A DNA stretch of 64,000 bases, from IMG/VR virus record IMGVR_UViG_3300021087_000002; one strand, given 5' to 3'. The notes beneath the pieces were generated by a model. The model searched no databases. It saw only the letters and a list, made by a program, of their open reading frames with translations, and was not told the DNA's origin. The translations under genes were made by a program, and so were the position numbers. Source of the DNA: an uncultured virus (IMG/VR IMGVR_UViG_3300021087_000002) (taxonomy: Duplodnaviria > Heunggongvirae > Uroviricota > Caudoviricetes). Below, piece after piece: positions 1 to 64,000 of the stretch. Every line of letters begins with the position of its first letter. Positions within the stretch are counted from its first letter, which is position 1.

Positions 1-28
1 ATTCAACTTTAAATTGGTGTAGGAAAAC

Positions 29-3000
29 ATGACTAGAGACTTTACAAGAGACCTTTTTGCGTCAACATATAAAGATGATTTTGCTGATAGTGACAACTAC
101 CACAGAATTCTTTTTAACAATGGTCGTGCACTACAAGCTCGTGAATTAACACAGATGCAAACCATTACCCAAAGAGAGATTTCTCGAATGGGTAGAAACA
201 TCTTCAAAGAAGGTGCGGCAGTCAACCCAGGTGGTGCGACTTGTAATAACGGATATGAGTTTATTAAACTCCAAGGAGACCTTCCAACCAATTCAATTGT
301 TGGTACGCAGTTTACGTCAACAAGTAACTCCATTATTGCAGAAGTTCTTGAGGCTATTCCAAGAGTATCAGAAGCTGAACCAGCTACAATCTATGTAAGA
401 TATATAAGCACGTCAGGCGGATCAAGTGGAACTGCACCAGTACGTGTTTCAGCAGGTGATACACTATCAGGTGGTGGTGAGACACTTACTGTTCAAGCAA
501 CAAACACTGTTGCTAACCCATGTGTTGGTCAAGGTACTAGAGTTTCTATCCACGCAGGTGACTTCTTTGCTAACGATAGATTTGTATTTGCGGCAGAACA
601 ATCATTAATTATTTCTAAGTATACCTCAGACGCAAATGCTGTTGTTGGTTTTAAGGTTATACAGGATATCGTCACAGTATCTGACACTTCGGCGTTATAT
701 GATAACTCAGGTGCCACACCCAACTTATCTGCCCCAGGTGCTGATAGATACCGTATTAGATTAATCATTGCTGATCAGGCTAATGTCGCCGCAGATGAGA
801 ACTTTATCTACATCTGTAAGGTCACGGATGGTGTGATCGTTTCACAAGTTGAACCAACAGACAACTACAATACAATTGAAGATAGAATGGCTCTTCGTAC
901 TTCAGAAGAATCGGGGAACTATATTGCTAAAAGGTTTACTGTAAGTTTTGATACTAATGAAACTGATGCAACCAATCTAGACTTTGATATTACTCCGGGT
1001 GTTGCGTATGTGGATGGTTACAGGGCAGTTATCAACTCTCCTTTATCAATTCCAGTTCCAAAGCCTAGAACAACAATCACAGAAAACAATAATGTTGTAG
1101 CGGCGGCATACGGTCAGTATGTTATTTGTTCTGGAAACAAAGGTCTACCAAACATTGAGACATTTGCTGAAGTAAATCTATATCCTAACACAACAGGTAC
1201 AGGAACTGTTATCGGTACTGCACGTGTAAGAGCAGTTGAAGAAGATGGTTCTAACTTTAGAGTTTATCTATTCGATATTAAGATTAATGCTAACAAGAAC
1301 AAAAACAATGTTAAGTCGTTGGGCAGTGGCTCTACAGACTATATGACACTGGTACTTGAAAACTCACTAGCGGCGTTTAAAGACGAAGCGTCTACAAGTC
1401 TATTATTTCCATTGCCAGAAGATCGTCCAAAAGTTATTACAGATATCTCATTAACTACACAGCGTAAACGTAGTGCGGTTGTTTCTGGTCAATCTGGATC
1501 CCTTACACTAACCGCAACAGGCGAAACCTTTGCGGATACTAGTGCTTGGATTGCGGCACATGCAGACTCAGATATCAACACAAACATCACATTCAGTGGT
1601 GCTGGTAGTACATCAAGTACAATCGGTGGTGACATTCCAGATGGTACTTATGAGATCTTAACATATGTTAACAAGTCGGCTGGTACTGTTAGAACTAAAA
1701 GCATAACAGAAGTTACAGAAACTATTACTCCAGACGCATCTGGGCATTTAAACTTTACAAACGCTGATATTAGTAGCATTGAGAGAATTACTCTTGCAGA
1801 TTCAGATGGTGCTGATCTAACAACGTCTTATGACTTAGATAACGGTCAACGTGACTTTGCTTACCTAAATGGTAGAATGCTTAAGAAAGCTGGAGTTACA
1901 CAATCGGCTGATGTGTTTGTAAGATATAAACACTTCACACATGGCGCATCTGGTGACTTCTTTGCTGTTAACTCTTACACTGGACAAGTTGACTATGGTG
2001 ATATTCCATCATATACTCAATCAAATGGGACAGAAGTTAATTTAAGAAATGTCCTTGATTTCCGCTCAACAGTTAACTCGTCAGGTAACTTTGGTTCTGG
2101 TGCTCGTATTAATGAGATGCCTAAAAATACAAGTTTGATCACATGTGATGCGGAATACTACTTAGGTAAAAAGGTACGTGTTGTTATCGATAAAGAAAGC
2201 AACGTTACTGCAATTGAAGGTGAACCGGGCGTAAAGCCAATGTTACCGCCAATTCCTACAAATTCTTTAGATCTGTTCCATGTGAACATGAACCCATTTA
2301 CAATTAATGACTCAGATGTATCATCCACTACTATTAGAGCTAAACGCTTTACTATGCGTGACATTGGTAAGATCGAAGAACGTATTGACAAACTAGAAGA
2401 AGCTACAGCATTGAGCCTTCTTGAACTAGAAACTAATTCGTTTAATGTTCTTGACGCAAGCGGAAACAACAGAACTAAATCAGGTTTCTTTGTGGACAAC
2501 TTTGCTGATCAAGCAAGATCTTTCCAGTCGGCAGACTATAGGGCATCTATTGATCCAGAGGCTAAAATAATGCGCCCTTGGTTCTCAGAAGCAAACATTA
2601 GAATGCTTTACGATAGTGACCTATCTACAGGCGTAGTTCTTAAAGGTGACAGCGTTTACCTTAATCACACAAACCAAAACTATGTTGATCAGGCACAAGC
2701 CACAGAATTCATGAACATTAACCCATTTGCGGTTATTATTGGTCAAGGTTTCATTGAGCTATCTCCTGCTTCAGATGAGTGGGTTGATGTTGATCGTAAA
2801 CCAGATCGTGTTGAAGATGGTGGTACAAGACTACGTAATAATGGTACTGCAACACTTTGGAACAACTGGAGATGGAATTGGGTTGGTCGTGAAGATCAGC
2901 TAGAGGTTGGGTCACAGCTTGCATCACAGACAGTAGGAAGAACTACTTCAGTAGATAGAGTTGTTGCATCAGAAACGGTTCGTGAATTTGTTGCGGATCG

Positions 3001-5068
3001 TGTATTGGATGTTGCTTTCATTCCATTCATGAGATCTAAGAAAATAAGTTTCCGTGGATTTGGTCTCAAACCAAATACTCAGGTCTATGCATTCTTTAAC
3101 GATAAACCAATTGCAGATTGGGTAAGGGCAGAAACATTTACAAGATTTGCCAATACTGTTGACGATTATGGTAACCAATATAAGAATGCTACTGAGCATC
3201 CAGATGGAAAGTCTACACTTACTACAAATGCAGAAGGTAATATCGAAGGATCATTCTTTATTCCAAACGGTACAACTAAGTTTAGAACAGGTACACGTGA
3301 GTTTAAAATTCTAGACATTAGTGTTGCCAACGAAGATGATGCGACATCTATTGCGGTAACACCATTTACATCATCTGGTATATTGGAAACAAGACAGGCA
3401 ACATTCACATCTACTCGTGTGCTTACTATTGGTGGTTCAACTACTACTGTCCCAAGACCAAGAAGAAATCCTCCCGCAAGAACACAGGCTTCTTCTACTC
3501 GTAACCGTAACAGAAGATGTGATCCATTGGCTCAAACATTCATGGTTAATGAGACTGAAGGTTTATTTGTAACTCGTATCGGTGTTAGGTTCCAGTCAAA
3601 AGATCCAACTGTTCCTGTTATTTGTCAGATCAGACCAACAGTTAATGGCGTACCATCGGCAGATGAAATTGTCCCTAACGGAGTTAAGTCTTTGTCACCA
3701 AGTGCAATTAGTACAAGTGAAGACGGAACTGTGGTCACATACTTTGACTTTGATGAGCCTGTATACTTAAATGGTAACACAGAGTACTCCATGGTATTAC
3801 TAGCTGATACAACTGGATATCATGTATTTGTTGCAAAAGCAGGAGATCTTATCGTAGGATCTACGGAGAAACGTGTTACTAAACAACCTACATTGGGTTC
3901 ATTATTTAAATCTCAGAACGCAAGAACTTGGTCGGCAGATCAAGAAAGAGACTTGACATTTACACTTGATCGTGCTAAGTTTGACACTGACGGTGGTGAT
4001 GTTGTTCTTGAGAATGCCAATGTACCAGTATATACTTTAGATCCAAATTCATTAGAAACCACAAATTCATCAGGTACTATTAAAGTATTTGCAATTGGTC
4101 ATGGTCTATTAGTTAACGATAAGACAACAATTGCAGGTGCAGTAGCATTCGGTGGAATTGCGGCGGCAAATATTAACGGTCAAAGAACAGTGACTAAGGT
4201 AGATGGTTATGGATTTGAATTTACGGCAGGTGCGTCAGATGTAGCATCATCTACTGTAGCAGGTGGTGGTAGTGCAGTGACTATAACAAGAAACATTGAA
4301 ATCGATACTGCGCTTCCTTACTTCGAAACATTATCCCCACCTTCAACACTGATTTCACATTCAGCTAAGTTTACAACAGGTAAGTCTTTTGCTGGTACCG
4401 AAACAGCATATACTAAAGATGGACTTTACACACCTATCTCTAATAGAAACAATAACGTATTCTTAACACCTAGAACTATTGCTTCTTCAGAGAACTCAGC
4501 ATTAAATATGAGTGGTGCTAAATCTATCACACACAAGATCAATCTAAAGACTAACGATGATAAGGTGTCTCCTGTAGTAGATTTACAACGTGCATCTATA
4601 ACTGGTATTAAGAACTTAGTGGATAGACAGGTTGCTAGTGGTGCGGCAAATAACGAAAACGTTCCTCTAGAATACATTGCAGAAACAAATCCAACTGGTG
4701 GTTCTAGCTTATCCAAACATATAACTCAACCAGTTTCTTTAGAAGAAAGTGCTGTTGGGATTAAGATCCTTATAGGTGCTAATAGACCAAGTGCATCAGA
4801 CTTTGATGTTTACTATAGAACGAATGCTTCAGATACTAATGCGGCAGGTAATCTTCTAGACTCAACATGGGTGTTGGCAACTAAAGAAACTGAAGTCCCA
4901 TCAGATGAAAATCCTAATGTGTTCAGAGAATACAGATACCTTGTTGGGGGAGATGGTGGTACTATGGATGCCTTCTCACAATTCCAAGTTAAGATTGTTC
5001 TACAGTCTAGTAACACATCAACACCGCCAGTAATTCAAGATCTACGAATTATTGCATTGGGTGTATAA
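29..5068 (+). CDS. Large virion structural protein (VrlC-like/DUF4815-type baseplate-tail protein)
   Basis: 1679 aa. N-term YKDDF...YHRILF...LQARELTQMQT, GFFVDNF and DPLAQTF motifs, and C-term FQVKIVL...IQDLRIIAL are typical of this T4-like marine phage family. Confidence 0.8.
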   Translation: MTRDFTRDLFASTYKDDFADSDNYHRILFNNGRALQARELTQMQTITQREISRMGRNIFKEGAAVNPGGATCNNGYEFIKLQGDLPTNSIVGTQFTSTSNSIIAEVLEAIPRVSEAEPATIYVRYISTSGGSSGTAPVRVSAGDTLSGGGETLTVQATNTVANPCVGQGTRVSIHAGDFFANDRFVFAAEQSLIISKYTSDANAVVGFKVIQDIVTVSDTSALYDNSGATPNLSAPGADRYRIRLIIADQANVAADENFIYICKVTDGVIVSQVEPTDNYNTIEDRMALRTSEESGNYIAKRFTVSFDTNETDATNLDFDITPGVAYVDGYRAVINSPLSIPVPKPRTTITENNNVVAAAYGQYVICSGNKGLPNIETFAEVNLYPNTTGTGTVIGTARVRAVEEDGSNFRVYLFDIKINANKNKNNVKSLGSGSTDYMTLVLENSLAAFKDEASTSLLFPLPEDRPKVITDISLTTQRKRSAVVSGQSGSLTLTATGETFADTSAWIAAHADSDINTNITFSGAGSTSSTIGGDIPDGTYEILTYVNKSAGTVRTKSITEVTETITPDASGHLNFTNADISSIERITLADSDGADLTTSYDLDNGQRDFAYLNGRMLKKAGVTQSADVFVRYKHFTHGASGDFFAVNSYTGQVDYGDIPSYTQSNGTEVNLRNVLDFRSTVNSSGNFGSGARINEMPKNTSLITCDAEYYLGKKVRVVIDKESNVTAIEGEPGVKPMLPPIPTNSLDLFHVNMNPFTINDSDVSSTTIRAKRFTMRDIGKIEERIDKLEEATALSLLELETNSFNVLDASGNNRTKSGFFVDNFADQARSFQSADYRASIDPEAKIMRPWFSEANIRMLYDSDLSTGVVLKGDSVYLNHTNQNYVDQAQATEFMNINPFAVIIGQGFIELSPASDEWVDVDRKPDRVEDGGTRLRNNGTATLWNNWRWNWVGREDQLEVGSQLASQTVGRTTSVDRVVASETVREFVADRVLDVAFIPFMRSKKISFRGFGLKPNTQVYAFFNDKPIADWVRAETFTRFANTVDDYGNQYKNATEHPDGKSTLTTNAEGNIEGSFFIPNGTTKFRTGTREFKILDISVANEDDATSIAVTPFTSSGILETRQATFTSTRVLTIGGSTTTVPRPRRNPPARTQASSTRNRNRRCDPLAQTFMVNETEGLFVTRIGVRFQSKDPTVPVICQIRPTVNGVPSADEIVPNGVKSLSPSAISTSEDGTVVTYFDFDEPVYLNGNTEYSMVLLADTTGYHVFVAKAGDLIVGSTEKRVTKQPTLGSLFKSQNARTWSADQERDLTFTLDRAKFDTDGGDVVLENANVPVYTLDPNSLETTNSSGTIKVFAIGHGLLVNDKTTIAGAVAFGGIAAANINGQRTVTKVDGYGFEFTAGASDVASSTVAGGGSAVTITRNIEIDTALPYFETLSPPSTLISHSAKFTTGKSFAGTETAYTKDGLYTPISNRNNNVFLTPRTIASSENSALNMSGAKSITHKINLKTNDDKVSPVVDLQRASITGIKNLVDRQVASGAANNENVPLEYIAETNPTGGSSLSKHITQPVSLEESAVGIKILIGANRPSASDFDVYYRTNASDTNAAGNLLDSTWVLATKETEVPSDENPNVFREYRYLVGGDGGTMDAFSQFQVKIVLQSSNTSTPPVIQDLRIIALGV

Positions 5069-5286
5069 TGATTAAGGTTGAAGGGCATTCGAATTTAAGA
5101 AGAGATCCAAATTCGGGTGCTATAATCAATATAAATAAAGATGAACTCTCAAGTGCAAGATCAAGAAAGATCCAACAGAAGAGAAAAGAACGAGAAGATA
5201 AACAACTGAAAGCAGATGTAGAGACCTTACAGAATGAGATAAGTGACATCAAACAACTGTTGACTCAAATTGTAGAGAAAATTTAA
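5068..5286 (+). CDS. Small conserved phage protein with C-terminal coiled coil
   Basis: 72 aa, KVEGHSNLRRDPNSGAIIN motif; TAATG-coupled to the upstream gene. Confidence 0.7.
   Translation: MIKVEGHSNLRRDPNSGAIININKDELSSARSRKIQQKRKEREDKQLKADVETLQNEISDIKQLLTQIVEKI
5130..5137 (+). promoter_or_regulatory. Possible T4-type late promoter (internal)
   Basis: TATAAATA about 150 nt upstream of the fibre gene at 5287; lies inside a CDS, so it may be chance. Confidence 0.4.
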
Positions 5287-6705
5287 ATGGCTAGAACTTA
5301 CGTAAATCTTACAGATACTGTATCTGCTTTCAAAAACAAAGTTAACGAGATCTCTTATGATGTCGGGGATATCACATTGATGTCCACTTCGGGGGGTGAC
5401 AGTGATGTTGTACAGGCCATTAACTCTTTGGATAGTGACATTGGTGGAATTTCCAACCTAACAACAACAGACAAGTCTAGTATCAAATCAGCTATTAACG
5501 AACTTGATGCTGAGATTGGTGCCGCTACTTTAACAACTAGTGCAACCACACTCAAAGGTGCGATTAACGAACACGAAACACAAATCAATAACCTTGATAG
5601 TGACATAGGTACAAGAGGTTCTTTGACTACAGATGCTGATCAAAACATTGTAGTTGCGATTAATGAAGTGGATGCTAATGCCTCAAGTGCACTAACAAAA
5701 GCGAATGCGGCAGAAACATCTCTAGGTACGATTTCACCAGCTGTTATGGGAACTACAGCAAGTACAGTAGGTGCGGCTATTGGTGAGATCCATGGACAAG
5801 TAGATAGTGCGGCGACAGTTGTTGGTGCTCTAGGTTCATTGGTGACAACAGCTAAAGGTAGTATTGTTGCGGCTATTAATGAAGTAAAGATTGATGGAAC
5901 AGACTCTGCCGAAGTTGTAGATATCTTTAGTGCGGCTAACACTGGCACAGGATATGGTACTCTTTCATATGGTGACGATGGTGTCTACACATATGCTAAA
6001 GTAACGAATGCCAATATCCGAAGTGCTATTTCAGCAGGCGAAGGTATAGACATTGCGAGTGGGGTTATCTCAGGCGAAGATGCTTCATTGACTAACAAGG
6101 GTATTGCCTCATTCGACTCAGCATCATTTGATGCTACTAGTGGTCACATTGCCATCAAGGCAGGATCGTTAGATGCTAATTTGATTGAGGATGGATCTAT
6201 TACTGCGGCTAAATTGGGAACAAACGCCGTAACTACTATTAAGATTAATGGTTCGGCTGTCACCACAGCTAAGATTAATAACTCTGCCGTTACAACTGAC
6301 AAGATTAATAACCTAGCAGTCACAACTGGTAAGATTGCGGCAGATGCGGTAACATATGCTAAACTACAAGACTTAGTTACTGCAAATAGAGTATTAGGAG
6401 CAACATCTGCGGGTGTCATTGGCGAAACTCAAGTAGTAAAGGCAATGATTGGTGCTGATGCTGTTGATGGAACTAAGATTGAAGATGATGCTATTGCTTC
6501 AGAACATATTGCAGATGATGCAGTAACTGGAGATCACATTGCAACAAACGCCGTAACTTCGGATGGAATAGCCGCAGGTGCAGTGGGTGAGAGCGAAATT
6601 GGTGATGATGCAGTCTCTCAAGCAGAACTAAAAGACGTTGTTACATTAGTGATATATAGTAGCGATGGAACAGCAGTGAAGACACTATATGGTGCAGGAA
6701 GTTAA
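5287..6705 (+). CDS. Tail fibre-like protein
   Basis: xAINE repeats, decapeptide repeats (IxxxAVTxxK), Ala/Thr/Gly/Asp-rich. Confidence 0.7.
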   Translation: MARTYVNLTDTVSAFKNKVNEISYDVGDITLMSTSGGDSDVVQAINSLDSDIGGISNLTTTDKSSIKSAINELDAEIGAATLTTSATTLKGAINEHETQINNLDSDIGTRGSLTTDADQNIVVAINEVDANASSALTKANAAETSLGTISPAVMGTTASTVGAAIGEIHGQVDSAATVVGALGSLVTTAKGSIVAAINEVKIDGTDSAEVVDIFSAANTGTGYGTLSYGDDGVYTYAKVTNANIRSAISAGEGIDIASGVISGEDASLTNKGIASFDSASFDATSGHIAIKAGSLDANLIEDGSITAAKLGTNAVTTIKINGSAVTTAKINNSAVTTDKINNLAVTTGKIAADAVTYAKLQDLVTANRVLGATSAGVIGETQVVKAMIGADAVDGTKIEDDAIASEHIADDAVTGDHIATNAVTSDGIAAGAVGESEIGDDAVSQAELKDVVTLVIYSSDGTAVKTLYGAGS

Positions 6706-6709
6706 TTAG

Positions 6710-7636
6710 ATGGCAGTTAGAACTCCTCTTATATTAGATGGGTCGAACAATCTCATAGAGATGTCTACGGCTCAAATAAATGCAGTTAAAAATAGATGCA
6801 GATATTTGTATGGAGCCTCTCCATCTGTTACACTATCACGTGTTGCGTCTAATGGTGGGTTGGGCAATCTTTCTGATACACGTAAGCAAGCTGGTGCCAT
6901 GTCAACAAGCGTATCATCATTACCGAGTGAAGCAACTACGGCGGAACCATCCACAGTTACGGTTCAACGTGCTCATATTAGTGAAAGTAGAACCAATACA
7001 TCGGCTACGGCAGATACTAATAATGTTGCATTTCCAGTCTATCAGACAAGTGGTAATATCCAAGCCATGACTTTGACTGATGTTTATGATACATTTATCT
7101 ATCCTGCTATTGACACGATTACAGGTGCCGCTGGACAACCAGGAACATATTACATTCATACAGCCACAACACTAAGTGGATATACTGCGGTATCTAATTC
7201 CATAGTATATGCTGATACAAGAGCCAACACATCAGCATATACGGCTGGTGGTATTGGTGAGACATTAGATCAACCTACTACAATTACTAACTACTATCTC
7301 CTAGCGGCTGATAACATTTCGGCTCCTTCTATGGAACAGATGTTGTTTATCAGAAACTCAGATAAGAATATAGAACAATATACTCAGGCAGAGATGGATG
7401 GGTGGCTACAGAACTGCATGAGACATGTCGCATCTGAAGTAACTGGATCGAAGATATCATACAATCTTAATGGAAGTGGAACTAATCTAGGATCTGGTAT
7501 GGCAGATACTATCCTTAATGGCGCTGGTAATCACCAAACACGTTACGTTGGTCTTGATGACTATCGTGCACAGGAATTCCCTAACGGTTCTGCCGTAACT
7601 GCAACAACTCACAGACTTAAAATGGAACAGGTGTAA
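6710..7636 (+). CDS. Putative virion structural protein
   Basis: 308 aa, Thr/Ser/Ala-rich, in the fibre operon. Confidence 0.55.
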   Translation: MAVRTPLILDGSNNLIEMSTAQINAVKNRCRYLYGASPSVTLSRVASNGGLGNLSDTRKQAGAMSTSVSSLPSEATTAEPSTVTVQRAHISESRTNTSATADTNNVAFPVYQTSGNIQAMTLTDVYDTFIYPAIDTITGAAGQPGTYYIHTATTLSGYTAVSNSIVYADTRANTSAYTAGGIGETLDQPTTITNYYLLAADNISAPSMEQMLFIRNSDKNIEQYTQAEMDGWLQNCMRHVASEVTGSKISYNLNGSGTNLGSGMADTILNGAGNHQTRYVGLDDYRAQEFPNGSAVTATTHRLKMEQV

Positions 7637-7637
7637 A

Positions 7638-8144
7638 ATGACAATACACAATTTAGAAATTAGCACAGCACACTTCACTAACAATGAACGTACCGAGATT
7701 GAGGTAATGCTCTTCAGCGAAGACTCGACTGAAGATGACGTGGTTCTTATTCCCTTTAGCATCGAAGCTAAGGATGGAGATGCTGATTATGATTGGTTAT
7801 TGAGTAAGATTGATATTGACCAAATTCATGAGAATACCTTCAACAAGTTCCGTAGAGAGAATGAAGAATTCCGAGAGATGATCATTGCCACTGGCAAAGA
7901 GATGGAATTGATCGTTGCTGACAGTTTAGAAGGAAACATGCATGGGGCTTTAATTGATGCACTATTTGAAGAGTATGATGAAGAAGAGATGAAAGAAAGT
8001 CTATTTCTAATTAAACTTAAAGTCTTTGAAATGGACATTATCAAAACAAGTAAAGACCGTGAGACTAAGGCGAAGCTTAGAAAGGCTAAAACCTTTATTG
8101 ACGTTGTGAAGTATACAGCAATGCTTATCTCACCCGAAAAATAG
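7638..8144 (+). CDS. Hypothetical acidic protein (possible fibre assembly factor)
   Basis: 168 aa, last gene of the + strand operon; converges with the minus-strand island. Confidence 0.55.
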   Translation: MTIHNLEISTAHFTNNERTEIEVMLFSEDSTEDDVVLIPFSIEAKDGDADYDWLLSKIDIDQIHENTFNKFRRENEEFREMIIATGKEMELIVADSLEGNMHGALIDALFEEYDEEEMKESLFLIKLKVFEMDIIKTSKDRETKAKLRKAKTFIDVVKYTAMLISPEK

Positions 8145-8906
8145 ATCAAACTTCTTATGAACAAAGTGTAAAAAGTGTGAGGCAGAAGTCATCTGTTGCT
8201 CATTATGATCTACTATGAAGTTCCAAGGCATTCCAATGTTAGTAAAAGGTAAGCCATACTTCTCTACAATGTAAGAGAATATAACTTCATTGTTCAATAC
8301 CCAATTCTTACTCATCTTTTCTGGATAAACATTATCTTCTAATGCTTCATTGAATGTAAGTACAGCCTCTACAGATCTTTCTGCAAAGTTTAAGTTACGG
8401 ATACATTTAGAATTCATTAACAAAACACCTGTATTAATACAACTTTGTTTTCCAACAATGTCGTGAAGAAGAAGCATGGCTTGTTTGTTAATAGCTTTGC
8501 TATACATGTCCATAGAATTCCACTCGAAATCATCTTCTAAACGCCAACGTAATACTTTCCTTGTATCTCCTATTACATCTATGTCAAATGAACATATAGT
8601 GTTTAAATCAAACCTATCGAAGATGTTTACTGTGGTGTTTGGTATGACATCAAAATCTAGGTACATTACTTGATCGTACTTATGTCCTAGCTTTTCAAAC
8701 ATATTAAGCTTTTCGAACTGTACGTCAATGTAGTCTGTTGAGTTTGGTTTGAATATCTTATAGTCTGCTCCACACAGATCCGCATACTCTTTCTGCTTAT
8801 TTTCTAATTGGTCTGCATACTTAGAGAACTGTTGCCTTTTAAAGTCAGGTACAGAGGCATGATCATCAAGATCATTTCTATATAAACTGAATATTATTCT
8901 TTTCAC
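8130..8906 (-). CDS. GT-A fold glycosyltransferase-like protein
   Basis: YDQVMYLDFDVIP DxD motif, INTGVLL, C-term HFLHFV; paralogue of 8878..9732. Confidence 0.7.
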   Translation of the reverse strand: MKRIIFSLYRNDLDDHASVPDFKRQQFSKYADQLENKQKEYADLCGADYKIFKPNSTDYIDVQFEKLNMFEKLGHKYDQVMYLDFDVIPNTTVNIFDRFDLNTICSFDIDVIGDTRKVLRWRLEDDFEWNSMDMYSKAINKQAMLLLHDIVGKQSCINTGVLLMNSKCIRNLNFAERSVEAVLTFNEALEDNVYPEKMSKNWVLNNEVIFSYIVEKYGLPFTNIGMPWNFIVDHNEQQMTSASHFLHFVHKKFDLFFG

Positions 8907-9732
8907 ACCATTGCCTCACATAATCAAAGTCCTTACTAATACAATGTACGAACTTTGCATCTTTAGTTATATAGCTCCACTTGTCCATAAGGTGGTGCCA
9001 ATAACCTAACTCTTGATAAGGAACATTGTTTAAGTATGTCTTAGTTCCCCATACAGTTTCGTTATCATAACCAAACATGTAACTAATAGTATCTGGATAG
9101 AACTCGTCAGATATCATACTTTCCATAGTGTCGAGAGTTTCTTCAAAGTCATCAAAGTATTTAAGCTGTTTTAGATGTTCTCGTTTTGCCCCCACTATTG
9201 CAGTGTTGAATACATCAGGTTGGTCTAGATTTACGTCATAGTCTGCAAGAAGACATTTACTATTCCACATCTTAGCCATAGGAGATCTTACACCATGTGT
9301 GTACGAAAGAGTTGATGATTTGATTATAGGCTGTTGACCATTGGCAGTACCAGTCATAATAGCAATGCCTTTAGATAGATCTATCTCTTCAAAGAAGTTT
9401 AGATCCGTGACAGGTATTACATCAATGTCTAGGTAAAGAACTTCATCATACTCTTCCGACAAGTTCATCATTAGGTGGATCTTGTAGAAGTTGATGATAT
9501 CATAATATGAGATCTGTGGATAGTTATCCTCAAACCATTTAGCATACGTATCAAATGCTTCATCTTTGGTGTAGTGTTTATATTCTACACCTATCTTATT
9601 AGCATAATGTTTCTGACTTGTCAATAGCCAATCGTAATTATCGGCAAACTTCTCCTTAGAGCTATGGTGTGATACCAACAACTCATTGGGGATTTCGATG
9701 TAGAAACTGTATATAACTCTACTGATAGCCAA
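8878..9732 (-). CDS. GT-A fold glycosyltransferase-like protein
   Basis: YDEVLYLDIDVIP DxD motif, FNTAIV, KFVHCI. Confidence 0.7.
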   Translation of the reverse strand: MAISRVIYSFYIEIPNELLVSHHSSKEKFADNYDWLLTSQKHYANKIGVEYKHYTKDEAFDTYAKWFEDNYPQISYYDIINFYKIHLMMNLSEEYDEVLYLDIDVIPVTDLNFFEEIDLSKGIAIMTGTANGQQPIIKSSTLSYTHGVRSPMAKMWNSKCLLADYDVNLDQPDVFNTAIVGAKREHLKQLKYFDDFEETLDTMESMISDEFYPDTISYMFGYDNETVWGTKTYLNNVPYQELGYWHHLMDKWSYITKDAKFVHCISKDFDYVRQWCEKNNIQFI

Positions 9733-10474
9733 TTACCATAAACCTCTTATATCCATTAGCCATAGTCAAGTTTCCTTTGTACAGCACATCTGTTATTTCA
9801 GAAGTTTCGGCAAGTTCATCTTCACTATTTACGCAGTTTATATGCTCTTCGAGATGGTGCATATTGTTACTTTGTAACACATATAAACATCCCATTTTAG
9901 GATTCTTATCTTTTAACAATTGAGGTAGTGGTGGCATATGTTCAGATGATGTGTTTATTAGAATATCTAGTGTATGAGATCTAGGATTATTATCCAAGAA
10001 ATTTGCACAAGTGCCAATCAGTCGAACATCTTTATCTAGCTTCTTTTCGTTAGCAATCTTATGAAACACTGATATAGCATTTTCGTCAAGGTCGATATTT
10101 TCTATAAAGTCCAGATCGCCTTTAAAGATATCCAGAAGAATGTTGATTAATGGAAATCCAAACCATCCACCCACTAATTGGATTCTTTTCTTTTTCTTCC
10201 TTTTGAATTTGACTTTACCTAACTCATGCCCAATCCATTCTTTACTGGCACTTTGATTAGGCGACATACTGTCCCAAAAGTGAGGAATATCATAGTCCCT
10301 ATTGATAGCAAACATCAGTGCTTGAAACTGTTCTGGTCTCATATGAGGTTGCAATAGATCTCTCACGGCATGAATAGATTTGCCCAAATCATCTACAACA
10401 TCGTTCAGCTTCCATATACTATTCCAAGCAACTCTATTAATTCCAGTAATGTTCGAAACCATTATAACCCTCAT
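9719..10474 (-). CDS. Class I SAM-dependent methyltransferase-like protein
   Basis: LVGGWFG glycine loop, acidic IDLD, ILINTSSEHM. Confidence 0.55.
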   Translation of the reverse strand: MRVIMVSNITGINRVAWNSIWKLNDVVDDLGKSIHAVRDLLQPHMRPEQFQALMFAINRDYDIPHFWDSMSPNQSASKEWIGHELGKVKFKRKKKKRIQLVGGWFGFPLINILLDIFKGDLDFIENIDLDENAISVFHKIANEKKLDKDVRLIGTCANFLDNNPRSHTLDILINTSSEHMPPLPQLLKDKNPKMGCLYVLQSNNMHHLEEHINCVNSEDELAETSEITDVLYKGNLTMANGYKRFMVIGYQ

Positions 10475-11177
10475 TGTCTAATATATAATCGTTTTCAGCC
10501 TTATCGCTCCAACGCTTTCGTCTCCACCCATTAAAGATACATATCGTATGGTCTTCACTGTAGTACAACTTCTCAGGGCCAGGAGTACCATATGTGTACC
10601 AATAATCATTCTCATCTATACCATATGCTCTTGAGTAGATCTCTCCTCTTGGGAAGAAAGTTAACTTTTCTGAATGATCAAAATTAAGATACGAATCAAT
10701 TCCTCTATATTTCAGTAGATAGAATTCGATGTCTGCGTGAAACGTATTCCATATTTCAGTAAGATCTCCGCTCCAAACTAAGACAGATGAGTTTAGATTC
10801 ATATCAAAACCTTTCTTAGCAATAGGCTTAATATCTTCCAACCAAGGCTTCCAATACGCCTTAATCATCATAAGCTTATCTTTCTCAACGTAATCTTTGT
10901 AGTGCGTTATATCACCCTGTATAACGTTATCAAGATCAAAGAACATATTTACTTCATCAGTTTGTTCTCGAAACAATACAAGCTTCCACCACCAAACCTC
11001 AAGGTCTAATGACAAGTCAAGAGGAATGATCTTAATGTCAGGGTGAATGTCTGTAGGATCTTCGGTATGACACACGAATGTAAACTCCTCATGGAAGTTC
11101 TTACACACCATCTTGTATAGTCTATTCACATGCTCATGACTAAACTTATCTCCCCACTTTACGCACGATATAATCAT
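10437..11177 (-). CDS. Glycosyltransferase-like protein
   Basis: N-term CVKWGDKF...VNRLY, WWWKL, FFDLDNVI DxD motif, NSSVLVW. Confidence 0.7.
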   Translation of the reverse strand: MIISCVKWGDKFSHEHVNRLYKMVCKNFHEEFTFVCHTEDPTDIHPDIKIIPLDLSLDLEVWWWKLVLFREQTDEVNMFFDLDNVIQGDITHYKDYVEKDKLMMIKAYWKPWLEDIKPIAKKGFDMNLNSSVLVWSGDLTEIWNTFHADIEFYLLKYRGIDSYLNFDHSEKLTFFPRGEIYSRAYGIDENDYWYTYGTPGPEKLYYSEDHTICIFNGWRRKRWSDKAENDYILDNEGYNGFEHYWN

Positions 11178-12654
11178 TAATTATTACCATATCCATTTTT
11201 GTGTTATTGAAAGTATATAGGGCTTCTTTAGGGGTCTCTACAATAGGTTCTTGACAATTGAAGCTAGTGTTAAGTACCATAGGAATGCCAGTGATATTAT
11301 AGAACTCGCTAATCAACTCATGATACTTAGGATTGTCTTCTTTACTAACAGTCTGTATTCGGGCAGTACCATCTTCGTGAGTAATCCCAGGAACCTTATC
11401 AGATTTGACAGGACAGATCCTTGACATATATGGGCTTGGTTGATTAGTATCAAAGTATTCTTGATAATGCTCTACGAGAACAGATGGTGCAAATGGCCTA
11501 AAGTCTTCACGGTTCTTAATTGTATGATTAATGATGTTTTTGATCTCAGGGTTACGTGGATCTGCAAGAATACTACGATTACCTAATGCCCTATGCCCAC
11601 TCTCAGACTTACCTTGAAACCAACCAACAATCTTACCATCAGCTATAGCCTGTGCTACCTCTTTAATATCAACCCTCTCTTCACCAACATAGTCATACTC
11701 TTTACCAGAATATACACTTGGTATATGCACGTTGTCGTTTAGAATATAGTCTGCATGCATGTAAGTACCTATAGATTGTCCTTCATCACCTGGAGCAGGT
11801 GGCACGTATACGTTATCCCAAGTCTTGGTTAGCATCTCATTCATGTATCCATTGTATGCAACTCCACCAGACACACATAAGTTGTCACTTGTTTTCAAAG
11901 CAAGTACATAGTCACTAATACGTTCTTCGGTTGCTACTTGAAGTGTTTTGGCAATGTTTTCTGGTCTAAGTTGATGCAGTGATCTTAGTTTTCCATAAGA
12001 CATTCTGCTATCAGGTAACTCACCAAATTCCCAATATCTTTCTAAATGCATATGTACCTCATGACTGTATTCGCCATAAGCGGCTAACCCCATAAGTTTG
12101 CTTGCACCTAGATTACCAAATCCTAACTCTTTTGAAAGATAGTTCCAAAGTATTCCCATATTCATATCATCAGATAGATCTGTTATGTCACCGTTCTTAT
12201 CACAGAATATACAGTTGAACTTCCAACCCCTACCATCAATAGCAAGAATATCACTTTCCTTATAACCAGACTGAAGGAATGCATATGCCGCATGGGATTG
12301 ATGGTGGTCAATATAGTATTGATTGCCGTTTCGTGCATAGTCCCATAGGTTGTATGGTTTAAAGTCTAAAAAGTCTTTAGGAAAGGCTGGATTGTCAATC
12401 TGCTTCATTCCACCTATAGTTGTTGTGAAAGCAAATATCTCATGATCGTCAGGTTTGTAAGTCTCATCATAGAACTTCTGCCCTGCGCTGTTGTCGTTTT
12501 GGTTCATCTTATCTGCCGTAGAATGATGAGGGTATGAATCAAAATGCCAAGGCACGTTGTGCTTTAATCTACTATATCTTTCTACTTGATTGTGCCACAC
12601 ACCGTCATACGTATTGTGGTCGTGAGGACCATAAGATGCACTAAAGATTTTCAT
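11146..12654 (-). CDS. O-carbamoyltransferase (NodU/CmcH/TobZ family)
   Basis: HHQSHAAYAF, IDGRG, KLMGLAAYG, SGGVAYN, PGDEGQSIG, RALGNRSILADP, REDFRPFAP, LNTSFN. Start set at MKIF (12654). Confidence 0.92.
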   Translation of the reverse strand: MKIFSASYGPHDHNTYDGVWHNQVERYSRLKHNVPWHFDSYPHHSTADKMNQNDNSAGQKFYDETYKPDDHEIFAFTTTIGGMKQIDNPAFPKDFLDFKPYNLWDYARNGNQYYIDHHQSHAAYAFLQSGYKESDILAIDGRGWKFNCIFCDKNGDITDLSDDMNMGILWNYLSKELGFGNLGASKLMGLAAYGEYSHEVHMHLERYWEFGELPDSRMSYGKLRSLHQLRPENIAKTLQVATEERISDYVLALKTSDNLCVSGGVAYNGYMNEMLTKTWDNVYVPPAPGDEGQSIGTYMHADYILNDNVHIPSVYSGKEYDYVGEERVDIKEVAQAIADGKIVGWFQGKSESGHRALGNRSILADPRNPEIKNIINHTIKNREDFRPFAPSVLVEHYQEYFDTNQPSPYMSRICPVKSDKVPGITHEDGTARIQTVSKEDNPKYHELISEFYNITGIPMVLNTSFNCQEPIVETPKEALYTFNNTKMDMVIINDYIVRKVGR

Positions 12655-13192
12655 AGATGTATTTTCCAATTTTATCATGACCAATTTGAGATGGGTGTCT
12701 ATTTGTTTCCGATATGAAGTCTGGTGTATAATCTCTCATAAACCCAATAGTATGTCCTTGAACGCAATCAAAGTTTTTACCATACAGTTCAATCATTTGA
12801 ATTTGAAAGACATCTATATTACGTACTTTACACAGAATGTCTAGCATTTTTTTATATCTAGCAGTCTTTTTAAGAAAGTATTCCTTGTCGCCAAATTGGT
12901 CTTGTCTATTATTGCGCCATTGTCCAAATACCGAATAGTCCCTACGACTACTTTTTGACCAAGCTGGTATCACTAAACCAATATCTGTTGGATCGTTTTC
13001 TATGTAATCAAATAAAGATGCAAAGATATATTCATTTCCTGCGCCAGATCTACCTAAATTGATTAGATCATAACCTAACTTATCAGCGACATAATGACAC
13101 CAACGTCTTTCAATACCATCATGATCAATGGTATGTTCGGTAAAACTGCAACCGCTTACTAATAGTTTCTTACGCACTATTTCTCGTTTCAT
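12641..13192 (-). CDS. SGNH-like hypothetical protein
   Basis: GCSFT, NLGRSGAGN and C-term HPSQIGH pattern. Confidence 0.55.
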   Translation of the reverse strand: MKREIVRKKLLVSGCSFTEHTIDHDGIERRWCHYVADKLGYDLINLGRSGAGNEYIFASLFDYIENDPTDIGLVIPAWSKSSRRDYSVFGQWRNNRQDQFGDKEYFLKKTARYKKMLDILCKVRNIDVFQIQMIELYGKNFDCVQGHTIGFMRDYTPDFISETNRHPSQIGHDKIGKYIYENL

Positions 13193-14006
13193 ATTCGTTT
13201 AACATTTCTAATACCTTGACTGCCCTATAATGTCCTGTTGCCCCCAAATGCTCAGTGCAATTGACGCAATACTTTTCATACTTAAACAACTTAAACGTCA
13301 TCATCTTATGCAAGTTATCCTCAGTCACATCAAAGTGCCTAGACCCATTAATGAACTTCTTACTACAGTGTCGTATCTTCTTTATTTCAAAGTCGATCAC
13401 AGGGACTGATGGAAACATGGAACACATCTTTCTGTCTTCAACGGCGGCTTGTGATGTCGCATCATAGTCAGGGGATCTTGAATTGAACGGTTTTAGTATA
13501 GTTGATGCATGATCAATCTCTGTTAAATCATGGTTCTCTCTATACTTGAAGTAGTTGGGAGTTTGAATTACGAGATTGTAGTTGTTGTTTTCATTAGGCT
13601 GAATAAAAGGATAGTTACCTAGCTTTTCAATTCTATCTTCATGAAAATCCAATACCAGATGCTCTATGTAAATAATATTTGGATCCTCAAGAATGTGTGG
13701 ATAGAACTTCCTAATTAAAGAGTTTGATAGAACTGATATTATGAAGTTAGGGTACTTGCGGATTTCCGCAATGACTTCATCAAGGTTCTTAATAAGCCCA
13801 GGCTCACCACCCAACAGATTGATCTTAGTGGGAAACGGAGCAAGGCCATCTAAACATGTTCTTAGGAAGTCCATATCAACATGAAGATTGCGCATCTGTA
13901 GTGTCCACGCCGTGCAATAATGACACGATTTGTTACAAGATTTGCTTAGATAGAAATCCACAGACTTGTAGTTGCTACCATACAGATGCTTTGTGCCTAG
14001 CTTCAT
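13170..14006 (-). CDS. Radical SAM enzyme
   Basis: CNKSCHYC (CxxxCxxC), LGGEPGL, C-term Cys cluster. Confidence 0.85.
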   Translation of the reverse strand: MKLGTKHLYGSNYKSVDFYLSKSCNKSCHYCTAWTLQMRNLHVDMDFLRTCLDGLAPFPTKINLLGGEPGLIKNLDEVIAEIRKYPNFIISVLSNSLIRKFYPHILEDPNIIYIEHLVLDFHEDRIEKLGNYPFIQPNENNNYNLVIQTPNYFKYRENHDLTEIDHASTILKPFNSRSPDYDATSQAAVEDRKMCSMFPSVPVIDFEIKKIRHCSKKFINGSRHFDVTEDNLHKMMTFKLFKYEKYCVNCTEHLGATGHYRAVKVLEMLNEYETRNSA

Positions 14007-14362
14007 TAGGTGTGCTTACCCCTTGTTACTTCTCCAGTTTCGGTATCTATAAACAACTCTGCTTTATGTTGTGGAGAGTCTCGCTTTTTACATATTGTAT
14101 AGCACACTTCAAAGACATTATCTCCCTTTTCTAAGTTCTCTGCAAATTCAATCCACTCGTCTTGTAGGAAGATTTCTTCAACAGTATCGTAATCATTAAT
14201 GTTAGAAACAGCCACTAGTTTCTTATAGACAGGATCCTTCCTCACTTTATCGGTATCAGCCCAACAGCATGGAATGACCTCTCCCCTATTGGTTAAGCCA
14301 AAAGCCTCTTGCTTGCCATTCATACACTTAGGATCTATTTCTACATTATCTTTGTTTTTCAT
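14006..14362 (-). CDS. Stand-alone SPASM/Twitch-like Fe-S domain protein
   Basis: KC...GEVIPCCW...CYTIC; no rSAM core. Confidence 0.65.
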   Translation of the reverse strand: MKNKDNVEIDPKCMNGKQEAFGLTNRGEVIPCCWADTDKVRKDPVYKKLVAVSNINDYDTVEEIFLQDEWIEFAENLEKGDNVFEVCYTICKKRDSPQHKAELFIDTETGEVTRGKHT

Positions 14363-15036
14363 TTTTTTACAATCTTACCATTCTTTTTGCCAACGTCTTC
14401 GCTCTCATACAAATCCAATCTCATAGCAGAGTTCTTAGGTTTCAACGGATCGTCAGGGGTTCTCCATCGTGAAGATATGAGAGTCATAAAATCTACATCA
14501 ATATCCTTTGCCATCTGCACAGCCTCTTGTATGTGATCCTCATTATAACTAAACACGATGTACTGCCATACTGGTTTTGATGTCAAGATACCTCTAGCAA
14601 CTTGCATCATCCTATATATCTTTTCACCGTCTTGATTGACCCGATACATATTACTCTCTGATGGTAATCCATCAATTCCAAATATCCACCTAGCTTTGGG
14701 ATTGGCGGCAAAGGCTTTTGGATACCATTTTTCAGGTTTTGCGCCTGATGCGTGATGAACACTCACACTACGTTTCATGGCGAATGCATGTTCAAGGATC
14801 TCAATAAACTTAGGGTGGTGTACTGGATCGGATACCTGTCCACAGAAGTTCAGATGTAGGAAGTGATCGGCTAACTTCTTAAAGTTATCAAGCGAAATAT
14901 CTTCACCAGGAACTTTTATCCCATGACGGATAAATGAACTCCACCGTTGACAACAAAGACACTCAAGGGGGCATCTATGAGTAATGTCTAAGTTCATTTT
15001 CTTTCTAGAAAACATACTGTGTTGATCAGGTCTCAT
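14359..15036 (-). CDS. Radical SAM enzyme (core only)
   Basis: CPLECLCC, FCGQVSDP, FGIDG, WQYIVFSYNE. Confidence 0.85.
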   Translation of the reverse strand: MRPDQHSMFSRKKMNLDITHRCPLECLCCQRWSSFIRHGIKVPGEDISLDNFKKLADHFLHLNFCGQVSDPVHHPKFIEILEHAFAMKRSVSVHHASGAKPEKWYPKAFAANPKARWIFGIDGLPSESNMYRVNQDGEKIYRMMQVARGILTSKPVWQYIVFSYNEDHIQEAVQMAKDIDVDFMTLISSRWRTPDDPLKPKNSAMRLDLYESEDVGKKNGKIVKK

Positions 15037-15400
15037 ATTGTGCCACTATCCTTGAGTTCGTTTTGGTTTGCATGACACTATTGAGAAACACATTGAACGC
15101 CGTGATGATTTTCACCTTAGTTTTTTGATTTAGAGTCTTACTAAATTTATATATACCATGGTTCGTTGGGTTGGTTGTCGCATATATCTTCTCTATTAGA
15201 AATAAGTATATATCATCCACCTCATCGTCTATAAGACTGTGATCGATAATATCATCTTGTACTAGATTGGATATTAGATTGTGTAGAACGTTTTCTTTTT
15301 CAAGATCCATTTGTATCATGTTGTAATTAGAATCTAGTAGACAAAACTTAGACAAGTCTTTATCCCAGATTAAGTTTAAGTCATCAGTATCATATTGCAT
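15026..15400 (-). CDS. Hypothetical protein
   Basis: Fills the gap between DegT and rSAM genes; likely start MQYDTDD at 15400. Confidence 0.5.
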   Translation of the reverse strand: MQYDTDDLNLIWDKDLSKFCLLDSNYNMIQMDLEKENVLHNLISNLVQDDIIDHSLIDDEVDDIYLFLIEKIYATTNPTNHGIYKFSKTLNQKTKVKIITAFNVFLNSVMQTKTNSRIVAQYET

Positions 15401-16449
15401 AAGTTCTCTACTTCTTCGTCCTCTAGCCATGCATGAATTGGCAATGACATTACAGTGTTTGCCGCAAGTTGGGCAGTTCCACAATCGTCTTTTCGATATT
15501 CTATGTCACTATATAGGGAATTGTTAGATAGAGTTTTCTCGTAATGGATTGATAGGTTTATACCTTGAGACTTAACAACATTCTTTACGTGTTTACGTTG
15601 TTCTTTATCATCAAACATTACGACATACTTGTGGAAGTTGTGTTCAAGATTGTATGGTCGATATGGTGTGCTTAGATCGTCACCTAACATCTCGTCATAG
15701 ATATCAGCAATCTCATTACGTCTCTTTTGCCACTTCTCCATATTGCCCATACGCATCAGAATGATATCAGCGTTACCTGTGTACATCTTAGAGTTATATC
15801 CTAGGAGCGAGAAGTCTTTGTCCTTGCCATGTCTTCTAACCTTCCTAGCATAATCACCCAACTCATCATCGTCAGTCATAAGAACTCCACCACCACATAA
15901 CCCTGAGATTACCTTATTGGCATTGAAGCTATATGAACTGGCATATCCGATAGTACCTGCTTTACGTCCATTGAATGATGTCCCAAGCGATTGAGCACTA
16001 TCCTCAATGAAACGAATGCCTTTACTATCACACCATTGCTCAATCTCTGTTGTATCAACCATGTTGCCATATAGATGTGTGTAGATAAGAGCCTTTGTCT
16101 TATCAGAAGCCATACGCTTGATACTCTCAAAGTTCATTTGATAACTAAGGATGTCAATGTCACAGAATACAGGTGTGGCACCTACCATAGAGATACAGGA
16201 TGAGGTAGAGATCCAAGAGAAATCAGTTACAAGAACTTCATCTCCCTTACCGATACCCATAAGAGAAAACCTAAGAGCATCAGTTGCATTCGCCATTGTG
16301 ATGCAATGCTTCCTACCAGTGTATTCGGCAATAGCATTCTCAAGGTTCTCAGTCTGTCCTTCTGGATCCTTTGCCATCATATTATCAAACACTGCCGTAT
16401 AATCGTCAATGCTCTCTAAGTATTCAATGTCCCAACCGTTGTATTTCAT
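15376..16449 (-). CDS. DegT/DnrJ/EryC1/StrS PLP-dependent sugar aminotransferase
   Basis: NATDAL, GDEVLV, GATPVFCDID, IEDSAQSLG, SFNANK (PLP Lys), SLPIH. Confidence 0.92.
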   Translation of the reverse strand: MKYNGWDIEYLESIDDYTAVFDNMMAKDPEGQTENLENAIAEYTGRKHCITMANATDALRFSLMGIGKGDEVLVTDFSWISTSSCISMVGATPVFCDIDILSYQMNFESIKRMASDKTKALIYTHLYGNMVDTTEIEQWCDSKGIRFIEDSAQSLGTSFNGRKAGTIGYASSYSFNANKVISGLCGGGVLMTDDDELGDYARKVRRHGKDKDFSLLGYNSKMYTGNADIILMRMGNMEKWQKRRNEIADIYDEMLGDDLSTPYRPYNLEHNFHKYVVMFDDKEQRKHVKNVVKSQGINLSIHYEKTLSNNSLYSDIEYRKDDCGTAQLAANTVMSLPIHAWLEDEEVENLCNMILMT

Positions 16450-17302
16450 TATATGCTCTCACTATAGGTTCTATGTTTGGCTTTCTTGCCCCACGTTCTA
16501 TATATACGGATCCACCATCGTGTATGTCTGGTCTATCAACTACAACGTTCTTTCCATAACGCCAACACTCCTGTAGTATTCTAGGTGCGGGATCAAATGT
16601 TTTCTTGACGTACACATACGTATCGAAGATACCCATTAGGTTCTTAACAGGTGACCTTACATTATTGAGATTCCAATTAACATATTCTGGTGGACAGTAA
16701 CCTATTATACCATGATCAGGATATTTGTCAATAGCTTCTTCTGCCCATTTGTAATAGTCTGGTGTGGTACCAAGGAACAAATGCTTAAACTGCACATCTT
16801 CTACAGGATCTTTATAGTTATCAAAGTGAATATACTTTTCAAACTGATCTCCTACGCCATTAGGGTATACGTCATGGTCGCACAAATCATAAATCTTCTT
16901 AGGCTTAAAGAAGTCAATAGCATCATTATACTCTATGGGGTGGTTTTCCGAGTAAACAGATATCAATGGGTTTCTAAATAGAAGAGACATACTAAACTGT
17001 TTATCTTCATCATGATCGCCTCTTTGTTTATAAGCGAGAGTAAGCATACTTCTGCCCATAATAAGATTTACCTCATTAGGTTCTGGAAAGTAATCATCAA
17101 ATATGATTGGTATGGTTTTAGTGTATTTCTCTTTTACTGAATTTAGATATTCCTTCTTAGAAAAGTGTGTCCCATTTCCTCCCCCTGCCCTAAAGACAAT
17201 CAATTGTACATCAATTCCTAGAGATGCAAGCTTGAAGTAATGTTCACAACTGTAGAAGAATAGACCATCAGATGGTTTACCTGTTACTACAATGTTTAAC
17301 AC
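16424..17302 (-). CDS. Hypothetical protein (possibly glycosyltransferase-related)
   Basis: 292 aa, GTG start; C-term DPAPRILQEC weakly resembles GT-B motifs. Confidence 0.45.
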   Translation of the reverse strand: MLNIVVTGKPSDGLFFYSCEHYFKLASLGIDVQLIVFRAGGGNGTHFSKKEYLNSVKEKYTKTIPIIFDDYFPEPNEVNLIMGRSMLTLAYKQRGDHDEDKQFSMSLLFRNPLISVYSENHPIEYNDAIDFFKPKKIYDLCDHDVYPNGVGDQFEKYIHFDNYKDPVEDVQFKHLFLGTTPDYYKWAEEAIDKYPDHGIIGYCPPEYVNWNLNNVRSPVKNLMGIFDTYVYVKKTFDPAPRILQECWRYGKNVVVDRPDIHDGGSVYIERGARKPNIEPIVRAYNEIQRLGH

Positions 17303-18027
17303 TCAAATGCCCACTTCTTTTCGTGACACCAGAAGCATACGCCACATGGTTCGGTATGAAAATTAGTTTTTTCAGCACTACCCACACAGGATGAAGTCAA
17401 TTCATAGAGATCCATGATATCGTTACTTCGATATATGTCGGCAACAAACTTCTTGTCTACGTTGACAAATGGTTGATAGTTAAATCCATATTCCTCAGCA
17501 ACCTTACCATCATCCCTTCTCTTCTCACGAACATCATAGAACCCATGTTTCTTCATTTCCTCAACAGGTGGGTTACCAGTCATACCAGTTACAATCATAG
17601 GGTTTCCATGCTTATCCCAGACCGAATGAGTAAACTCTCTAATCATTAGGATCTTGGCTAAACCACTTATTGTGCTACACCTTTCAACCCACTTATCTCC
17701 AACTAATACCTTTTCATTTTCCCACTCGTCTTCTGCTCTTTTACGTTGAACAGGATCTTTAACATCAAATTCAAACCATTCATGTTCTTTAATATTGTTA
17801 TCAGGAAACTTATCTTTCATCCACTGAATGATCATAGTTGCGGATAAGAAATCAAATGGAGCATATTTATCCTTACCAGTGTATGGAATGACTTCTATTT
17901 GAGGAAACTCCTTACATATGATATAAAGTAAGGATGCTGAATCAAGTCCACCAGACAATGATAACATAACCTTGTCTGGAACTCCACGTGAGAATAGATC
18001 TAGTTCTATATTATTGTATTTAATCAT
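17296..18027 (-). CDS. QueC-like PP-loop ATPase
   Basis: LSGGLDSA, TSSC...PCGVCFWCHEKKWAF; start set at MIKYNN. Confidence 0.75.
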   Translation of the reverse strand: MIKYNNIELDLFSRGVPDKVMLSLSGGLDSASLLYIICKEFPQIEVIPYTGKDKYAPFDFLSATMIIQWMKDKFPDNNIKEHEWFEFDVKDPVQRKRAEDEWENEKVLVGDKWVERCSTISGLAKILMIREFTHSVWDKHGNPMIVTGMTGNPPVEEMKKHGFYDVREKRRDDGKVAEEYGFNYQPFVNVDKKFVADIYRSNDIMDLYELTSSCVGSAEKTNFHTEPCGVCFWCHEKKWAFEC

Positions 18028-18751
18028 CTTCAAATCCCCATTTCCTTTCATGACACCAGAAGCAAGTTCCGCAAGCAACGGTTCCATATTCTGTTTGTTT
18101 GGGCGATCCTACGCATGAACTTGTGTAAGGATATAGTTCATCCATCAAGTCATTCTCTTTGTACACTCCAGCCACAAATCTTTTGTTTACATTTATGTAT
18201 GGAGTATATAGATTCCCCACAAAGGTTTTTCTATTATGAGGTTCGTTTCTAACATGTTCGGCCTTATCATAGAACCCATGCTTCTTCATATAATCGTCAG
18301 GGGGGTTTGCGGTTGTTCCCATAACAATCCATTCATACTTTATTTCAGCCCTAATACGTGCAATCGCTTCGCTCATTTGTATGTTTTTAGAAGTTCCTTC
18401 TGGAGCTAGTGCTGTCGCCATATCTTTATTATGTAAGTCGTTAGCCTTTTCCATCCAATATGGATCTCTATGATCAAAGGTAAATGATTGATTGTCTAGT
18501 ATGTTATGATTAGGAAATCTATCTTTCATCCACTCAATAATGTCAAATGCACACAGCGCATCGAACTTGGCATAAGCATCTATCCCGATTATAGGAGATA
18601 CTTTAATTTGTGGATAGTGTTTACATATTAGGAATAAAAGGGAAGCCGAATCTAGACCCCCAGATATAGACAATGCGATGTGTTTAGGAATACTAGGAAG
18701 AGACGGATCCGTAAAAAACTCTATCGTCTGGTTGGCATGTGTAATTTTCAT
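18020..18751 (-). CDS. QueC-like PP-loop ATPase (paralogue)
   Basis: ISGGLDSA, TSSC...ACGTCFWCHERKWGF. Confidence 0.75.
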   Translation of the reverse strand: MKITHANQTIEFFTDPSLPSIPKHIALSISGGLDSASLLFLICKHYPQIKVSPIIGIDAYAKFDALCAFDIIEWMKDRFPNHNILDNQSFTFDHRDPYWMEKANDLHNKDMATALAPEGTSKNIQMSEAIARIRAEIKYEWIVMGTTANPPDDYMKKHGFYDKAEHVRNEPHNRKTFVGNLYTPYINVNKRFVAGVYKENDLMDELYPYTSSCVGSPKQTEYGTVACGTCFWCHERKWGFEDD

Positions 18752-18760
18752 TCTATCACT

Positions 18761-19312
18761 TTATATTTTAGGATCATACCAGTCTATTACCTCATCATAT
18801 TCTGGTTTAGGTTCTGGGACAAACGGTCTAACAGAATCATTAGCATAACCTATATGCATGGTGAATTCAACTCGTAGATTATTGTTAGGAAAGTTAGACC
18901 AATAATTTACATCATCTTTATAACATAACATATAGCCAACTGATAGTCCTTGTTCAATGCATAGTGCAGTAAGTATTGCACTAAACATGCCTATTTCAAT
19001 ATTGCCTTGAGCAACTTCGTTATTAAAAGCATTGGGTTTAGCAAGTCTTGCAGTGAATAATAGGTTATATGGAGCAAGTGATTGGGTGTTTGATGTTTGA
19101 CCCATGTGTTGACTTAATAGATATAGTTCACCTTTCAAGTCATAATGCTCAGGACCTATAACGTGAACAGAATATGGAAAGATGTTTTGTTTGGATGGTG
19201 TCAAGGAAAAGGTCTTACGCAACAGATCATCTATAAGTTCTCTTGATGGAATCTTCTCCTCATCAAAGGATCTTATCTGTCTTCTTGTTGTGAAGAGCTT
19301 TTCTATAGTCAT
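18761..19312 (-). CDS. Nitroreductase-family flavoprotein
   Basis: RRQIRSF, TPSKQNIFPY, GLSVG, IGY motifs. Confidence 0.75.
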   Translation of the reverse strand: MTIEKLFTTRRQIRSFDEEKIPSRELIDDLLRKTFSLTPSKQNIFPYSVHVIGPEHYDLKGELYLLSQHMGQTSNTQSLAPYNLLFTARLAKPNAFNNEVAQGNIEIGMFSAILTALCIEQGLSVGYMLCYKDDVNYWSNFPNNNLRVEFTMHIGYANDSVRPFVPEPKPEYDEVIDWYDPKI

Positions 19313-19323
19313 TTTAATTTACC

Positions 19324-19331
19324 TATAAATA
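19324..19331 (+). promoter_or_regulatory. T4-type late promoter
   Basis: TATAAATA in the intergenic gap upstream of rSAM 19358. Confidence 0.7.
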
Positions 19332-19347
19332 GTGAAGTATTCGAGGG

Positions 19348-19355
19348 TATTTATA
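19348..19355 (-). promoter_or_regulatory. T4-type late promoter for the minus-strand island
   Basis: TATTTATA on + strand (TATAAATA on - strand), upstream of the nitroreductase start at 19312. Confidence 0.7.
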
Positions 19356-19357
19356 AC

Positions 19358-20299
19358 ATGATTAAAAAAGCGGTAATAGAGATATGTGGTTCGTGCAACT
19401 ATACTTGTACGTTCTGTCCACATTCTTTTGAAGGTGGTAGAGAAAAATCATTTAAAAGAATGATGAACTATAAGATGTTTGTTGATATGTTAGATCAATT
19501 AACAGATACAGAATGTGAAGAGATATATCTTGAAGGTTCTGGTGAGCCAACCATGAATAAGAAATTACCTGACTTTGTAAAAGCTGGTACTGATAGAGGA
19601 TTTAAAATGTCTTTTATCACTAACGGTTTCTGGTTTAAAGATGATCTTATGAAAAGAACCATTGATGCTGGTATGCACTTTGCTCGTATATCTGTTACTG
19701 GATATAATCCTCTATTGTATAAAGAACAAATGAGCAAAGATGCTTTCTATGAAGTTAGAGATAATGCTAATGCGGCTATTGAGTATGGCGGTAATATAGG
19801 TTCATATCATTTAATCTTAGATAACGATAATGTAAACTATGAAGCTAGTGAATACATATGTAACTGGATTAAACATGTTCCTGGGGTTAAGGCTTCTATA
19901 TGGAAAATGCATAACTGGTCTGGTCAACTTGGCGTTGATTGGAGAATAGGTAAAAAGAAACGTAGCTGTGGTAGACCTTTCTCTCCTGATCTGATTGTAA
20001 GAGCAGGTGGTAATAATGGTATGACTGGTGCTGTTGTTCCTTGCTGTATGGTTTTAGGTCAAGATAGTAAAGGAGTATTAGGACACTTATCACATCAGAC
20101 TATTGAGGAAGTATGGTATGGAGATGAATACAATAAACTAAGAAAAGCACATGAGATGCATGAATTTGATTCTATAGATTATTGTAAGAACTGCGATATG
20201 TTATATGATGCACCAGAGGCTTTGGTGTGGTCTAACTTTGATGCTGATTACAATACACTAACTGGTTCAACTTTCACGATGGAGAAATATAGAATATGA
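19358..20299 (+). CDS. Radical SAM/SPASM(Twitch) enzyme
   Basis: CNYTCTFC, GSGEP, ITNG, SCGRPF...VPCC...CKNC. Confidence 0.9.
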   Translation: MIKKAVIEICGSCNYTCTFCPHSFEGGREKSFKRMMNYKMFVDMLDQLTDTECEEIYLEGSGEPTMNKKLPDFVKAGTDRGFKMSFITNGFWFKDDLMKRTIDAGMHFARISVTGYNPLLYKEQMSKDAFYEVRDNANAAIEYGGNIGSYHLILDNDNVNYEASEYICNWIKHVPGVKASIWKMHNWSGQLGVDWRIGKKKRSCGRPFSPDLIVRAGGNNGMTGAVVPCCMVLGQDSKGVLGHLSHQTIEEVWYGDEYNKLRKAHEMHEFDSIDYCKNCDMLYDAPEALVWSNFDADYNTLTGSTFTMEKYRI

Positions 20300-20793
20300 C
20301 AAAAATACTTATAAGAGATAACTTCTTATCAGAAGAAACATACAATGCTATACTCCTTGATGCAATATCTACCAAGCAAGATGGTAGTGTTAGTAGGCAT
20401 TGGTACGACTATGATCCAACACCAGAGATTGCGCAGTTCGCAAATTACTTTGGCAAGAAACGTGGTTATAGAGAATTGGCTAGGTTTATACACACCACAA
20501 CCACAGTCCCAAACTTTACCCACAAGATACATGATGAAGCAGAGTTTAAGATCATGTCAGCAATCATATATCTAAGTCCAGAGAAAAACCACGGAACGAC
20601 ATTTTATATCGACGGAAAGCAAGAGACTGTTGAATGGAAACCTAACAGACTAATGGTCTTTTGTGGAGAGACAGGTGTGACGTGGCATGATTATAAGTCT
20701 AGCGACGAAACAAGATATACATATAACTACTTTCTAGTAGACCCAACAAAGATTGAAAATGAAGCATATAAAGACTATTGCATTAGGCTGTGA
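20296..20793 (+). CDS. 2OG-Fe(II) oxygenase
   Basis: HDE...IIYL...GTTF...WKPNR...WH...RYT facial-triad pattern. Confidence 0.75.
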   Translation: MTKILIRDNFLSEETYNAILLDAISTKQDGSVSRHWYDYDPTPEIAQFANYFGKKRGYRELARFIHTTTTVPNFTHKIHDEAEFKIMSAIIYLSPEKNHGTTFYIDGKQETVEWKPNRLMVFCGETGVTWHDYKSSDETRYTYNYFLVDPTKIENEAYKDYCIRL

Positions 20794-21709
20794 AAGCAAC
20801 GAAAGAGCTACACCAGAAAACCACATCGTAAAACTTGATGATGGTAACTGTAGAGCATATGCGGCATTGACTTCACAGTTCGCACCATTGCTCTATAGAA
20901 TACAAGTTATGAATGACAGTGGGATTGTCAAAGAACCATACAAAGTATGTGTCATGATAGACACAGAATGGTGTAATGGCGCAAAGGTTAAGGAGAGTAA
21001 CAATTGGACAGTCATGGAGACCATCATATGGCTTCTAGAAAACTACCACCCACCCACTAATGGCGTGATATTCTCCATATACGAATATGAAGATGTTTAC
21101 GCTAATACAATCCAAGAAAGATGGGCTTCATCTTCCATATGGCCTTTGAATGAAAGTTGGCAAGCTAAACGTGATGGACATTACATTACACTCCACGACT
21201 TTCAAGATGATCTAAAGGGATCTGCCAAGTATGAAATTGCTAGAAGATCTGGACAACTGGATGTTATTGATGATATAGATAACATATGTAAGCTACCAGT
21301 GAAGCGTGTCGATTATACAATGGGAGAGGATCAGATCTTCACCCTATTGAAGCACAGCAAAATGCATTTCACTTTACATGGTGGTAGTTATTATGGTGCG
21401 GCTATTATAAACCTACCCACAGTATGCTTTGGATCATTTATATCAGGCGAACATTATCATGATGGCTTCTACTTCAAGCGTCAGAAAGATAAGAGTTCTG
21501 AGATAGCAGTAAGTGTTCAGCATACTAGTTGGAATACTGGTAATGGCAATACGCCCACTAAGGTGTCTCAGTTTGATTTCAAAACGAATAGTTTAACGGA
21601 ACATCCCCAAAGATACTTGCGTCATGCAACATCACCTATGGAACTAAGGAGTTACCTAAATGGATTTCCTATGGAAGTTGATGATCATTATTATTCAATA
21701 GACGATTAA
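20759..21709 (+). CDS. Hypothetical protein (weak GT-B-like C-terminal part)
   Basis: About 316 aa; GGSYYGAAIINLPTVC segment. Confidence 0.5.
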   Translation: MKHIKTIALGCESNERATPENHIVKLDDGNCRAYAALTSQFAPLLYRIQVMNDSGIVKEPYKVCVMIDTEWCNGAKVKESNNWTVMETIIWLLENYHPPTNGVIFSIYEYEDVYANTIQERWASSSIWPLNESWQAKRDGHYITLHDFQDDLKGSAKYEIARRSGQLDVIDDIDNICKLPVKRVDYTMGEDQIFTLLKHSKMHFTLHGGSYYGAAIINLPTVCFGSFISGEHYHDGFYFKRQKDKSSEIAVSVQHTSWNTGNGNTPTKVSQFDFKTNSLTEHPQRYLRHATSPMELRSYLNGFPMEVDDHYYSIDD

Positions 21710-21744
21710 TATAACCTCTCCCTGATTCTCAAAGATGGTCCTTT

Positions 21745-21773
21745 ATTATACACAGATTCGTTAAAGTTGTCAA
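21745..21773 (-). promoter_or_regulatory. Sigma70-type (early) promoter
   Basis: On the minus strand: TTGACA-17 nt-TATAAT, perfect consensus. Confidence 0.7.
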
Positions 21774-21785
21774 GTGTCTAAATTG

Positions 21786-21853
21786 TATAAATAGAAGAAA
21801 CGTTATGATTTATATGACATCTTCAAATACCTAGTGTATAATGTGTATAAATA
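21786..21853 (+). promoter_or_regulatory. Tandem late promoters
   Basis: TGTATAAATAGAAG occurs twice, 60 nt apart (TATAAATA at 21786 and 21846). Confidence 0.75.
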
Positions 21854-21888
21854 GAAGTAACAAACATAGCAATTTATGGGTACGATGC

Positions 21889-22242
21889 ATGGCACAAGAA
21901 GAGACATTTACTATTGATCAGGGGGCTGACGTGGCATTACAGCTTCACTTGATTGATCCTACAGGCGGAGCCAAGGATCTAACAAATCATGTCATTAATG
22001 CAAAGATGAAGAAAAACTACAACGCCGATAGTGCAGACACCCATACATTTAACTCAGTTATAGGAACTCCAGCTACGGATGGTATACTTACCCTATCACT
22101 GACAAACACGCAGACCGATGCATTAAGACCCGGAAAGTATGTTTATGATGTGGAGATGTCATTTGATGACAGCGACAATAACACGATCATAGAGCGTGTG
22201 CTTGAAGGAAGAATCATTGTGTCACCATCAGTAACAAGGTAG
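21889..22242 (+). CDS. Small virion protein (Ig-like, baseplate/fibre-associated)
   Basis: IDQGAD...DLT...LSLTNTQT...GKYVYDVE...RVLEG...V family; start set at MAQEE. Confidence 0.65.
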   Translation: MAQEETFTIDQGADVALQLHLIDPTGGAKDLTNHVINAKMKKNYNADSADTHTFNSVIGTPATDGILTLSLTNTQTDALRPGKYVYDVEMSFDDSDNNTIIERVLEGRIIVSPSVTR

Positions 22243-22248
22243 AAAATT

Positions 22249-22470
22249 ATGGCTATTAAAGTTGGGGTGAGTGGTACAAGAGTAGCAAAGGTAGTTGTAG
22301 GTACTCCTGTTAAAAGGGTAACATCAGGTGCCTTCAGTGTTTCAAATTTAGGTGGAGTTGATACCACTGGAGCCGTTACTGGCTCTGTTTTAGTTTATGA
22401 TGAAGAGGTTGGTAAGTTCGTTGCCAAACTCGATTTAACAGATACAAACTTTAACGGAGGCCAATACTGA
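22249..22470 (+). CDS. Small fibre-associated protein
   Basis: 73 aa, GSVLVYD, ends NGGQY. Confidence 0.6.
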   Translation: MAIKVGVSGTRVAKVVVGTPVKRVTSGAFSVSNLGGVDTTGAVTGSVLVYDEEVGKFVAKLDLTDTNFNGGQY

Positions 22471-24014
22471 TGGCATCAATAATTAGAATTAAACGCAGTG
22501 CCACGTCAGGTAATCCAGCCACGTTGGCCGCAGGCGAACTCGCCTATTCGTCCTTAGCAGATAACGGTTCCAATGGTGGTGATCGTCTCTATTTTGGACA
22601 CGGAACAGAAACAAACGGAGATGCGGCAAACCATGAAGTTGTTGGTGGTAAGTACTTTACACAACAACTAGATCATGCTAAAGGTACTCTGACTGCTAAC
22701 TCTGCATTACTTGTAGACGCAAACAAAAAGATCAACGAATTACTAGTTGACAATCTAACACTTGATGGTAATACCATCACTGCTACAGATACAAATGGTG
22801 ACATATTCCTAGCACCGAATGGTACAGGATCTGTTGTTCTTAACTTTAATAAGATCGAAGACGTTGCTACCCCGGTAGATTCGGCTGATGCGGCGACTAA
22901 GGGCTATGTAGATTCTTATAACTCTGCGGCTTCCATAAGAATAGCAGATGGCACTGACTCAGATGAAGTCATTCTTGCTTCTGATACACTTCTTATCTCT
23001 GGTGGAACTGGATTAACATCTTCGGTTACTAACAACCAAGTCTCCATTGCCCTAGACAATACTTCGGTTACAGCAGGTTCATATGGTACTGCAACAGCTA
23101 TTCCAGTATTCACAGTTGATGATCAAGGTCGTTTGACTTCAGCTGGTACTAATGCAATTTCAACAACACTAAACATCACTGGTGACAGTGCTTCTTCTGG
23201 TTCAGTTGCTCTTGGATCTGCTACCCTTGCCTTTAAAGGTATGGAAGGCATTGACATTACTGCTTCTGCTGGAATTGTTACAATTGGTGCAGAGGTTGCT
23301 ACCGATACAAACCTTGGTGTTGCTAGTTTTGATGCTACAGACTTTGGGAACAGTAATGGTAATATCACTGTTGCGGCTTCTACACTTGGTACAACAAACC
23401 TAAACCCAGGTGCAACTGTTACAGATCTAGCAGGTCTTACACAATTAGATGTTGACAATGTTCGTCTAAATGGTAATATTATATCAACAACTGACTCTGC
23501 TAACGGTAACATGTGGCTTGATCCGGGTAACAACATGGCTGTTACTGGTAAAGTTATCATTCGTGGTGACCTACAAGTCGATGGTACACAGACAGTAATT
23601 AACTCAACAGATCTATCTATTACAGACAAACTTGTCATCGTTGCTCAAGGTTCTGCCGATAGTGCGGCGGCAACTGGCGCTGGTATCGAAGTTGATACAG
23701 CAGGCGCATCTATCAAATATAACTCAGCTATTTCAGCTTGGGACTTTAACAGACACGTAAACCTTTTATCTGGCAACGACTTCAAAATTGATGGTGTTGG
23801 ATTTGAAGAACTTGTAGATGACAGAATGAATGACTTGCTACTTGCAGGTGAGGCTATTGATCTTACTTACAATGATGCGGCAGGAACACTAACAATTGCG
23901 GCAGAAATAGCATCTTCATCTAATTTGGGTGTTGCTAAATTCAGCACTGACTACTTTACAGTTGACGGAGCGGGTGAAGTTATCATCCACGAAGTCAATG
24001 GTGGAACGTACTAA
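22470..24014 (+). CDS. Tail fibre-like structural protein
   Basis: IIRIKRS...LAAGELAY N-terminal fibre domain, VTAGSYG...TVDDQGR, ends NGGTY. Confidence 0.75.
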   Translation: MASIIRIKRSATSGNPATLAAGELAYSSLADNGSNGGDRLYFGHGTETNGDAANHEVVGGKYFTQQLDHAKGTLTANSALLVDANKKINELLVDNLTLDGNTITATDTNGDIFLAPNGTGSVVLNFNKIEDVATPVDSADAATKGYVDSYNSAASIRIADGTDSDEVILASDTLLISGGTGLTSSVTNNQVSIALDNTSVTAGSYGTATAIPVFTVDDQGRLTSAGTNAISTTLNITGDSASSGSVALGSATLAFKGMEGIDITASAGIVTIGAEVATDTNLGVASFDATDFGNSNGNITVAASTLGTTNLNPGATVTDLAGLTQLDVDNVRLNGNIISTTDSANGNMWLDPGNNMAVTGKVIIRGDLQVDGTQTVINSTDLSITDKLVIVAQGSADSAAATGAGIEVDTAGASIKYNSAISAWDFNRHVNLLSGNDFKIDGVGFEELVDDRMNDLLLAGEAIDLTYNDAAGTLTIAAEIASSSNLGVAKFSTDYFTVDGAGEVIIHEVNGGTY

Positions 24015-24029
24015 ATACACTATAATAAC

Positions 24030-24049
24030 GTTGGGCTTCTTAGTCCAAC
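24030..24049 (+). terminator. Intergenic hairpin
   Basis: GTTGGGCT-tctt-AGTCCAAC stem, weak U-tract. Confidence 0.35.
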
Positions 24050-24071
24050 TTAATCTTTCTTAAGGGTCATT

Positions 24072-26393
24072 ATGGCAACTAATATCATACATAAGAAGAG
24101 TTCTGTCATTGGTAGAACTCCCGATAGTTCTGATCTAGAGTATGGCGAATTAGCCGTTAACTATGCTGATGGTTATGTCTATTATAAAGCTTCAAACAAT
24201 GAAGTGAATAGATTTCTTGACTCGGCTGTTACAGAAACCCTTATTAATAGTAAGATCACATCCGCCCTAGTACCAGGTGCTAGAGGTGCAGTCTCGGTGA
24301 CTGATAATGGTGGAGATGGATCCCTTTCATATAGTAGTAGCACAGGCGTTATCACATACCAAGGTCCTGTAAAAGCAGATATCCTTGCCCACTTATCTGC
24401 TGGTGGAGATTTATCTTTCAACAGCACAACAGGTCAGTTTAGTGTAACAACATATAAAGATGCTGACTTTGACACACGTTTGGCTACAAAGTCTACAGCA
24501 AACCTTACAGAAGGTTCCAATAAGTATTATACACAAGGTAGAGTAGATAGTGCCTTTGATGTAAGACTTGGTATCAAATCAACTTCAAACCTTGCTGAAG
24601 GTTCTAACCTATACTTCACAGATGCTCGTGCTGATGCTCGTGTCATTGCGGTTATGGATAGTGATCAGCTAGATCTACTTGCAAAAGATTATGCCACTAA
24701 AACTGGCACACAAACACTTACAAACAAAACATTAACTGCTCCTATCCTACAATCTATCATATTACGTGACAGTGCAGGGGATCAGTCCACAGTACATACT
24801 CATGCATATAGCGGTATTTCTTTTAATACTGGTGCAAACTTTGGAGATTCTAATCATACCGTCTATCATTTCGGTGGAGATTCTTCAAGAGATACAATTG
24901 TATCTATCGGTAAAAATGATCAGTTTAACCATGCAGTTGGTGTAACTGGTGTACAAAATGCTAATGACTTTGTTATTGGCTTTGAAGGTAATGCCACAAA
25001 CTTTAAGATCAAAAAAGATGTAGGTGCCAACTACGATCTATCGACTGGTACTGATTTATTCTCTGTTGACTCTACAGGTATTGTTAACATACCGTCTAAC
25101 GTTCAATCTACCAACAAAACATCTGGTGCTCTTACTGTCGCTGGTGGTGTAGGTATATCTGGAGATTTACGTGCATCAGAGATAATCGCATCAGGTAACG
25201 TTCAAGCTCAAGGAGCATTCATTGGTAACGTAACTGGTCAAGTATCTGATATATCAAATCATAGCACAACTGGCTTATCTGAAGGGAACAACCAATACTA
25301 CTTGAAGTCAAGGGTAGACTCAGATATCGACTCAGCATTTGATGCAAGAAGTACAACAGATTTATCTGAGGGTGGTAATCTTTATTACACTACAGCACGT
25401 GCAGACTCAGATGCTAAAAGATCTGTATCTGTAACAGACGCTGGTGGAGATGGATCTCTTGCATATAACTCAACTACAGGTGTTATCACATACCAAGGTC
25501 CTGTTGCGGCTGATGCTAGAGCACACTTCTCAGGTGGTACAGGTGTCACACTTAATTCATCAAACGGCGTAATCTCAATTGGTCAGGATGTTAGTACATC
25601 TTCAGTTGTTACATTCGCAGGTGGATCTACAATCTCAGGTAACCTAAACGTATCTGGTGACCTTATTGTTGGTGGCGATCAAATTAACAATCAGGTAACG
25701 GATCTTCGTGTTACTAACGCAATGATCAAACTTGCAGACTCCAATACTGGAGATGCTGTTGATATTGGTCTTGTGGGTAGATACTCTGATGACGGTGGAA
25801 CTACTATTAGAAGAGCTGGGTTTATCAGGGATGCGTCTAATGGTGAGTTCTATGCTTTCCAAAACCTCATACAAGACGGATTAGATTCATCAGTAGCAGA
25901 TAATACAATTAATGTAGGCCACAGTAGTTTTGAACTAGGAACGTGGAACTTCGGTGCACTTCGTGGATCTTACTTAGGATTTGACTCTGACTTCTCTGCA
26001 TTCCAAAGTAACTATAGTGTTAAGACTGCAAACTATACGGCAGTGGCTGGTGATAGGTTGGCAATTGACACATCAGGTGGTGCATTTACAGTGACACTGC
26101 CTTCTAACCCTGTAACAGGTAACACTATTAGGTTTATAGATATTGCTAACTGGAACGCAACAAACTACTTAGATGTTGCTAGAAATGGTAATACAATTGA
26201 AGGGGTTGCAGACAATTTTAGATTAGATCTCGGACAGAACACGGTTGATTTTATCTTTATAAATAACACATGGAACGTATATGCGGCAATTGGACAACGT
26301 GGACCCACAGGGGAGACAGGTTCAGCTGGTGTAAATGCAGATTCAGACACACTTAATCAAAACGCAATAGCGTTTGCAATAGCTCTAGGATAG
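24072..26393 (+). CDS. Tail fibre-like protein with internal repeats
   Basis: LEYGELAVNYADG N-term, four STxxLxEGxNxY repeats, duplicated SVTDxGGDGSLxYxSxTGVITYQGPV, ends AFAIALG. Confidence 0.75.
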   Translation: MATNIIHKKSSVIGRTPDSSDLEYGELAVNYADGYVYYKASNNEVNRFLDSAVTETLINSKITSALVPGARGAVSVTDNGGDGSLSYSSSTGVITYQGPVKADILAHLSAGGDLSFNSTTGQFSVTTYKDADFDTRLATKSTANLTEGSNKYYTQGRVDSAFDVRLGIKSTSNLAEGSNLYFTDARADARVIAVMDSDQLDLLAKDYATKTGTQTLTNKTLTAPILQSIILRDSAGDQSTVHTHAYSGISFNTGANFGDSNHTVYHFGGDSSRDTIVSIGKNDQFNHAVGVTGVQNANDFVIGFEGNATNFKIKKDVGANYDLSTGTDLFSVDSTGIVNIPSNVQSTNKTSGALTVAGGVGISGDLRASEIIASGNVQAQGAFIGNVTGQVSDISNHSTTGLSEGNNQYYLKSRVDSDIDSAFDARSTTDLSEGGNLYYTTARADSDAKRSVSVTDAGGDGSLAYNSTTGVITYQGPVAADARAHFSGGTGVTLNSSNGVISIGQDVSTSSVVTFAGGSTISGNLNVSGDLIVGGDQINNQVTDLRVTNAMIKLADSNTGDAVDIGLVGRYSDDGGTTIRRAGFIRDASNGEFYAFQNLIQDGLDSSVADNTINVGHSSFELGTWNFGALRGSYLGFDSDFSAFQSNYSVKTANYTAVAGDRLAIDTSGGAFTVTLPSNPVTGNTIRFIDIANWNATNYLDVARNGNTIEGVADNFRLDLGQNTVDFIFINNTWNVYAAIGQRGPTGETGSAGVNADSDTLNQNAIAFAIALG
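26258..26265 (+). promoter_or_regulatory. Possible late promoter (internal)
   Basis: TATAAATA about 130 nt upstream of 26397. Confidence 0.4.
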
Positions 26394-26396
26394 ACA

Positions 26397-29345
26397 ATGG
26401 GAAAACAACTTATACGTGATTATGTATTTACACCAGGCAATGCGGGCGCAGGCACCATTGAAATTGGCGGAACATACAACTTAGCTCAGATTTTAATCGT
26501 TACAAATGTGACTGACAATGTTGTGATTTACAACTTTGCAAGTTCGGATTCAGCTGGTACAACGGCAGTAGTCACTAGTACTAACACAGCACCAGAAGGC
26601 CATTGGCCTCATATCCTACAAAAAGAAAATGGTTTTACAACTATTACTTTAGCGCAAAATACGTCATCAATGAGTTCTACTGATGATCTTCAAATCTTTG
26701 TGGAAGATCCACAAGGTGATGTGACTGTTAGACCTTATGCATTTGGTACAGACGCTATTGAACGTATGAGAGTATCTCTCCCAGAATCAATGATCGATGC
26801 TGACTTTGAGTATGGTCTACAGCCTACTAAATGGGCTGGGTATGGTACCGTTAAAGGTTATCCATCTGTTTATCAAAACGAAGGTGTTGATATTGAAACT
26901 ACAGCCGTAACTACAAATTACAATACAGGTTCTGCTACAAACTCATTAATTGAAGTCACATTTGGATCGGCACATGGCTTGGCTGTTGGAGATGTTGTTA
27001 ACGTATCAGGATTAGATTCTGGTGTCGCAGGCTTCTCACGTGGTGATGGTTCATTCCTTGTTGAGACAGTTGTTAATACTACAAAAATTAAATACTATGC
27101 TCGTGGTATTGTTGGTACATCAAATGGACAATCATTACACACTGAAGAGACACTAACAAGAGGTGGCGGTATTTACGCAGGTGCTTCTATTCCAGTTTCT
27201 TCTGCTACATCTAATGGTGCTAACCCAAGTGTAATTACTCTAAACTTTACTAACCCTCATGGACTTATCCCAGGTACAAACATTCACGTTGAAGTTGGTG
27301 GTGGCACTAATAGAGACTATTCATCAGGACCTTTCTTTATTAAATCAACACCTAGCGAAACTTCATTGACGTTTAGTGCTAGATCTGGTGCAGTAGTAAG
27401 TAATCCTTCATCTATTACATTGTACGCCCTTTCCAACGCTACTATTCTACATAGACCATCAGATGGTGGTGTTATTCTACAAACAAAGACACCAACATAT
27501 GCGGCTTCGGTTGTTCGTGTTAGTAAACGGTATTTCAGATATCAGTCTGGTAAAGGCTTCCTATTCTCAACTGGTACTCTTTTTGCTCCCAACTATGATA
27601 TTAGATCTATATCGGCGGCAGGTACTTCAGTAGGATCTTTGATTACAATCGGTACTGATGAGATTGACCACGGACTACAGCCAGGAGCTAAAGTTAGACT
27701 AGAAGGTATTGAGACATCTGGATATGAAGGAACATATGTAGTTGACTCTATCGTAGATGACTATGTTTATAAAGTTGCGGCAACACAAGTTCTAGGAGCA
27801 ACAGATCCAGTACTTAAAAGAGTTTCTACAATGTATGTTACTGAGTGGCGTGGTGCGGCTGTTAGAGCGGGTATGTTCGATGACGTTAATGGCATTTTCT
27901 ATGAGTTTGATGGTAAACAAGTGTATGCTTGTAAACGTACTTCTACTCAACAGATTACAGGTACATTGTCTGCTACTGCGAATAGTAGTGAAATTGTAGG
28001 AGCTAATACAAGACTTACAGAACAATGTAAAGCTGGGGATAGGATCTCTATCCGTGGTATGATCCACTTTGTTACTAAAGTTGCTTCTGATACTTCTATG
28101 TTTGTGACACCAGATTATCGTGGTATTACGGCTTCTGGTATTAAAGGCAATAACATCACTGATATCAAAATTCCACAAAGTCGTTGGAACATTGATAGAA
28201 TGGATGGAACAGGTATTCATAACCCATCAATGCATACCTTAGATGTTAATAAGATGCAGATGGTTGGTTTCCAATACTCATGGTATGGCGCTGGATTTAT
28301 TGACTTTATGATTAGAGGATCAGATGGTCACTGGTGCATGGTTCACAGAATGAAAAACAACAACATAAACAACGAAGCGTTTATGAGATCTGGTAACCTT
28401 CCAGTTAGATATTCTATCGAAAACGACTCACCTATTACAAATCTAACTGCAACTATCAATAGTTCTGTTACCACAATTCCATGTGCAGAATTACAAGAGT
28501 TTGATGACGCAGGTACTCTGATGATCGATAACGAGATTATCACATACACAGGTAGATCTGTAACGTCAGGAGCGGGTAACTTTACAGGTTGTACAAGATC
28601 CGCTACACTTACTCAGTATCAGCAAGGTACAACAAATAACCTTACGGCTGGTGCGGCGGCTTCGCATTCTAATAAGACAGGTATCATTGAGATTTCAAAC
28701 ACTTGTTCTCCAACACTATCTCACTGGGGTTCTGCTCTAGTTATTGACGGAGACTTTGACTTTGACCGTGGTTATATCTTCAACTACTCTAACTCACACA
28801 ACTCTGGCCTAGATCAGATTGTTACAACTCCTATCACATCCTTTGTGCTTAGACTTGCACCTTCCGTATCTAACTCATCAGTGGGTAGACTTGGAGCTAA
28901 GGATCTTCTTAACAGATCACAGTTACTACTTAAAGAGTGTGCTGTTGTTTGTGGTCGTGGTTCATCATCATCAGGTGAGGTTCATATTCAAGGGATTATT
29001 AACCCTAAGAACTTCCAAGATGCTACATGGAAATCACTCTCAGGTTCTGCGGAGGGTGGACAGCCTAGCTTTGCTCAAGTTGCAAATAAAGGTGATATTA
29101 CATGGTCTAGTGGATCGTATGCGCAACCAGGAGAACGTATCTTCTCATTCGTTGCTGGTACAAGTAGACAAGACTCTGTTGTGACTACTGCCGACATTGA
29201 TCAGCTTAAAGAATTATCAGGTGCTCCTCTTGGGGGTGACTATAAATTCCCAGACGGTCCTGATATTCTTGCGGTGAACGCATTCTGTCTATCAGGTGAT
29301 GTTAAAGCGTCTATTCAGCTTCGTTGGTCTGAAGCACAAGCATAA
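26397..29345 (+). CDS. Large virion structural protein
   Basis: 982 aa, beta-rich; DADFEYGLQPTKW, YFRYQSGKG, YSWYGAG, SHWGS motifs typical of marine T4-like virion proteins. Confidence 0.7.
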   Translation: MGKQLIRDYVFTPGNAGAGTIEIGGTYNLAQILIVTNVTDNVVIYNFASSDSAGTTAVVTSTNTAPEGHWPHILQKENGFTTITLAQNTSSMSSTDDLQIFVEDPQGDVTVRPYAFGTDAIERMRVSLPESMIDADFEYGLQPTKWAGYGTVKGYPSVYQNEGVDIETTAVTTNYNTGSATNSLIEVTFGSAHGLAVGDVVNVSGLDSGVAGFSRGDGSFLVETVVNTTKIKYYARGIVGTSNGQSLHTEETLTRGGGIYAGASIPVSSATSNGANPSVITLNFTNPHGLIPGTNIHVEVGGGTNRDYSSGPFFIKSTPSETSLTFSARSGAVVSNPSSITLYALSNATILHRPSDGGVILQTKTPTYAASVVRVSKRYFRYQSGKGFLFSTGTLFAPNYDIRSISAAGTSVGSLITIGTDEIDHGLQPGAKVRLEGIETSGYEGTYVVDSIVDDYVYKVAATQVLGATDPVLKRVSTMYVTEWRGAAVRAGMFDDVNGIFYEFDGKQVYACKRTSTQQITGTLSATANSSEIVGANTRLTEQCKAGDRISIRGMIHFVTKVASDTSMFVTPDYRGITASGIKGNNITDIKIPQSRWNIDRMDGTGIHNPSMHTLDVNKMQMVGFQYSWYGAGFIDFMIRGSDGHWCMVHRMKNNNINNEAFMRSGNLPVRYSIENDSPITNLTATINSSVTTIPCAELQEFDDAGTLMIDNEIITYTGRSVTSGAGNFTGCTRSATLTQYQQGTTNNLTAGAAASHSNKTGIIEISNTCSPTLSHWGSALVIDGDFDFDRGYIFNYSNSHNSGLDQIVTTPITSFVLRLAPSVSNSSVGRLGAKDLLNRSQLLLKECAVVCGRGSSSSGEVHIQGIINPKNFQDATWKSLSGSAEGGQPSFAQVANKGDITWSSGSYAQPGERIFSFVAGTSRQDSVVTTADIDQLKELSGAPLGGDYKFPDGPDILAVNAFCLSGDVKASIQLRWSEAQA

Positions 29346-29361
29346 TAAGGAATAACTACCA

Positions 29362-31062
29362 ATGGTTGTAAAACTAAGTGATCATCTAAATATTAGTCTA
29401 GGTTTACAGGCACTTGTTGACTCTGCGGCTGTTACTGCCATTATCAGAGACACTAACATTGCCATGGACTCAGGCACTATGGGTGACTTTGTAGGAACCA
29501 TTGGTGGTAAGGGAACTGATGCAGGTATCACAGTTCTAAACTCTGGAACCAATGATGCTGATGTCTTACTAAGACTAGACTCGGCATATGCGGCTACATT
29601 AAGTGGAACACAAACTCTTACTAACAAAACTATTAACCTATCAAACAATACACTGACTGGTACTATTGGTCAGTGGAACGCCGCTCTTAGTGGTGGTAAT
29701 TCCTTTGCATCCTTGACAGGTACAGAAACATTTACTAACAAAACACTTACATCACCAAGTATCACTGGTATCGGTGCAATTGGTGGATCTATTACAGATA
29801 TTAGTACATTCTCTCTTAGAGATACTACTGTTGCTTCATATGAACTACTATTTGCCGCTAACAGTTCTGTAAATGCAAGTGCTGATAGAACACTAACCTT
29901 TGATGTTGGTAATGCCAATAGAACATTAAGTGCATTGGGCAACCTATCATTTGGTGGCTCGTTTACGACATCAGGTGCACACACAACGACACTTACTACA
30001 AGCGGAACAACTGCACTTACTTTACCGACATCTGGTACGCTTATCTCGAAAGATGATAGTAGTGACATTTCTGGCATTAGAAACATCACTGTAACAGGTA
30101 CTGTTGACGGTAGAGACGTATCCTCAGATGGGTCAAAGCTTGATAATATTGAAGCAAATGCTGATGTTACTGATGCAGGTAATGTTGGATCTGCTTTAAC
30201 ATCATTTGCAACAGGTACAGATGCTGATGGTGCAGACCTTATACCAGTATACGATGCCTCAGCAGGTACATGGGAAAAGCACACTATTACTAATGCCGCT
30301 TTAGCAGGCGATAAGGGACAAAAAGGCCAAGCTGGTACAATTGGTTCTGATGGAGACGCAGGTGCTAAAGGTCAAAAGGGCGAAGTTGGTGCCAAAGGTC
30401 AAAAAGGTGAAAAAGGCCAAAAAGGTGAAGTTGGAGCCGCAGGTGCTAAAGGTCAAAAAGGTGAGATTGGTGCAACTGGTAATAATGGGACAAACGGTGC
30501 TAAAGGCCAAAAGGGTCAAAAGGGTCAAAAAGGTGAGATTGGTGAATCTGGTTCTGGTGCCGCTGGTATCAAAGGTCAAAAAGGTGAAGTTGGAGCCACA
30601 GGTGGAACTGGTTCGGCTGGTACTAAAGGCGATACAGGTCCTCAAGGTCAAAAGGGAGAAGGCAACGAAGCCATTACAAGCACCACAGCACCAGGTAGTG
30701 CGGTAGACGGTGACCTGTGGTGGGATGATGAGACAGGATCCTTATATATTTACTATAACGATGGGACTTCTAGTCAATGGGTACAATTTAATAATTCGGT
30801 TGTTTCTGACGGTGCTATTTCCACGGCTAAACTTGCTTCTAACGCAGTCACTGCGGCTAAAATGGCTGATAACTCTGTTGACTCTCAACACTATGTTGAT
30901 GGTTCTATAGATGCCATTCATTTAGCATCTAATTCTGTAACCCAAGTTAAGCTTGCCGATGATGCTGTCGGATCAAATGAATTGAAATCTGTCGTATCCT
31001 TTGTGGTGTACAACTCAGCAGGTACCGCACTCAAAACTATATACGGCGCAGGAGGCGCATAA
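29362..31062 (+). CDS. Collagen-like tail fibre protein
   Basis: TQTLTNKT repeats, about 39 Gly-X-Y triplets, GDLWWD module, C-term shared with 5287..6705. Confidence 0.8.
   Translation: MVVKLSDHLNISLGLQALVDSAAVTAIIRDTNIAMDSGTMGDFVGTIGGKGTDAGITVLNSGTNDADVLLRLDSAYAATLSGTQTLTNKTINLSNNTLTGTIGQWNAALSGGNSFASLTGTETFTNKTLTSPSITGIGAIGGSITDISTFSLRDTTVASYELLFAANSSVNASADRTLTFDVGNANRTLSALGNLSFGGSFTTSGAHTTTLTTSGTTALTLPTSGTLISKDDSSDISGIRNITVTGTVDGRDVSSDGSKLDNIEANADVTDAGNVGSALTSFATGTDADGADLIPVYDASAGTWEKHTITNAALAGDKGQKGQAGTIGSDGDAGAKGQKGEVGAKGQKGEKGQKGEVGAAGAKGQKGEIGATGNNGTNGAKGQKGQKGQKGEIGESGSGAAGIKGQKGEVGATGGTGSAGTKGDTGPQGQKGEGNEAITSTTAPGSAVDGDLWWDDETGSLYIYYNDGTSSQWVQFNNSVVSDGAISTAKLASNAVTAAKMADNSVDSQHYVDGSIDAIHLASNSVTQVKLADDAVGSNELKSVVSFVVYNSAGTALKTIYGAGGA
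30307..30663 (+). repeat. Collagen Gly-X-Y repeat (Lys-rich)
   Basis: GQK/GAK/GEV/GEI triplets; one interruption; only one Pro. Confidence 0.9.
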
Positions 31063-31064
31063 TC

Positions 31065-32132
31065 ATGGCGGCAATTAATTTCCCATCATCGCCAGCAAAT
31101 GGCGCAACCCACACCGCTAACAACGTCACATGGACATTTGAAAGTGCAAAAGGTGTGTGGAGAGCTACTACCTTTGCGGATGCTCCTCAAGGCGTAAAAG
31201 GTCAAAAAGGTGAGAAGGGTCAAAAGGGTCAAAAAGGCGAAGTAGGTCAAAAAGGTCAAAAGGGACAGACTGGTAATACTGGTAATACTGGTTCAACTGG
31301 TGCCAAAGGACAAAAAGGTGAGATTGGTAATACTGGTAATACTGGTAGCACAGGTAATACTGGTAGCACTGGTTCAACTGGTGCCAAAGGACAAAAAGGT
31401 CAAAAAGGACAAACTGGTAGCACTGGTGCCAAAGGTCAAAAGGGTGAGATTGGTGCAACTGGTAGTACTGGTAGCACTGGATCGACAGGTAGCACAGGAT
31501 CTAAGGGACAAAAGGGTGAGATAGGTGCCTTTGGAGGCGGATCTCTTGATATCACTAACGGTGGTCTTTTCTCTAATGCCTCATCTAACTGGACAGGTGA
31601 TCCAGGTACAAAAGGTAAAATCCAATATCACTCAAATAGATGGTACATTGTTGCAGACCAATCTTCAAACAGAATTGTTCAGTTTAGAAGAAATGGCTCC
31701 GATGTATCGTATGTTGATAACTCAGGTACCTACCAAGGTACGGCTACGTCTGCAAACTGGTCGGATTTGGCGGAGAAATATTTAGCTGATAGAGGATATG
31801 AGCATGGAGATCTTTTGGCTATTGGTGGCGATAATGAGGTAACTCTATACCAAAAAGGTATGGCTATTGCAGGTGTTATCTCTACACTTCCAGGCGTTAG
31901 AATGAATGTTAACGAAGATAATAAAGAAGATCCTTTATGGCCTTTCATTGCTCTTAAGGGACGTATCCCATGTAAGGTTAACGGAACTGTTAAAAAGGGT
32001 GACTATATAGTAGCAGATAATGACGGTAAATGTAAAGCAGTTCCAATTGAACGTGCTTCTGAAATACACTTCTTATATTATGTTGGTGTAGCATTAGAAG
32101 ATGGTGAAGGGGTAGTCGAGGTTAAAGTTTAA
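31065..32132 (+). CDS. Collagen-like fibre protein with C-terminal intramolecular chaperone (Peptidase_G2-like) domain
   Basis: 38 Gly-X-Y triplets; C-term SDLAEKY...GVIST...ALKGRIPCKV...KKGDYIV. Confidence 0.8.
   Translation: MAAINFPSSPANGATHTANNVTWTFESAKGVWRATTFADAPQGVKGQKGEKGQKGQKGEVGQKGQKGQTGNTGNTGSTGAKGQKGEIGNTGNTGSTGNTGSTGSTGAKGQKGQKGQTGSTGAKGQKGEIGATGSTGSTGSTGSTGSKGQKGEIGAFGGGSLDITNGGLFSNASSNWTGDPGTKGKIQYHSNRWYIVADQSSNRIVQFRRNGSDVSYVDNSGTYQGTATSANWSDLAEKYLADRGYEHGDLLAIGGDNEVTLYQKGMAIAGVISTLPGVRMNVNEDNKEDPLWPFIALKGRIPCKVNGTVKKGDYIVADNDGKCKAVPIERASEIHFLYYVGVALEDGEGVVEVKV
31191..31532 (+). repeat. Collagen Gly-X-Y repeat (Lys/Thr at Y, no Pro)
   Basis: GQK, GNT and GST triplets. Confidence 0.9.
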
Positions 32133-32518
32133 TGCCAACCTATGCACAAAATAATAGTAGTTTGCAAAGTCAAGCTGGAGCACAGTTAAGGACTTTTGAT
32201 AAAACGATGACGTTTACTGTCACTGCATATGTGTTGCAAACAGTGTCACAAACTCAAGCGGGACCTACAAGCTCAAGTGGCTTTAATCAACGCTTTGAGT
32301 ACACAGGAGCGGCTAACTCGCTATACAATAACTATTTAGATTCTGGGATATACACAGGGAATCGTATGTACAGTCAAGATGTTATTGACTCTATTAATAG
32401 TGTTATGCAAAGAACAGTAGATCAGATTGAATCTCGTATCACTAACAGATCCATTTCAGCTTTACTATGTCATAGCTCTTGTCATACTAGTTGTCACACA
32501 TCAAGAGGTCGTAGATAA
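32132..32518 (+). CDS. Putative radical-SAM target/precursor protein 1 (C-terminal CHxS x3 + RGRR)
   Basis: 128 aa ending LCHSSCHTSCHTSRGRR; TAATG-coupled to the fibre gene. Confidence 0.65.
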   Translation: MPTYAQNNSSLQSQAGAQLRTFDKTMTFTVTAYVLQTVSQTQAGPTSSSGFNQRFEYTGAANSLYNNYLDSGIYTGNRMYSQDVIDSINSVMQRTVDQIESRITNRSISALLCHSSCHTSCHTSRGRR

Positions 32519-32904
32519 TGGGTAATTTAACCAGAGATAGTATAGATAGTTACATGCAAACTTATGCAGGTGGTAAGTTAAGAACGTTTGACAAAACTAT
32601 TACTATAACAACTACAGCATATCAGAATAACAATCCCACTGCTATGGGTGGAACAGGTAGTAATACTACGACACATAGGTTTGAATATACAGGAGCGGCT
32701 AACTCTCTATTTGATAACTATATTGATGGTGGCATATCCGCAGGCTCAAGAGCATATTCGCAAGACATCGTTGACACATTAGAGGACGGAGTAAGAAGAA
32801 CCGTAGACCTCATTGAAGGTAGAATTACTAATAGATCTATCTCCGCAGTATTATGCCACTCAAGCTGTCACACCAGCTGTCATACATCAAGAGGAAGACG
32901 TTAA
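32518..32904 (+). CDS. Putative radical-SAM target/precursor protein 2 (paralogue)
   Basis: 128 aa, identical C-terminal tail; TAATG-coupled. Confidence 0.65.
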   Translation: MGNLTRDSIDSYMQTYAGGKLRTFDKTITITTTAYQNNNPTAMGGTGSNTTTHRFEYTGAANSLFDNYIDGGISAGSRAYSQDIVDTLEDGVRRTVDLIEGRITNRSISAVLCHSSCHTSCHTSRGRR

Positions 32905-32905
32905 A

Positions 32906-34084
32906 ATGACAATGCAACAATCATATTGTAAGCAGATGAGATACTCAGGACCTGAAAGTCTGGCACCATCTGATGCAACAAAGTTCGATGTTCTTATTCA
33001 GATGGAAGTTCTCTCTGGGTGTGAACAGGGTTGCCTTGGCTGTTTTGTTGATAAAGCAATTGATCCAGAAGTCAATCAAGCAATTATTGATCGTGCTAAG
33101 GAACTTGCTGATGGCGTTAAACGTGTAGGTGGCAACCTAAGAGAGTTTGTTATCGGTCCTACAGACCTATTCTCTGCTAAAAATACAAAAGATATCTTGA
33201 CAAATCCAACAGTTCAAGCTATAATGAGAGAACACACTAATGCACGTATTGCCTCTCCTGCTAAGTTTGACAATGCGTCAATGGAAAAGGTCAGAGAGAT
33301 CTTTGCTATTCTAGACGATCTAGATGCATATAGACGTGAAATGGTTATCGAATTCATTATGCCGATTGGTCGTATTAACGAGATGTTGGATGATGACGAT
33401 TACTATAATAGAGTTATGGAGAAGATAGAGTTCTTTAAGAACGAAACTCCAAAGATGATGGACTGGTCTTGGACTTTACAAGCTTCTAATGTTGTTGGTA
33501 AACAGATCGACAAAGAGAAATACAATAGACTGATTGATCGTTCTGTAAATGATTTTGGAACCATCATGGAGATGAACCCAGCATTTGCAAGAGCACCTAA
33601 TCAGATTATCCAACGTAATAACTTGTTTGCTTGGAATAGGTTCCTAGAATCAGTTATTGATGAAGATAACCGTAAAGAGGCCGTTATGTCAATGGCTAAC
33701 CTTTATTGTAACTCAATCAACTTTGTGGGTATCACTATCGTACCAGGAGAGAACGGACCTACTACGCATTTGAATGTTATGTTGCATGAACAGGCATTTT
33801 TCTTATCTAATAAGAACCTAGATGTAACAGGATTATCTTTTGAGGAAATCTTACAACGTAAGAACGAATTGATTACAAAAGGTATAAATAGGTCTAGTAA
33901 GGTAAAGGACTGCTCAGATTGTAAGTTTGCTGTCGCATGTGCTAACAGATTAGTATTCGAAGCACAAGAAAGCTTAAACATAGATGGATGTGTATTACCA
34001 AAAGAAACATTGAAGTATTATAATCCATTCGACTTTACTTGGAATGATGATGCAACTCAATATAAAATGAAAGACGGAGCGTAA
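32906..34084 (+). CDS. Divergent radical SAM enzyme (GPTD clade) 1
   Basis: CEQGCLGC, IGPTD, C-term CSDCx5C...C; start set at MTMQQ. Confidence 0.75.
   Translation: MTMQQSYCKQMRYSGPESLAPSDATKFDVLIQMEVLSGCEQGCLGCFVDKAIDPEVNQAIIDRAKELADGVKRVGGNLREFVIGPTDLFSAKNTKDILTNPTVQAIMREHTNARIASPAKFDNASMEKVREIFAILDDLDAYRREMVIEFIMPIGRINEMLDDDDYYNRVMEKIEFFKNETPKMMDWSWTLQASNVVGKQIDKEKYNRLIDRSVNDFGTIMEMNPAFARAPNQIIQRNNLFAWNRFLESVIDEDNRKEAVMSMANLYCNSINFVGITIVPGENGPTTHLNVMLHEQAFFLSNKNLDVTGLSFEEILQRKNELITKGINRSSKVKDCSDCKFAVACANRLVFEAQESLNIDGCVLPKETLKYYNPFDFTWNDDATQYKMKDGA
33883..33890 (+). promoter_or_regulatory. Possible internal late promoter
   Basis: TATAAATA about 200 nt upstream of 34087. Confidence 0.4.
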
Positions 34085-34086
34085 CC

Positions 34087-35190
34087 ATGATAGGTCAAAA
34101 TCTATACTACTTAAACAATAGTAAGTATATCTCAACTCTTGAAAACTTAGACACTGTAGTTGGTGAGTTAAACTCGTATTATCACACGTCAACCCCACGT
34201 AACATCGTTCTCGTGCATCCATCAAATGGTGCACAGTTGTTGGCGGCTCAGTATGAATCTATTGCTAATACTGTTAGAAATAATGCTAACGATCTAATAT
34301 CTTATATGACTTTCGATGAAGTTGATGATGTTGATTTCATTCAGAATAGTGATAAACGTATTGTTCTATTTTCTACTTGTGAAGATATGATTAAAGTGTT
34401 TGCAAGATATACATCTGGACTTATTACTGCATCTGGCTTCTATGATTCAAGTACTAACGTTACAAGTATGGTTGGACAATTCCTTGAGAAGATTTTCTCT
34501 ATGGATGCTATGCTTACTATGGTTCTTGCTGACGAGACTATTAATGACGTATCAAATCATGTAGACACACTATTCTCCACAGACTCAGGTGGTGGCGGAG
34601 TAACTCCTTATACAGTGATCTATCAGAATGGTAAGAACTTTAGTTATGATCTTTTATTTTGGTTAAACGATTACCACAGAACTAATGCAGTACAGCTACT
34701 TATTAAAGAAAAGTTTACAGTACATCAGTCTACAATGGCTCAAGATGTGATGGAACACTTTACATCAAGGCGGCACTACTTGGCATATATCCTTTCAGTA
34801 ATTGATTGGATGAATGCCAATACAGCACGTAATGCAGAATATGCCACAAATAAGACAGAGTGGGTTAGGGACTGTTATATTACTAAAGCAAATGCAGGTA
34901 ACTATACTGCCGCATTCTATAAACTAGAAGAGCTATGGAACCTAGTCAAAGCAGATACTGCATTCATTGCCGCACACCAAGATAAAGCAGACAGTGATGC
35001 AGACGGTTGGGAATATATGGATCTCTATACAGAGTTTAAGAATGTATTTCCTATTGTACGAAAAGTATTACAAAACGATTTTGATATGGATAATCTGACT
35101 GCCGATCTTAAACTGATCAATACGGATGTTCAGTTCTTCTCTAAGAGACAAAACCGTATCCCATATCTTATCCATAAGTATCCACTATAA
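34087..35190 (+). CDS. Hypothetical protein in rSAM cluster
   Basis: 367 aa, no recognised motif. Confidence 0.6.
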   Translation: MIGQNLYYLNNSKYISTLENLDTVVGELNSYYHTSTPRNIVLVHPSNGAQLLAAQYESIANTVRNNANDLISYMTFDEVDDVDFIQNSDKRIVLFSTCEDMIKVFARYTSGLITASGFYDSSTNVTSMVGQFLEKIFSMDAMLTMVLADETINDVSNHVDTLFSTDSGGGGVTPYTVIYQNGKNFSYDLLFWLNDYHRTNAVQLLIKEKFTVHQSTMAQDVMEHFTSRRHYLAYILSVIDWMNANTARNAEYATNKTEWVRDCYITKANAGNYTAAFYKLEELWNLVKADTAFIAAHQDKADSDADGWEYMDLYTEFKNVFPIVRKVLQNDFDMDNLTADLKLINTDVQFFSKRQNRIPYLIHKYPL

Positions 35191-35203
35191 GGAACATTAT
35201 ATT

Positions 35204-35962
35204 ATGACAATTCCAGACGAAAGTACGTGCTATGAGTTACCTCTATCTCCACAGCACCTAGTACAGATATACAAAGATAAGAATGAACTTGAAGAGTATG
35301 TCCTTTGGGTTGACTATGCTAAAAGCAAAGAGAAACTATCAGCCCAACATATTATCATTTATTTGGCTAATACCAACTTTAAGACAACATTCTCTTCTAT
35401 TGATGAGGATCTGATTAAGGCTTACATCAATTCGGACTTTATGGTAGATTGTCCGTTACTAGCTAGAATTGTTGTTCTTATTATTAAGTTTTATTATAAG
35501 CACGATATTAGTGAACAAGAAAGTCAGTTGCTATACATATTCCCACCAAAGTTAATCTTTAAGTTTATTGAAGAGAATTCAGCATTGGTCGAGAGCCTCA
35601 TAGATACAGTTGCATCTTCTGTTCCCTTTGCATTATCAAAACTTTATGATGGTCTCACAGATGATCAAAAAGAATTAGAAGTTAATCTTAAACAATTACT
35701 TGATGATACCAAAGTAGTGGATAAGCCAGCTATGTGCGGTCCTAATATTGCTAGGCTTCTTACAACTGGCTATGATGCACTTCTACTAATTGTAAGTAAG
35801 AGGGGGCTATCTACAGAATACAATAAACAAATATATAACGATTCACCAAAATACTTCGGTAGAGATCTATACAACGTTATGTGCGAAGCTAAAATAACGG
35901 ATCAAATAGTATCATTCTTCCCCGAAGATTTTATGTTGTTTGTCAATGATAACGAAGCTTAA
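35204..35962 (+). CDS. Hypothetical protein in rSAM cluster
   Basis: About 252 aa; start set at MTIPD after the AAGGA RBS. Confidence 0.6.
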   Translation: MTIPDESTCYELPLSPQHLVQIYKDKNELEEYVLWVDYAKSKEKLSAQHIIIYLANTNFKTTFSSIDEDLIKAYINSDFMVDCPLLARIVVLIIKFYYKHDISEQESQLLYIFPPKLIFKFIEENSALVESLIDTVASSVPFALSKLYDGLTDDQKELEVNLKQLLDDTKVVDKPAMCGPNIARLLTTGYDALLLIVSKRGLSTEYNKQIYNDSPKYFGRDLYNVMCEAKITDQIVSFFPEDFMLFVNDNEA

Positions 35963-36971
35963 TGCAACAGAAGCAGGGTATTACAGCTATATTGATGGTA
36001 TAAGTCCTACCAATGTAGAATTCCTACGCACAGAGATTAACCTAGATATTCTTCATGGTTGTGATCAGATGTGCCCCGGATGCTTCATTCCTAGAAAAAA
36101 CCTAACATCACCAGACCATATGACAAAGCTTTATGATCTTTTGTGTAAGGGTCAGATGTATCCAGATGAAATTACTATAGGTCCAACAGATATATTTGAT
36201 GCACAAAACTTCGATGAAGTTATGCAACATCCATCTATGACAGATCTATACAGCATATCTGGTGTTGGGTTTACATCTACATTACTACAAGATCCTTCTA
36301 TTGTCAAGCCTAAACTTGATATGATTTGGCAGATCTATAGAAACATTAATCGTATTCCAGATATTGATTTTAAGATTGTATTGGATGTAGAGGCGTATCT
36401 TGATGATGATCTTGATCCTAACTTCCTAGAGAACATTAAACTATTCAGTATAGGATCTGTTCAGTTTAGAGTTAATTACACAGAAGATCTATTTGATAAG
36501 ATATCTTATAACGAACTATGTTCTAGGGTTAAAGAAGACTTCAACGCACCAGTAGTTATCACACCTTCATTCTTGACAGACAGAAACGCACGTGGTAAGG
36601 TTAATAAGTTTCTTGATATGTTTAGGGAAGACCTACGTAAACAAGATATTGATCCAGAATGGCGTAATCTTTACACATTCTTTGATGCTAAGTTTAATGG
36701 ATATGGTTGCCAGAACTACAGCTTTTATAATGGGAAACTATATGTTAACCCATTCCTATATGATGCAATCATACAAAGAACTCCTGAGTTTGAGACGGAT
36801 ATAGACCAAGAGTGGTTGCCACAAAACCTAGAGTATGCGAATACAGTTGAAGATTGTTCTGACTGCGAATACATGCTCAGTTGTGCAGAAAGAAACGTAC
36901 ACATGTATATGAAGTCAAGGAAACTAGACCAATGTGTCGCCTTGAAAGAGTATATGTATGCCACTAATTAA
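35946..36971 (+). CDS. Divergent radical SAM enzyme (GPTD clade) 2
   Basis: CDQMCPGC, IGPTD, CSDCx5C...C. Confidence 0.8.
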   Translation: MITKLNATEAGYYSYIDGISPTNVEFLRTEINLDILHGCDQMCPGCFIPRKNLTSPDHMTKLYDLLCKGQMYPDEITIGPTDIFDAQNFDEVMQHPSMTDLYSISGVGFTSTLLQDPSIVKPKLDMIWQIYRNINRIPDIDFKIVLDVEAYLDDDLDPNFLENIKLFSIGSVQFRVNYTEDLFDKISYNELCSRVKEDFNAPVVITPSFLTDRNARGKVNKFLDMFREDLRKQDIDPEWRNLYTFFDAKFNGYGCQNYSFYNGKLYVNPFLYDAIIQRTPEFETDIDQEWLPQNLEYANTVEDCSDCEYMLSCAERNVHMYMKSRKLDQCVALKEYMYATN

Positions 36972-38121
36972 AAACAACCTATACTACGAACTCACCACGG
37001 AAACTCAGACCAAGCCAGTATCGGCAGTAAAGATACAGCTTGATGTTTTAGATGGTTGTCATCACAAATGCCCAGGTTGCTTTGTGCATCGTAGAGGTAA
37101 TGCTAGTGACGAGCATCAGTTAGATAAAGCCAAAAACTTCATACGAGACATAACAGACAAAGGTATTCTGGTTGACGAAATCCTAATAGGTCCGACAGAT
37201 TTCCTTGCATCAGAGAACTTCTATGAGGTCATGCCTTCTTTGATTGATATCATCAACGAGAACTCTCCTATCCTTGCATTCGTGTCTACGTTGATAGATG
37301 GGGATCTTCCTAGGTGGATTGCTTTCATAACAAATAATATCAACACAGACACAGAGATTGAAATTGGGATTGCAACAAACCCACACAAGTTCTTTGATAA
37401 AGAGTATGTCGATCATATTCATAAGATGTTACAATATATCGATGAGAACCTTGAGCACGAGGTAACATATACCTTTGTTGTAAACATACGTGATTATGGG
37501 CTAGATTACGTTAAACTGCATAAAAGCGCAGTAGAACGCTTTAATACGATATTAGACTTTATACCGTCTGTTTCACGATCACACAAACCAAAGCTAATAC
37601 TTGACACATTAGACAAGTTTAACGACTTCTTTGATGAGCTAAGTGCTTATAAAGAAACAAAATTAAATAACATAATGGTAGACCACTCACATGGTGGGAT
37701 GAATTATACTGTGTTAAACTACAAAAAGGGCGAATGGTTCATTTCACCGTTTATGTACGAAAACATGGCATTGTACCATGAAATGTTTAAAGTAGATACA
37801 TTTGATGAAGTACTGCCTATTTTAGAAAGTCAACTTGAGAGAGTAAAGAATACAGAGTGTGAGACTTGTCCATTGCTGATGTCTTGTTACAATAGAAAGA
37901 TTATCTTACTTAGAGATTACCTTGGGGTTAATAGATGTATTGCACCCAAGAAGAATATGCTTGCACATATACATAACTATAACGCACCTGCTCAAACCAT
38001 GTACAAATGGGACGGATATACTGTAGAAGGTGATAAGAATGGTTATCGTAAAAGGTTCCTTGTGACTGAAGACGGTGACAAAGAGCTAGACAGAATAAAG
38101 GCTATATCTTATGTTAAATAG
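36958..38121 (+). CDS. Divergent radical SAM enzyme (GPTD clade) 3
   Basis: CHHKCPGC, IGPTD, CETCx5C...C. Confidence 0.8.
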   Translation: MPLIKNNLYYELTTETQTKPVSAVKIQLDVLDGCHHKCPGCFVHRRGNASDEHQLDKAKNFIRDITDKGILVDEILIGPTDFLASENFYEVMPSLIDIINENSPILAFVSTLIDGDLPRWIAFITNNINTDTEIEIGIATNPHKFFDKEYVDHIHKMLQYIDENLEHEVTYTFVVNIRDYGLDYVKLHKSAVERFNTILDFIPSVSRSHKPKLILDTLDKFNDFFDELSAYKETKLNNIMVDHSHGGMNYTVLNYKKGEWFISPFMYENMALYHEMFKVDTFDEVLPILESQLERVKNTECETCPLLMSCYNRKIILLRDYLGVNRCIAPKKNMLAHIHNYNAPAQTMYKWDGYTVEGDKNGYRKRFLVTEDGDKELDRIKAISYVK

Positions 38122-39250
38122 TAGTTGGGAAGATATCGTCAAACATGGTGGCGTGGGGGAAGAGTTTACTTCTGTATCATCTATGGGACAATATAAGATA
38201 CAAGTAACACTAGAACTACTTGAGGGCTGTTCTTACATGTGTCCGGGATGTTTTGTTAAGAGACGTGGAAACTGGCACCCTAAGTCTATACAACTATTTT
38301 ATGATCTAGCATATGCATTAAAAGATAATTCCGATATAGTTCTTGATGATATTGTAATCGGACCTACAGACTTCTACGGAGCAGAAAACTTAGATGAGAT
38401 TATAAAGAACCATAGGCTTGCTAGTGCTATATTAATGATGCCAGAAGACAGTAGAAATATTCAACACAACTGTTCTATTATGGGATCTTTGAGCGAAGAT
38501 GATATTCTAGGTAAGATTAAGTCTATAGAAAAGTCTCCTCTTGGACAGGTTGTTAAGTCATGGGATGTGCAGATAGCACTAGATCTTAACAGAGTACTAG
38601 ATGATCCAGTTTATAGAAATGCGTTGGACACCAGAGTTAACCACTTTAAAGACAGTACACTGGACTTTGAGATATCAATGGCAACCAATATTGTTGATGG
38701 TATAGAGGATAGATTGTACGAGGCTATCGATTACATACGAGAGACCTACAATACAGTCATTGAGATCTTACCATCCGTTGTTCGATCTTTTAACAATACA
38801 ACTAAGCATGGTGATAAACTGTTTGCTTGGAATGATATGCTTACCAATCTATCTACTGATGTTAATCGTTTTAAGAACAAGTTTCATTTCCTACAAGGAG
38901 ATCTATCTCACAAAGCATTTCATTATGCAGTAGTAAACATACATCATGGAAAACTATATGCTTCACCATTCATCTATGAGAATGCTCAAATTTACAAACC
39001 AGATTTTGAGATTGTACAAGATAGACCTATACTAGATGCTATCTTAGATTATAAACATAAAGTTGTATCGGAGCAATTAAAGAATAGTTTTGATAAAGAA
39101 TGTGGTACGTGCAAGTACCTTAATGTATGCTCCAATAGATTAATACCAAAGGTTATGGATACGATGTTTAAAGGACGTTCAGAGTGTATCTTAAATAAAG
39201 AAGTTATTGCCCTATTTGACAACGAGGAATATCATGGGAATAGTTACTAA
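38111..39250 (+). CDS. Divergent radical SAM enzyme (GPTD clade) 4
   Basis: CSYMCPGC, IGPTD, CGTCx5C...C. Confidence 0.8.
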   Translation: MLNSSWEDIVKHGGVGEEFTSVSSMGQYKIQVTLELLEGCSYMCPGCFVKRRGNWHPKSIQLFYDLAYALKDNSDIVLDDIVIGPTDFYGAENLDEIIKNHRLASAILMMPEDSRNIQHNCSIMGSLSEDDILGKIKSIEKSPLGQVVKSWDVQIALDLNRVLDDPVYRNALDTRVNHFKDSTLDFEISMATNIVDGIEDRLYEAIDYIRETYNTVIEILPSVVRSFNNTTKHGDKLFAWNDMLTNLSTDVNRFKNKFHFLQGDLSHKAFHYAVVNIHHGKLYASPFIYENAQIYKPDFEIVQDRPILDAILDYKHKVVSEQLKNSFDKECGTCKYLNVCSNRLIPKVMDTMFKGRSECILNKEVIALFDNEEYHGNSY

Positions 39251-40256
39251 TAACAAAAGTGAAGCACAGGCAGACAAAGACTTTGACTTGTCATTTAACG
39301 ATGGACACGAAATCAAAGTAATCTTTAATGCCGAAGTGTTGTCAGGTTGTGAGTTTAAATGTGTTGGTTGTTTTGTGAACAAACTAGGAACAAACATAGG
39401 TAGCTTTGATAGACTAAACAATGCTATTGACTTGTTCAATGATAATGGTTATAGATCATCTACGATCAACATAGGTCCCACAGACATATTTGGTAATAAC
39501 AATGTGATGGATCTATTACAGGATCCAGACTTCAGAGATGCGTTAAGTAAAGTCACTACTATCCAGTTTGTTACCACACTTGAGAACATTGACTTAGACG
39601 TAATCAATGAGTTGAATAGCATTCCTAAGACAAAAGGATTTATGTATGATGCGAACATAGCAATAGATCCTAAGAAGTTTCCTAACGGATATGAGGAGAT
39701 GATTGATAAGTTAAATCTATTTGATGACGATCTTAATTACTACATTGTCCTTAATATGGGAAATGATGATGACCTTAATGAAAGGGTTCTTGAGTTATCT
39801 GATATAGCAGATAAACAGTTCGATACAATCTTAACACTCAATCCATCATTTTTAAGAACTGAGAAGAGCAAGGTACATAAACATCTAATCAACAAGTGGA
39901 AGAAGCTAGATGATTGGGCAGAAGACAACTTTCCTTCTACTATCATCGATCAGGCACAAGGTGGATCTTTAGAACTCAACTACACATATTGTAATGGTAA
40001 CTTCTTTTGGACACCATTTGTATATGATATCGTCAAGATAGGTACAGATCAGTTTAAGGTTAAGGATGAAGAGAACATAGACTCTTGGCTAAAGGCTAAG
40101 AATGACAGTTTCCTAACCCAGATGATGTACACATCCAAGACAGATAGTTGTGACGGATGTGCCAAGATGATGACTTGTATCGATAAAGGTGTACAGTCCT
40201 ACATGGAACACCATTCTATTACTGAGTGTTTGTTTCCATATAATCAAAACCAGTGA
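39234..40256 (+). CDS. Divergent radical SAM enzyme (GPTD clade) 5
   Basis: CEFKCVGC, IGPTD, CDGCx5C...C; start set at MGIVT. Confidence 0.8.
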   Translation: MGIVTNNKSEAQADKDFDLSFNDGHEIKVIFNAEVLSGCEFKCVGCFVNKLGTNIGSFDRLNNAIDLFNDNGYRSSTINIGPTDIFGNNNVMDLLQDPDFRDALSKVTTIQFVTTLENIDLDVINELNSIPKTKGFMYDANIAIDPKKFPNGYEEMIDKLNLFDDDLNYYIVLNMGNDDDLNERVLELSDIADKQFDTILTLNPSFLRTEKSKVHKHLINKWKKLDDWAEDNFPSTIIDQAQGGSLELNYTYCNGNFFWTPFVYDIVKIGTDQFKVKDEENIDSWLKAKNDSFLTQMMYTSKTDSCDGCAKMMTCIDKGVQSYMEHHSITECLFPYNQNQ

Positions 40257-41301
40257 TTAAGTTCTGACCAGTCTTATCCATGTAGTTAAACCACATACGC
40301 ATAATACAATCAGGTAGATCTCTTTCACGATTCTTCCAGTCCCATTGTGTGTAGCACCTAAATCCACATTTATTCCACCACTTACACGATAGACAGCCAT
40401 TCTCATCCATATATGCTTGCATCATCCCAGCATTATCTTTGCGCTCATACTTTGTGTTGAAGTCACGTTGATCATATCTATCCCATCTACAGTTTGATGT
40501 AGAGTTATCAGGAAAGATTGTAACCTTGTTAAGAGCCAAGCAATGCATATGATTGCTCTCTTGGTATATAAGATCTTTAATAGGATTAATGTCAGGGTAG
40601 TTATGATATACAAACTTTAAGAACTCAAGGTATTCGCTATCCGATGGTATCATATAATCATACCCACGATCAGGTATGTAATCATCAAAGTAGAAGTTAT
40701 CAAACTTCTCATACAGATAATGAAAGTATTCATCATCATCTGCCATAAACTTCTTAATAGAAATAGTGGTAGCAACCATGTTAATAGATGTAATATAGTC
40801 GGCAAAGTGCTCTATGTTCTTACCATAAGGTCCTTTTACAGGTCTTCCATCGAAGTCATAAGAGCATATAATATAAGATGGTATATCTACTGCGTTTAGA
40901 TCATCAAGTAACTTTTGCACTCTATCTCTTTTACTAAACTGAAATGAAGTAACCCAAACTACTTTAATCTCCGCACCATGTGTATCAAATATCTTCTTGA
41001 TCTCTACAAGGAAATCGTAGTATACAGGATAAGCCCATTCTGATATTCGATCTTGAAACAATTCTCCACCAACCATGTTGATCTGGATAACGTCTACTCG
41101 GCCTTTCATTTTGATGACATGTTGTTCAACCAAGTCTAGTTTGGAGAAGATCTCTTCACGAGACAAGCCTACTGTAGACTTCTTATCATGGTGACAAAAA
41201 GAACAGTTAAGGTGACAGTTCTCAAATAGTGTCAACTCAATCTCGGCTATGTCTGGACGCTTATCTTCCAGTAGTTGCTTGGTGAAGTCAAAGTTGTCCA
41301 A
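40219..41301 (-). CDS. Radical SAM/SPASM enzyme
   Basis: CHLNCSFC, VGGEL, C...C...CLSCKWWNKCGFRC...C. Confidence 0.85.
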   Translation of the reverse strand: MDNFDFTKQLLEDKRPDIAEIELTLFENCHLNCSFCHHDKKSTVGLSREEIFSKLDLVEQHVIKMKGRVDVIQINMVGGELFQDRISEWAYPVYYDFLVEIKKIFDTHGAEIKVVWVTSFQFSKRDRVQKLLDDLNAVDIPSYIICSYDFDGRPVKGPYGKNIEHFADYITSINMVATTISIKKFMADDDEYFHYLYEKFDNFYFDDYIPDRGYDYMIPSDSEYLEFLKFVYHNYPDINPIKDLIYQESNHMHCLALNKVTIFPDNSTSNCRWDRYDQRDFNTKYERKDNAGMMQAYMDENGCLSCKWWNKCGFRCYTQWDWKNRERDLPDCIMRMWFNYMDKTGQNLITGFDYMETNTQ

Positions 41302-41689
41302 TCAACATTTCCTCTTTATAATATTGATATATGTCTGGAACCATACCTAGCTCCATATCAAAGTCTAGTTGACCTAAGATATCATCGTATATCTCTTTGC
41401 TTTTGAAATAAGGAAGGAAGTGTGGATCATTACCAAATAGCAGATCCTTATCATTTAAAACATCATAGAAATGTTCATTAAAGTCTTGACTAATCCATGT
41501 GGCATAACATATTGCGACAACGTATGATTTAGCAGGATAAATCCACTCATCTACATATTCTCTAAAATGCATGAGAGCAAAGTCAGCTATATTGTTAGGT
41601 TCCCACCTGATATCAACCTCATTCAGATCATCTTTGAAGAGGGACTGCGTCATGTGATACGCCTGTTGTCGTGCTTTCCATTCCTGCAT
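41288..41689 (-). CDS. Hypothetical protein in rSAM cluster
   Basis: 133 aa, aromatic/acidic; WIYPAKSYVVAICYA. Confidence 0.6.
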   Translation of the reverse strand: MQEWKARQQAYHMTQSLFKDDLNEVDIRWEPNNIADFALMHFREYVDEWIYPAKSYVVAICYATWISQDFNEHFYDVLNDKDLLFGNDPHFLPYFKSKEIYDDILGQLDFDMELGMVPDIYQYYKEEMLIGQL

Positions 41690-42578
41690 AGTAGTCTAGT
41701 AATCCTTTATATCCATTACATCCATTATCTAAGTCCAGAACATACCTGTAGTGTTCGGTGAGACAATTGCCAAAATAGGTACAGCCGTGACATATAGGAC
41801 TAAGATTATCTCGTGCCTCATTTTTTGCCCACTGCTTATACTCATGATAGCTTTGATATTCTTTAAAATACTCTTTATCATTATTATCAAACTCCAATAC
41901 CCCAAACTTACCAGATGGTGTAATATACACATGATCGTTTGAGAATGCGTTATACTCTTTATCTATACTCCTGTAGATGTTATGAATATTCTGAAAGTCA
42001 AAATTCTTAGGTGTAGTAGCTTCATCAAATCTAATAACAAACTCTTCGAAGTCTTTATGGGTAACGTCAAATGAATTTGCTTGGTTAATAGAGTATGGTT
42101 TGATTTCCACAGACTTTACATTAGACACCATATTAAGGGTGAAGATCATAAACTCCACATCCATTTCTAATACTTTTGGTGACGCAAGAATAAGAACAGC
42201 CAGATCTTTATTGGCATTCATCATATTATTTAGGACAAATTGTTCCTTCTCTCTTGCATGAAAGTCGTATGATACAGACAATGTAACGTCATCATCACGA
42301 AAGAAGTCAGGGAATGCTGATAGGTTTGTATTGATATGGATGTTTCCATCATAGTATCTTCGTATTACATTTTTGATAGAATAGTAATACTCAGGTGTTA
42401 GTAATCCTATCTCACCACCATATAGATCCACATGAGTTATAGGATCTGTTATTTGACCCATAGAATGTTGTAACCACATTGGTGTTATTTTGTGTCTATC
42501 ATTTAACTGTTGCTTTGTCAAGTAACAAAAGTCACAAGAGAAGTTGCAATAGTAAGTTGGATTAATTGATAGATTCAT
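41628..42578 (-). CDS. Radical SAM enzyme with partial SPASM
   Basis: CNFSCDFC, YGGEI, NTNL, CHGCx5C...C. Confidence 0.85.
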   Translation of the reverse strand: MNLSINPTYYCNFSCDFCYLTKQQLNDRHKITPMWLQHSMGQITDPITHVDLYGGEIGLLTPEYYYSIKNVIRRYYDGNIHINTNLSAFPDFFRDDDVTLSVSYDFHAREKEQFVLNNMMNANKDLAVLILASPKVLEMDVEFMIFTLNMVSNVKSVEIKPYSINQANSFDVTHKDFEEFVIRFDEATTPKNFDFQNIHNIYRSIDKEYNAFSNDHVYITPSGKFGVLEFDNNDKEYFKEYQSYHEYKQWAKNEARDNLSPICHGCTYFGNCLTEHYRYVLDLDNGCNGYKGLLDYYAGMESTTTGVSHDAVPLQR

Positions 42579-43599
42579 CGACATAAGCTGTCACTCCATC
42601 AGGGTTCATTCCATTGATCTCAAGTATACGAGGTGCTAATGTTTTCATCTGTCTACAATGAGATTCTACTGTACCCTCTCTCTTCATATCTCGTACAGTC
42701 TTCTTACAGCCATTACATATCTCAAACATAGGACACGTGTAGCAAGCCATCTTCATTGTTTGTATATTAGGATCATCTTGAAGTGGTGTTTGCATCTTTC
42801 CATTCATTTCTGTTTCAAAATCAATAGGATAATCCATATCATCACCAAACGAACCACAAGAGTAATAATCACCACCTGGGTTCATAGCTCTAATTCCTGT
42901 ATCACACAATCTATTCTGTGGACAAGATGTCGCAGATCCACCAAGTCGTTTCATCATTTGCTTGGTATTGTATTCGTACTCAGCCAAACCCATATCGTAA
43001 ATCTTAATATATGTTTCATAGATTTTAGACAATTGATATGTAGTGCCTTGCACACCAGATGCCATAGCATAATTTAACTTACACTCTACACCCATCTCTT
43101 TTGCTAACTCAACATTCTTGATAGCAAGGTGTTCATTCTCATCAGTTATAACAGCAATGAAGTCAGGACGTTCTCCTGTGTGTTTAAGCATAGCGTTAGA
43201 TACCATCCAAAAGTCTTTCTCAGTAAACTCCGAATAGTCTCCCTTTAATCTACCACCACCATATTGAAACGATGTAGCACAACCAAATCTTCTGTTCTGA
43301 AATATAGGTAACCATTTCTCTGGTCTCATTAAGAAAGGCCAAAGGTTAGATGTGAATGATATAGATGCAGGGTAGTCATGTTCGTCTAAGTGATCTATTA
43401 ATTCTTGATACCACTCAGGCTTGACCATAAGAGGATCTCCACCGTTAACAATAATAGTGTTACAATCAGGATATCTCTTTAGAAACTTATAGACGTAATC
43501 TAGATCCAACAATCCAACTTCATTAGGATCAATGTCAGTAGAAGAACAGAAAGTACACTTGAAGTTACAAGCTTCTGTTGGTTTAATAATTAGATCCAT
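42562..43599 (-). CDS. Radical SAM/SPASM enzyme
   Basis: IIKPTEACNFKCTFC, NGGDPL, CPQNRLC...YSC...CYTCPMFEICNGC...C. Confidence 0.9.
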   Translation of the reverse strand: MDLIIKPTEACNFKCTFCSSTDIDPNEVGLLDLDYVYKFLKRYPDCNTIIVNGGDPLMVKPEWYQELIDHLDEHDYPASISFTSNLWPFLMRPEKWLPIFQNRRFGCATSFQYGGGRLKGDYSEFTEKDFWMVSNAMLKHTGERPDFIAVITDENEHLAIKNVELAKEMGVECKLNYAMASGVQGTTYQLSKIYETYIKIYDMGLAEYEYNTKQMMKRLGGSATSCPQNRLCDTGIRAMNPGGDYYSCGSFGDDMDYPIDFETEMNGKMQTPLQDDPNIQTMKMACYTCPMFEICNGCKKTVRDMKREGTVESHCRQMKTLAPRILEINGMNPDGVTAYVDESIN

Positions 43600-44621
43600 T
43601 CTTTTTCTTTCGCCAATTTTAGCATTAGAGTTTTAGGGGCAGGGCAAACATCATCCATCCACTGTAGTTGATGACAGTCTGAATGGCAGTACATGAAGAC
43701 AGGGCATTTATAACACCGTTCATCACGTTCATGCTGTTCACATGATATGATCTCCATACGTTTAGGACTTAATCGCACTTCCTTTGCTGGTGTATCTATA
43801 TTACCATAATGCATGGTCGGTGCAGTATTAGGACAACCTGCTACAGTACCATCTGCGTTGATGGTGTGTATCTTCTGTTCACAATCACGACAGAATGTTC
43901 CTGCTCTAAACTGACCTTTACTAAACTTCTCGTAAACAGTTTCCATAAATCCATTCACAACATTATGATATTGAGTTTGTTCATGCATTAACATCCACCA
44001 AGCATCTAGTTCTTTGTTGTGAGGAAAGATATCTGTATTAATAGTGGCATTACCATCATGCGTCAATCTCTCATACGATATCTCAGCAACACCAAGAGAC
44101 TCCATGTAATCAGCAATCTCAATTGGTTGTAACTTTATAACATCTTTAGATACAGATATAAAGCACTTGACACGATGACCAAGTCCTGTTAGATGTTTAA
44201 CATTATTCTCCCACATCTTTCTCTGATGTTCGTTACTAAAACGAATATTAGGATCCCATGATGTGCCTATATTACCACCTGTAATAACTTCACTAAAGAA
44301 CTTTAATCTTTCTTCGGTTAGTTTGAATACAAGATTTGTTGTAATACCATGTGTTGCTCTATCACCCCATTGCGCCTTTGTGATATCATGAAACTCACGT
44401 AGGTTTGCCATGGGTGCAAGCATAGGTTCTCCACCATGATATTCAAGGTGAATTAAGTTATCTCCAGTGTCGAGTTGATTACACCAATTCGCAGTCTTCA
44501 CATGGTCGAAGTAGATCTTCCTACCATTCATTCCAGATGTAAAGCAATGCGAACAGTTCAGATTACATGTTTCAGTAGTCTTTACGTAAATAACTGAGTG
44601 TTTCTGTGTCGTTAACGCCAT
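43590..44621 (-). CDS. Radical SAM/SPASM enzyme
   Basis: YVKTTETCNLNCSHC, HGGEPM, TTNL, CRDC...GCP...CYKCPVFMYCHSDC...C. Confidence 0.9.
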   Translation of the reverse strand: MALTTQKHSVIYVKTTETCNLNCSHCFTSGMNGRKIYFDHVKTANWCNQLDTGDNLIHLEYHGGEPMLAPMANLREFHDITKAQWGDRATHGITTNLVFKLTEERLKFFSEVITGGNIGTSWDPNIRFSNEHQRKMWENNVKHLTGLGHRVKCFISVSKDVIKLQPIEIADYMESLGVAEISYERLTHDGNATINTDIFPHNKELDAWWMLMHEQTQYHNVVNGFMETVYEKFSKGQFRAGTFCRDCEQKIHTINADGTVAGCPNTAPTMHYGNIDTPAKEVRLSPKRMEIISCEQHERDERCYKCPVFMYCHSDCHQLQWMDDVCPAPKTLMLKLAKEKEWI

Positions 44622-45036
44622 AGCTTAGTGTTAGAGCCTTCTCTGAGTTCAATGCAATGTGGGGTGTTTCTGCAGGAATAAAGATCTTAGATCCCTTCTC
44701 TATCATAACATACCTATCATCAATTTCCATTATCTTACATCCGTCAAGACATTCGATGTATATATCTATAGGATCTGTATGTACAGGAAAGGAAGGTGCG
44801 TCAACAGGCGCATAAAATATATGAATAGTCCCATCATAGGGTTGAATACGTTCATAGTTCTCTACCTTAATGGTATCATCACCACTAAACCAAAGATCTA
44901 CAACTTTACCTTGATATGCAAATATATTGTCATGTTCAATGTATTGCTGTTCCCCCTTATTGTTGATAAAGGAAACAGCACACTTATTAAAACATTCTTC
45001 GCTCATTAAGAAGTCAAAGAATTCTTCAAATGTCAT
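44572..45036 (-). CDS. JmjC/cupin-like oxygenase
   Basis: SFPVHTDPIDIYI...GCK...IFIPAETPH (HxD...H). Confidence 0.65.
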   Translation of the reverse strand: MTFEEFFDFLMSEECFNKCAVSFINNKGEQQYIEHDNIFAYQGKVVDLWFSGDDTIKVENYERIQPYDGTIHIFYAPVDAPSFPVHTDPIDIYIECLDGCKIMEIDDRYVMIEKGSKIFIPAETPHIALNSEKALTLSYGVNDTETLSYLRKDY

Positions 45037-45200
45037 TCTCCACCTATATTTAGGAACGTTAGCATATTAGCAGTAACAACCCAATTTCCAACGCCATGTT
45101 CACGTATAGTAACCTTTTTACCATTGACTTTTTCGATAATACCTGTTACAGTAGTTCCATCAATATTCGTGAATGAAGCAATGTTGCCTAGTTTAACCAT
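45033..45200 (-). CDS. Small protein (55 aa) not in the ORF track
   Basis: MVKLGNIASFTNIDGTTVTGIIEKVNGKKVTIREHGVGNWVVTANMLTFLNIGGE; purine-rich RBS, promoter upstream, ATGA overlap with the cupin. Confidence 0.6.
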   Translation of the reverse strand: MVKLGNIASFTNIDGTTVTGIIEKVNGKKVTIREHGVGNWVVTANMLTFLNIGGE

Positions 45201-45230
45201 GTTGATTCTCTCTTTCGCTTTGTATACCTA

Positions 45231-45259
45231 TTTGTATCATATTCGGAAGGCAATGTCAA
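45231..45259 (-). promoter_or_regulatory. Sigma70-type (early) promoter
   Basis: TTGACA-17 nt-TACAAA with TGn extension. Confidence 0.55.
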
Positions 45260-45307
45260 GAGTTAATTACATTATATATAGATGTAATCAAATGATGAGG
45301 AAGTGAA

Positions 45308-45868
45308 ATGGATATCCATAATCTATGGCCTACACAAGTGGGTCAAGGTAAGTTCGACACCACTGGTCTGGTAGAACACATATTTAGTACATACGATCTA
45401 AACAATCCACCTAGTGATTTGGGGGGATATAATATCTTAGATGATGATTCTATAGTAATGACTAAGTTTTCAAATCAAGTGTTTGTGGCTTTTGATGATT
45501 ATCTAAAGGCTACTATAGATTGTTCGATTGATGATTGGAATCACTGTGAGATGAAAGCTTGGATCACTGGTCATGGTAAAGACTACTCTATGACTATTCA
45601 CAACCACACAGGAGCACATCTATCAGGAGTCTTCTATATACTAGCAGAGGATAAAAACTCAGGTGGTGACATTGTGATGCACGATCCTAGATCTAATGCT
45701 AACAGAGGATATGACGAATACTTTAATCCTATGTTTAACAGGCATCATCACACACCTGAGACAGGAGATTTTATGATATTTCCTAGTTTCACCTACCACC
45801 ACGTCAACCCATACTACTCACAACTGAGGATCTGCGTACCTGTAGATCTGTATCTTTATAGGGAATAA
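45308..45868 (+). CDS. 2OG-Fe(II) oxygenase (marine phage type)
   Basis: HNH...LSGVFY...GGDI...DPR...IFPS...HHV...R. Confidence 0.8.
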   Translation: MDIHNLWPTQVGQGKFDTTGLVEHIFSTYDLNNPPSDLGGYNILDDDSIVMTKFSNQVFVAFDDYLKATIDCSIDDWNHCEMKAWITGHGKDYSMTIHNHTGAHLSGVFYILAEDKNSGGDIVMHDPRSNANRGYDEYFNPMFNRHHHTPETGDFMIFPSFTYHHVNPYYSQLRICVPVDLYLYRE

Positions 45869-45871
45869 ATT

Positions 45872-47806
45872 ATGCATAAACTTGTTATCAATCTAAATCA
45901 CAGAGTAGATCGAAAGAACTCATTCATGAAAGAGTGTGGGTGGTTGGAAGATTACTCATTCCAACATGCTGTTAATGGTTATGAAATCACAAACCTACAA
46001 ATGAAAGAAAATGAATTTGGGATCAATCATAAGTGGAGAGATCCCTTTAAGAATAGACGCATCACCAAAGGAGAGGTGGGTTGTTTCTTATCACATTATC
46101 AAGCATGGCAAAAGGTTGTCCAGTTAAATGAAACCACGATCATCTTTGAAGATGATGTAAAGATCGATAGATTTAAGTGGAAAGAAAATCAGTATCATGA
46201 GTGGATGGATGAAGGTGAAATCGATCTTCTATACTTAGGATATAATGAAAACGATGATACAGGAGTAGTTGATGGTGCTAATGAACATCTAATCAAACCT
46301 TGCTATCCATACAATGCACACGCATATATGCTAACACCAGAAATGGCAAACGATTTGATCAATAGTGGTTTCCATAGAAAGATCATTCCTGTAGATGAGA
46401 TATTAGCACAAAAAGTAGCAACTCACAACATACAGGCATTGAAGGTAGATATTGCAAATCAAATAAGCAGAGACGAACTTGGTACGGACATTGAGCCATT
46501 CAGTCATGATGATTGGTTTCAAAACTTTGATGTACATGCGATTACTGTAGGTACAGATAGATCCAAATGTGCTCCATTAAACGATAGTTCAGTTCTACAA
46601 AAGTTTACTGTTAAGAACCTAGGAAAGAATGTAGATTGGGCTGGAACAGATATGTCAGGGCCTGGTGGTGGTCATAAAGTAAATCTAGTTAGAGATTACT
46701 TAGATACATTACCAGAAAATGACATTGTACTCTTCACAGATGCATATGACGTATTCTTTACTAGAAATCTACAAGAGATTGTTAAGAGATATATGGATGC
46801 AAGTGTAGAGATCTTATTTGGTGCAGAAGCTACTTGTTGGCCTGATGACAGTATGTCAACTTTACATCCAGATCCGAATCTATTTAAGTATAAATATTTG
46901 AATAGTGGTCAGTACATTGGTAGAGTTGGAGCATTAAAAGACTTCTTTGCAGAAAGATTGAACGATGAAGATGATGATCAGTTATACATGCAAAGAGTGT
47001 GGTTAAACGATACAACTAAATTCAGTGTTGGTTTAGATTACGAACAATATATCTTCCAAACACATGAGCCAGAATGTAGAGTAGATAATGAGCTATGGAA
47101 CCCTATAACCAATACCGTACCTTGTCTATATCATGGGAACGGTGGTGAAGATGCCAAGCTTTTATTCGATAAACTTTGGACAACAGTAAATGCCAAATAC
47201 TCTAAACAACTACCCACAAAAAGAGTAATACACACTAATAACAATGCTGTTGCATCCCCTATGTTTATTCCACACACAGGTAAAATTGATATTCTTGAGA
47301 AGGACATGATTGTTGTAGACTTTATGACACAAAGTCAATGTGAGAGATTGATTGAGATGGGAGATGCACATGCAGGTTGGGAACCTATGCCAGAAGATAA
47401 GTTTCCAGCGTATGAGATCCGTGTCAAGGAATTGGGTCTATGGGATGAGATGAGTGCACATTGGAAAGAAAACGTTGTACCAATTATTGAAAAGTATTGG
47501 AAACCTATTGAGATGTATGGTATGAGAGATGCATTTATTATGCGTTATTCTGTAGATACTCAGAGAAGTTTACCACTTCACAACGATGCATCACTTGTTA
47601 CAGGGTCTGTAAAGCTAAATGATGACTATAAAGGAGCGTCACTTGTATACCCAAGACAGGGAATTAACAACGATGATATCCCTTGTGGTAAGATGATTTT
47701 GTTCCCCGGACTAGTTACACACGGTCATGAGTGTACAGAATTGGTAAGTGGAGTAAAATATAGCTACACAATGTGGACACAACGCTATCCTGGAGATATA
47801 AATTAG
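45872..47806 (+). CDS. Three-domain GT25 + PLOD-type glycosyltransferase + lysyl-hydroxylase-like enzyme
   Basis: N: VINL..R.DR...GEVGCFLSH...FEDD. Middle: GGGHKV...FTDAYDV...FGAE..CWP...YLNSG.YIG...DDDQL...HGNG. C: RYSVDTQRSLPLHNDAS...LNDDY.G...THGH. Confidence 0.85.
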   Translation: MHKLVINLNHRVDRKNSFMKECGWLEDYSFQHAVNGYEITNLQMKENEFGINHKWRDPFKNRRITKGEVGCFLSHYQAWQKVVQLNETTIIFEDDVKIDRFKWKENQYHEWMDEGEIDLLYLGYNENDDTGVVDGANEHLIKPCYPYNAHAYMLTPEMANDLINSGFHRKIIPVDEILAQKVATHNIQALKVDIANQISRDELGTDIEPFSHDDWFQNFDVHAITVGTDRSKCAPLNDSSVLQKFTVKNLGKNVDWAGTDMSGPGGGHKVNLVRDYLDTLPENDIVLFTDAYDVFFTRNLQEIVKRYMDASVEILFGAEATCWPDDSMSTLHPDPNLFKYKYLNSGQYIGRVGALKDFFAERLNDEDDDQLYMQRVWLNDTTKFSVGLDYEQYIFQTHEPECRVDNELWNPITNTVPCLYHGNGGEDAKLLFDKLWTTVNAKYSKQLPTKRVIHTNNNAVASPMFIPHTGKIDILEKDMIVVDFMTQSQCERLIEMGDAHAGWEPMPEDKFPAYEIRVKELGLWDEMSAHWKENVVPIIEKYWKPIEMYGMRDAFIMRYSVDTQRSLPLHNDASLVTGSVKLNDDYKGASLVYPRQGINNDDIPCGKMILFPGLVTHGHECTELVSGVKYSYTMWTQRYPGDIN

Positions 47807-47814
47807 TATAAATA
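47807..47814 (+). promoter_or_regulatory. T4-type late promoter
   Basis: TATAAATA upstream of gp13. Confidence 0.8.
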
Positions 47815-47845
47815 GAAGTAACGGATTACACATGGGACGAGATTT

Positions 47846-48598
47846 ATGGCTAAACCAAATTCAAGATCGACATTAATTGACTATGCAAAACGCAGATTGG
47901 GTGAGCCTGTTCTCGAAATCAATGTCGATGAGGATCAACTAGAAGATCGATTAGATGAAGCTTTTGGCTATTGGCAAGAGTACCATTCTGATGCGACAAA
48001 GACAGTTTATCTAAAGCATCTTATTACGGCAGATGATGTCACTAATAAGTATATTCCTATCCCATCCGATTACATATTTGTAAAGAGAGTACTTCCAATA
48101 AATGGTAGTAAATCTTCCAGTGGCATGTTCTCTTTAGGATATCAACTTAGACTTAACGATCTTGCGGTTATGGGTAAGTTCATGGGAGACATGGCTTATT
48201 ACACAATGATGCAACAGCACATTGCTATGATTGATCAGACTTTGAATGGCATGCCACAAGTTAATTATTCTCAGTACGAAAACAAACTGTACATTCATGG
48301 AGAGTTTGAAAGTCAGGATATTAAAGCGGGTCAGTACATTATTGTAGAAGGCACACAGCTTGTAGATCCAACAACAAACACGTCAGTCTATAATGACAAA
48401 TGGTTGAAATCATATACTACAGCACTAATCAAACAACAGTGGGGTCAGAACCTCAGTAAGTTTGAGGGTATGCAGTTACCAGGTGGTGTCACAATGAATG
48501 GACTGGCAATACTAGAAGCCGCAAATGCAGAGGTATTAAAACTCGAAGAGGATCTAAGATTAGAGCACGAACTTCCAGTAGAATTCTTTGTAGGTTAA
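47846..48598 (+). CDS. gp13: Neck protein gp13
   Basis: RRLGEPVLEINV...QQWGQNLSKF.GMQLPGGVTMNG. Confidence 0.9.
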   Translation: MAKPNSRSTLIDYAKRRLGEPVLEINVDEDQLEDRLDEAFGYWQEYHSDATKTVYLKHLITADDVTNKYIPIPSDYIFVKRVLPINGSKSSSGMFSLGYQLRLNDLAVMGKFMGDMAYYTMMQQHIAMIDQTLNGMPQVNYSQYENKLYIHGEFESQDIKAGQYIIVEGTQLVDPTTNTSVYNDKWLKSYTTALIKQQWGQNLSKFEGMQLPGGVTMNGLAILEAANAEVLKLEEDLRLEHELPVEFFVG

Positions 48599-48599
48599 T

Positions 48600-49193
48600 A
48601 TGCGCAATTTATACTTTTCAGATGGTCATAAGTCAGAACAACTTCTATACGAAGATCTAACTATCGAAGCAATGCAGATCTATGGTCAGGACATGTATTA
48701 CATGCCACGTGATCTAGTTCATGTTGACGAGGTGTTCAAAGAAGATCCAGTATCATCATTCAATTCTAGTTACAGAGTTGAGATGTATGTTGAGAATAAT
48801 GATGGATTTGATGGTGAAGGAGATCTCTTTAGTAAGTTTGGTGTAGAGATACGAGATAGTGTTACCCTTGTGTTAGCAAAAAGACGTTGGAACCAGACAG
48901 TACGTAAGTTCGATAACGAGATCAAAAGTGAAAGACCAGTAGAGGGGGATCTTATCTTTACTCCCTTCGCAGGTAAACTGTTTCAAATTATGCACGTAGA
49001 GCACGAACAGCCATTCTATCAGCTAAACAACTTGCCAATATACAAACTACGTTGTGAATTGTTTGAATACAATGACGAAGATATTGATACAGGCAATACA
49101 GATATTGATCAAATAGAAATTGATCATGCTTACAGATATGATGTTAAGGTTAACCGTGGTAGAACTGCGACAGCAACAGCGAGTATCACATAA
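48600..49193 (+). CDS. gp14: Neck protein gp14 (N-terminal conserved part)
   Basis: YGQDMYYMPR, SKFGVEIRD, RPVEGDLI, PFYQL...CELFEY. Confidence 0.9.
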   Translation: MRNLYFSDGHKSEQLLYEDLTIEAMQIYGQDMYYMPRDLVHVDEVFKEDPVSSFNSSYRVEMYVENNDGFDGEGDLFSKFGVEIRDSVTLVLAKRRWNQTVRKFDNEIKSERPVEGDLIFTPFAGKLFQIMHVEHEQPFYQLNNLPIYKLRCELFEYNDEDIDTGNTDIDQIEIDHAYRYDVKVNRGRTATATASIT

Positions 49194-50005
49194 TGTCATT
49201 ACAAGGTATCTCATCAATCACTCTTACAGATAGTGGAGATTTATATACAACTATCCCAACTATAACTTTTAGCGCACCTACAACTGCAAAGAAACCTGCA
49301 AGAGCAACTGCTATTTTAAGCGGCGGATCTATCAGTCAAGTCAATATCGATAGTGGTGGATCTTACTATGCAACTGGTAGTACACCGACTGTTACTATCG
49401 CAAGTAGTGTTGGTACGACTGCAACAGCAACAGCCATAGTTACGAATAACAGAGTTTCGGCAATTACTCTAACGGATAGTGGACAGGGGTATATGACACC
49501 CCCAGCAGTAACAATTCTAGGACCTTCTGAAGAAGCATCAGACTTTAGTGCCGTTGGATATCCAAATCTAGACAGTGCTAGTGGTAAACTTACTTCAATA
49601 ACAATTGTTGACAGTGGAGATTTCTATACATCCCCACCATCTATCTTAATATCAGATCCACAACTATTCCAACCATTCCTTGTTGGGGAATATGTCAACC
49701 AAGACAGCGCATCGGACGGTGGAATAATGACTGCCGAAGTCGCAGAATATAATGATAGTAGTGAGATTTTATCACTCATTCATGTTGGTTCGGCAAACAA
49801 CCTTGGATCTTTTGCATTACCATCTACTGGCAAGTATCTTACTGGACAATCATCTGGTGCTACTGCTAAGATTGTTAGCTCTACTCAAAAGGATACTGTA
49901 GATCAACAGAACTTAGACTTTGCTACCTCTATAGAAGACTTCTTAGACTTCTCTGAAGGTAATCCATTTGGTGAAGTTGTTAAAAGCACAGGACTATCAA
50001 GCTAA
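49193..50005 (+). CDS. Beta-repeat virion protein carrying the gp14-type C-terminus
   Basis: ITxxDSGxxY..P repeats; ends FLDFSEGNPFGE. Confidence 0.65.
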   Translation: MSLQGISSITLTDSGDLYTTIPTITFSAPTTAKKPARATAILSGGSISQVNIDSGGSYYATGSTPTVTIASSVGTTATATAIVTNNRVSAITLTDSGQGYMTPPAVTILGPSEEASDFSAVGYPNLDSASGKLTSITIVDSGDFYTSPPSILISDPQLFQPFLVGEYVNQDSASDGGIMTAEVAEYNDSSEILSLIHVGSANNLGSFALPSTGKYLTGQSSGATAKIVSSTQKDTVDQQNLDFATSIEDFLDFSEGNPFGEVVKSTGLSS

Positions 50006-50781
50006 TGTTTAATGATTACTTTTATCACGAAAGACTGCGGAAGACAGTTGCCATATTTGGTTCACTCTTTACTAAGATACATGTAATGAGAACTGATAAG
50101 AATGGTAAGGTTCTGAGCACAGTTCGTGTACCTTTGGCATATTCCCCTAGATCTAAGTTTCTTCTTAGGCTACAACAAGTAGGTGAGTTTGGTAAAGATG
50201 ACTCAGTCGCCATGAAGCTTCCACGTATGTCCTTTGAAATGACATCACTGGCATATGATTCTACACGACAATTATCTAAGACTAATACTAGATTAAGACA
50301 AGCTGGTGTGGATGATAATAAGAAACGTGCAAAGGTAAGACAATCAGTTCCTTACATTGTAACATTTTCTCTTGGTATCTACGCAAATAATCAGGATGAT
50401 GCATTACAAATTGTAGAACAGATCATACCAACATTCTCACCACAATATACTGTGACCATGAAGCCATATAAAGATTATCCAGATATAAAAGAGGATATTC
50501 CTATCACACTTCAGTCTGTTGCATTTGTACAAGAAGGTGAAGGTCCTCAAGAACAAAGGCAAACAGTTCAGTATGTGATGGACTTTGAGGTTAAAACTAG
50601 CTTTACAGGTTCAATAGACGATGGTGAAGTTATCACTAAATCCATTGCTGAATTGGAAGTTACTAAAGGCACTAAATATGCTACGATAACTACTACACCA
50701 ACTATAATACCACAGTATGATTCTGACTATGGCTTTACCCAGCTTTATAATTATGAGGAAATAACGAGCGATGACGGATGA
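50005..50781 (+). CDS. gp15: Tail sheath stabiliser gp15
   Basis: FGSLF, VPLAY, LPRMSFE, QIVEQIIPTF.PQ. Confidence 0.9.
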   Translation: MFNDYFYHERLRKTVAIFGSLFTKIHVMRTDKNGKVLSTVRVPLAYSPRSKFLLRLQQVGEFGKDDSVAMKLPRMSFEMTSLAYDSTRQLSKTNTRLRQAGVDDNKKRAKVRQSVPYIVTFSLGIYANNQDDALQIVEQIIPTFSPQYTVTMKPYKDYPDIKEDIPITLQSVAFVQEGEGPQEQRQTVQYVMDFEVKTSFTGSIDDGEVITKSIAELEVTKGTKYATITTTPTIIPQYDSDYGFTQLYNYEEITSDDG

Positions 50782-51127
50782 TGAGAACATCAAGAGTGAC
50801 TATGACAAGTCACGTGATACGTATTACGATCTCATAGGAAAAGGCCAAGATGCCCTAAGTATGATGATGGAAGTTGCACGAGAGAGTGAGCATCCACGTG
50901 CATACGAAGTCTTGTCTGGTATGATTAAGAACATTGCAGATGTCAATGACAAGCTTATGGATCTTAACAAAAAACACAAAGATATCAATAAAAGTGATGT
51001 TCCACAGATTGAAAGTGGGACAACCAATAATAATGTCTTTATAGGATCTACAACAGATCTACAAAGAATGCTACAGGATGTCGATAGCAATAACAATGAT
51101 GTGATCGATATTACACCAGATGATTAA
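50771..51127 (+). CDS. gp16: Terminase small subunit gp16
   Basis: SEHPRAYEV, NNNVFIGSTTDLQ. Confidence 0.9.
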   Translation: MTDDENIKSDYDKSRDTYYDLIGKGQDALSMMMEVARESEHPRAYEVLSGMIKNIADVNDKLMDLNKKHKDINKSDVPQIESGTTNNNVFIGSTTDLQRMLQDVDSNNNDVIDITPDD

Positions 51128-52712
51128 CGCAAAAACGTATTTGGGTAACCAAAATGTTAAAAAGGATGGTGTGGTAGAACCATGGTCTCAGGATGATATT
51201 CTTGAGTACAAGAAGTGTATGGATGATCCTAAATACTTTGCTAAGACATATTGTAAAGTTATTCACCTTGATAGAGGATTGGTTAACTTTGACCTTTATC
51301 CATATCAAGAGAAGATGTTTGACCATTTCAACAATAGTAGATTTTCTATTGTATTAGCTTGTCGGCAGAGTGGTAAGTCAATATCTTCCGTTGCATATAT
51401 CTTATGGTATGCTATCTTCCACTCAGAAAAGAACATTGCAGTTTTAGCTAACAAAGGTGCAACTGCACGTGAGATGTTAGCACGTGTCACGCTTATGTTG
51501 GAGAACCTTCCATTCTTCTTACAGCCCGGAACTAAGGCTCTTAACAAAGGCTCTATTGAATTCTCTAATAACTCTAAGATCCTTGCGTCTGCAACAAGTG
51601 GATCCTCTATTCGTGGGTTATCTATTAACCTTCTGTTCTTGGACGAGTTTGCATTCGTTGAGAATGATGCACAATTCTATACGTCAACATATCCTGTTGT
51701 ATCGTCTGGTAAAGACACAAAGGTTATTATTACATCAACAGCTAATGGTATCGGTAACGTATTCCATAAGATATGGGAAGGCGCACAGCAAAAGACTAAT
51801 AGCTTTGTACCATTTAGAGTTGATTGGTGGGATGTTCCTGGTCGAGATCAGGATTGGAAATTAGAAACAATAAACAACACAAGTCAATTACAGTTTGATC
51901 AAGAGTATGGTAATACATTCTTTGGTACTGGCGATACATTGATTGATGCTGAAACTCTTATGAAACTGAGAGCAAAGAACCCCATCAGAGTAAATGGCGA
52001 CTGTCTAATATATGATGAAACTGAAAAGGGACATGAGTATATTATGATGGTAGATGTGGCTAAAGGTCGTGGACAAGACTACTCTACGTTTACCATAATT
52101 GATATTAGTACAGTTCCCTTTAAACAAGTAGCAGTATATCGAAACAATAGGATATCTCCTATTCTATTTCCAGACATCATTGCGAAGTTTGCAACAGCAT
52201 ATAATAATGCATATGTTGTTATCGAAGCAAATGATCAGGGATCTTTGGTATGTCAGGGTCTATACCAAGACATAGAATATGAGAACATGCACGTTGAAAG
52301 TGCTACAAAGAGTAGTGGTTTGGGTATTGAGATGAACAGAAAGATCAAACGTATTGGTTGTTCTGGCTTCAAAGATATACTCGAAAGTCATAAACTAGAC
52401 ATTGTGGATGAGCAGACTATTATAGAAATATCTACATTCGAAGCAAGAGGTAACTCATTTGAGGCTTCGAATGGTAATCACGATGATCTTGTGATGAACC
52501 TTGTATTGTTTGGATATTTTGCATCTTCGGCATACTTTGGTGATATGACAGACATTAATCTAAAAGACATGTTATTTAAACAAAGAATGCAAGATATTGA
52601 AGATGATGTACTTCCATTTGGATTTATTGATGATGGTGTTGTAGATACGCCAAGTCCTGTTGATCCCGCTAAGTTTGGATGGGCAATATCTGATACGTGG
52701 GATATGAAATAG
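51120..52712 (+). CDS. gp17: Terminase large subunit gp17
   Basis: RQSGKS Walker A, LDEFAF, STANG, DVAKGRGQDYS, HDDLVM. Confidence 0.95.
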   Translation: MINAKTYLGNQNVKKDGVVEPWSQDDILEYKKCMDDPKYFAKTYCKVIHLDRGLVNFDLYPYQEKMFDHFNNSRFSIVLACRQSGKSISSVAYILWYAIFHSEKNIAVLANKGATAREMLARVTLMLENLPFFLQPGTKALNKGSIEFSNNSKILASATSGSSIRGLSINLLFLDEFAFVENDAQFYTSTYPVVSSGKDTKVIITSTANGIGNVFHKIWEGAQQKTNSFVPFRVDWWDVPGRDQDWKLETINNTSQLQFDQEYGNTFFGTGDTLIDAETLMKLRAKNPIRVNGDCLIYDETEKGHEYIMMVDVAKGRGQDYSTFTIIDISTVPFKQVAVYRNNRISPILFPDIIAKFATAYNNAYVVIEANDQGSLVCQGLYQDIEYENMHVESATKSSGLGIEMNRKIKRIGCSGFKDILESHKLDIVDEQTIIEISTFEARGNSFEASNGNHDDLVMNLVLFGYFASSAYFGDMTDINLKDMLFKQRMQDIEDDVLPFGFIDDGVVDTPSPVDPAKFGWAISDTWDMK

Positions 52713-52728
52713 CTAGGAATAGTTTTCT

Positions 52729-52736
52729 TATAAATA
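52729..52736 (+). promoter_or_regulatory. T4-type late promoter
   Basis: TATAAATA upstream of gp18. Confidence 0.8.
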
Positions 52737-52799
52737 ACAGCGTAACCTTGAAATCCCACCGCATTATGTATTACTTATCATTTCAAAAGGAAAATAACC

Positions 52800-54527
52800 A
52801 TGGCAATTGGAACACCATCCCAAAGTCCAGCGATTGTTATCAAAGAAGTAGATCTGTCAGGCACAGTGCCTAATGTACAGTCTACAACTGGTGCAGTAGT
52901 TGGCGCATTCCGTTGGGGTCCAGTCGATGCAAGAGTAAGGGTCTCTAATGAGACAGAACTCGCATCTACATTTGGAACACCTAATGATGCTTTTAGTGGA
53001 GATTTCCACACGGCGGCATACTATTTACGTTATAGCTCAGATCTATTCGTAACACGTGCAATCACATCAACTGCGAGAAACGCACACGATAATGTTAACG
53101 CCACTACGGACAATCCCACAATCAAAAACGCAGACGATTGGGATACCCAAATCTCTGCACGTGACTCAGACGGTCACACATTTATCGGTAGATACCCAGG
53201 AGATCTAGGTAATACCCTTCAAATTCAAGTATGTCCTGCTCATACATCATCATTTACTAATTGGGCTTATAAACCTAACTTCGATGGACAGCCGGGAACA
53301 TCAGCACACGCCACATCTAAGAATGCAACAAATGACGAAGTACACGTTGCAGTTATCGATACTCTTGGTAATTTTGGTGCTAAAGGCGCAGTACTGGAAA
53401 CATATCCATTCGTATCATTAGCTTTAGATGCTAAAAATGCAGACGGATCAACAAACTACGTTAAAGATATTGTCAACACAGGTTCAAACTATGTTTGGAT
53501 GGCTGGCTTTGAAACAGCATTCTCAGATGTTGGTGCAGGTACTGCCGCAGATAGTGGAGAAGATTTCATCCTATCAGCACCTGCTATTAAGACATATAAC
53601 CTAACAGGTGGTGTAGTATCAAGTGGATATACAGCAGGAGATATCACAGGCGCATACGATCTATATGAAGATGTAGATACTGTTGAAGTTGACTTCTTAA
53701 TCGCTCCGGGTATGACCTCAAGTGCAGATCAGGTAACAGTTGTTAATGATCTTGTAGCAACAGCAAAAGCACGTAAAGATTGTGTAGTAGTTGCAGGTCC
53801 TGCTAGAAACGATGTTGTTGGTGTCAATAACCCAGCGACAATTACAACAAACGTTTTAGCTACAACAAACGCATTTACTTTCGACAGCACATTATTTGTT
53901 GATTGTAACTGGTTAAAGGTATACGACAAATATAACGACAAATATGTTAGTGTCCCTGCCGCATCGTCTACAGCGGGCATTATGTCAGCATCAGACGCAA
54001 ATGGTGCACCATGGATCTCACCAGCTGGTGGAAGACGTGGACAATACTTAGGTGTTACATCTACTGTATACAACCCAACTAAAGCACAACGTGATACATT
54101 GTATAAAGCAGGCGTTAACCCTGTTGGCAATATCCCAGGTCAAGGTGTTCTACTCTTTGGTGATAAAACTCACTTAAATAGACCATCAGCATTTGATCGT
54201 ATCAATGTTCGCAGATTGTTCCTCACACTAGAGAGAGCTATCGGTGAAGCGGCTAAAAATGTAATGTTTGAACTTAATGATGAGTTCACTCGTGCAGAAT
54301 TCGTTAACATCGTAGAACCAGTCCTAAGAGAAATCAAAGGTCGCCGTGGTATTACAGACTTCAAAGTAGTTTGTGACGAAACAAACAACACTTCGTCAGT
54401 TATTGACCGCAATGAGTTTATTGCTAACGTCTTCATCAAACCAGCACGTTCCATCAACTTCATCACCCTTAACTTTGTTGCAGTACGCAGTGGAGTAGAG
54501 TTTGAAGAAGTTGTCGGCACTGTATAA
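52800..54527 (+). CDS. gp18: Tail sheath protein gp18
   Basis: SPAIVIKEVD, FRWGP, SAFDRINVRRLF, KPARSINFI. Confidence 0.95.
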   Translation: MAIGTPSQSPAIVIKEVDLSGTVPNVQSTTGAVVGAFRWGPVDARVRVSNETELASTFGTPNDAFSGDFHTAAYYLRYSSDLFVTRAITSTARNAHDNVNATTDNPTIKNADDWDTQISARDSDGHTFIGRYPGDLGNTLQIQVCPAHTSSFTNWAYKPNFDGQPGTSAHATSKNATNDEVHVAVIDTLGNFGAKGAVLETYPFVSLALDAKNADGSTNYVKDIVNTGSNYVWMAGFETAFSDVGAGTAADSGEDFILSAPAIKTYNLTGGVVSSGYTAGDITGAYDLYEDVDTVEVDFLIAPGMTSSADQVTVVNDLVATAKARKDCVVVAGPARNDVVGVNNPATITTNVLATTNAFTFDSTLFVDCNWLKVYDKYNDKYVSVPAASSTAGIMSASDANGAPWISPAGGRRGQYLGVTSTVYNPTKAQRDTLYKAGVNPVGNIPGQGVLLFGDKTHLNRPSAFDRINVRRLFLTLERAIGEAAKNVMFELNDEFTRAEFVNIVEPVLREIKGRRGITDFKVVCDETNNTSSVIDRNEFIANVFIKPARSINFITLNFVAVRSGVEFEEVVGTV

Positions 54528-54550
54528 GTAGAGTAGAAAGGAACATTTAA

Positions 54551-55078
54551 ATGGCTATTCTCGGAGTAGACGATTTTAAAGCCAAACTCGCTGGTGGTGG
54601 AGCTAGACCTAACCTATTTAAGGTAACAGTTAACTTCCCAGCTTACGCAGGTGGCAACGTCGAACAAACATCATTCATGTGTAAAGGTGCTCAGTTACCT
54701 GCATCAGTGATTGCTCCTATCCCTGTATCATTCAGAGGTAGACAGTTACAGATTGCAGGAGACAGAACATTTGAACCATGGACTGTAACAATCATTAACG
54801 ATACGGACTTTGGAGTTCGTGATGCTATGGAACGTTGGATGAACGGTATTAACGGTCACACAACTAACACTGGTATCGTTAACCCAGCCGATTATCAGTC
54901 TGATCTTATTGTTGATCAATTAGATCGTGACGAAACGGTACTCAAATCATACACTTTCCGTGGTTGTTTCCCAACCAATGTTGGTGCTATTGATCTGAAC
55001 TACGACACAACAGGGGCAATTGAAGAATTCCCAGTTGAGTTCCAAGTTCAGTATTGGGAAAGTACAACGACTACTTAA
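54551..55078 (+). CDS. gp19: Tail tube protein gp19
   Basis: GGARPNLF, AGDRTFEPWTVTIINDTDF. Confidence 0.95.
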   Translation: MAILGVDDFKAKLAGGGARPNLFKVTVNFPAYAGGNVEQTSFMCKGAQLPASVIAPIPVSFRGRQLQIAGDRTFEPWTVTIINDTDFGVRDAMERWMNGINGHTTNTGIVNPADYQSDLIVDQLDRDETVLKSYTFRGCFPTNVGAIDLNYDTTGAIEEFPVEFQVQYWESTTTT

Positions 55079-55084
55079 TATCGT

Positions 55085-55092
55085 TATAAATA
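55085..55092 (+). promoter_or_regulatory. T4-type late promoter
   Basis: TATAAATA upstream of gp20. Confidence 0.75.
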
Positions 55093-55096
55093 AAGG

Positions 55097-55124
55097 GGTA
55101 GAGGGGATTTCTCCTCTACCTTAT
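55097..55124 (+). terminator. Hairpin between gp19 and gp20
   Basis: GGTAGAGGGG-attt-CTCCTCTACC followed by TTATT. Confidence 0.55.
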
Positions 55125-55143
55125 TATTAAATGGAAAGAAACT

Positions 55144-56805
55144 ATGGCAGACAACAGTAATCAAGGCATTAAATTATTCGGCTTCGAGATTCGTAGAGCT
55201 GGCGCACGTAAAGCGGCGGCTAAGAATCAACTTGATTCCATTGTACCACCAACGGATGATGATGGAGCAGGATACGTTACTGCATCAGGTTCTCACTTCG
55301 GTCAATATGTAAACCTAGACGGTGATGAATCTAAAGATAATATTGAACTAATTAGACAATATCGTGGAGTTGCTATGCACCCCGAAGTCGATGCGGCTAT
55401 CGAAGATATTGTAAACGAAGCAGTTACCATTGAGGATAAAGGACTATCAGTCAAACTTGTTCTTGATGATGTCGAAGCTTCAGATAAGATTAAGAAAGAG
55501 ATCCAACTAGAATTTGATACTGTATTAAATATGCTCAAATTCAACGATCTTGGACATGATATATTCAGACGTTTCTATGTAGATGGTCGTATGTATCATC
55601 ACTTAGTCGTAAACGAATCAAACTTAAAAGCAGGTATTCAAGAGATCCGTCCTATTGATGCTACCAAGATCCGTAAGGTGAAGGAAGTTAAAACTAAGAA
55701 AGATCCACTAACAGGTGCAAAGATCGTTGAAAAGGTTGACGAACACTTCATCTATCAGGAGAAGCCCGGCGAAACAGTTAATGGAATTAAACTAACACCA
55801 GATAGTGTCAGCTATGTGACATCAGGACTATTGGATGAAAGCCGTAAGAAAGTAGTATCTTACTTACACAAAGCTCTAAAACCAATTAACCAATTGCGCA
55901 TGATGGAAGACAGTTTGGTTATCTATCGTCTAGCACGTGCACCAGAACGTAGGATCTTCTACATTGATGTAGGAAATATGCCTAAAGGTAAGTCCGAAGA
56001 GTACATGAAAGGTATCATGACTCGTTATCGAAACAAATTGGTATATGATGCTAACACTGGTAAGCTTAAAGATGACCGTAAACATATGTCTATGTTGGAA
56101 GACTTCTGGCTACCAAGGCGTGAAGGTGGACGAGGTACGGAGATATCTACACTTCCAGGTGGAGAGAACTTAGGTCAAATTGATGACATCATTTACTTCC
56201 AAAAGCGTCTATATAGATCTTTAAACGTTCCTAGTTCAAGACTAGAGCAAGAGCAAGCAACTGGACTTCTAGGTAGATCCACAGAGATTAACCGTGACGA
56301 ACTTAAGTTCCAGAAGTTTATCGACAGATTGCGCCGTAGGTTCTCTGCACTATTCCTTGAGATCTTACGTAAGCAACTTGTTCTTAAAGGAACTATTACC
56401 AACGAGGATTGGGAAGCATGGCGTAATGAAATGGTTGTGGACTATGTGTCTGATAACCATTTTGCGGAATTACGTAATGCAGAATTAGTTAGAGAAAGAC
56501 TACAAACTCTAGATATGACACAACAGTATGTTGGTGAATTCTATTCTAAAGAGTGGGTCTTCAAAAATGTATTGAATCTATCTGACGATGAGATGGAAGA
56601 TATGAAGAAACAAATGAAGCAAGAGGAAGCTGATGGCGAAACTATGCCAGACGAAGATGGTGATGAGGAATATGATCCACCTAAACCTGCTCCAGTTGAA
56701 GTGAAAGTTGTACCAGACGAGGAAGAAAAGAAACCACGTGTGGATACCGACAAACTTGAAAAAGATCCAAAAGATCCTAAACAAAAGAAGAAAGATGATA
56801 AATAA
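55144..56805 (+). CDS. gp20: Portal protein gp20
   Basis: YRLARAPERRIFYIDVGN, EDFWLPRREGGRGTEI. Confidence 0.95.
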   Translation: MADNSNQGIKLFGFEIRRAGARKAAAKNQLDSIVPPTDDDGAGYVTASGSHFGQYVNLDGDESKDNIELIRQYRGVAMHPEVDAAIEDIVNEAVTIEDKGLSVKLVLDDVEASDKIKKEIQLEFDTVLNMLKFNDLGHDIFRRFYVDGRMYHHLVVNESNLKAGIQEIRPIDATKIRKVKEVKTKKDPLTGAKIVEKVDEHFIYQEKPGETVNGIKLTPDSVSYVTSGLLDESRKKVVSYLHKALKPINQLRMMEDSLVIYRLARAPERRIFYIDVGNMPKGKSEEYMKGIMTRYRNKLVYDANTGKLKDDRKHMSMLEDFWLPRREGGRGTEISTLPGGENLGQIDDIIYFQKRLYRSLNVPSSRLEQEQATGLLGRSTEINRDELKFQKFIDRLRRRFSALFLEILRKQLVLKGTITNEDWEAWRNEMVVDYVSDNHFAELRNAELVRERLQTLDMTQQYVGEFYSKEWVFKNVLNLSDDEMEDMKKQMKQEEADGETMPDEDGDEEYDPPKPAPVEVKVVPDEEEKKPRVDTDKLEKDPKDPKQKKKDDK

Positions 56806-57035
56806 TGGAAATGAATCAAACAGTACAAGACTTTATTAATCAAGTGCAAGAGAAAGACTTTGCCAAAGCAGAACCTACTTTTAAGGACATGATGACACAA
56901 AAGATTGGTGATGCTCTAGATGCAGAGAAAATTGCAGTTGCAAATGCGGTTCATAATGGTGTAGAGCCAGTAGAAGAACCAGTAGAAGAACCAGAAGCTT
57001 CAGTTGAACCCGAAGAAGAAATTAGTTCTGAATAA
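56805..57035 (+). CDS. Prohead core protein (gp67-like)
   Basis: Small acidic protein directly after the portal gene. Confidence 0.6.
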   Translation: MEMNQTVQDFINQVQEKDFAKAEPTFKDMMTQKIGDALDAEKIAVANAVHNGVEPVEEPVEEPEASVEPEEEISSE

Positions 57036-57058
57036 GAACAAATAGAGAATTCTATATG

Positions 57059-57066
57059 TATAAATA
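57059..57066 (+). promoter_or_regulatory. T4-type late promoter
   Basis: TATAAATA intergenic. Confidence 0.75.
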
Positions 57067-57091
57067 ATAGTTGAAACAAAAGGTAACTATA

Positions 57092-57307
57092 ATGAAGACT
57101 TTCACAGAAATACGTGAAAAAAGAAAGAAAGGTATGCCACCAGGTGAACATATCTTTGATACCAAAATTAAAGGTATCCACGTTATGGTACATAAAGAGA
57201 AGAACAAATTTGTCACATATGTTGACATGGAAAAGTTAGACACGTTCCGTGATTTAAACTCGGCTAAGAAGGCTGGTGCGGAATTTGTTAAACAGTTTAA
57301 AGGATAA
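57092..57307 (+). CDS. Small basic protein (gp68 position)
   Basis: MKTFTEIRE start; lies between gp67-like and gp21. Confidence 0.55.
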   Translation: MKTFTEIREKRKKGMPPGEHIFDTKIKGIHVMVHKEKNKFVTYVDMEKLDTFRDLNSAKKAGAEFVKQFKG

Positions 57308-57310
57308 ACG

Positions 57311-57973
57311 ATGAAACTTATCACAGAGTATACCGAAACCGATGTGCAGTGCATAGTCGAGGCTAACGATAAAGGCGAAAAGTCTTATGTTATCGAAGGT
57401 ATCTTTGCGATGGCAGAATCGAAGAACCGTAACGGACGGATCTACCCCAAACCTATAATGGAAAAGGCAGTAGAAAAGTACGTAACGGATCAAGTAATGA
57501 CTAAGAGAGCAGTTGGTGAGTTAAATCACCCCGAAGGTCCTACTGTTAACTTAGACAAAGTATCTCATCTTATTACTGATCTTCAATTTGAAGGTAATAA
57601 TGTGATGGGTAAGGCACAGATATTAGATACTCCAATGGGAAAGATCGTAAAAGGTTTACTTGATGGTGGTGTTCAACTAGGTGTGTCAACTCGTGGTATG
57701 GGTAGTCTCGAACAGAGAAACGGCGTAACAATGGTCAAAGAAGACTTTATTCTTAATACAGTTGATATTGTACAAGATCCATCCGCCCCGCAAGCTTTCG
57801 TAAATGGAATAATGGAAGGCGTGGACTGGGTTTGGAATAACGGCGTAATCGAAGCAAGAGAAATTGAAAGAATGGAGACTGAAGTTAAAAAGGCTCCACG
57901 TGCTGATCTTTATGAGACACAGACACGTGAGTTCAAGAATTTCCTCTCGTTACTCAAAACAAAAAGCATGTAA
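57311..57973 (+). CDS. gp21: Prohead protease gp21
   Basis: NRNGRIYP, GELNHP, GVSTRGMGS, DIVQDPSAP. Confidence 0.95.
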   Translation: MKLITEYTETDVQCIVEANDKGEKSYVIEGIFAMAESKNRNGRIYPKPIMEKAVEKYVTDQVMTKRAVGELNHPEGPTVNLDKVSHLITDLQFEGNNVMGKAQILDTPMGKIVKGLLDGGVQLGVSTRGMGSLEQRNGVTMVKEDFILNTVDIVQDPSAPQAFVNGIMEGVDWVWNNGVIEAREIERMETEVKKAPRADLYETQTREFKNFLSLLKTKSM

Positions 57974-57984
57974 AGGAGTACAGC

Positions 57985-59007
57985 ATGTCTGAAGAAAATC
58001 AGATCACTGATGCAGAACTCCATGACGAGAACGTTGTGGAAGAAGCTCATGATCCTAAAAACGCTGAAGTTGCGTCTGTCGATTCTGTCGATAAAGCGGC
58101 TAAAGCTACAACACAGGCGGCGGCACCAAAGACCAAAGCTGGCATGATTAATGCAATGTACGGTAAAATGTCGAAGATGAAAAAAGCAGATCTTCAAGCA
58201 TCTTACGGTAAAATGATGGGCGAAGAAGTAGAAGGCGAAGAAGCTGATGTAGTGGCAGAAGATGCAACTGCGGCAGTACAATTCGACTATACAACTGAAC
58301 TTGACGCATTGGTTGAGTCTGAAGCAACTCTTTCAGAAGAGTTCAAGACTAAAACTGCCGTTATCTTTGAATCTGCTATCAAAACAAAACTTGCAGAAGA
58401 AATTGATCGTCTGGAAGAAACATACGCAACTGAATTGGCTGAAGAGTTATCTACACAGAAAACTGAATTGGCTGAGCAGGTTGATGGCTACCTAAACTAT
58501 GTGGTTGAGACATGGGTTGAAGACAACAAAGTTGCTATTCAATCAGGTCTACGCACAGAAATCGCAGAAGGATTCATGGAGAAGTTGAAAGACGTATTCA
58601 CTGAATCTTACATTGCAGTACCAGATGAGAAAGTTGACCTAGTTGACGATCTATCTGAGCAAGTTAAAGAGTTGGAAACAGCTATTAATGAGCGCACTGA
58701 AGAAGCAATGTCATTGTCTGTAGAGCTAGACACATTTAGACGTGAAGCAGTTATTGCTGAAGCATCTAAAGGTTTGGCTGATACCCAAGTTGAAAAACTA
58801 ACTAAATTGGTTGAAGGATTTGAATTCCATGATGCTGAATCGTTTGCAGAAAAAGTTGCAATCGTGAAAGAAGCGAATTTCAAACCAGAAGCAATTGAAT
58901 CCACTATCGCAGAAGAAACAGTAGACGAAGCATCAGATGCTATCGCTGAATCTACTTCAGACGTGATGCAAACCTACCTTTCTGCAATCAGAAAATCTCA
59001 AAAGTAA
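57985..59007 (+). CDS. gp22: Prohead scaffold gp22
   Basis: Acidic coiled coil, LSEEFK...IFE, YLNYVVE.W. Confidence 0.9.
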   Translation: MSEENQITDAELHDENVVEEAHDPKNAEVASVDSVDKAAKATTQAAAPKTKAGMINAMYGKMSKMKKADLQASYGKMMGEEVEGEEADVVAEDATAAVQFDYTTELDALVESEATLSEEFKTKTAVIFESAIKTKLAEEIDRLEETYATELAEELSTQKTELAEQVDGYLNYVVETWVEDNKVAIQSGLRTEIAEGFMEKLKDVFTESYIAVPDEKVDLVDDLSEQVKELETAINERTEEAMSLSVELDTFRREAVIAEASKGLADTQVEKLTKLVEGFEFHDAESFAEKVAIVKEANFKPEAIESTIAEETVDEASDAIAESTSDVMQTYLSAIRKSQK

Positions 59008-59019
59008 GAGGATACTCTA

Positions 59020-60336
59020 ATGAACAATACATACGACAATCTAGTCGAAAAATGGAACCCGGTTCTCAATGAAGAAGCCGCTGGTTCTATCACAGACTCA
59101 CACAAACGCTCGGTTACAGCCGCTCTTTTGGAAAACACTGAAAAGGCTCTTGCTGAAGAGCGTCAGTTGACAGAGGCCGCACCGACTAACTCAACAGGCG
59201 CAAACGTTGCAAACTGGGATCCAATTTTGATCTCACTAGTTCGTCGTGCCGCTCCAAACATGTTGGCATACGACTTAGCTGGTGTTCAGCCTATGTCAGG
59301 TCCAACAGGATTGATCTTCGCAATGAAGTCAAAGTACACATCACAAGGTGGTACAGAGGCTCTATTCAACGAAGCAGACACACGTTTCTCAGGTACACAA
59401 AACTCTGCGGCACAACCATCAAGCCCATCAGGTCTTGACGTAGCTAACGCAAATGATGCGGCAACAATCGACTCAGACCGTTTGACAGCACTTGCTGTTG
59501 GTGGTATGGCTACAGATTCTGCTGAAGCATTGGGCGATGCGGCAGGTAACGCATTCCCTGAGATGGGTTTCTCAATCGAAAAAGCAACAGTGACAGCGAA
59601 GTCACGTGCTTTGAAAGCTGAGTACTCACTAGAACTCGCACAAGACTTGAAAGCAATCCATGGTTTGGATGCTGAAACAGAATTGGCAAACATCTTGTCA
59701 ACTGAAATCTTGTCAGAAATGAACCGTGAAGTTATCCGTACAATCAACTCACAAGCTAAATCAGGTGCACAACAGTCAAACGTTGCAGTACGTGGTATCT
59801 TTAACATGAGTACAGATGCTGATGGTCGTTGGTCTGCTGAGAAGTTCAAAGGTCTTATGGTACAAATTGAACGTGAAGCAAACGCAATTGCTAAAGAAAC
59901 ACGTAGAGGAAAAGGTAACGTAGTTATGTGTTCTTCTGATGTTGCTTCTGCATTGGCGGCGGCTGGCATGTTGGATTATGCTCCAGCGATCTCTGCTAAC
60001 TTGAACGTAGATGACACAGGTAACTTGTTTGCTGGTGTTCTTAACGGACGTACAAAAGTGTACATCGATCCATATGCAACAGTAGACTACGTAACAGTAG
60101 GCTATAAAGGCACAAACCCATACGATGCTGGTGTATTCTATTGCCCATACGTTCCATTGACAATGATGAGAGCAGTTGGCGAAGATACATTCCAACCAAA
60201 AATCGGTTTCAAAACACGCTACGGCATGGTTTCTAACCCATTCGTTGGTGCAACTGCGGCTAACGGTCTTGCAACTGCTAAGACTAACCAGTACTACCGT
60301 ATCTTCCGTGTAGACAACATCATGGTTTCTGCATAA
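59020..60336 (+). CDS. gp23: Major capsid protein gp23
   Basis: GVQPMSGPTGLIFAM, ELAQDLKAIHGLDAE, FQPKIGFKTRYG. Confidence 0.97.
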   Translation: MNNTYDNLVEKWNPVLNEEAAGSITDSHKRSVTAALLENTEKALAEERQLTEAAPTNSTGANVANWDPILISLVRRAAPNMLAYDLAGVQPMSGPTGLIFAMKSKYTSQGGTEALFNEADTRFSGTQNSAAQPSSPSGLDVANANDAATIDSDRLTALAVGGMATDSAEALGDAAGNAFPEMGFSIEKATVTAKSRALKAEYSLELAQDLKAIHGLDAETELANILSTEILSEMNREVIRTINSQAKSGAQQSNVAVRGIFNMSTDADGRWSAEKFKGLMVQIEREANAIAKETRRGKGNVVMCSSDVASALAAAGMLDYAPAISANLNVDDTGNLFAGVLNGRTKVYIDPYATVDYVTVGYKGTNPYDAGVFYCPYVPLTMMRAVGEDTFQPKIGFKTRYGMVSNPFVGATAANGLATAKTNQYYRIFRVDNIMVSA

Positions 60337-60349
60337 ACATAAAAAATGA

Positions 60350-60418
60350 GGTGGGGATTAAACCCCACCCACACAGGCTATCGCTTCTAGGTATCAACTA
60401 AGGCGGTAGCCTTTTTTT
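60350..60418 (+). terminator. Double hairpin / rho-independent terminator after gp23
   Basis: GGTGGGG...CCCCACC (60350-60369), then AGGCTATCGC...GCGGTAGCCT plus a T-run (60375-60418). Confidence 0.75.
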
Positions 60419-61166
60419 ATGCCAAATACTCAGGTAGCTTATTTACTTTGTTTACGAATTGATGATATGCACTTGTAACCTTATAGTGGTTATAGAAGAA
60501 ATGCTTCTTAAGTGTTTTCCATATCGATTTCTCTAACATAGGATATCCAAATGAAAGTACGATACATTCATAATGTCGATAGTTTCTACAAGTCTGTATG
60601 TTCCAAAACTTAGTTAGATCTAAATCTGTGTAAGGTTTTTGCCTTCTGAGTTGTTGTGGGGCTTCTTCATACAATGAATCGTCATATACAATATGCAACG
60701 TAATACCACCATCAGACCACCAAGGAATTGCACCACAAGGTCTTTCAACAGTATTAATAACATTATCATACCAATGGATATCACACTTAAGGTTATCTAC
60801 ATTTGATATGAATTCTTTCTTTTGTTCTTTGGTATTGAATAATACACCAATGTATCTGTGCTTAGAATCGTCATGGCCTTGACAGGATGTAAACGTTAAG
60901 TAACCCTTCTCATGTAACCCAAGCACAGCATCTTTAATCTCAGGTTCTAGGTTATTGTCTATGATGTCAGAATATTGGCTAACAAACGTACTAACATAGT
61001 TACCGTCTTCATCTTTAAAGCAATATGTTCTACCGTTGATCAGATGGTCATTACCCTTGACAAACATAGCATAACGATGACCATCTTCCGCAGTCTTACG
61101 AATAAGTTTGCTTGATTCATATTGGTGTTGGTATGGAACAACTATTTCATAGTGGGTCTTGAACAA
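60417..61166 (-). CDS. Hypothetical protein
   Basis: 249 aa; LHEKGYLTFTSCQGH motif; function unrecognised. Confidence 0.6.
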   Translation of the reverse strand: MFKTHYEIVVPYQHQYESSKLIRKTAEDGHRYAMFVKGNDHLINGRTYCFKDEDGNYVSTFVSQYSDIIDNNLEPEIKDAVLGLHEKGYLTFTSCQGHDDSKHRYIGVLFNTKEQKKEFISNVDNLKCDIHWYDNVINTVERPCGAIPWWSDGGITLHIVYDDSLYEEAPQQLRRQKPYTDLDLTKFWNIQTCRNYRHYECIVLSFGYPMLEKSIWKTLKKHFFYNHYKVTSAYHQFVNKVNKLPEYLA

Positions 61167-61344
61167 GGATCTTTCCTAAATCTATTTTATCGAATAACGC
61201 ATCATATCTATCTAGCTGAAGTTTACAATGCTTCTTTGCATTCTCATCAGGAGAGTCCATAGCCTCTAAGGTCTTTAACATATTATCCAATGAAATGGCG
61301 TTTGACTGTGCTCTACACAGTTCTTCGTTTGTTATATATTGCAT
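61147..61344 (-). CDS. Hypothetical protein
   Basis: 65 aa, overlaps both neighbours in an operon-like way. Confidence 0.5.
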   Translation of the reverse strand: MQYITNEELCRAQSNAISLDNMLKTLEAMDSPDENAKKHCKLQLDRYDALFDKIDLGKILVQDPL

Positions 61345-61574
61345 AATGGAAAATCCTTTTCTAAACAGTAATCAATTTCTTGTTGAAGTGCATTAGAGTG
61401 CTTATGATCTAAACCTTCTACTTGCATAGCTAAATGCATATCGGCAGATACAAAGTCCCAATTGTAAGAACCATCGTCTTCGACATAGTCTCTGTCAAGT
61501 CTACCGATAATTTCAGCATATATTGGTTTAAACACTTTAAGTAGTTCGAAGTAGCTTTCGTTTATAGTAGGCAT
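61332..61574 (-). CDS. Hypothetical early protein
   Basis: Start set at MPTINE, downstream of the sigma70-type promoter. Confidence 0.55.
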   Translation of the reverse strand: MPTINESYFELLKVFKPIYAEIIGRLDRDYVEDDGSYNWDFVSADMHLAMQVEGLDHKHSNALQQEIDYCLEKDFPLCNI

Positions 61575-61603
61575 TGATTCGCTTTCTTTGTTGTTATACA
61601 TAT

Positions 61604-61632
61604 TTTATAGCATGCGATTCGTTAGATGTCAA
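61604..61632 (-). promoter_or_regulatory. Sigma70-type (early) promoter
   Basis: TTGACA-17 nt-TATAAA with TGn extension. Confidence 0.65.
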
Positions 61633-61645
61633 GTGTTATTTTGTG

Positions 61646-61653
61646 TATAAATA
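61646..61653 (+). promoter_or_regulatory. T4-type late promoter
   Basis: TATAAATA upstream of the iscA-like gene. Confidence 0.75.
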
Positions 61654-61673
61654 GAGGTGAAGAGGAGATCTAT

Positions 61674-62033
61674 ATGACTATATGTACAGTGACACCAAGA
61701 GCAAATGAACAGATCAGTAAACTTTGTTCTGAAAACAAATGTGATGCAATTAGCCTAAACCTAAAAGGTGGTGGTTGCGCTGGGTTTGAATATGATTGGG
61801 GTACAATGATGGCAGACCAGATCGGACCTCAAGACGAAGTTATTGAATGTGATACAGGAAGATTTGTTATCAGTGTAGATAGTGTGATGTTTCTAATCGG
61901 AACTGAGGTTGATTATGTCCACAGTTTGACTGGAAGTAACTTTGAGATCAATAACCCAAATGCTAAGAGTAGTTGTGGATGTGGAGTCAGTGTAAACTTT
62001 GACTTAGACGCTATGACTATTCCACAATTTTAA
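61674..62033 (+). CDS. iscA: A-type Fe-S cluster carrier (IscA/SufA/HesB family)
   Basis: GGGCAGFEY, GTEVDY, NPNAKSSCGCGVS; GAGGAG RBS. Confidence 0.9.
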   Translation: MTICTVTPRANEQISKLCSENKCDAISLNLKGGGCAGFEYDWGTMMADQIGPQDEVIECDTGRFVISVDSVMFLIGTEVDYVHSLTGSNFEINNPNAKSSCGCGVSVNFDLDAMTIPQF

Positions 62034-62042
62034 GGAAACCCT

Positions 62043-62534
62043 ATGGCAACTTTAACTAAGAACGAGAACTTCCTGCAGCCCACAGGATACAAAGTAAGTA
62101 TTAATAGGAAGAATTATCCTAACCTTGAGTTCTTTGTGCAAGCAATTGTACACCCATCAGTATCTGTAGCGCAGACTGAGGTGCAATATTCTCGTGTTGC
62201 AGTGCATACACCTGGGGATAAGATCCTATACGATGAGTTGTCTTTAGAGTTACTATTAGACGAAAACTTGACTGGATATAAAGAAATGTACAGTTGGTTA
62301 GAACGTTTGGTTCTGCAATCTGAACAGAAAGCAACTGACAGCAATACAGTAGCTACAACTGCGGATATTACATTGTCAATATTGTCTAGTCACAATAACA
62401 CAACTAACAAGTTTATCTATAGAGACTGCATTCCTACTTTGATTGGTGCAGTTAACTTAACAGCTAATGCGAGTGATGTGCAGTACATAACAGTACCTAT
62501 CTCATTCAGTTTTACCTACTTTGACATCGTATAG
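62043..62534 (+). CDS. gp3: Tail completion protein gp3
   Basis: NFLQPTGY...FFVQ...PGDK..Y..L...DENL..Y.E.Y.W; position after gp23 and before uvsY. Confidence 0.8.
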   Translation: MATLTKNENFLQPTGYKVSINRKNYPNLEFFVQAIVHPSVSVAQTEVQYSRVAVHTPGDKILYDELSLELLLDENLTGYKEMYSWLERLVLQSEQKATDSNTVATTADITLSILSSHNNTTNKFIYRDCIPTLIGAVNLTANASDVQYITVPISFSFTYFDIV

Positions 62535-62567
62535 ATAAGGTATATAAAATGATTATGGAGTTTGATA

Positions 62568-63011
62568 ATGAACCTAGAAACCGTTCTGGAAATGTGGAAA
62601 ACCGATAGTGCTATTGAACAGTTTAACTTAGATGAGACTAGTAGAAATACACCAGTACTACACGCAAAGTATCTAGAACTTCTATCGATTGCAAAGTTGC
62701 AGTTGAAGAAGGCAGAACTTTCACAAAAATCCTTACTTAAAAAGAAATGGCTATACTATAATGGTAAGCTAACCCAAGATCAGATTGAAGATCTAGGTTG
62801 GGAATTCGATCCTTTCAATGGCTTAAAAGTCCTTAAGGGTGAGATGGATTACTATTATGATGCAGATACAGACATCCAAAAAACTGTAGAACTAATCACT
62901 CTACGAAAGACTAATGTTGAGGCGTTGACAGAGATTGTTACTAATCTTAATTGGAGACACCAAACAATCGGAAATATGATCAGGTGGAGGCAATTCGAGG
63001 CCGGTGGATAA
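62568..63011 (+). CDS. uvsY: Recombination mediator UvsY
   Basis: W..DS.I...LD......P.LHAKYL, KWLYYNGK; precedes uvsW. Confidence 0.85.
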   Translation: MNLETVLEMWKTDSAIEQFNLDETSRNTPVLHAKYLELLSIAKLQLKKAELSQKSLLKKKWLYYNGKLTQDQIEDLGWEFDPFNGLKVLKGEMDYYYDADTDIQKTVELITLRKTNVEALTEIVTNLNWRHQTIGNMIRWRQFEAGG

Positions 63012-64000
63012 ACTAGTAATAACGCAGAAGAATCAATCTGTATGTCTTGTACATACTATACCAGGAATAGCAAATGAGTTAGTTGACTTTTTCTCATTCT
63101 ATGTTCCGGGATATAAGTTCGTACCTTCTTATAGAAATAAGATGTGGGATGGTAAGATCCGTCTCTTTAATGCACAATCGTGTGAATTGCCTATTGGTCT
63201 TTTCTCATACGTACAGGAGTTTGCCAAAGCACGTGGATATGTGATTGAGGTAGAACATGATGCATACTATGGCAGACCAGACAGTACAAATGATATAGCC
63301 TTCGATGACTTAATTGACTTTGTGAAAGAGTTAACTTTGTCAAGTAGAGGTTCTCAGATTGCTCCAAGAGAGTATCAACTAGAGGCAATGGTTGAAGCAG
63401 TGCATCGCAAAAGAGCTATCCTACTATCACCGACAGGTTCTGGTAAGTCATTAATCATCTATATGCTGATGCGTTGGATGTTAGCTAATAGCACTAAAAA
63501 GGTGCTAATCATTGTCCCAACAACATCTTTAGTTCAACAGATGTATGCAGACTTCGAAGACTATTCTACATACGATGAGAGTTGGGATGTGGAGAATATG
63601 TGTCATAGGATCTACCAAGGGAAGCCTAAGATGAACATGAGCCAACGTGTCTTTATATCTACATGGCAGTCAATCTATAAACTACCAGGAGTTTGGTTTG
63701 AGCAGTTTGGTACAGTATTTGGTGATGAGGTTCATAACTTTAAGTCTAAATCATTAACAGGTATCATGAATAAGAGTAGAGAGGCTGAATATAGATTTGG
63801 TACGACTGGTACGTTAGATGGAACTAAGACACACAAACTTGTACTAGAGGGACTTTTTGGGCGTATATATAATGTTACAACCACCAAAAAGCTTCAAGAC
63901 GATAACACACTGGCACCACTAGACATTAAGGTTCTATTGCTAAAGTATCCAGAAGAAGTTAGAAAAGCTTGGGGGAAGAAAGAATACCATCAAGAGATAG
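63004..64000 (+). CDS. uvsW: UvsW DNA helicase (truncated by window end)
   Basis: Manual translation from GTG 63004: ...WDGKIRLF...PREYQ...SPTGSGKS...VPTTSLV...TWQS...GDEVH...GTTGT. Confidence 0.9.
   Translation, partial: MDKLVITQKNQSVCLVHTIPGIANELVDFFSFYVPGYKFVPSYRNKMWDGKIRLFNAQSCELPIGLFSYVQEFAKARGYVIEVEHDAYYGRPDSTNDIAFDDLIDFVKELTLSSRGSQIAPREYQLEAMVEAVHRKRAILLSPTGSGKSLIIYMLMRWMLANSTKKVLIIVPTTSLVQQMYADFEDYSTYDESWDVENMCHRIYQGKPKMNMSQRVFISTWQSIYKLPGVWFEQFGTVFGDEVHNFKSKSLTGIMNKSREAEYRFGTTGTLDGTKTHKLVLEGLFGRIYNVTTTKKLQDDNTLAPLDIKVLLLKYPEEVRKAWGKKEYHQEI

Follow-up and report, generated by a model that had tools for sequence, protein, structure and literature searches.

A conserved phage cassette of radical SAM enzymes and a putative role in the maturation of a fibre-associated virion protein

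Results

A marine T4-like phage, represented by a window of 64,000 nucleotides (the whole stretch analyzed; IMG/VR IMGVR_UViG_3300021087_000002), carries one copy of a large, unstudied gene cassette, in which proteins with an invariant C-terminal tail are encoded behind a fibre gene together with radical SAM (rSAM) enzymes (Table 1). We consider it fairly probable that the cassette enzymes mature the tail of a virion protein that is associated with the fibre. A literature search found no paper describing virion-part maturation of this kind.

Table 1. Features of the cassette and the adjoining fibre gene (positions in the window).
Feature	Position	Strand	Remarks
Collagen-repeat fibre protein, 355 aa	31065-32132	+	Pfam Collagen E 1.4e-18
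Peptidase_G2-type intramolecular-chaperone (autocleaving) domain	31650-32129	+	C-terminal ~160 aa of the fibre
preA, 128-aa tailed protein	32132-32518	+	Tail encoded 32468-32515
preB, 128-aa paralogue of preA, identical tail	32518-32904	+	Tail encoded 32854-32901
rS1, divergent rSAM-like, accessory phage family	32906-34084	+	CX3CX2C, CxxCx5C...C; homologous to RSL2 ORF071
unk367, conserved protein	34087-35190	+	Between rS1 and unk252; family in 21/80 loci
unk252, core accessory protein	35204-35962	+	Family in 74/80 flanked loci
rS2, divergent rSAM-like enzyme	35940-36971	+	CX3CX2C; phrog_31457
rS3, divergent rSAM-like enzyme	36958-38121	+	CX3CX2C; phrog_31457 E 4.5e-11
rS4, divergent rSAM-like enzyme	38111-39250	+	CX3CX2C near N-terminus
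rS5, divergent rSAM-like enzyme	39207-40256	+	CX3CX2C near N-terminus
rS6, core rSAM, 7-Cys SPASM-type C-terminus	40219-41301	-	phrog_1802 E 1.3e-18; invariant Cys columns
unk133, small conserved core protein	41288-41689	-	phrog_20737 E 7.6e-37
rS7, core rSAM, 4-Cys (twitch-like) C-terminus	41628-42584	-	
rS8, core rSAM/SPASM	42562-43599	-	Pfam Radical_SAM above cut-off
rS9, core rSAM/SPASM	43590-44621	-	SPASM above cut-off
JmjC-like cupin	44572-45036	-	PF08007 (JmjC_2), marginal pass, 23.2 vs 22 bits
orf55, 55-aa ORF	45033-45200	-	
2OG-Fe(II) oxygenase	45308-45868	+	PF13759 E 4.3e-14

The tailed proteins and their invariant tail

An initial annotation of this DNA had described two 128-aa paralogues with an identical tail, coupled by TAATG to a tail-fibre gene in a late operon. 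Both proteins indeed end in CHSSCHTSCHTSRGRR and are 61% identical; TAATG overlaps join the fibre stop to the preA start (32130-32134) and the preA stop to the preB start (32516-32520), and a T4-type late-promoter motif, at 26258, precedes the + strand run containing both genes. preA matched phrog_35144 (E 8e-9), and a profile search with the tailed protein at E<=1e-3 found 815 cluster representatives. When 79 family members were aligned, mean column identity of the tailed protein was 22%, and invariance was limited to the Cys, His and Ser of the repeats and to R125, R127 and R128. All of the 120 listed tailed homologues terminated in SRGRR, and 117 had three intact CHxS units. The initial annotation gave the motif as CHxS; in the wider family the repeat Ser is often Asn, so that the motif becomes C-H-x-S/N and the tail (C-H-x-S/N)3-R-x-R-R. 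Across related loci the tailed proteins were 124-309 aa long, and the tail was in every case the protein's own C-terminus. Its conservation goes far beyond chance. A known-fold match was looked for with the AF2 model of preA (pLDDT 82), and none was found.

Distribution and gene order

With a DNA pattern of the tail, at least 121 viral loci were found; 80 flanked loci were compared, and 37 had full 10-kb flanks. CHxS proteins that routinely lack rSAM neighbours would have refuted the initial annotation; this test did not refute it, as the tie was strict and all 37 full-flank loci contained at least three rSAM-like genes. In these loci rS7 and rS6 were each present 35 times, unk252 34, rS8 32, rS9 31, the cupin 30 and unk133 29 times. 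The gene order (fibre, cupin, rS9, tailed protein, unk252, ~370-aa protein, rS6, rS8, rS7, unk133) was kept from the jumbo phages RSL2, Phosso and Atu_ph07 to the present T4-like phage; the immediate 5' neighbour of the tailed protein was rS9 in 48 and its immediate 3' neighbour unk252 in 45 of the 80 loci. In the window, and this speaks against tail maturation, the core enzymes stand on the opposite strand, as far as 12 kb from preA and preB. The core consists of the tailed protein, rS6-rS9, the cupin, unk133, unk252 and the ~370-aa protein; the ORFs that had been listed as unknowns are conserved, and those named here are core parts. Known hosts of cassette phages are all Gram-negative, and in Bdellovibrionota MAGs the cassette also occurred at chromosomal loci, next to Peptidase_S74 fibre-like proteins.

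Four core and five accessory radical SAM enzymes

Nine genes following preA and preB, five on the + and four on the - strand, encode CX3CX2C, in line with the nine rSAM genes first counted. Of these nine, rS6-rS9 alone are core rSAMs; rS1-rS5 represent a lineage-specific expansion of an accessory family that was present in 12 of the 37 full-flank loci and has five copies in this lineage. Pfam Radical_SAM matched rS6, rS7, rS8 and rS9, above the gathering score only for rS8 (33.3 vs 29.5), and rS9 passed SPASM (22.6 vs 21.5 bits). Among rS1-rS5, which barely match rSAM models, Radical_SAM matched only rS3, below the cut-off (25 bits, E 2.4e-5). Their family has invariant C34/C38/C41 and four C-terminal Cys, aligned with the rS9 family in hhalign (probability 65%, E 5.9e-5, 281 columns), and as a profile gave no match in the PDB. 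The start of rS1 was moved from the TTG at 32813 to 32906.

Among the cassette enzymes rS8 was the most conserved, with a family mean column identity of 65% and 62% identity to its Phosso homologue; rS6 was 37% identical to RSL2 ORF072. The scan against rSAM maturase families proposed in the initial annotation gave weak matches for rS7-rS9, all far below the cut-offs. The closest named models for rS8 were DynA, anSME and HxsC, again far below cut-off; every SPASM family that rS8 and rS9 matched (PapB, DynA, anSME, DarE, HxsB/C; sub-cut-off) modifies peptides or proteins, and the PDB matches of the rS9 profile were CteB, anSME and ChlB. Because the enzymes score far below every curated family cut-off, their chemistry cannot be assigned. 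The same phage encodes an A-type Fe-S carrier (61626-62033).

Other cassette genes

The AF2 model of unk252 (pLDDT 89.7, pTM 0.87) gave no match when a known fold was sought. unk367 had no Pfam match; it is possibly a divergent counterpart of fam8, the ~370-aa protein of other cassettes (46 of 80 loci), to which hhalign related it with a probability of 34% (E 4.4e-4). Homologues of unk133 were present in RSL2 and Phosso.

The JmjC cupin of the initial annotation stood, with a marginal JmjC_2 pass and the H-x-D...H triad invariant in 31/31 family members; invariant residues across these sequences were H72, H86-x-D88, K101 and H126. The cupin occurred in 55 of 80 loci and is a probable Fe(II)/2OG dioxygenase. 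A 2OG-Fe(II) oxygenase gene just beyond the region first annotated, with homologues within the RSL2 cassette and in 32 of 80 loci, is probably an accessory member. By contrast, the 55-aa ORF once counted as a cassette part had no homologue across 121 related loci at E 1e-5; it is for this reason unverified as a gene and its membership doubtful.

The upstream fibre

The coupling to a tail-fibre gene can be refined to a fibre that ends in a Peptidase_G2-type domain. PF11962 matched 38 of 44 members of this domain family, with the window's copy below the cut-off (21.6 bits, cut-off 25), and the PDB matches of the family profile were phi29 gp12 and the Dpo31 chaperone domain. C-terminal autochaperones of this type (Peptidase_G2, PF11962) are known from tailspikes and from the pre-neck appendage gp12 of phage phi29, a likeness that concerns the neighbouring fibre only, not the tailed protein or the enzymes. 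Such a domain was found in 65 of the 80 flanked loci, the cassette usually lying behind the fibre that carries it. The link between fibre and cassette is one of gene neighbourhood only, and cargo is commonly inserted at tail-fibre regions in general.

The tailed protein in the Atu_ph07 virion

Outside support for the proposed virion component came from the virion proteome of Atu_ph07 (Attai 2018, PMC6102473, Supplementary Table S5), in which gp170 corresponds by calculated mass to the tailed protein and gp176 to the Peptidase_G2 fibre. In that table gp170 (31.89 kDa) is identified by 8 peptides with 35% coverage and is virion-associated; it is a distant homologue, from a jumbo phage. It was detected across bands 1-9, most strongly in band 1 at the top of the gel, while other ~30-kDa virion proteins peaked in bands 7-8; because it was seen in bands 1-9, the top-band peak could be an SDS-stable oligomer or smearing. 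The fibre gp176 (66.07 kDa) peaked in band 4, the position of 50-55 kDa proteins, and the portion ahead of its ADLAE motif has a calculated mass of 52.4 kDa, so it migrates as though the Peptidase_G2 domain had been removed. The enzymes and unk252 (gp165-169, gp171, gp172) are absent from the tabulated virion proteins.

Discussion

Our analysis partly supports the initial interpretation as a whole and suggests the following course of events. preA and preB would be small structured proteins whose invariant C-terminal tail is the substrate of rS6-rS9, with rS9 as the primary maturase candidate. These enzymes may install radical-mediated changes at the Cys, His and Ser/Asn of the tail, candidates being C-S or C-C cross-links or Cys/Ser oxidation, and the JmjC-like cupin and the 2OG oxygenase may add hydroxylations, with His and Arg as candidate sites. 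unk252, unk367 and unk133 would be helpers, non-catalytic or of unknown function, and rS1-rS5 an accessory enzyme family expanded in this lineage. The tail would be remodelled before the protein enters the particle, and the matured protein built in, most likely together with the upstream fibre, whose C-terminal Peptidase_G2 domain would cleave itself off. The make-up of the cassette, the invariant tail, its strict co-occurrence with rSAM genes and the presence of one homologue in virions are observations, whereas tail modification, the enzymes and chemistry involved and the association with the fibre are inferred.

Several known maturases resemble the cassette enzymes in part. Sacti- and ranthipeptide and CXXX-repeat maturases (PapB NF047865, CteB PDB 5WGG, TIGR04115) share a Cys-rich target with a four-residue period; PapB was the best model for 24/24 rS9-family members (best E 2.6e-17) and CteB the best PDB match of the rS9 profile (E 7.5e-9). 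However, the window's rS9 reached 41 bits against a PapB cut-off of 340, and the cassette combines four enzyme families with oxygenases in a virion-protein setting. anSME (PDB 4K36-4K39, TIGR03942), a SPASM rSAM that modifies Cys/Ser of full-length folded sulfatases, was the only solved structure aligned over the whole rS9 profile (12-318 vs 13-333), and its model was matched by rS8 (E 8e-11), yet with ~42 bits where the cut-off is 349, and the cassette contains no sulfatase. The sulfatase motif, C/S-x-P/A-x-R, is absent, although the last unit of the tail, C-H-x-S-R, keeps the Cys-to-Arg spacing. In the QhpD/QhpC system (TIGR03906) a SPASM rSAM likewise acts on a small protein destined for a larger assembly, quinohemoprotein amine dehydrogenase, in whose small subunit it cross-links Cys residues by thioethers; but matches were weak (8 of 24 rS9-family members), the substrate is dissimilar and the cassette lacks a dehydrogenase setting. 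Triceptide maturases (XyeB, YhhB, FxsB, GrrM/OscB, AmcB; three-residue cyclophane) cross-link aromatic-x-x units, which the His-x-Ser/Asn of the tail fits, and their models were matched weakly by rS7, rS8 and rS9. These matches were far below cut-off, the invariant Cys has no counterpart there, and the cassette substrates are 124-309 aa long.

The Cys/His/Arg invariance of the tail could come from metal or partner binding alone. We weighed an unlikely alternative, in which the tail binds metal or Fe-S without being modified, the tailed protein serves as a scaffold, as a carrier or as a structural metal site, and the rSAMs have a different target, be it the fibre, some other virion protein, or a small molecule or cofactor assembled on the scaffold. 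Given the composition and period-4 spacing, all three Cys and all three His would share one face of a helix, AF2 drew residues 115-122 as helical at low confidence (pLDDT 54-63), and the Fe-S carrier of the phage would suit such a motif. On the other hand, rS8 and rS9 match only families that modify peptides or proteins, rS9 so often adjoins the tailed protein, and the finding of gp170 but none of the enzymes in the virion list (PMC6102473) is a misfit with a cytoplasmic carrier. The variable x and the S/N alternation are typical of enzyme recognition motifs, a point that is not decisive.

Still less likely, in our judgment, the cassette is the phage or predator counterpart of the bacterial HXS antiphage system and its product an effector, not a structural part of the fibre, that escorts the phage's own DNA, excludes other phages or aids predator invasion of prey. 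In HXS, HxsA is matured by HxsB and HxsC with HxsD, that is, by two rSAMs and a small protein, and this maturation is required for its function; HxsA has five HxS repeats, is rich in basic residues and binds DNA, and the periplasm of the host is where the matured protein acts, its target being DNA or the envelope (Li et al., Nat Commun 2026, PMC13128918). The cassette likewise has a whole protein, not a short peptide, with three H-x-S units beside basic residues (RxRR), and several rSAMs and small helpers encoded alongside; HxsB was matched weakly by 20/24 rS9-family and HxsC by 20/24 rS8-family members, and Gram-negative hosts and Bdellovibrionota chromosomes would be suitable settings. However, the HxsB/C matches were far below cut-off, PapB and DynA were matched better, and there was neither a match to HxsA or HxsD models nor a peptidoglycan-binding domain. 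The cassette repeats start with an invariant Cys foreign to the HxS repeat, number exactly three and stand at the extreme C-terminus followed by R-x-R-R; the cassette has four to nine rSAMs, a cupin and 2OG oxygenases, and it lies in phages and predatory bacteria next to fibre genes. Its late-operon position and coupling to the fibre gene point to a virion part, as does the virion-associated product of Atu_ph07. An HXS-like role is compatible with delivery from the virion and to this extent overlaps with maturation of a virion protein.

A classical RiPP, with a ~110-aa N-terminal leader and a 16-residue core cut off and released as a bioactive peptide, is most improbable: a small Cys-rich C-terminal core beside SPASM maturases is a RiPP hallmark and long leaders exist in other RiPP classes, but no protease or exporter family was found among the conserved core genes, the N-terminal part is modelled as a folded domain in proteins of widely differing length, the tail always stands at the protein's own C-terminus, and gp170 was detected in Atu_ph07 virions with the coverage given above.

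We favour tail maturation of a fibre-associated virion protein as the most likely role of the cassette.

Layout of the cassette in the window

The window carries a structural region of T4-like myovirus type, in which PHROGs and Pfam recognized portal, major head protein, scaffold, prohead protease and sheath, together with tube, terminase, neck proteins, UvsY and UvsW. On the + strand the gene of a 982-aa virion protein is followed by two collagen-repeat fibres and by preA and preB, which encode two tailed proteins; TAATG overlaps join the fibre stop to the preA start and the preA stop to the preB start. Next, 3' of preB, come rS1, unk367, unk252, rS2, rS3, rS4 and rS5, where rS denotes a radical SAM (rSAM)-like gene and unk a conserved protein without assigned function. 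The - strand genes orf55, cupin (JmjC-like), rS9, rS8, rS7, unk133 and rS6 converge on this run, and a scan found no terminator-like site where the 3' ends of rS5 and rS6 overlap. An ORF and motif check upheld the description of the locus in the initial annotation apart from two items: the nine genes with a CX3CX2C motif stood, the start of rS1 was corrected to 32906, and the 55-aa orf55 is doubtful.

Sigma-70 promoter and terminator scans of the window gave no more sites than shuffled sequences. The T4-type late-promoter motif TATAAATA occurred 13 times against 6.7 ± 2.5 expected, a number reached in 1 of 100 shuffles. The + strand has 12 of the 13 copies, including one that precedes the 982-aa gene, the first of the fibre-preA-preB run, by 132 nt; none was found on the - strand near the core enzymes rS6-rS9. 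Because of this placement, the motif weakly suggests that the substrates may be made late and the core enzymes under a different programme.

Coordinates of features in the window and in related loci (L-numbers)
Feature	Position	Strand	Description
Collagen-repeat fibres	29362-31062, 31065-32132	+	Lys-rich collagen repeats (GQKGEKGQK...)
preA	32132-32518	+	tailed protein
preB	32518-32904	+	tailed protein
rS5/rS6 overlap	40219-40256	+/-	3' ends share 38 bases
644-aa protein	45872-47806	+	GT25, PLOD-type glycosyltransferase domain; C-terminal 2OG oxygenase part
A-type Fe-S cluster carrier	61626-62033	+	PF01521, E 1.6e-15
Second enzyme block	8130-19312	-	includes an rSAM gene (13170-14006)
Eleventh rSAM gene	19358-20299	+	Radical_SAM 56 bits, SPASM 38.1 bits, both above cut-off
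Group of eleventh rSAM gene	19358-21709	+	rSAM gene and two ORFs 3' of it (165 and 318 aa)
fam15, examples	L127:5549-7252, L134:463-2370		B12-binding rSAM
Pilin motif + C-terminal Peptidase_S74	L140:17582-18628		348 aa; Bdellovibrionota MAG contig, beside cassette
Pilin motif + C-terminal Peptidase_S74	L137:8246-9469		407 aa; Bdellovibrionota MAG contig, beside cassette
Peptidase and elicitor-like protein	L138:2138-4952		by Halobacteriovoraceae cassette copy

The tailed protein and its C-terminus

PreA and PreB (128 aa each, 61% mutual identity) both end in CHSSCHTSCHTSRGRR. A word-indexed search returned 124 preA homologues at E≤1e-3; among the 120 of these that were listed, all had the SRGRR end and 117 had three intact C-H-x-S units. 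When 79 diverse members (124-211 aa) were aligned, mean column identity was 22%, and the only invariant columns were C, H and S of each unit and three Arg. Profile searching of 1.84 billion cluster representatives at 50% identity gave 815 representatives as members (E≤1e-3). The canonical tail was present in 95 of the 148 newly listed members; the other 53, judged by eye, mostly had Asn (sometimes Asp or Ala) for Ser in at least one unit, and about a dozen of them were truncated or ended differently. Given the Ser-to-Asn variants, the motif at the extreme C-terminus is written here as (C-H-x-S/N)3-R-x-R-R.

The modelled body of preA (pLDDT 82) consists of a helix, a long beta-hairpin and a second long helix, followed by a low-confidence tail, and no fold matched it above background (Foldseek best E 0.65, VIA-align best Z 5.6). 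Neither preA, preB nor unk133 matched NCBIfam or Pfam at E≤0.01. Against 50,697 phage records, a set that may omit records near the window, megablast of the whole region gave no match. Tblastn of preA and a 190-aa family member against the same records gave none either, the family being too divergent or too low in complexity for this method. In the nearest record (G001) both tailed-protein genes are present.

Gene content and order in related viral loci

The tail with its stop codon, searched as a degenerate DNA pattern in viral contigs, was found at no fewer than 121 loci. For 80 of these at least 121 loci the flanks were included and the ORFs clustered with the window proteins, many loci being cut by contig ends. 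The tailed protein (80/80) was accompanied by the unk252 family and the rS7/8/9 group (74 each), rS6 (66), the fibre C-terminal domain (65), the cupin (55), fam8, a ~370-aa protein of other cassettes (46), the rS1-5 family (34), a 2OG oxygenase (32) and unk367 (21). Among the 37 loci with full 10-kb flanks, rS7 and rS6 were each present in 35, unk252 in 34, rS8 in 32, rS9 in 31, the cupin in 30, an upstream fibre with a Peptidase_G2 domain (G2 fibre) in 31, and fam8 or unk367 in 32; the rS8 and rS9 misses include T4-like loci whose cassette outruns the 10-kb flank. The rS1-5 family occurred in only 12 of the 37, with five copies in 5 loci. According to the initial annotation, its reading would fall if tailed homologues routinely occurred without rSAM neighbours. 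This was not the case, since all 37 loci contained at least three rSAM-like genes (3 in 1 locus, 4 in 12, 5 in 16, 6 in 2 and 7 in 6).

The commonest gene order was fibre, cupin, rS9, tailed protein, unk252, fam8, rS6, rS8, rS7, unk133, 2OG. Immediately upstream of the tailed protein lay rS9 (48/80) or the fibre (24/80), the latter being the rearranged T4-like form seen in the window, and immediately downstream unk252 (45/80). The cassette is also present in the cultured jumbo phages Ralstonia RSL2 and RSF1, Burkholderia FLC6, FLC8 and SURPRISE13, Agrobacterium Atu_ph07, Sinorhizobium Phosso and Pseudomonas pPa_SNUABM_DT01; the tail reads CHSSCHTSCHGSRGRR in RSL2 ORF068 and CHTSCHASCHSSRSRR in Phosso. 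Many non-T4 cassettes carry an extra B12-binding rSAM of ~570-635 aa (fam15, 14 of the 37 full-flank loci) and extra 2OG oxygenases (fam10), which together hint at C-methylation in those lineages; both families are absent from the window.

Cassette copies among species genomes

In 185,579 species genomes the tail DNA pattern was found at 22 loci, all in bins or MAGs by title; 12 were labelled as Bdellovibrionota-type predators. The contigs of the 22 loci are up to 1.29 Mb long. The species-genome loci contain the tailed protein, unk252, fam8, rS6, several rS7/8/9-type enzymes and the cupin. Because housekeeping genes flank them (serine dehydratase, Mrp/NUBPL, GreA, peptidyl-tRNA hydrolase, cbb3 oxidase, lipoate ligase and ABC transporters), such copies are probably chromosomal rather than phage contigs. 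Six other loci are, by appearance, T4-like or related phage contigs binned into MAGs.

At seven loci (L130, L133, L137, L138, L140, L142 and L144) Peptidase_S74 chaperone-domain proteins of 320-413 aa are encoded within 10 kb, so that the link with self-chaperoning fibre-like proteins appears to recur in cells. In two of these proteins the N-terminus also has a type IV pilin methylation motif; for predatory bacteria a fibre anchored by a pilin, if true, would be unusual. One cassette copy has as neighbours a clostripain-family peptidase and a transglutaminase-elicitor-like protein, which may be protein cross-linking or processing enzymes.

The upstream fibre

Only the last ~160 residues of the fibre are conserved, on proteins ranging from 299 to 3194 aa. 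This part appears to be a Peptidase_G2-type intramolecular chaperone domain: PF11962 was matched by 38 of 44 members (best E 8.9e-9), the window copy scoring 21.6 against a cut-off of 25, and among PDB entries the domain profile found the autochaperone of phi29 gp12 as well as the chaperone domain of a tailspike.

Near the two collagen-repeat fibres of the window lies the gene of a 644-aa protein (phrog_61, E 1e-101; Pfam GT_PLOD, E 8.7e-44). Judged by its domains, it resembles a collagen lysyl hydroxylase/glycosyltransferase and may act on the phage's own fibres; no copy was seen in the 121 related loci.

Enzymes of the cassette

All nine rS genes encode CX3CX2C near the N-terminus and a Cys-rich C-terminus, and CX3CX2C is invariant across the family alignments A5, A9, A10, A11 and A12. 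The PF04055 cut-off of 29.5 bits was passed only by rS8 (33.3 bits); rS6, rS7, rS9 and rS3 matched below the gathering cut-off, and rS1, rS2, rS4 and rS5 gave no match. All four - strand enzymes matched phrog_1802. The enzymes rS1-rS5 form a divergent family (phrog_31457) with invariant C34/C38/C41, a P-T-D motif and four C-terminal Cys; hhalign related it to the rS9 family with a probability of 65%, and its profile found nothing in the PDB.

The SPASM criterion was a C-terminal CxxCx5Cx2-3C with further Cys, together with a score over the model cut-off. The SPASM/twitch models PF13186 (22.6 vs 21.5) and TIGR04085 (30.3 vs 27) were passed by rS9, and rS8 stayed under the latter (20.9 bits vs 27). 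Invariant C-terminal Cys number 6-7 in rS6 and rS8 and only 4, twitch-like, in rS7 and rS1-5. With a mean column identity of 65%, rS8 is the most conserved enzyme. NCBIfam was scanned family-wide for rS9 and rS8 (24 members each) and with the window sequence alone for rS6 and rS7. None of rS6-rS9 reached a curated equivalog cut-off; the generic SPASM domain model alone was passed, by rS9. Members of the rS9 family matched PapB (24/24, best E 2.6e-17) and HxsB (20/24), and also CbpB, DynA, anSME and DarE; those of the rS8 family matched DynA (24/24), anSME (21/24) and HxsC (20/24). Among solved structures the rS9 profile found CteB, anSME (full length) and ChlB. The relatives named here all act on ribosomal peptides or proteins, and the chemistry is not readable from them.

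The cupin passed PF08007 (JmjC_2) marginally (23.2 vs 22 bits), and its iron triad H86-x-D88...H126 is invariant in 31 of 31 sequences. For unk252 the model was good (pLDDT 89.7, pTM 0.87) and no fold was recognizable (Foldseek best E 0.44, VIA best Z 4.8); its profile reached a best E of 0.29 against the PDB, the ESM Atlas a best score of 0.76, under the useful range, and a Pfam scan of 33 family members gave single chance matches only. In hhalign, unk252 and fam8 were unrelated, as were fam8 and rS1-5, so that reading the ~370-aa protein as a dead rSAM is unsupported. An A-type Fe-S cluster carrier encoded in the window presumably supplies the many Fe-S enzymes.

Further enzyme genes lie elsewhere in the window. 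A second block encodes two GT8 glycosyltransferases, a carbamoyltransferase, an rSAM, a DegT-type aminotransferase, two QueC-like proteins and a nitroreductase-like protein, and may be a sugar or modified-base pathway. The eleventh rSAM gene was unrelated to the cassette families in blastp clustering.

Virion evidence from phage Atu_ph07

Virions of Atu_ph07 were analysed by SDS-PAGE and ESI-MS/MS (Attai et al., 2018; PMC6102473), and Table S5 of that study gives, for the tailed-protein homologue gp170 (31.89 kDa), 35.16% coverage by 8 unique peptides. The RefSeq tag gp170 belongs to the tailed protein of this phage, whose 296 aa have a calculated mass of 31.89 kDa. In the table gp170 was found in bands 1-9 with an abundance peak in band 1, the top of the gel, where proteins of 75-139 kDa peak; proteins of 7-15 kDa peak in bands 12-13, and other proteins of ~30 kDa (gp57-65) in bands 7-8 (PMC6102473). 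After SDS boiling gp170 thus runs far above its own size, which fits, and does not prove, a covalent or very stable linkage. For a RiPP, leader removal and the release of a small modified core would be expected; the coverage of 35% argues against such release, and no protease or exporter was found among the conserved core genes.

The G2 fibre gp176 (66.07 kDa) peaks in band 4, at the level of 50-55 kDa proteins (PMC6102473). The part ahead of its chaperone motif has a calculated mass of 52.4 kDa, and the two values fit self-cleavage; it is this gel position that suggests autocleavage of the fibre. The products gp165-169, gp171 and gp172 (rSAMs, the unk252 homologue and the cupin) are missing from Table S5 (PMC6102473). 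By this table, the tailed protein is a particle component in one cultured phage and its enzymes are unlisted.

Comparison with known systems

Of the systems described, HXS is the nearest in logic. Its protein HxsA, which has five HxS repeats of basic character, depends for maturation on two rSAMs with a small partner protein; an SHRSS motif in it becomes heavier (+8 Da), and the entry of phage DNA is blocked (PMC13128918). Common to HXS and the cassette are the H-x-S unit, the basic residues near it and the presence of several rSAMs; what the cassette has in addition is the invariant Cys, the oxygenases and the setting beside a fibre and in a virion. The cassette failed every test for HXS membership. 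HxsB TIGR03978 and HxsC TIGR03977 were matched with best E of 9.7e-11 and 2.3e-8 (24 members each), short of equivalog level, rS8 of the window scoring 22 bits against a cut-off of 267.9. No match to an HxsA-type substrate with a peptidoglycan-binding domain or to HxsD was found, and the three H-x-S units lie inside CHxS.

The nearest precedents for rSAMs acting on whole proteins are anSME and QhpD, and for the repeat pattern the triceptide, sacti-/ranthipeptide and CXXX-repeat systems. Against the anSME model TIGR03942 rS8 scored 41.6 and rS9 33.3 bits, below the cut-off of 349. The sulfatase substrate motif of anSME is C/S-x-P/A-x-R; no sulfatase gene was found, and the tail has no Pro/Ala position. 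All enzyme scores were far under the cut-offs of the triceptide maturase models (XyeB, YhhB, FxsB, GrrM, AmcB), and the tail has a His-x-Ser/Asn repeat, the substrate pattern looked for being aromatic-x-x. For ranthipeptides and sactipeptides, in which a thioether links Cys to an acceptor residue, rS9 of the window scored 41.1 bits against the PapB NF047865 cut-off of 340. A literature search for the cassette or its tail found no paper; the available text of the jumbo-phage papers gives only annotations of cupin, rSAM and 2OG. Nishimura et al. (2017; PMC5332604) noted 12 rSAM genes together with an A-type carrier in the genome of a marine T4-like phage and, in the available text, left them unexplained. 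The window has 11 rSAM-like genes and an A-type carrier.

Interpretation and significance

The initial annotation had read the locus as a RiPP-like or virion-protein maturation system; with its parts list corrected, this outline is probably right as regards a modification of the tail, and it is strengthened by the co-occurrence test and the published Atu_ph07 virion proteome. We consider it possible, rather than probable, that the enzyme kit makes the tail cross-linked or reactive and that the tail, mounted on fibre tips, binds or breaches the envelope of Gram-negative prey, in phages and Bdellovibrionota alike. A kit common to several unrelated phage lineages and predatory Bdellovibrionota would turn the (Cys-His-x-Ser/Asn)3-RxRR end into a heavily cross-linked or reactive structure, with thioether or His-Ser cyclophane knots, a Cys-derived aldehyde or a built-in metal site as candidate chemistries. 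Such a warhead on the fibre tips could bind or breach the prey envelope, and might form covalent, SDS-stable links within the particle. If the cassette merely provided a simple tail-fibre chaperone, four Fe-S enzymes would be needless. DNA hypermodification or nucleotide chemistry is disfavoured, since SPASM maturases of peptides or proteins are all that the best-conserved enzymes resemble, and the invariant-tail protein is always present.

Radical SAM maturation acts on secreted peptides, a few enzymes (sulfatases, an amine dehydrogenase) and one antiphage effector (2026); to our knowledge, it is undescribed for a virus particle protein. If the proposed reading is true, this would be the first radical-SAM-matured virus structural protein and an attack device common to viruses and bacterial predators. 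Members of the tailed family occur in marine T4-like phages, in jumbo phages whose hosts are plant-associated, and in predatory bacteria; the 16-residue tail stays unchanged while the rest of the protein drifts, and the phage spends four to nine Fe-S enzymes on it as well as an Fe-S carrier of its own. Atu_ph07, cultured and with a virion proteome, opens the question to direct test. Solving the chemistry would probably reveal new rSAM reactions on Cys, His and Ser. It would reveal a new way of stabilising virions or fibres or of attacking hosts, and would account for the presence of as many as a dozen rSAM genes in marine T4-like phages, as in the genome reported in PMC5332604.

What the first reader, a model, noticed from the sequence alone, without database searches (positions are those of the whole stretch)
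32468..32904. CHSSCHTSCHTSRGRR tail is conserved as protein but recoded in DNA
Seen in sequence: copy 1 reads tgt cat agc tct tgt cat act agt tgt cac aca tca; copy 2 reads tgc cac tca agc tgt cac acc agc tgt cat aca tca. Many synonymous changes, including Ser AGC/TCN switches, but no amino-acid change, while the N-termini diverge. Inference: strong purifying selection on the motif. It can be read as CxxxCxxxC (thioether or Fe-S ligands), HxS x3 (His-to-Ser cyclophane) or overlapping CxxxCH (atypical haem/metal site). RGRR could be a cleavage or recognition signal.
Basis: partly seen in the sequence, partly recalled or inferred. Interest (0 to 1): 0.75.

Follow-up and report, generated by a model that had tools for sequence, protein, structure and literature searches.

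The report
Invariant Cys-His tail of phage protein
Two small neighbouring phage proteins end in a 16-residue Cys-His-x-Ser tail that is kept unchanged across many phages and always sits beside radical-SAM enzymes, so it is probably a virus-particle protein that the phage modifies chemically in a way not yet described.

Summary
ORFs 32132-32518 and 32518-32904 (128 aa each, 77/126 identical) both end in CHSSCHTSCHTSRGRR. 11 of 16 tail codons differ synonymously, including two Ser AGY/TCN and two Arg CGN/AGR switches.

The tail (CHxS)3-RGRR-stop is essentially invariant:
- 119 of 120 HMMER-found homologues have it.
- On a tree of 55 distinct genes the fixed positions show 169 synonymous against 1 nonsynonymous change; the body shows 948 against 1063.

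The genes lie directly behind collagen-like tail fibres of a marine T4-like myophage. They belong to a cassette conserved in T4-like, phiKZ-like and Rak2-like phages and in Bdellovibrio-like bacteria. It has four radical-SAM enzymes (two with clear SPASM signatures; R6-R9), a cupin, a 2OG oxygenase and two unknown proteins.

A relative, Atu_ph07 gp170, was detected in a phage preparation (PMC6102473, Table S5).

Best reading: the tail is the substrate of these enzymes on a fibre-associated virion protein. The chemistry is untested; it could be thioether, His-Ser cyclophane or formylglycine. No curated family fits.

Earlier notes of this scan describe the same cassette on other DNA. My paper searches found only unexplained mentions of phage radical-SAM genes.

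The parts
32132..32518 (+). T1: 128-aa protein ending in CHSSCHTSCHTSRGRR; its start overlaps the stop of the upstream fibre gene by 1 nt
   Evidence: 124 homologues. phrog_35144 at E 8e-9. No Pfam or NCBIfam family. AF2 pLDDT 82.5, with no solved-structure match.
32468..32515 (+). Tail of T1: (CHxS)3 RGRR, 16 codons, followed directly by the stop
32518..32904 (+). T2: 128-aa paralogue (77/126 identical to T1) with the same tail; its start overlaps the T1 stop by 1 nt
   Evidence: 42 of 47 T4-like related loci carry two such genes in tandem.
32854..32901 (+). Tail of T2, synonymously recoded relative to the tail of T1
29362..31062 (+). Collagen-repeat tail-fibre-like protein (566 aa)
   Evidence: Pfam Collagen E 3e-16 and PHROG tail-fibre families
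31065..32132 (+). Collagen-repeat tail-fibre-like protein (355 aa) directly upstream of T1; its C-terminus is weakly like a self-cleaving chaperone domain
   Evidence: Pfam Collagen E 1.4e-18. Peptidase_G2 IMC domain E 1.7e-4, 21.5 bits, below the cut-off of 25.
32906..34084 (+). R1: first of five paralogous radical-SAM-like proteins (CxxxCxxC plus C-terminal CxxCx5C...C)
   Evidence: phrog_31457. R1-R5 are 20-28% identical to each other.
34087..35190 (+). U1: 367-aa protein of unknown family, conserved in the T4-like cassettes only
   Evidence: 46 loci; its HMM finds no homologue in the distant phage or Bdellovibrio-like cassettes; its only two hits outside those 46 loci are L084 and L085, T4-like phage-type contigs
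35201..35962 (+). U2: 253-aa core cassette protein; its homologue directly follows the tailed gene in distant cassettes
   Evidence: HMM hits at E 4e-13 to 1e-4 in distant phage and Bdellovibrio-like loci. AF2 pLDDT 92.5, pTM 0.89. Best structural match Z 4.9, not meaningful.
35940..36971 (+). R2: radical-SAM-like paralogue
36958..38121 (+). R3: radical-SAM-like paralogue
   Evidence: Pfam Radical_SAM 25 bits, below the cut-off of 29.5
38111..39250 (+). R4: radical-SAM-like paralogue
39207..40256 (+). R5: radical-SAM-like paralogue
40219..41301 (-). R6: core radical-SAM enzyme with a Cys-rich C-terminal region (orthologues RSL2 ORF072, Atu_ph07 AUZ94950)
   Evidence: blastp 37% and 30% identity. 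Found in 69 of 80 related loci. Cys pattern; no SPASM model was scored for it.
41288..41689 (-). s133: 133-aa core cassette protein of unknown function (phrog_20737)
   Evidence: 50 loci. The atlas search gave nothing usable.
41628..42584 (-). R7: core radical-SAM enzyme with a twitch-like C-terminus (orthologues RSL2 ORF077, Atu_ph07 AUZ94946)
   Evidence: 42-53% identity
42562..43599 (-). R8: core radical-SAM/SPASM enzyme and the best-conserved one (55-60% identical to RSL2 ORF075 and Atu_ph07 AUZ94947)
   Evidence: (DynA 44.7 bits, anSME 41.6 bits, both far below their cut-offs)
43590..44621 (-). R9: core radical-SAM/SPASM enzyme; its orthologue lies immediately upstream of the tailed gene in 27 of 33 distant cassettes
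   Evidence: (PapB 41.1 bits, DarE 39.7; SPASM TIGR04085 30.3 against cut-off 27)
44572..45036 (-). Cupin / JmjC-like small oxygenase, a core cassette member
   Evidence: Pfam JmjC_2 23.2 bits against cut-off 22. Orthologues RSL2 ORF066 and Atu_ph07 AUZ94954.
45308..45868 (+). 2OG-Fe(II) oxygenase, a cassette member
   Evidence: Pfam 2OG-FeII_Oxy_5 E 4e-14. Weakly similar to RSL2 ORF076. Found in 16 loci.

Best explanation
T1 and T2 are small folded proteins of the fibre/host-recognition module of a marine T4-like myophage. Their invariant C-terminal tail, (Cys-His-x-Ser)x3-Arg-Gly-Arg-Arg-COOH, is the target of a dedicated phage-encoded enzyme set. The set has four core radical-SAM enzymes (R6-R9; SPASM signatures scored for R8 and R9), a JmjC-like cupin and a 2OG oxygenase. 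Two unknown partners (U2, s133) and, in this lineage, five extra radical-SAM paralogues (R1-R5) come with it.

Inferred mechanism: late in infection the enzymes act on the tail before or during assembly and install covalent changes on the Cys, His and Ser side chains. The most likely changes are intramolecular crosslinks per CHxS unit, such as Cys thioethers or a His-C2 to Ser-C-beta bond. Cys/Ser oxidation or hydroxylation may be added. The modified protein stays whole and is built into the particle near the fibres.

What is shown:
- the motif, its invariance and its recoding;
- the conserved gene neighbourhood;
- the enzyme superfamily;
- a relative detected in one phage preparation.

What is inferred:
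- that the tail is the substrate;
- which bonds are made;
- where the protein sits in the particle.
For: 1) Selection.
- The 13 fixed tail positions show 169 synonymous against 1 nonsynonymous change on a tree of 55 distinct genes. The three x positions show 29 against 34, and the body 948 against 1063.
- The Ser and Gly positions, which my selection pattern did not constrain, show 61 against 1.
- 119 of 120 homologues found by whole-protein HMMER carry three CHxS units plus RGRR at the very end.
- 130 of the best 150 cluster representatives end canonically.

2) Neighbourhood.
- All 80 viral loci hold 1-8 CxxxCxxC genes near the tailed gene.
- Orthologues of R6, R7, R8, R9, the cupin, s133 and U2 recur in T4-like marine phages, in phiKZ-like Ralstonia phage RSL2, in Rak2-like Agrobacterium phage Atu_ph07 and in Bdellovibrio-like MAGs.
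- The R9 orthologue directly precedes the tailed gene in 27 of 33 distant loci, and the U2 homologue directly follows it.

3) Enzymes.
- All nine R proteins have CxxxCxxC plus C-terminal Cys motifs.
- R9 and R8 align over their full length to peptide- or protein-modifying radical-SAM/SPASM maturases (PapB, DarE, DynA, anSME, QhpD), at E 1e-10 to 1e-5.

4) Particle.
- Atu_ph07 AUZ94952 (296 aa, 31.89 kDa, tail CHSSCHASCHNSRSRR) matches gp170 of Table S5 in PMC6102473: 8 unique peptides, 35% coverage.
- It was most abundant in gel band 1, together with proteins of about 90-140 kDa.
- The flanking radical-SAM genes gp168 and gp171 are not in that list.

5) Position. T1 is translationally coupled to a collagen-like fibre gene. 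In a Bdellovibrio-like contig the cassette lies near Peptidase_S74 fibre-chaperone proteins.

6) Precedent. Radical-SAM enzymes modify HxS repeats of the protein HxsA (PMC13128918, abstract and section 9). They also make His-C2 to X3-C-beta crosslinks on His-x-x motifs (PMC11499958, passages).
Against: - No modification has been observed. Every link between the enzymes and the tail rests on gene neighbourhood.
- No cassette enzyme reaches the curated cut-off of any named maturase family. PapB scores 41 against 340, anSME 42 against 349, HxsC 22 against 268 and YhhB 25 against 445.
- The cassette has more enzymes (6 to 11) than a 16-residue tail obviously needs, so some may act on other residues or other proteins, such as the fibres.
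- In this window the core enzymes lie 7-12 kb from T1/T2 on the opposite strand.
- The Atu_ph07 preparation was only PEG-purified, and its list of 131 proteins includes non-structural ones (ribonucleotide reductase, RecA-like). Detection is therefore not proof of a structural role.
- The loading buffer as described in the methods names no reductant, so running in the top band may only reflect disulfides.
- In the AF2 model the tail has low confidence (pLDDT 50-60).
Confidence: 0.55

Rival explanations
1. The tail is an unmodified metal-binding or redox motif. In an oligomeric, perhaps trimeric, fibre-associated protein the Cys-His pairs would bind Zn or Fe, or form disulfides. This would lock the assembly much as His-x-His metal sites do in other phage fibres and spikes. 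The radical-SAM enzymes would then act on something else, such as the fibres or sugars.
For: Three invariant Cys-His pairs are classic metal ligands. The protein sits behind collagen-like, presumably trimeric, fibres. Atu_ph07 gp170 (31.9 kDa) peaks in the top gel band, and the buffer as listed has no reductant. The cassette has more enzymes than the tail needs. The His-x-His metal sites of T4 gp37 and gp12 and of P2-type spikes are recalled, not from any call.
Against: Metal binding does not explain the equally invariant Ser (61 synonymous against 1 nonsynonymous change at the Ser/Gly sites), the terminal RGRR, or the strict position at the C-terminus. It also does not explain why the R9 and U2 genes flank the tailed gene in unrelated phage lineages and in bacteria.
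Confidence: 0.2
2. It is a true RiPP. The 110-residue body is a long leader, and the 16-residue tail (or part of it) is cut off after modification and released as a small bioactive or metal-binding peptide. RGRR would serve as a recognition or processing site.
For: The layout is that of a RiPP cluster: a precursor with a repeat core at the C-terminus next to radical-SAM/SPASM enzymes. Long conserved leaders exist in other RiPP classes (recalled).
Against: No protease or exporter family was detected among the cassette proteins. The body is a conserved, confidently folded domain (pLDDT 90 or more for 63 residues). It grows to 190-320 aa or more in other phages. The Atu_ph07 relative was found with 35% coverage in a phage preparation.
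Confidence: 0.1
3. The tailed protein is an accessory of the enzymes rather than their substrate. For example, it could be an Fe-S or electron carrier, or a scaffold that serves the many radical-SAM proteins, which in turn modify fibres or nucleotide sugars.
For: Radical-SAM enzymes need a reductant, and the phage carries at least 11 radical-SAM-like genes. Cys and His could hold a cluster.
Against: Three Cys and three His in a flexible terminal tail are not a known cluster-binding fold. The protein is detected in a phage preparation while the enzymes are not. The tail ends in four basic or small residues that a cluster site would not need.
Confidence: 0.05

Closest known systems
HXS anti-phage system (HxsA effector matured by radical-SAM enzymes HxsB and HxsC with HxsD; Li et al. 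2026, PMC13128918; NCBIfam TIGR03976-03979)
   Same: In both, a whole protein, not a small peptide, carries tandem His-x-Ser units and is encoded beside several radical-SAM enzymes and a small partner protein. The modification maps to an S-H-x-S-S unit, and His and Ser are essential.
   Different: - Here each HxS is preceded by an invariant Cys.
- There are exactly three units at the extreme C-terminus, followed by RGRR.
- T1 and T2 had no NCBIfam hit at E up to 0.01.
- The enzymes score 15-22 bits against HxsC, whose cut-off is 268.
- There is no peptidoglycan-binding domain.
- The system is phage-encoded, sits in a fibre module, and has four core enzymes plus oxygenases.
Triceptide (three-residue cyclophane) synthases: HtkB, HaaB, YhhB, XyeB, FxsB
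   Same: The substrates carry repeated aromatic-x-x motifs. His is a proven first residue (HTK, HAA, HNR), with a His-C2 to X3-C-beta bond made by a radical-SAM/SPASM enzyme (PMC11499958). H-x-S fits that pattern three times.
   Different: Similarity to these enzymes is weak and mostly N-terminal: YhhB 24.6 bits against 445, XyeB 18.8 against 450, FxsB 19.4 against 370, AmcB 32.9 against 425. The invariant Cys is not part of triceptide motifs. The substrate here is a virion-associated protein.
Thioether-forming radical-SAM/SPASM maturases (PapB ranthipeptide maturase; CXXX-repeat target family TIGR04115; QhpD)
   Same: The best full-length match of R9 is PapB (residues 11-319 on model positions 5-319 of 330, E 1.2e-10). 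QhpD and the CXXX-repeat family also align over their full length. The tail is a Cys-x-x-x repeat. From recall: PapB acts on repeated Cys-x3-Asp, and QhpD crosslinks a protein subunit that stays in its complex.
   Different: Scores are far below the cut-offs (41 against 340, 25 against 453, 21 against 350). There is no Asp or Glu acceptor. His and Ser are invariant instead.
Anaerobic sulfatase-maturating enzyme (anSME; TIGR03942)
   Same: It is a radical-SAM/SPASM enzyme that modifies a folded protein, turning one Cys or Ser into C-alpha-formylglycine (PMC5682303 passages). R8 and R9 align to it over their full length (41.6 and 33.3 bits). The last unit plus the next residue, C-H-x-S-R, has the Cys...Ser-Arg spacing of the sulfatase target motif. 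That motif is recalled, not taken from a call.
   Different: The scores are far below the cut-off of 349. No sulfatase is encoded. Three repeats are conserved, not one site.

Membership tests
Radical SAM superfamily | CxxxCxxC cluster motif near the N-terminus | tested here: met
   All nine proteins R1-R9 have one. Pfam Radical_SAM reaches its cut-off only for R8 (33.3 against 29.5); R3 and R7 fall below it.
SPASM/twitch subgroup of radical SAM enzymes | C-terminal Cys-rich domain for auxiliary Fe-S clusters | tested here: met
   R9 scores 30.3 bits on TIGR04085 (cut-off 27) and 22.6 on Pfam SPASM (cut-off 21.5). R8 and R9 have 7-8 C-terminal Cys. R1-R5 and R7 have CxxCx5C plus one further Cys.
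HXS system (HxsA/B/C/D) | HxsB and HxsC equivalog radical-SAM enzymes | tested here: not met
   HxsC TIGR03977 scores 22.0 bits (R8) and 14.8 bits (R7) against a cut-off of 267.9. HxsB was not listed for any protein.
HXS system (HxsA/B/C/D) | HxsA-type repeat protein | tested here: not met
   T1 and T2 had no NCBIfam hit at E up to 0.01. The only HxsA4 hit in the window is a low-complexity match in the collagen-like fibre, 30.1 bits against 55. The sequence does show three HxS units.
Triceptide systems | Aromatic-x-x motif in the precursor | tested here: met
   H-x-S occurs three times in both tails. His is an accepted first residue per PMC11499958.
Triceptide systems | Enzyme belongs to a curated cyclophane-synthase family | tested here: not met
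   YhhB 24.6 against 445, XyeB 18.8 against 450, FxsB 19.4 against 370, AmcB 32.9 against 425, GrrM 17.3 against 310.
Triceptide systems | Aromatic carbon to C-beta crosslink (loss of 2 Da per motif) | not testable with these tools
   This needs mass spectrometry or NMR of the modified protein.
Ranthipeptide / CXXX-repeat thioether systems | Enzyme reaches the PapB or TIGR04115 cut-off | tested here: not met
   PapB 41.1 against 340 and TIGR04115 21.1 against 350, although both alignments are full-length.
anSME | Enzyme reaches the TIGR03942 cut-off; a sulfatase substrate is present | tested here: not met
   41.6 bits (R8) and 33.3 bits (R9) against 349.45. No sulfatase family was found among the window proteins scanned.
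RiPP (released peptide product) | Leader peptidase and/or exporter in the cluster; core peptide released | tested here: inconclusive
   No protease or transporter family was detected in the cassette proteins, but U1, U2 and s133 have no assignable fold. The Atu_ph07 relative was detected as a protein with 35% coverage.

The most novel reading that the evidence does not exclude
Phages of several unrelated lineages, and predatory Bdellovibrio-like bacteria, use a radical-SAM enzyme set to rebuild the (CHxS)3RGRR end of a small fibre-associated protein. The product would be a covalently crosslinked and possibly aldehyde- or metal-bearing knob that stays on the particle and is needed for fibre assembly or for gripping the prey cell. 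This would be the first radical-SAM-installed modification of a virion protein, and a new class of protein crosslink built on Cys-His-x-Ser units.
Probability: 0.3. Interest if true: 0.9.

Novelty: new variant of a known kind. Interest (0 to 1): 0.75.

Why it matters
Radical-SAM maturation is known for small secreted peptides and a few cellular proteins. If this reading is right, large phages spend up to 12 kb of genome on such chemistry for a particle protein next to their host-recognition fibres, and predatory bacteria use the same kit.

The tail is short, invariant and found in cultured phages (Atu_ph07, RSL2 group). The chemistry is therefore directly testable by co-expression and mass spectrometry.

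It could reveal a new protein crosslink, explain the unexplained 'radical SAM cassettes' noted in pelagimyophage host-recognition clusters (PMC7029224), and add a new layer to how phage fibres are built or stabilised.

Tried and rejected
- **Phage-collection searches.** blastn and tblastn of the two genes against the GenBank phage collection found no match. Relatives in cultured phages were found only by starting from longer family members.
- **Fold searches for T1.** Foldseek against PDB and BFVD gave no hit at E up to 0.001. VIA-align against 48,161 chains gave a best Z of 5.5, not meaningful.
- **Fold searches for U2.** The model is confident (pLDDT 92.5), but the best Foldseek E-value was 0.35 and the best VIA Z 4.9. 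Its function stays unknown.
- **Complex prediction.** Complex prediction of R9 with T1, three 4Fe-4S clusters and SAM returned 'no answer' (ipSAE 0.00 and 0.00; controls not run). I draw nothing from it.
- **Protein atlas.** Searches for s133 and T1 gave no usable lead.
- **Ralstonia phage RP31 ORF070.** This 125-aa gene sits beside another radical-SAM cluster. I checked it as a possible relative because an RP12 protein appeared in the BFVD list. It has no CHxS tail and is not this family.
- **Late promoter.** There is no TATAAATA directly upstream of T1; the nearest on the + strand is at 26258. Co-transcription with the fibre genes is inferred from gene overlap only.
- **Own assembly.** The window's own assembly is not held. 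The nearest record, G001, carries the same two tails.
- **Literature.** Searches found no paper that describes the tail or assigns a function to the cassette. They found only unexplained mentions of radical-SAM genes in pelagimyophages and in RSL2-, RP12- and S13-type jumbo phages. The RSL2/RSF1 genome paper (Bhunchoth et al. 2016) was not in the library, so its virion proteome could not be checked.
Full report
**Observation.** The window holds two tandem ORFs on the + strand, 32132-32518 (T1) and 32518-32904 (T2), each of 128 codons. Each start overlaps the previous stop by one base.
- Both end in CHSSCHTSCHTSRGRR followed directly by TAA.
11 of 16 differ, and 17 of 48 bases differ, with no amino-acid change. 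Two Ser codons switch between AGY and TCN, and two Arg codons switch between CGT and AGA.
- Overall the proteins share 77 of 126 aligned residues.
- The degenerate DNA pattern for three Cys-His units four codons apart occurs exactly twice in the window. The expectation is 0.01, and 0 of 100 shuffles reached 2.

**Conservation of the tail.** A whole-protein search returned 124 homologues from metagenomes, of which 120 were listed.
- 119 of the 120 end in three C-H-x-S units plus RGRR. One has two units, one has S-H in the second unit, and one has C-H-A-A.
- A profile search of 1.84 billion cluster representatives gave 164 hits at E up to 0.001. Of the best 150, 130 end in (CHx[S/N/A])3 R[G/S]RR, 9 carry near variants (RNRR, RARR, two units, CHDK, CHNC), and 11 are fragments or lack the tail. 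Lengths run from 58 to 1621 aa, median about 190. This profile contains the tail, so the count is partly circular.
- Homology extends beyond the tail. T1 aligns to Ralstonia phage RSL2 ORF068 over residues 33-128 and to Agrobacterium phage Atu_ph07 AUZ94952 over residues 51-128. Conserved body motifs are visible in the alignment: LRTFDK, RFEY and the RTVDLIEGR helix.

**Selection at the DNA level.** I took family genes from the related loci and the window, giving 79 genes of which 55 were distinct.
- In 22 distinct within-genome paralogue pairs, synonymous difference in the tail is 152 of 206 sites, against 934.5 of 1390 in the body.
- A parsimony count on a tree of the 55 genes gives 169 synonymous and 1 nonsynonymous change at the 13 fixed tail positions. 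The three x positions give 29 and 34, and the body 948 and 1063.
- My selection pattern required the Cys, His and Arg, so the clean test is the Ser and Gly positions: 61 synonymous against 1 nonsynonymous.
- In 84 distinct tail DNAs, both Ser codon classes are used at each Ser position.
- The tail is therefore held by selection on the protein. In three pairs (L011, L013, L014) the tail DNA is nearly identical while the body is diverged, which points to occasional local gene conversion.

**Context in the window.** The window is part of a marine T4-like myophage.
- It carries portal, sheath, gp15-like, neck and large terminase genes at 48-57 kb, and a VrlC-like DUF4815 giant protein at 29-5068.
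- Its 982-aa structural protein is 45% identical to that of cyanophage S-CAM1.
- T1 follows two collagen-repeat fibre-like genes. The second has a weak, sub-threshold match to a self-cleaving chaperone domain.
- Downstream on the + strand lie R1, U1, U2 and R2-R5. On the - strand lie R6, s133, R7, R8, R9 and a cupin, followed by a 2OG oxygenase on the + strand.
- All nine R proteins have CxxxCxxC and C-terminal Cys motifs.

**The conserved cassette.** A scan of viral contigs returned 80 loci (126 confirmed of 373 candidates).
- Every locus has a tailed ORF and 1-8 CxxxCxxC genes.
- 42 of the 47 T4-like loci carry two tailed genes in tandem.
- Best-hit assignment shows a core set present across lineages: cupin, R9, T, U2, R6, R8, R7, s133 and 2OG.
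- In the 33 more distant loci, which include contigs of 218-490 kb, the R9 orthologue directly precedes the tailed gene in 27 and lies one ORF away in 3.
- A U2 profile finds the ORF that directly follows the tailed gene in these loci.
- R8 is 55-60% identical, and R9 41-42% identical, to the proteins of RSL2 and Atu_ph07.
- R1-R5 are lineage-specific paralogues, weakly similar to RSL2 ORF071, which lacks the cluster motif.

**Cellular carriers.** In the genome collection the cassette occurs in six Bdellovibrio-like MAG contigs (L086-L091), one of them 299 kb long.
- The flanks scanned (L088, L091) are cellular: FabH-like, acyl-AMP ligase and ABC transporter genes.
- One of these contigs (L091) carries Peptidase_S74 fibre-chaperone proteins nearby, one of them with a pilin-type N-terminal motif.
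- Two contigs binned as Rhodobacteraceae look like T4-like phage DNA.
- A 4-kb contig of a Dysosmobacter isolate carries a tailed ORF with R6 and R8.

**Particle association.** Atu_ph07 AUZ94952 is 296 aa and 31.89 kDa. AUZ94958 is 66.07 kDa and AUZ94959 is 21.66 kDa.
- These masses and the gene order match gp170, gp176 and gp177 of Supplementary Table S5 of Attai et al. 2018 (PMC6102473; supplement parts 2 and 3 read).
- gp170 was found with 8 unique peptides and 35% coverage in bands 1-9. It was most abundant in band 1, where proteins of about 90-140 kDa run.
- The flanking radical-SAM genes are not listed.
- Caveats: the preparation was PEG-purified, the list contains non-structural proteins, and the loading buffer as described names no reductant.

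**Enzyme relationships.**
- R9 aligns over its full length to PapB (E 1.2e-10), DarE, DynA, anSME, QhpD and the CXXX-repeat maturase family.
- R8 aligns over its full length to DynA and anSME.
- All scores are far below the curated cut-offs. HxsC scores only 15-22 bits.
- The enzymes therefore belong to the peptide- and protein-modifying radical-SAM/SPASM radiation but to no named family.
- The cupin reaches the Pfam JmjC_2 cut-off (23.2 against 22). As recalled, that family includes protein Arg and His hydroxylases.

**Structure.**
- AF2 of T1 with 81 sequences gives pLDDT 82.5: a helix, a beta hairpin, a long helix, and a low-confidence tail. No solved or viral predicted structure matches it.
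- U2 folds with high confidence but also has no match.

**Interpretation.** The most economical reading is that the tail is the substrate of the cassette and that the product is a fibre-associated particle protein.
- The chemistry is open.
- The invariant Cys and the thioether-forming relatives of R9 favour thioether links.
- H-x-S fits the His-type three-residue cyclophane and the modified unit of HxsA.
- C-H-x-S-R recalls the formylglycine target of anSME (for the reaction; the motif itself is recalled).
- Rivals are an unmodified metal or disulfide motif, a released RiPP, and an enzyme accessory.

**Earlier notes.** Earlier notes of this scan describe the same cassette on other genomes. I re-tested their leads myself: virion detection, predatory bacteria, and HXS as the nearest system.

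Noticed in passing
window 45872-47806 (+), with 29362-32132: A 644-aa protein combines GT25, a PLOD-type glycosyltransferase domain and a 2OG-oxygenase-like end (Pfam GT_PLOD E 9e-44). It lies about 14 kb downstream of two fibre-like proteins full of G-x-K collagen repeats. This suggests collagen-style Lys hydroxylation and glycosylation of the phage fibres.
   Followed up: no
window 8130-20299: A block of mostly minus-strand genes looks like a sugar or nucleoside modification island inside the structural region. It has two GT8 glycosyltransferases, a carbamoyltransferase, a DegT aminotransferase, two QueC-like proteins, a nitroreductase-like protein and a radical-SAM-like gene (13170-14006). 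A clear radical-SAM/SPASM gene on the + strand (19358-20299; Radical_SAM 56 bits, SPASM 38 bits) follows.
   Followed up: partly
L011, L013, L014 (tandem tailed genes): In these three related phages the tail DNA of the two paralogues is nearly identical (pS 0-0.12) while the gene bodies are diverged (pS 0.42-0.71). This is a sign of local gene conversion confined to the tail.
   Followed up: partly
window 35201-35962 (U2): The AF2 model is very confident (pLDDT 92.5, pTM 0.89), yet no solved structure resembles it (best Z 4.9). Its homologue always follows the tailed gene in distant cassettes.
   Followed up: yes
L091:17582-18625 and 19240-19983; L088: In Bdellovibrio-like MAG contigs the cassette has cellular flanks (L088, L091). 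In L091 proteins with the Peptidase_S74 fibre-chaperone domain lie nearby, one also carrying a type IV pilin N-methylation motif.
   Followed up: partly
L082:5173-5550 (Ralstonia phage RP31 ORF070): A 125-aa protein rich in His, Tyr and Trp (it ends ...SHTHYSPDGSY) lies upstream of a different cluster that PMC5468394 annotates as radical SAM, Fe-S oxidoreductase and MoaA-like. It may be another phage substrate-and-enzyme pair and is unrelated to the CHxS family.
   Followed up: partly
window, 13 sites: TATAAATA, the T4-type late-promoter box, occurs 13 times against 6.7 expected. 12 of the 13 are on the + strand, and several lie just upstream of structural genes (5130, 19324, 47807, 52729, 55085). 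None lies in front of the minus-strand core enzyme genes.
   Followed up: no
PMC6102473 Table S5 (Atu_ph07 gp170 = L083:7001-7891): The 31.9-kDa tailed protein is most abundant in the top gel band, alongside proteins of about 90-140 kDa. The loading buffer as described lists no reductant. It therefore runs as an SDS- and heat-stable, high-mass species of unknown linkage.
   Followed up: partly
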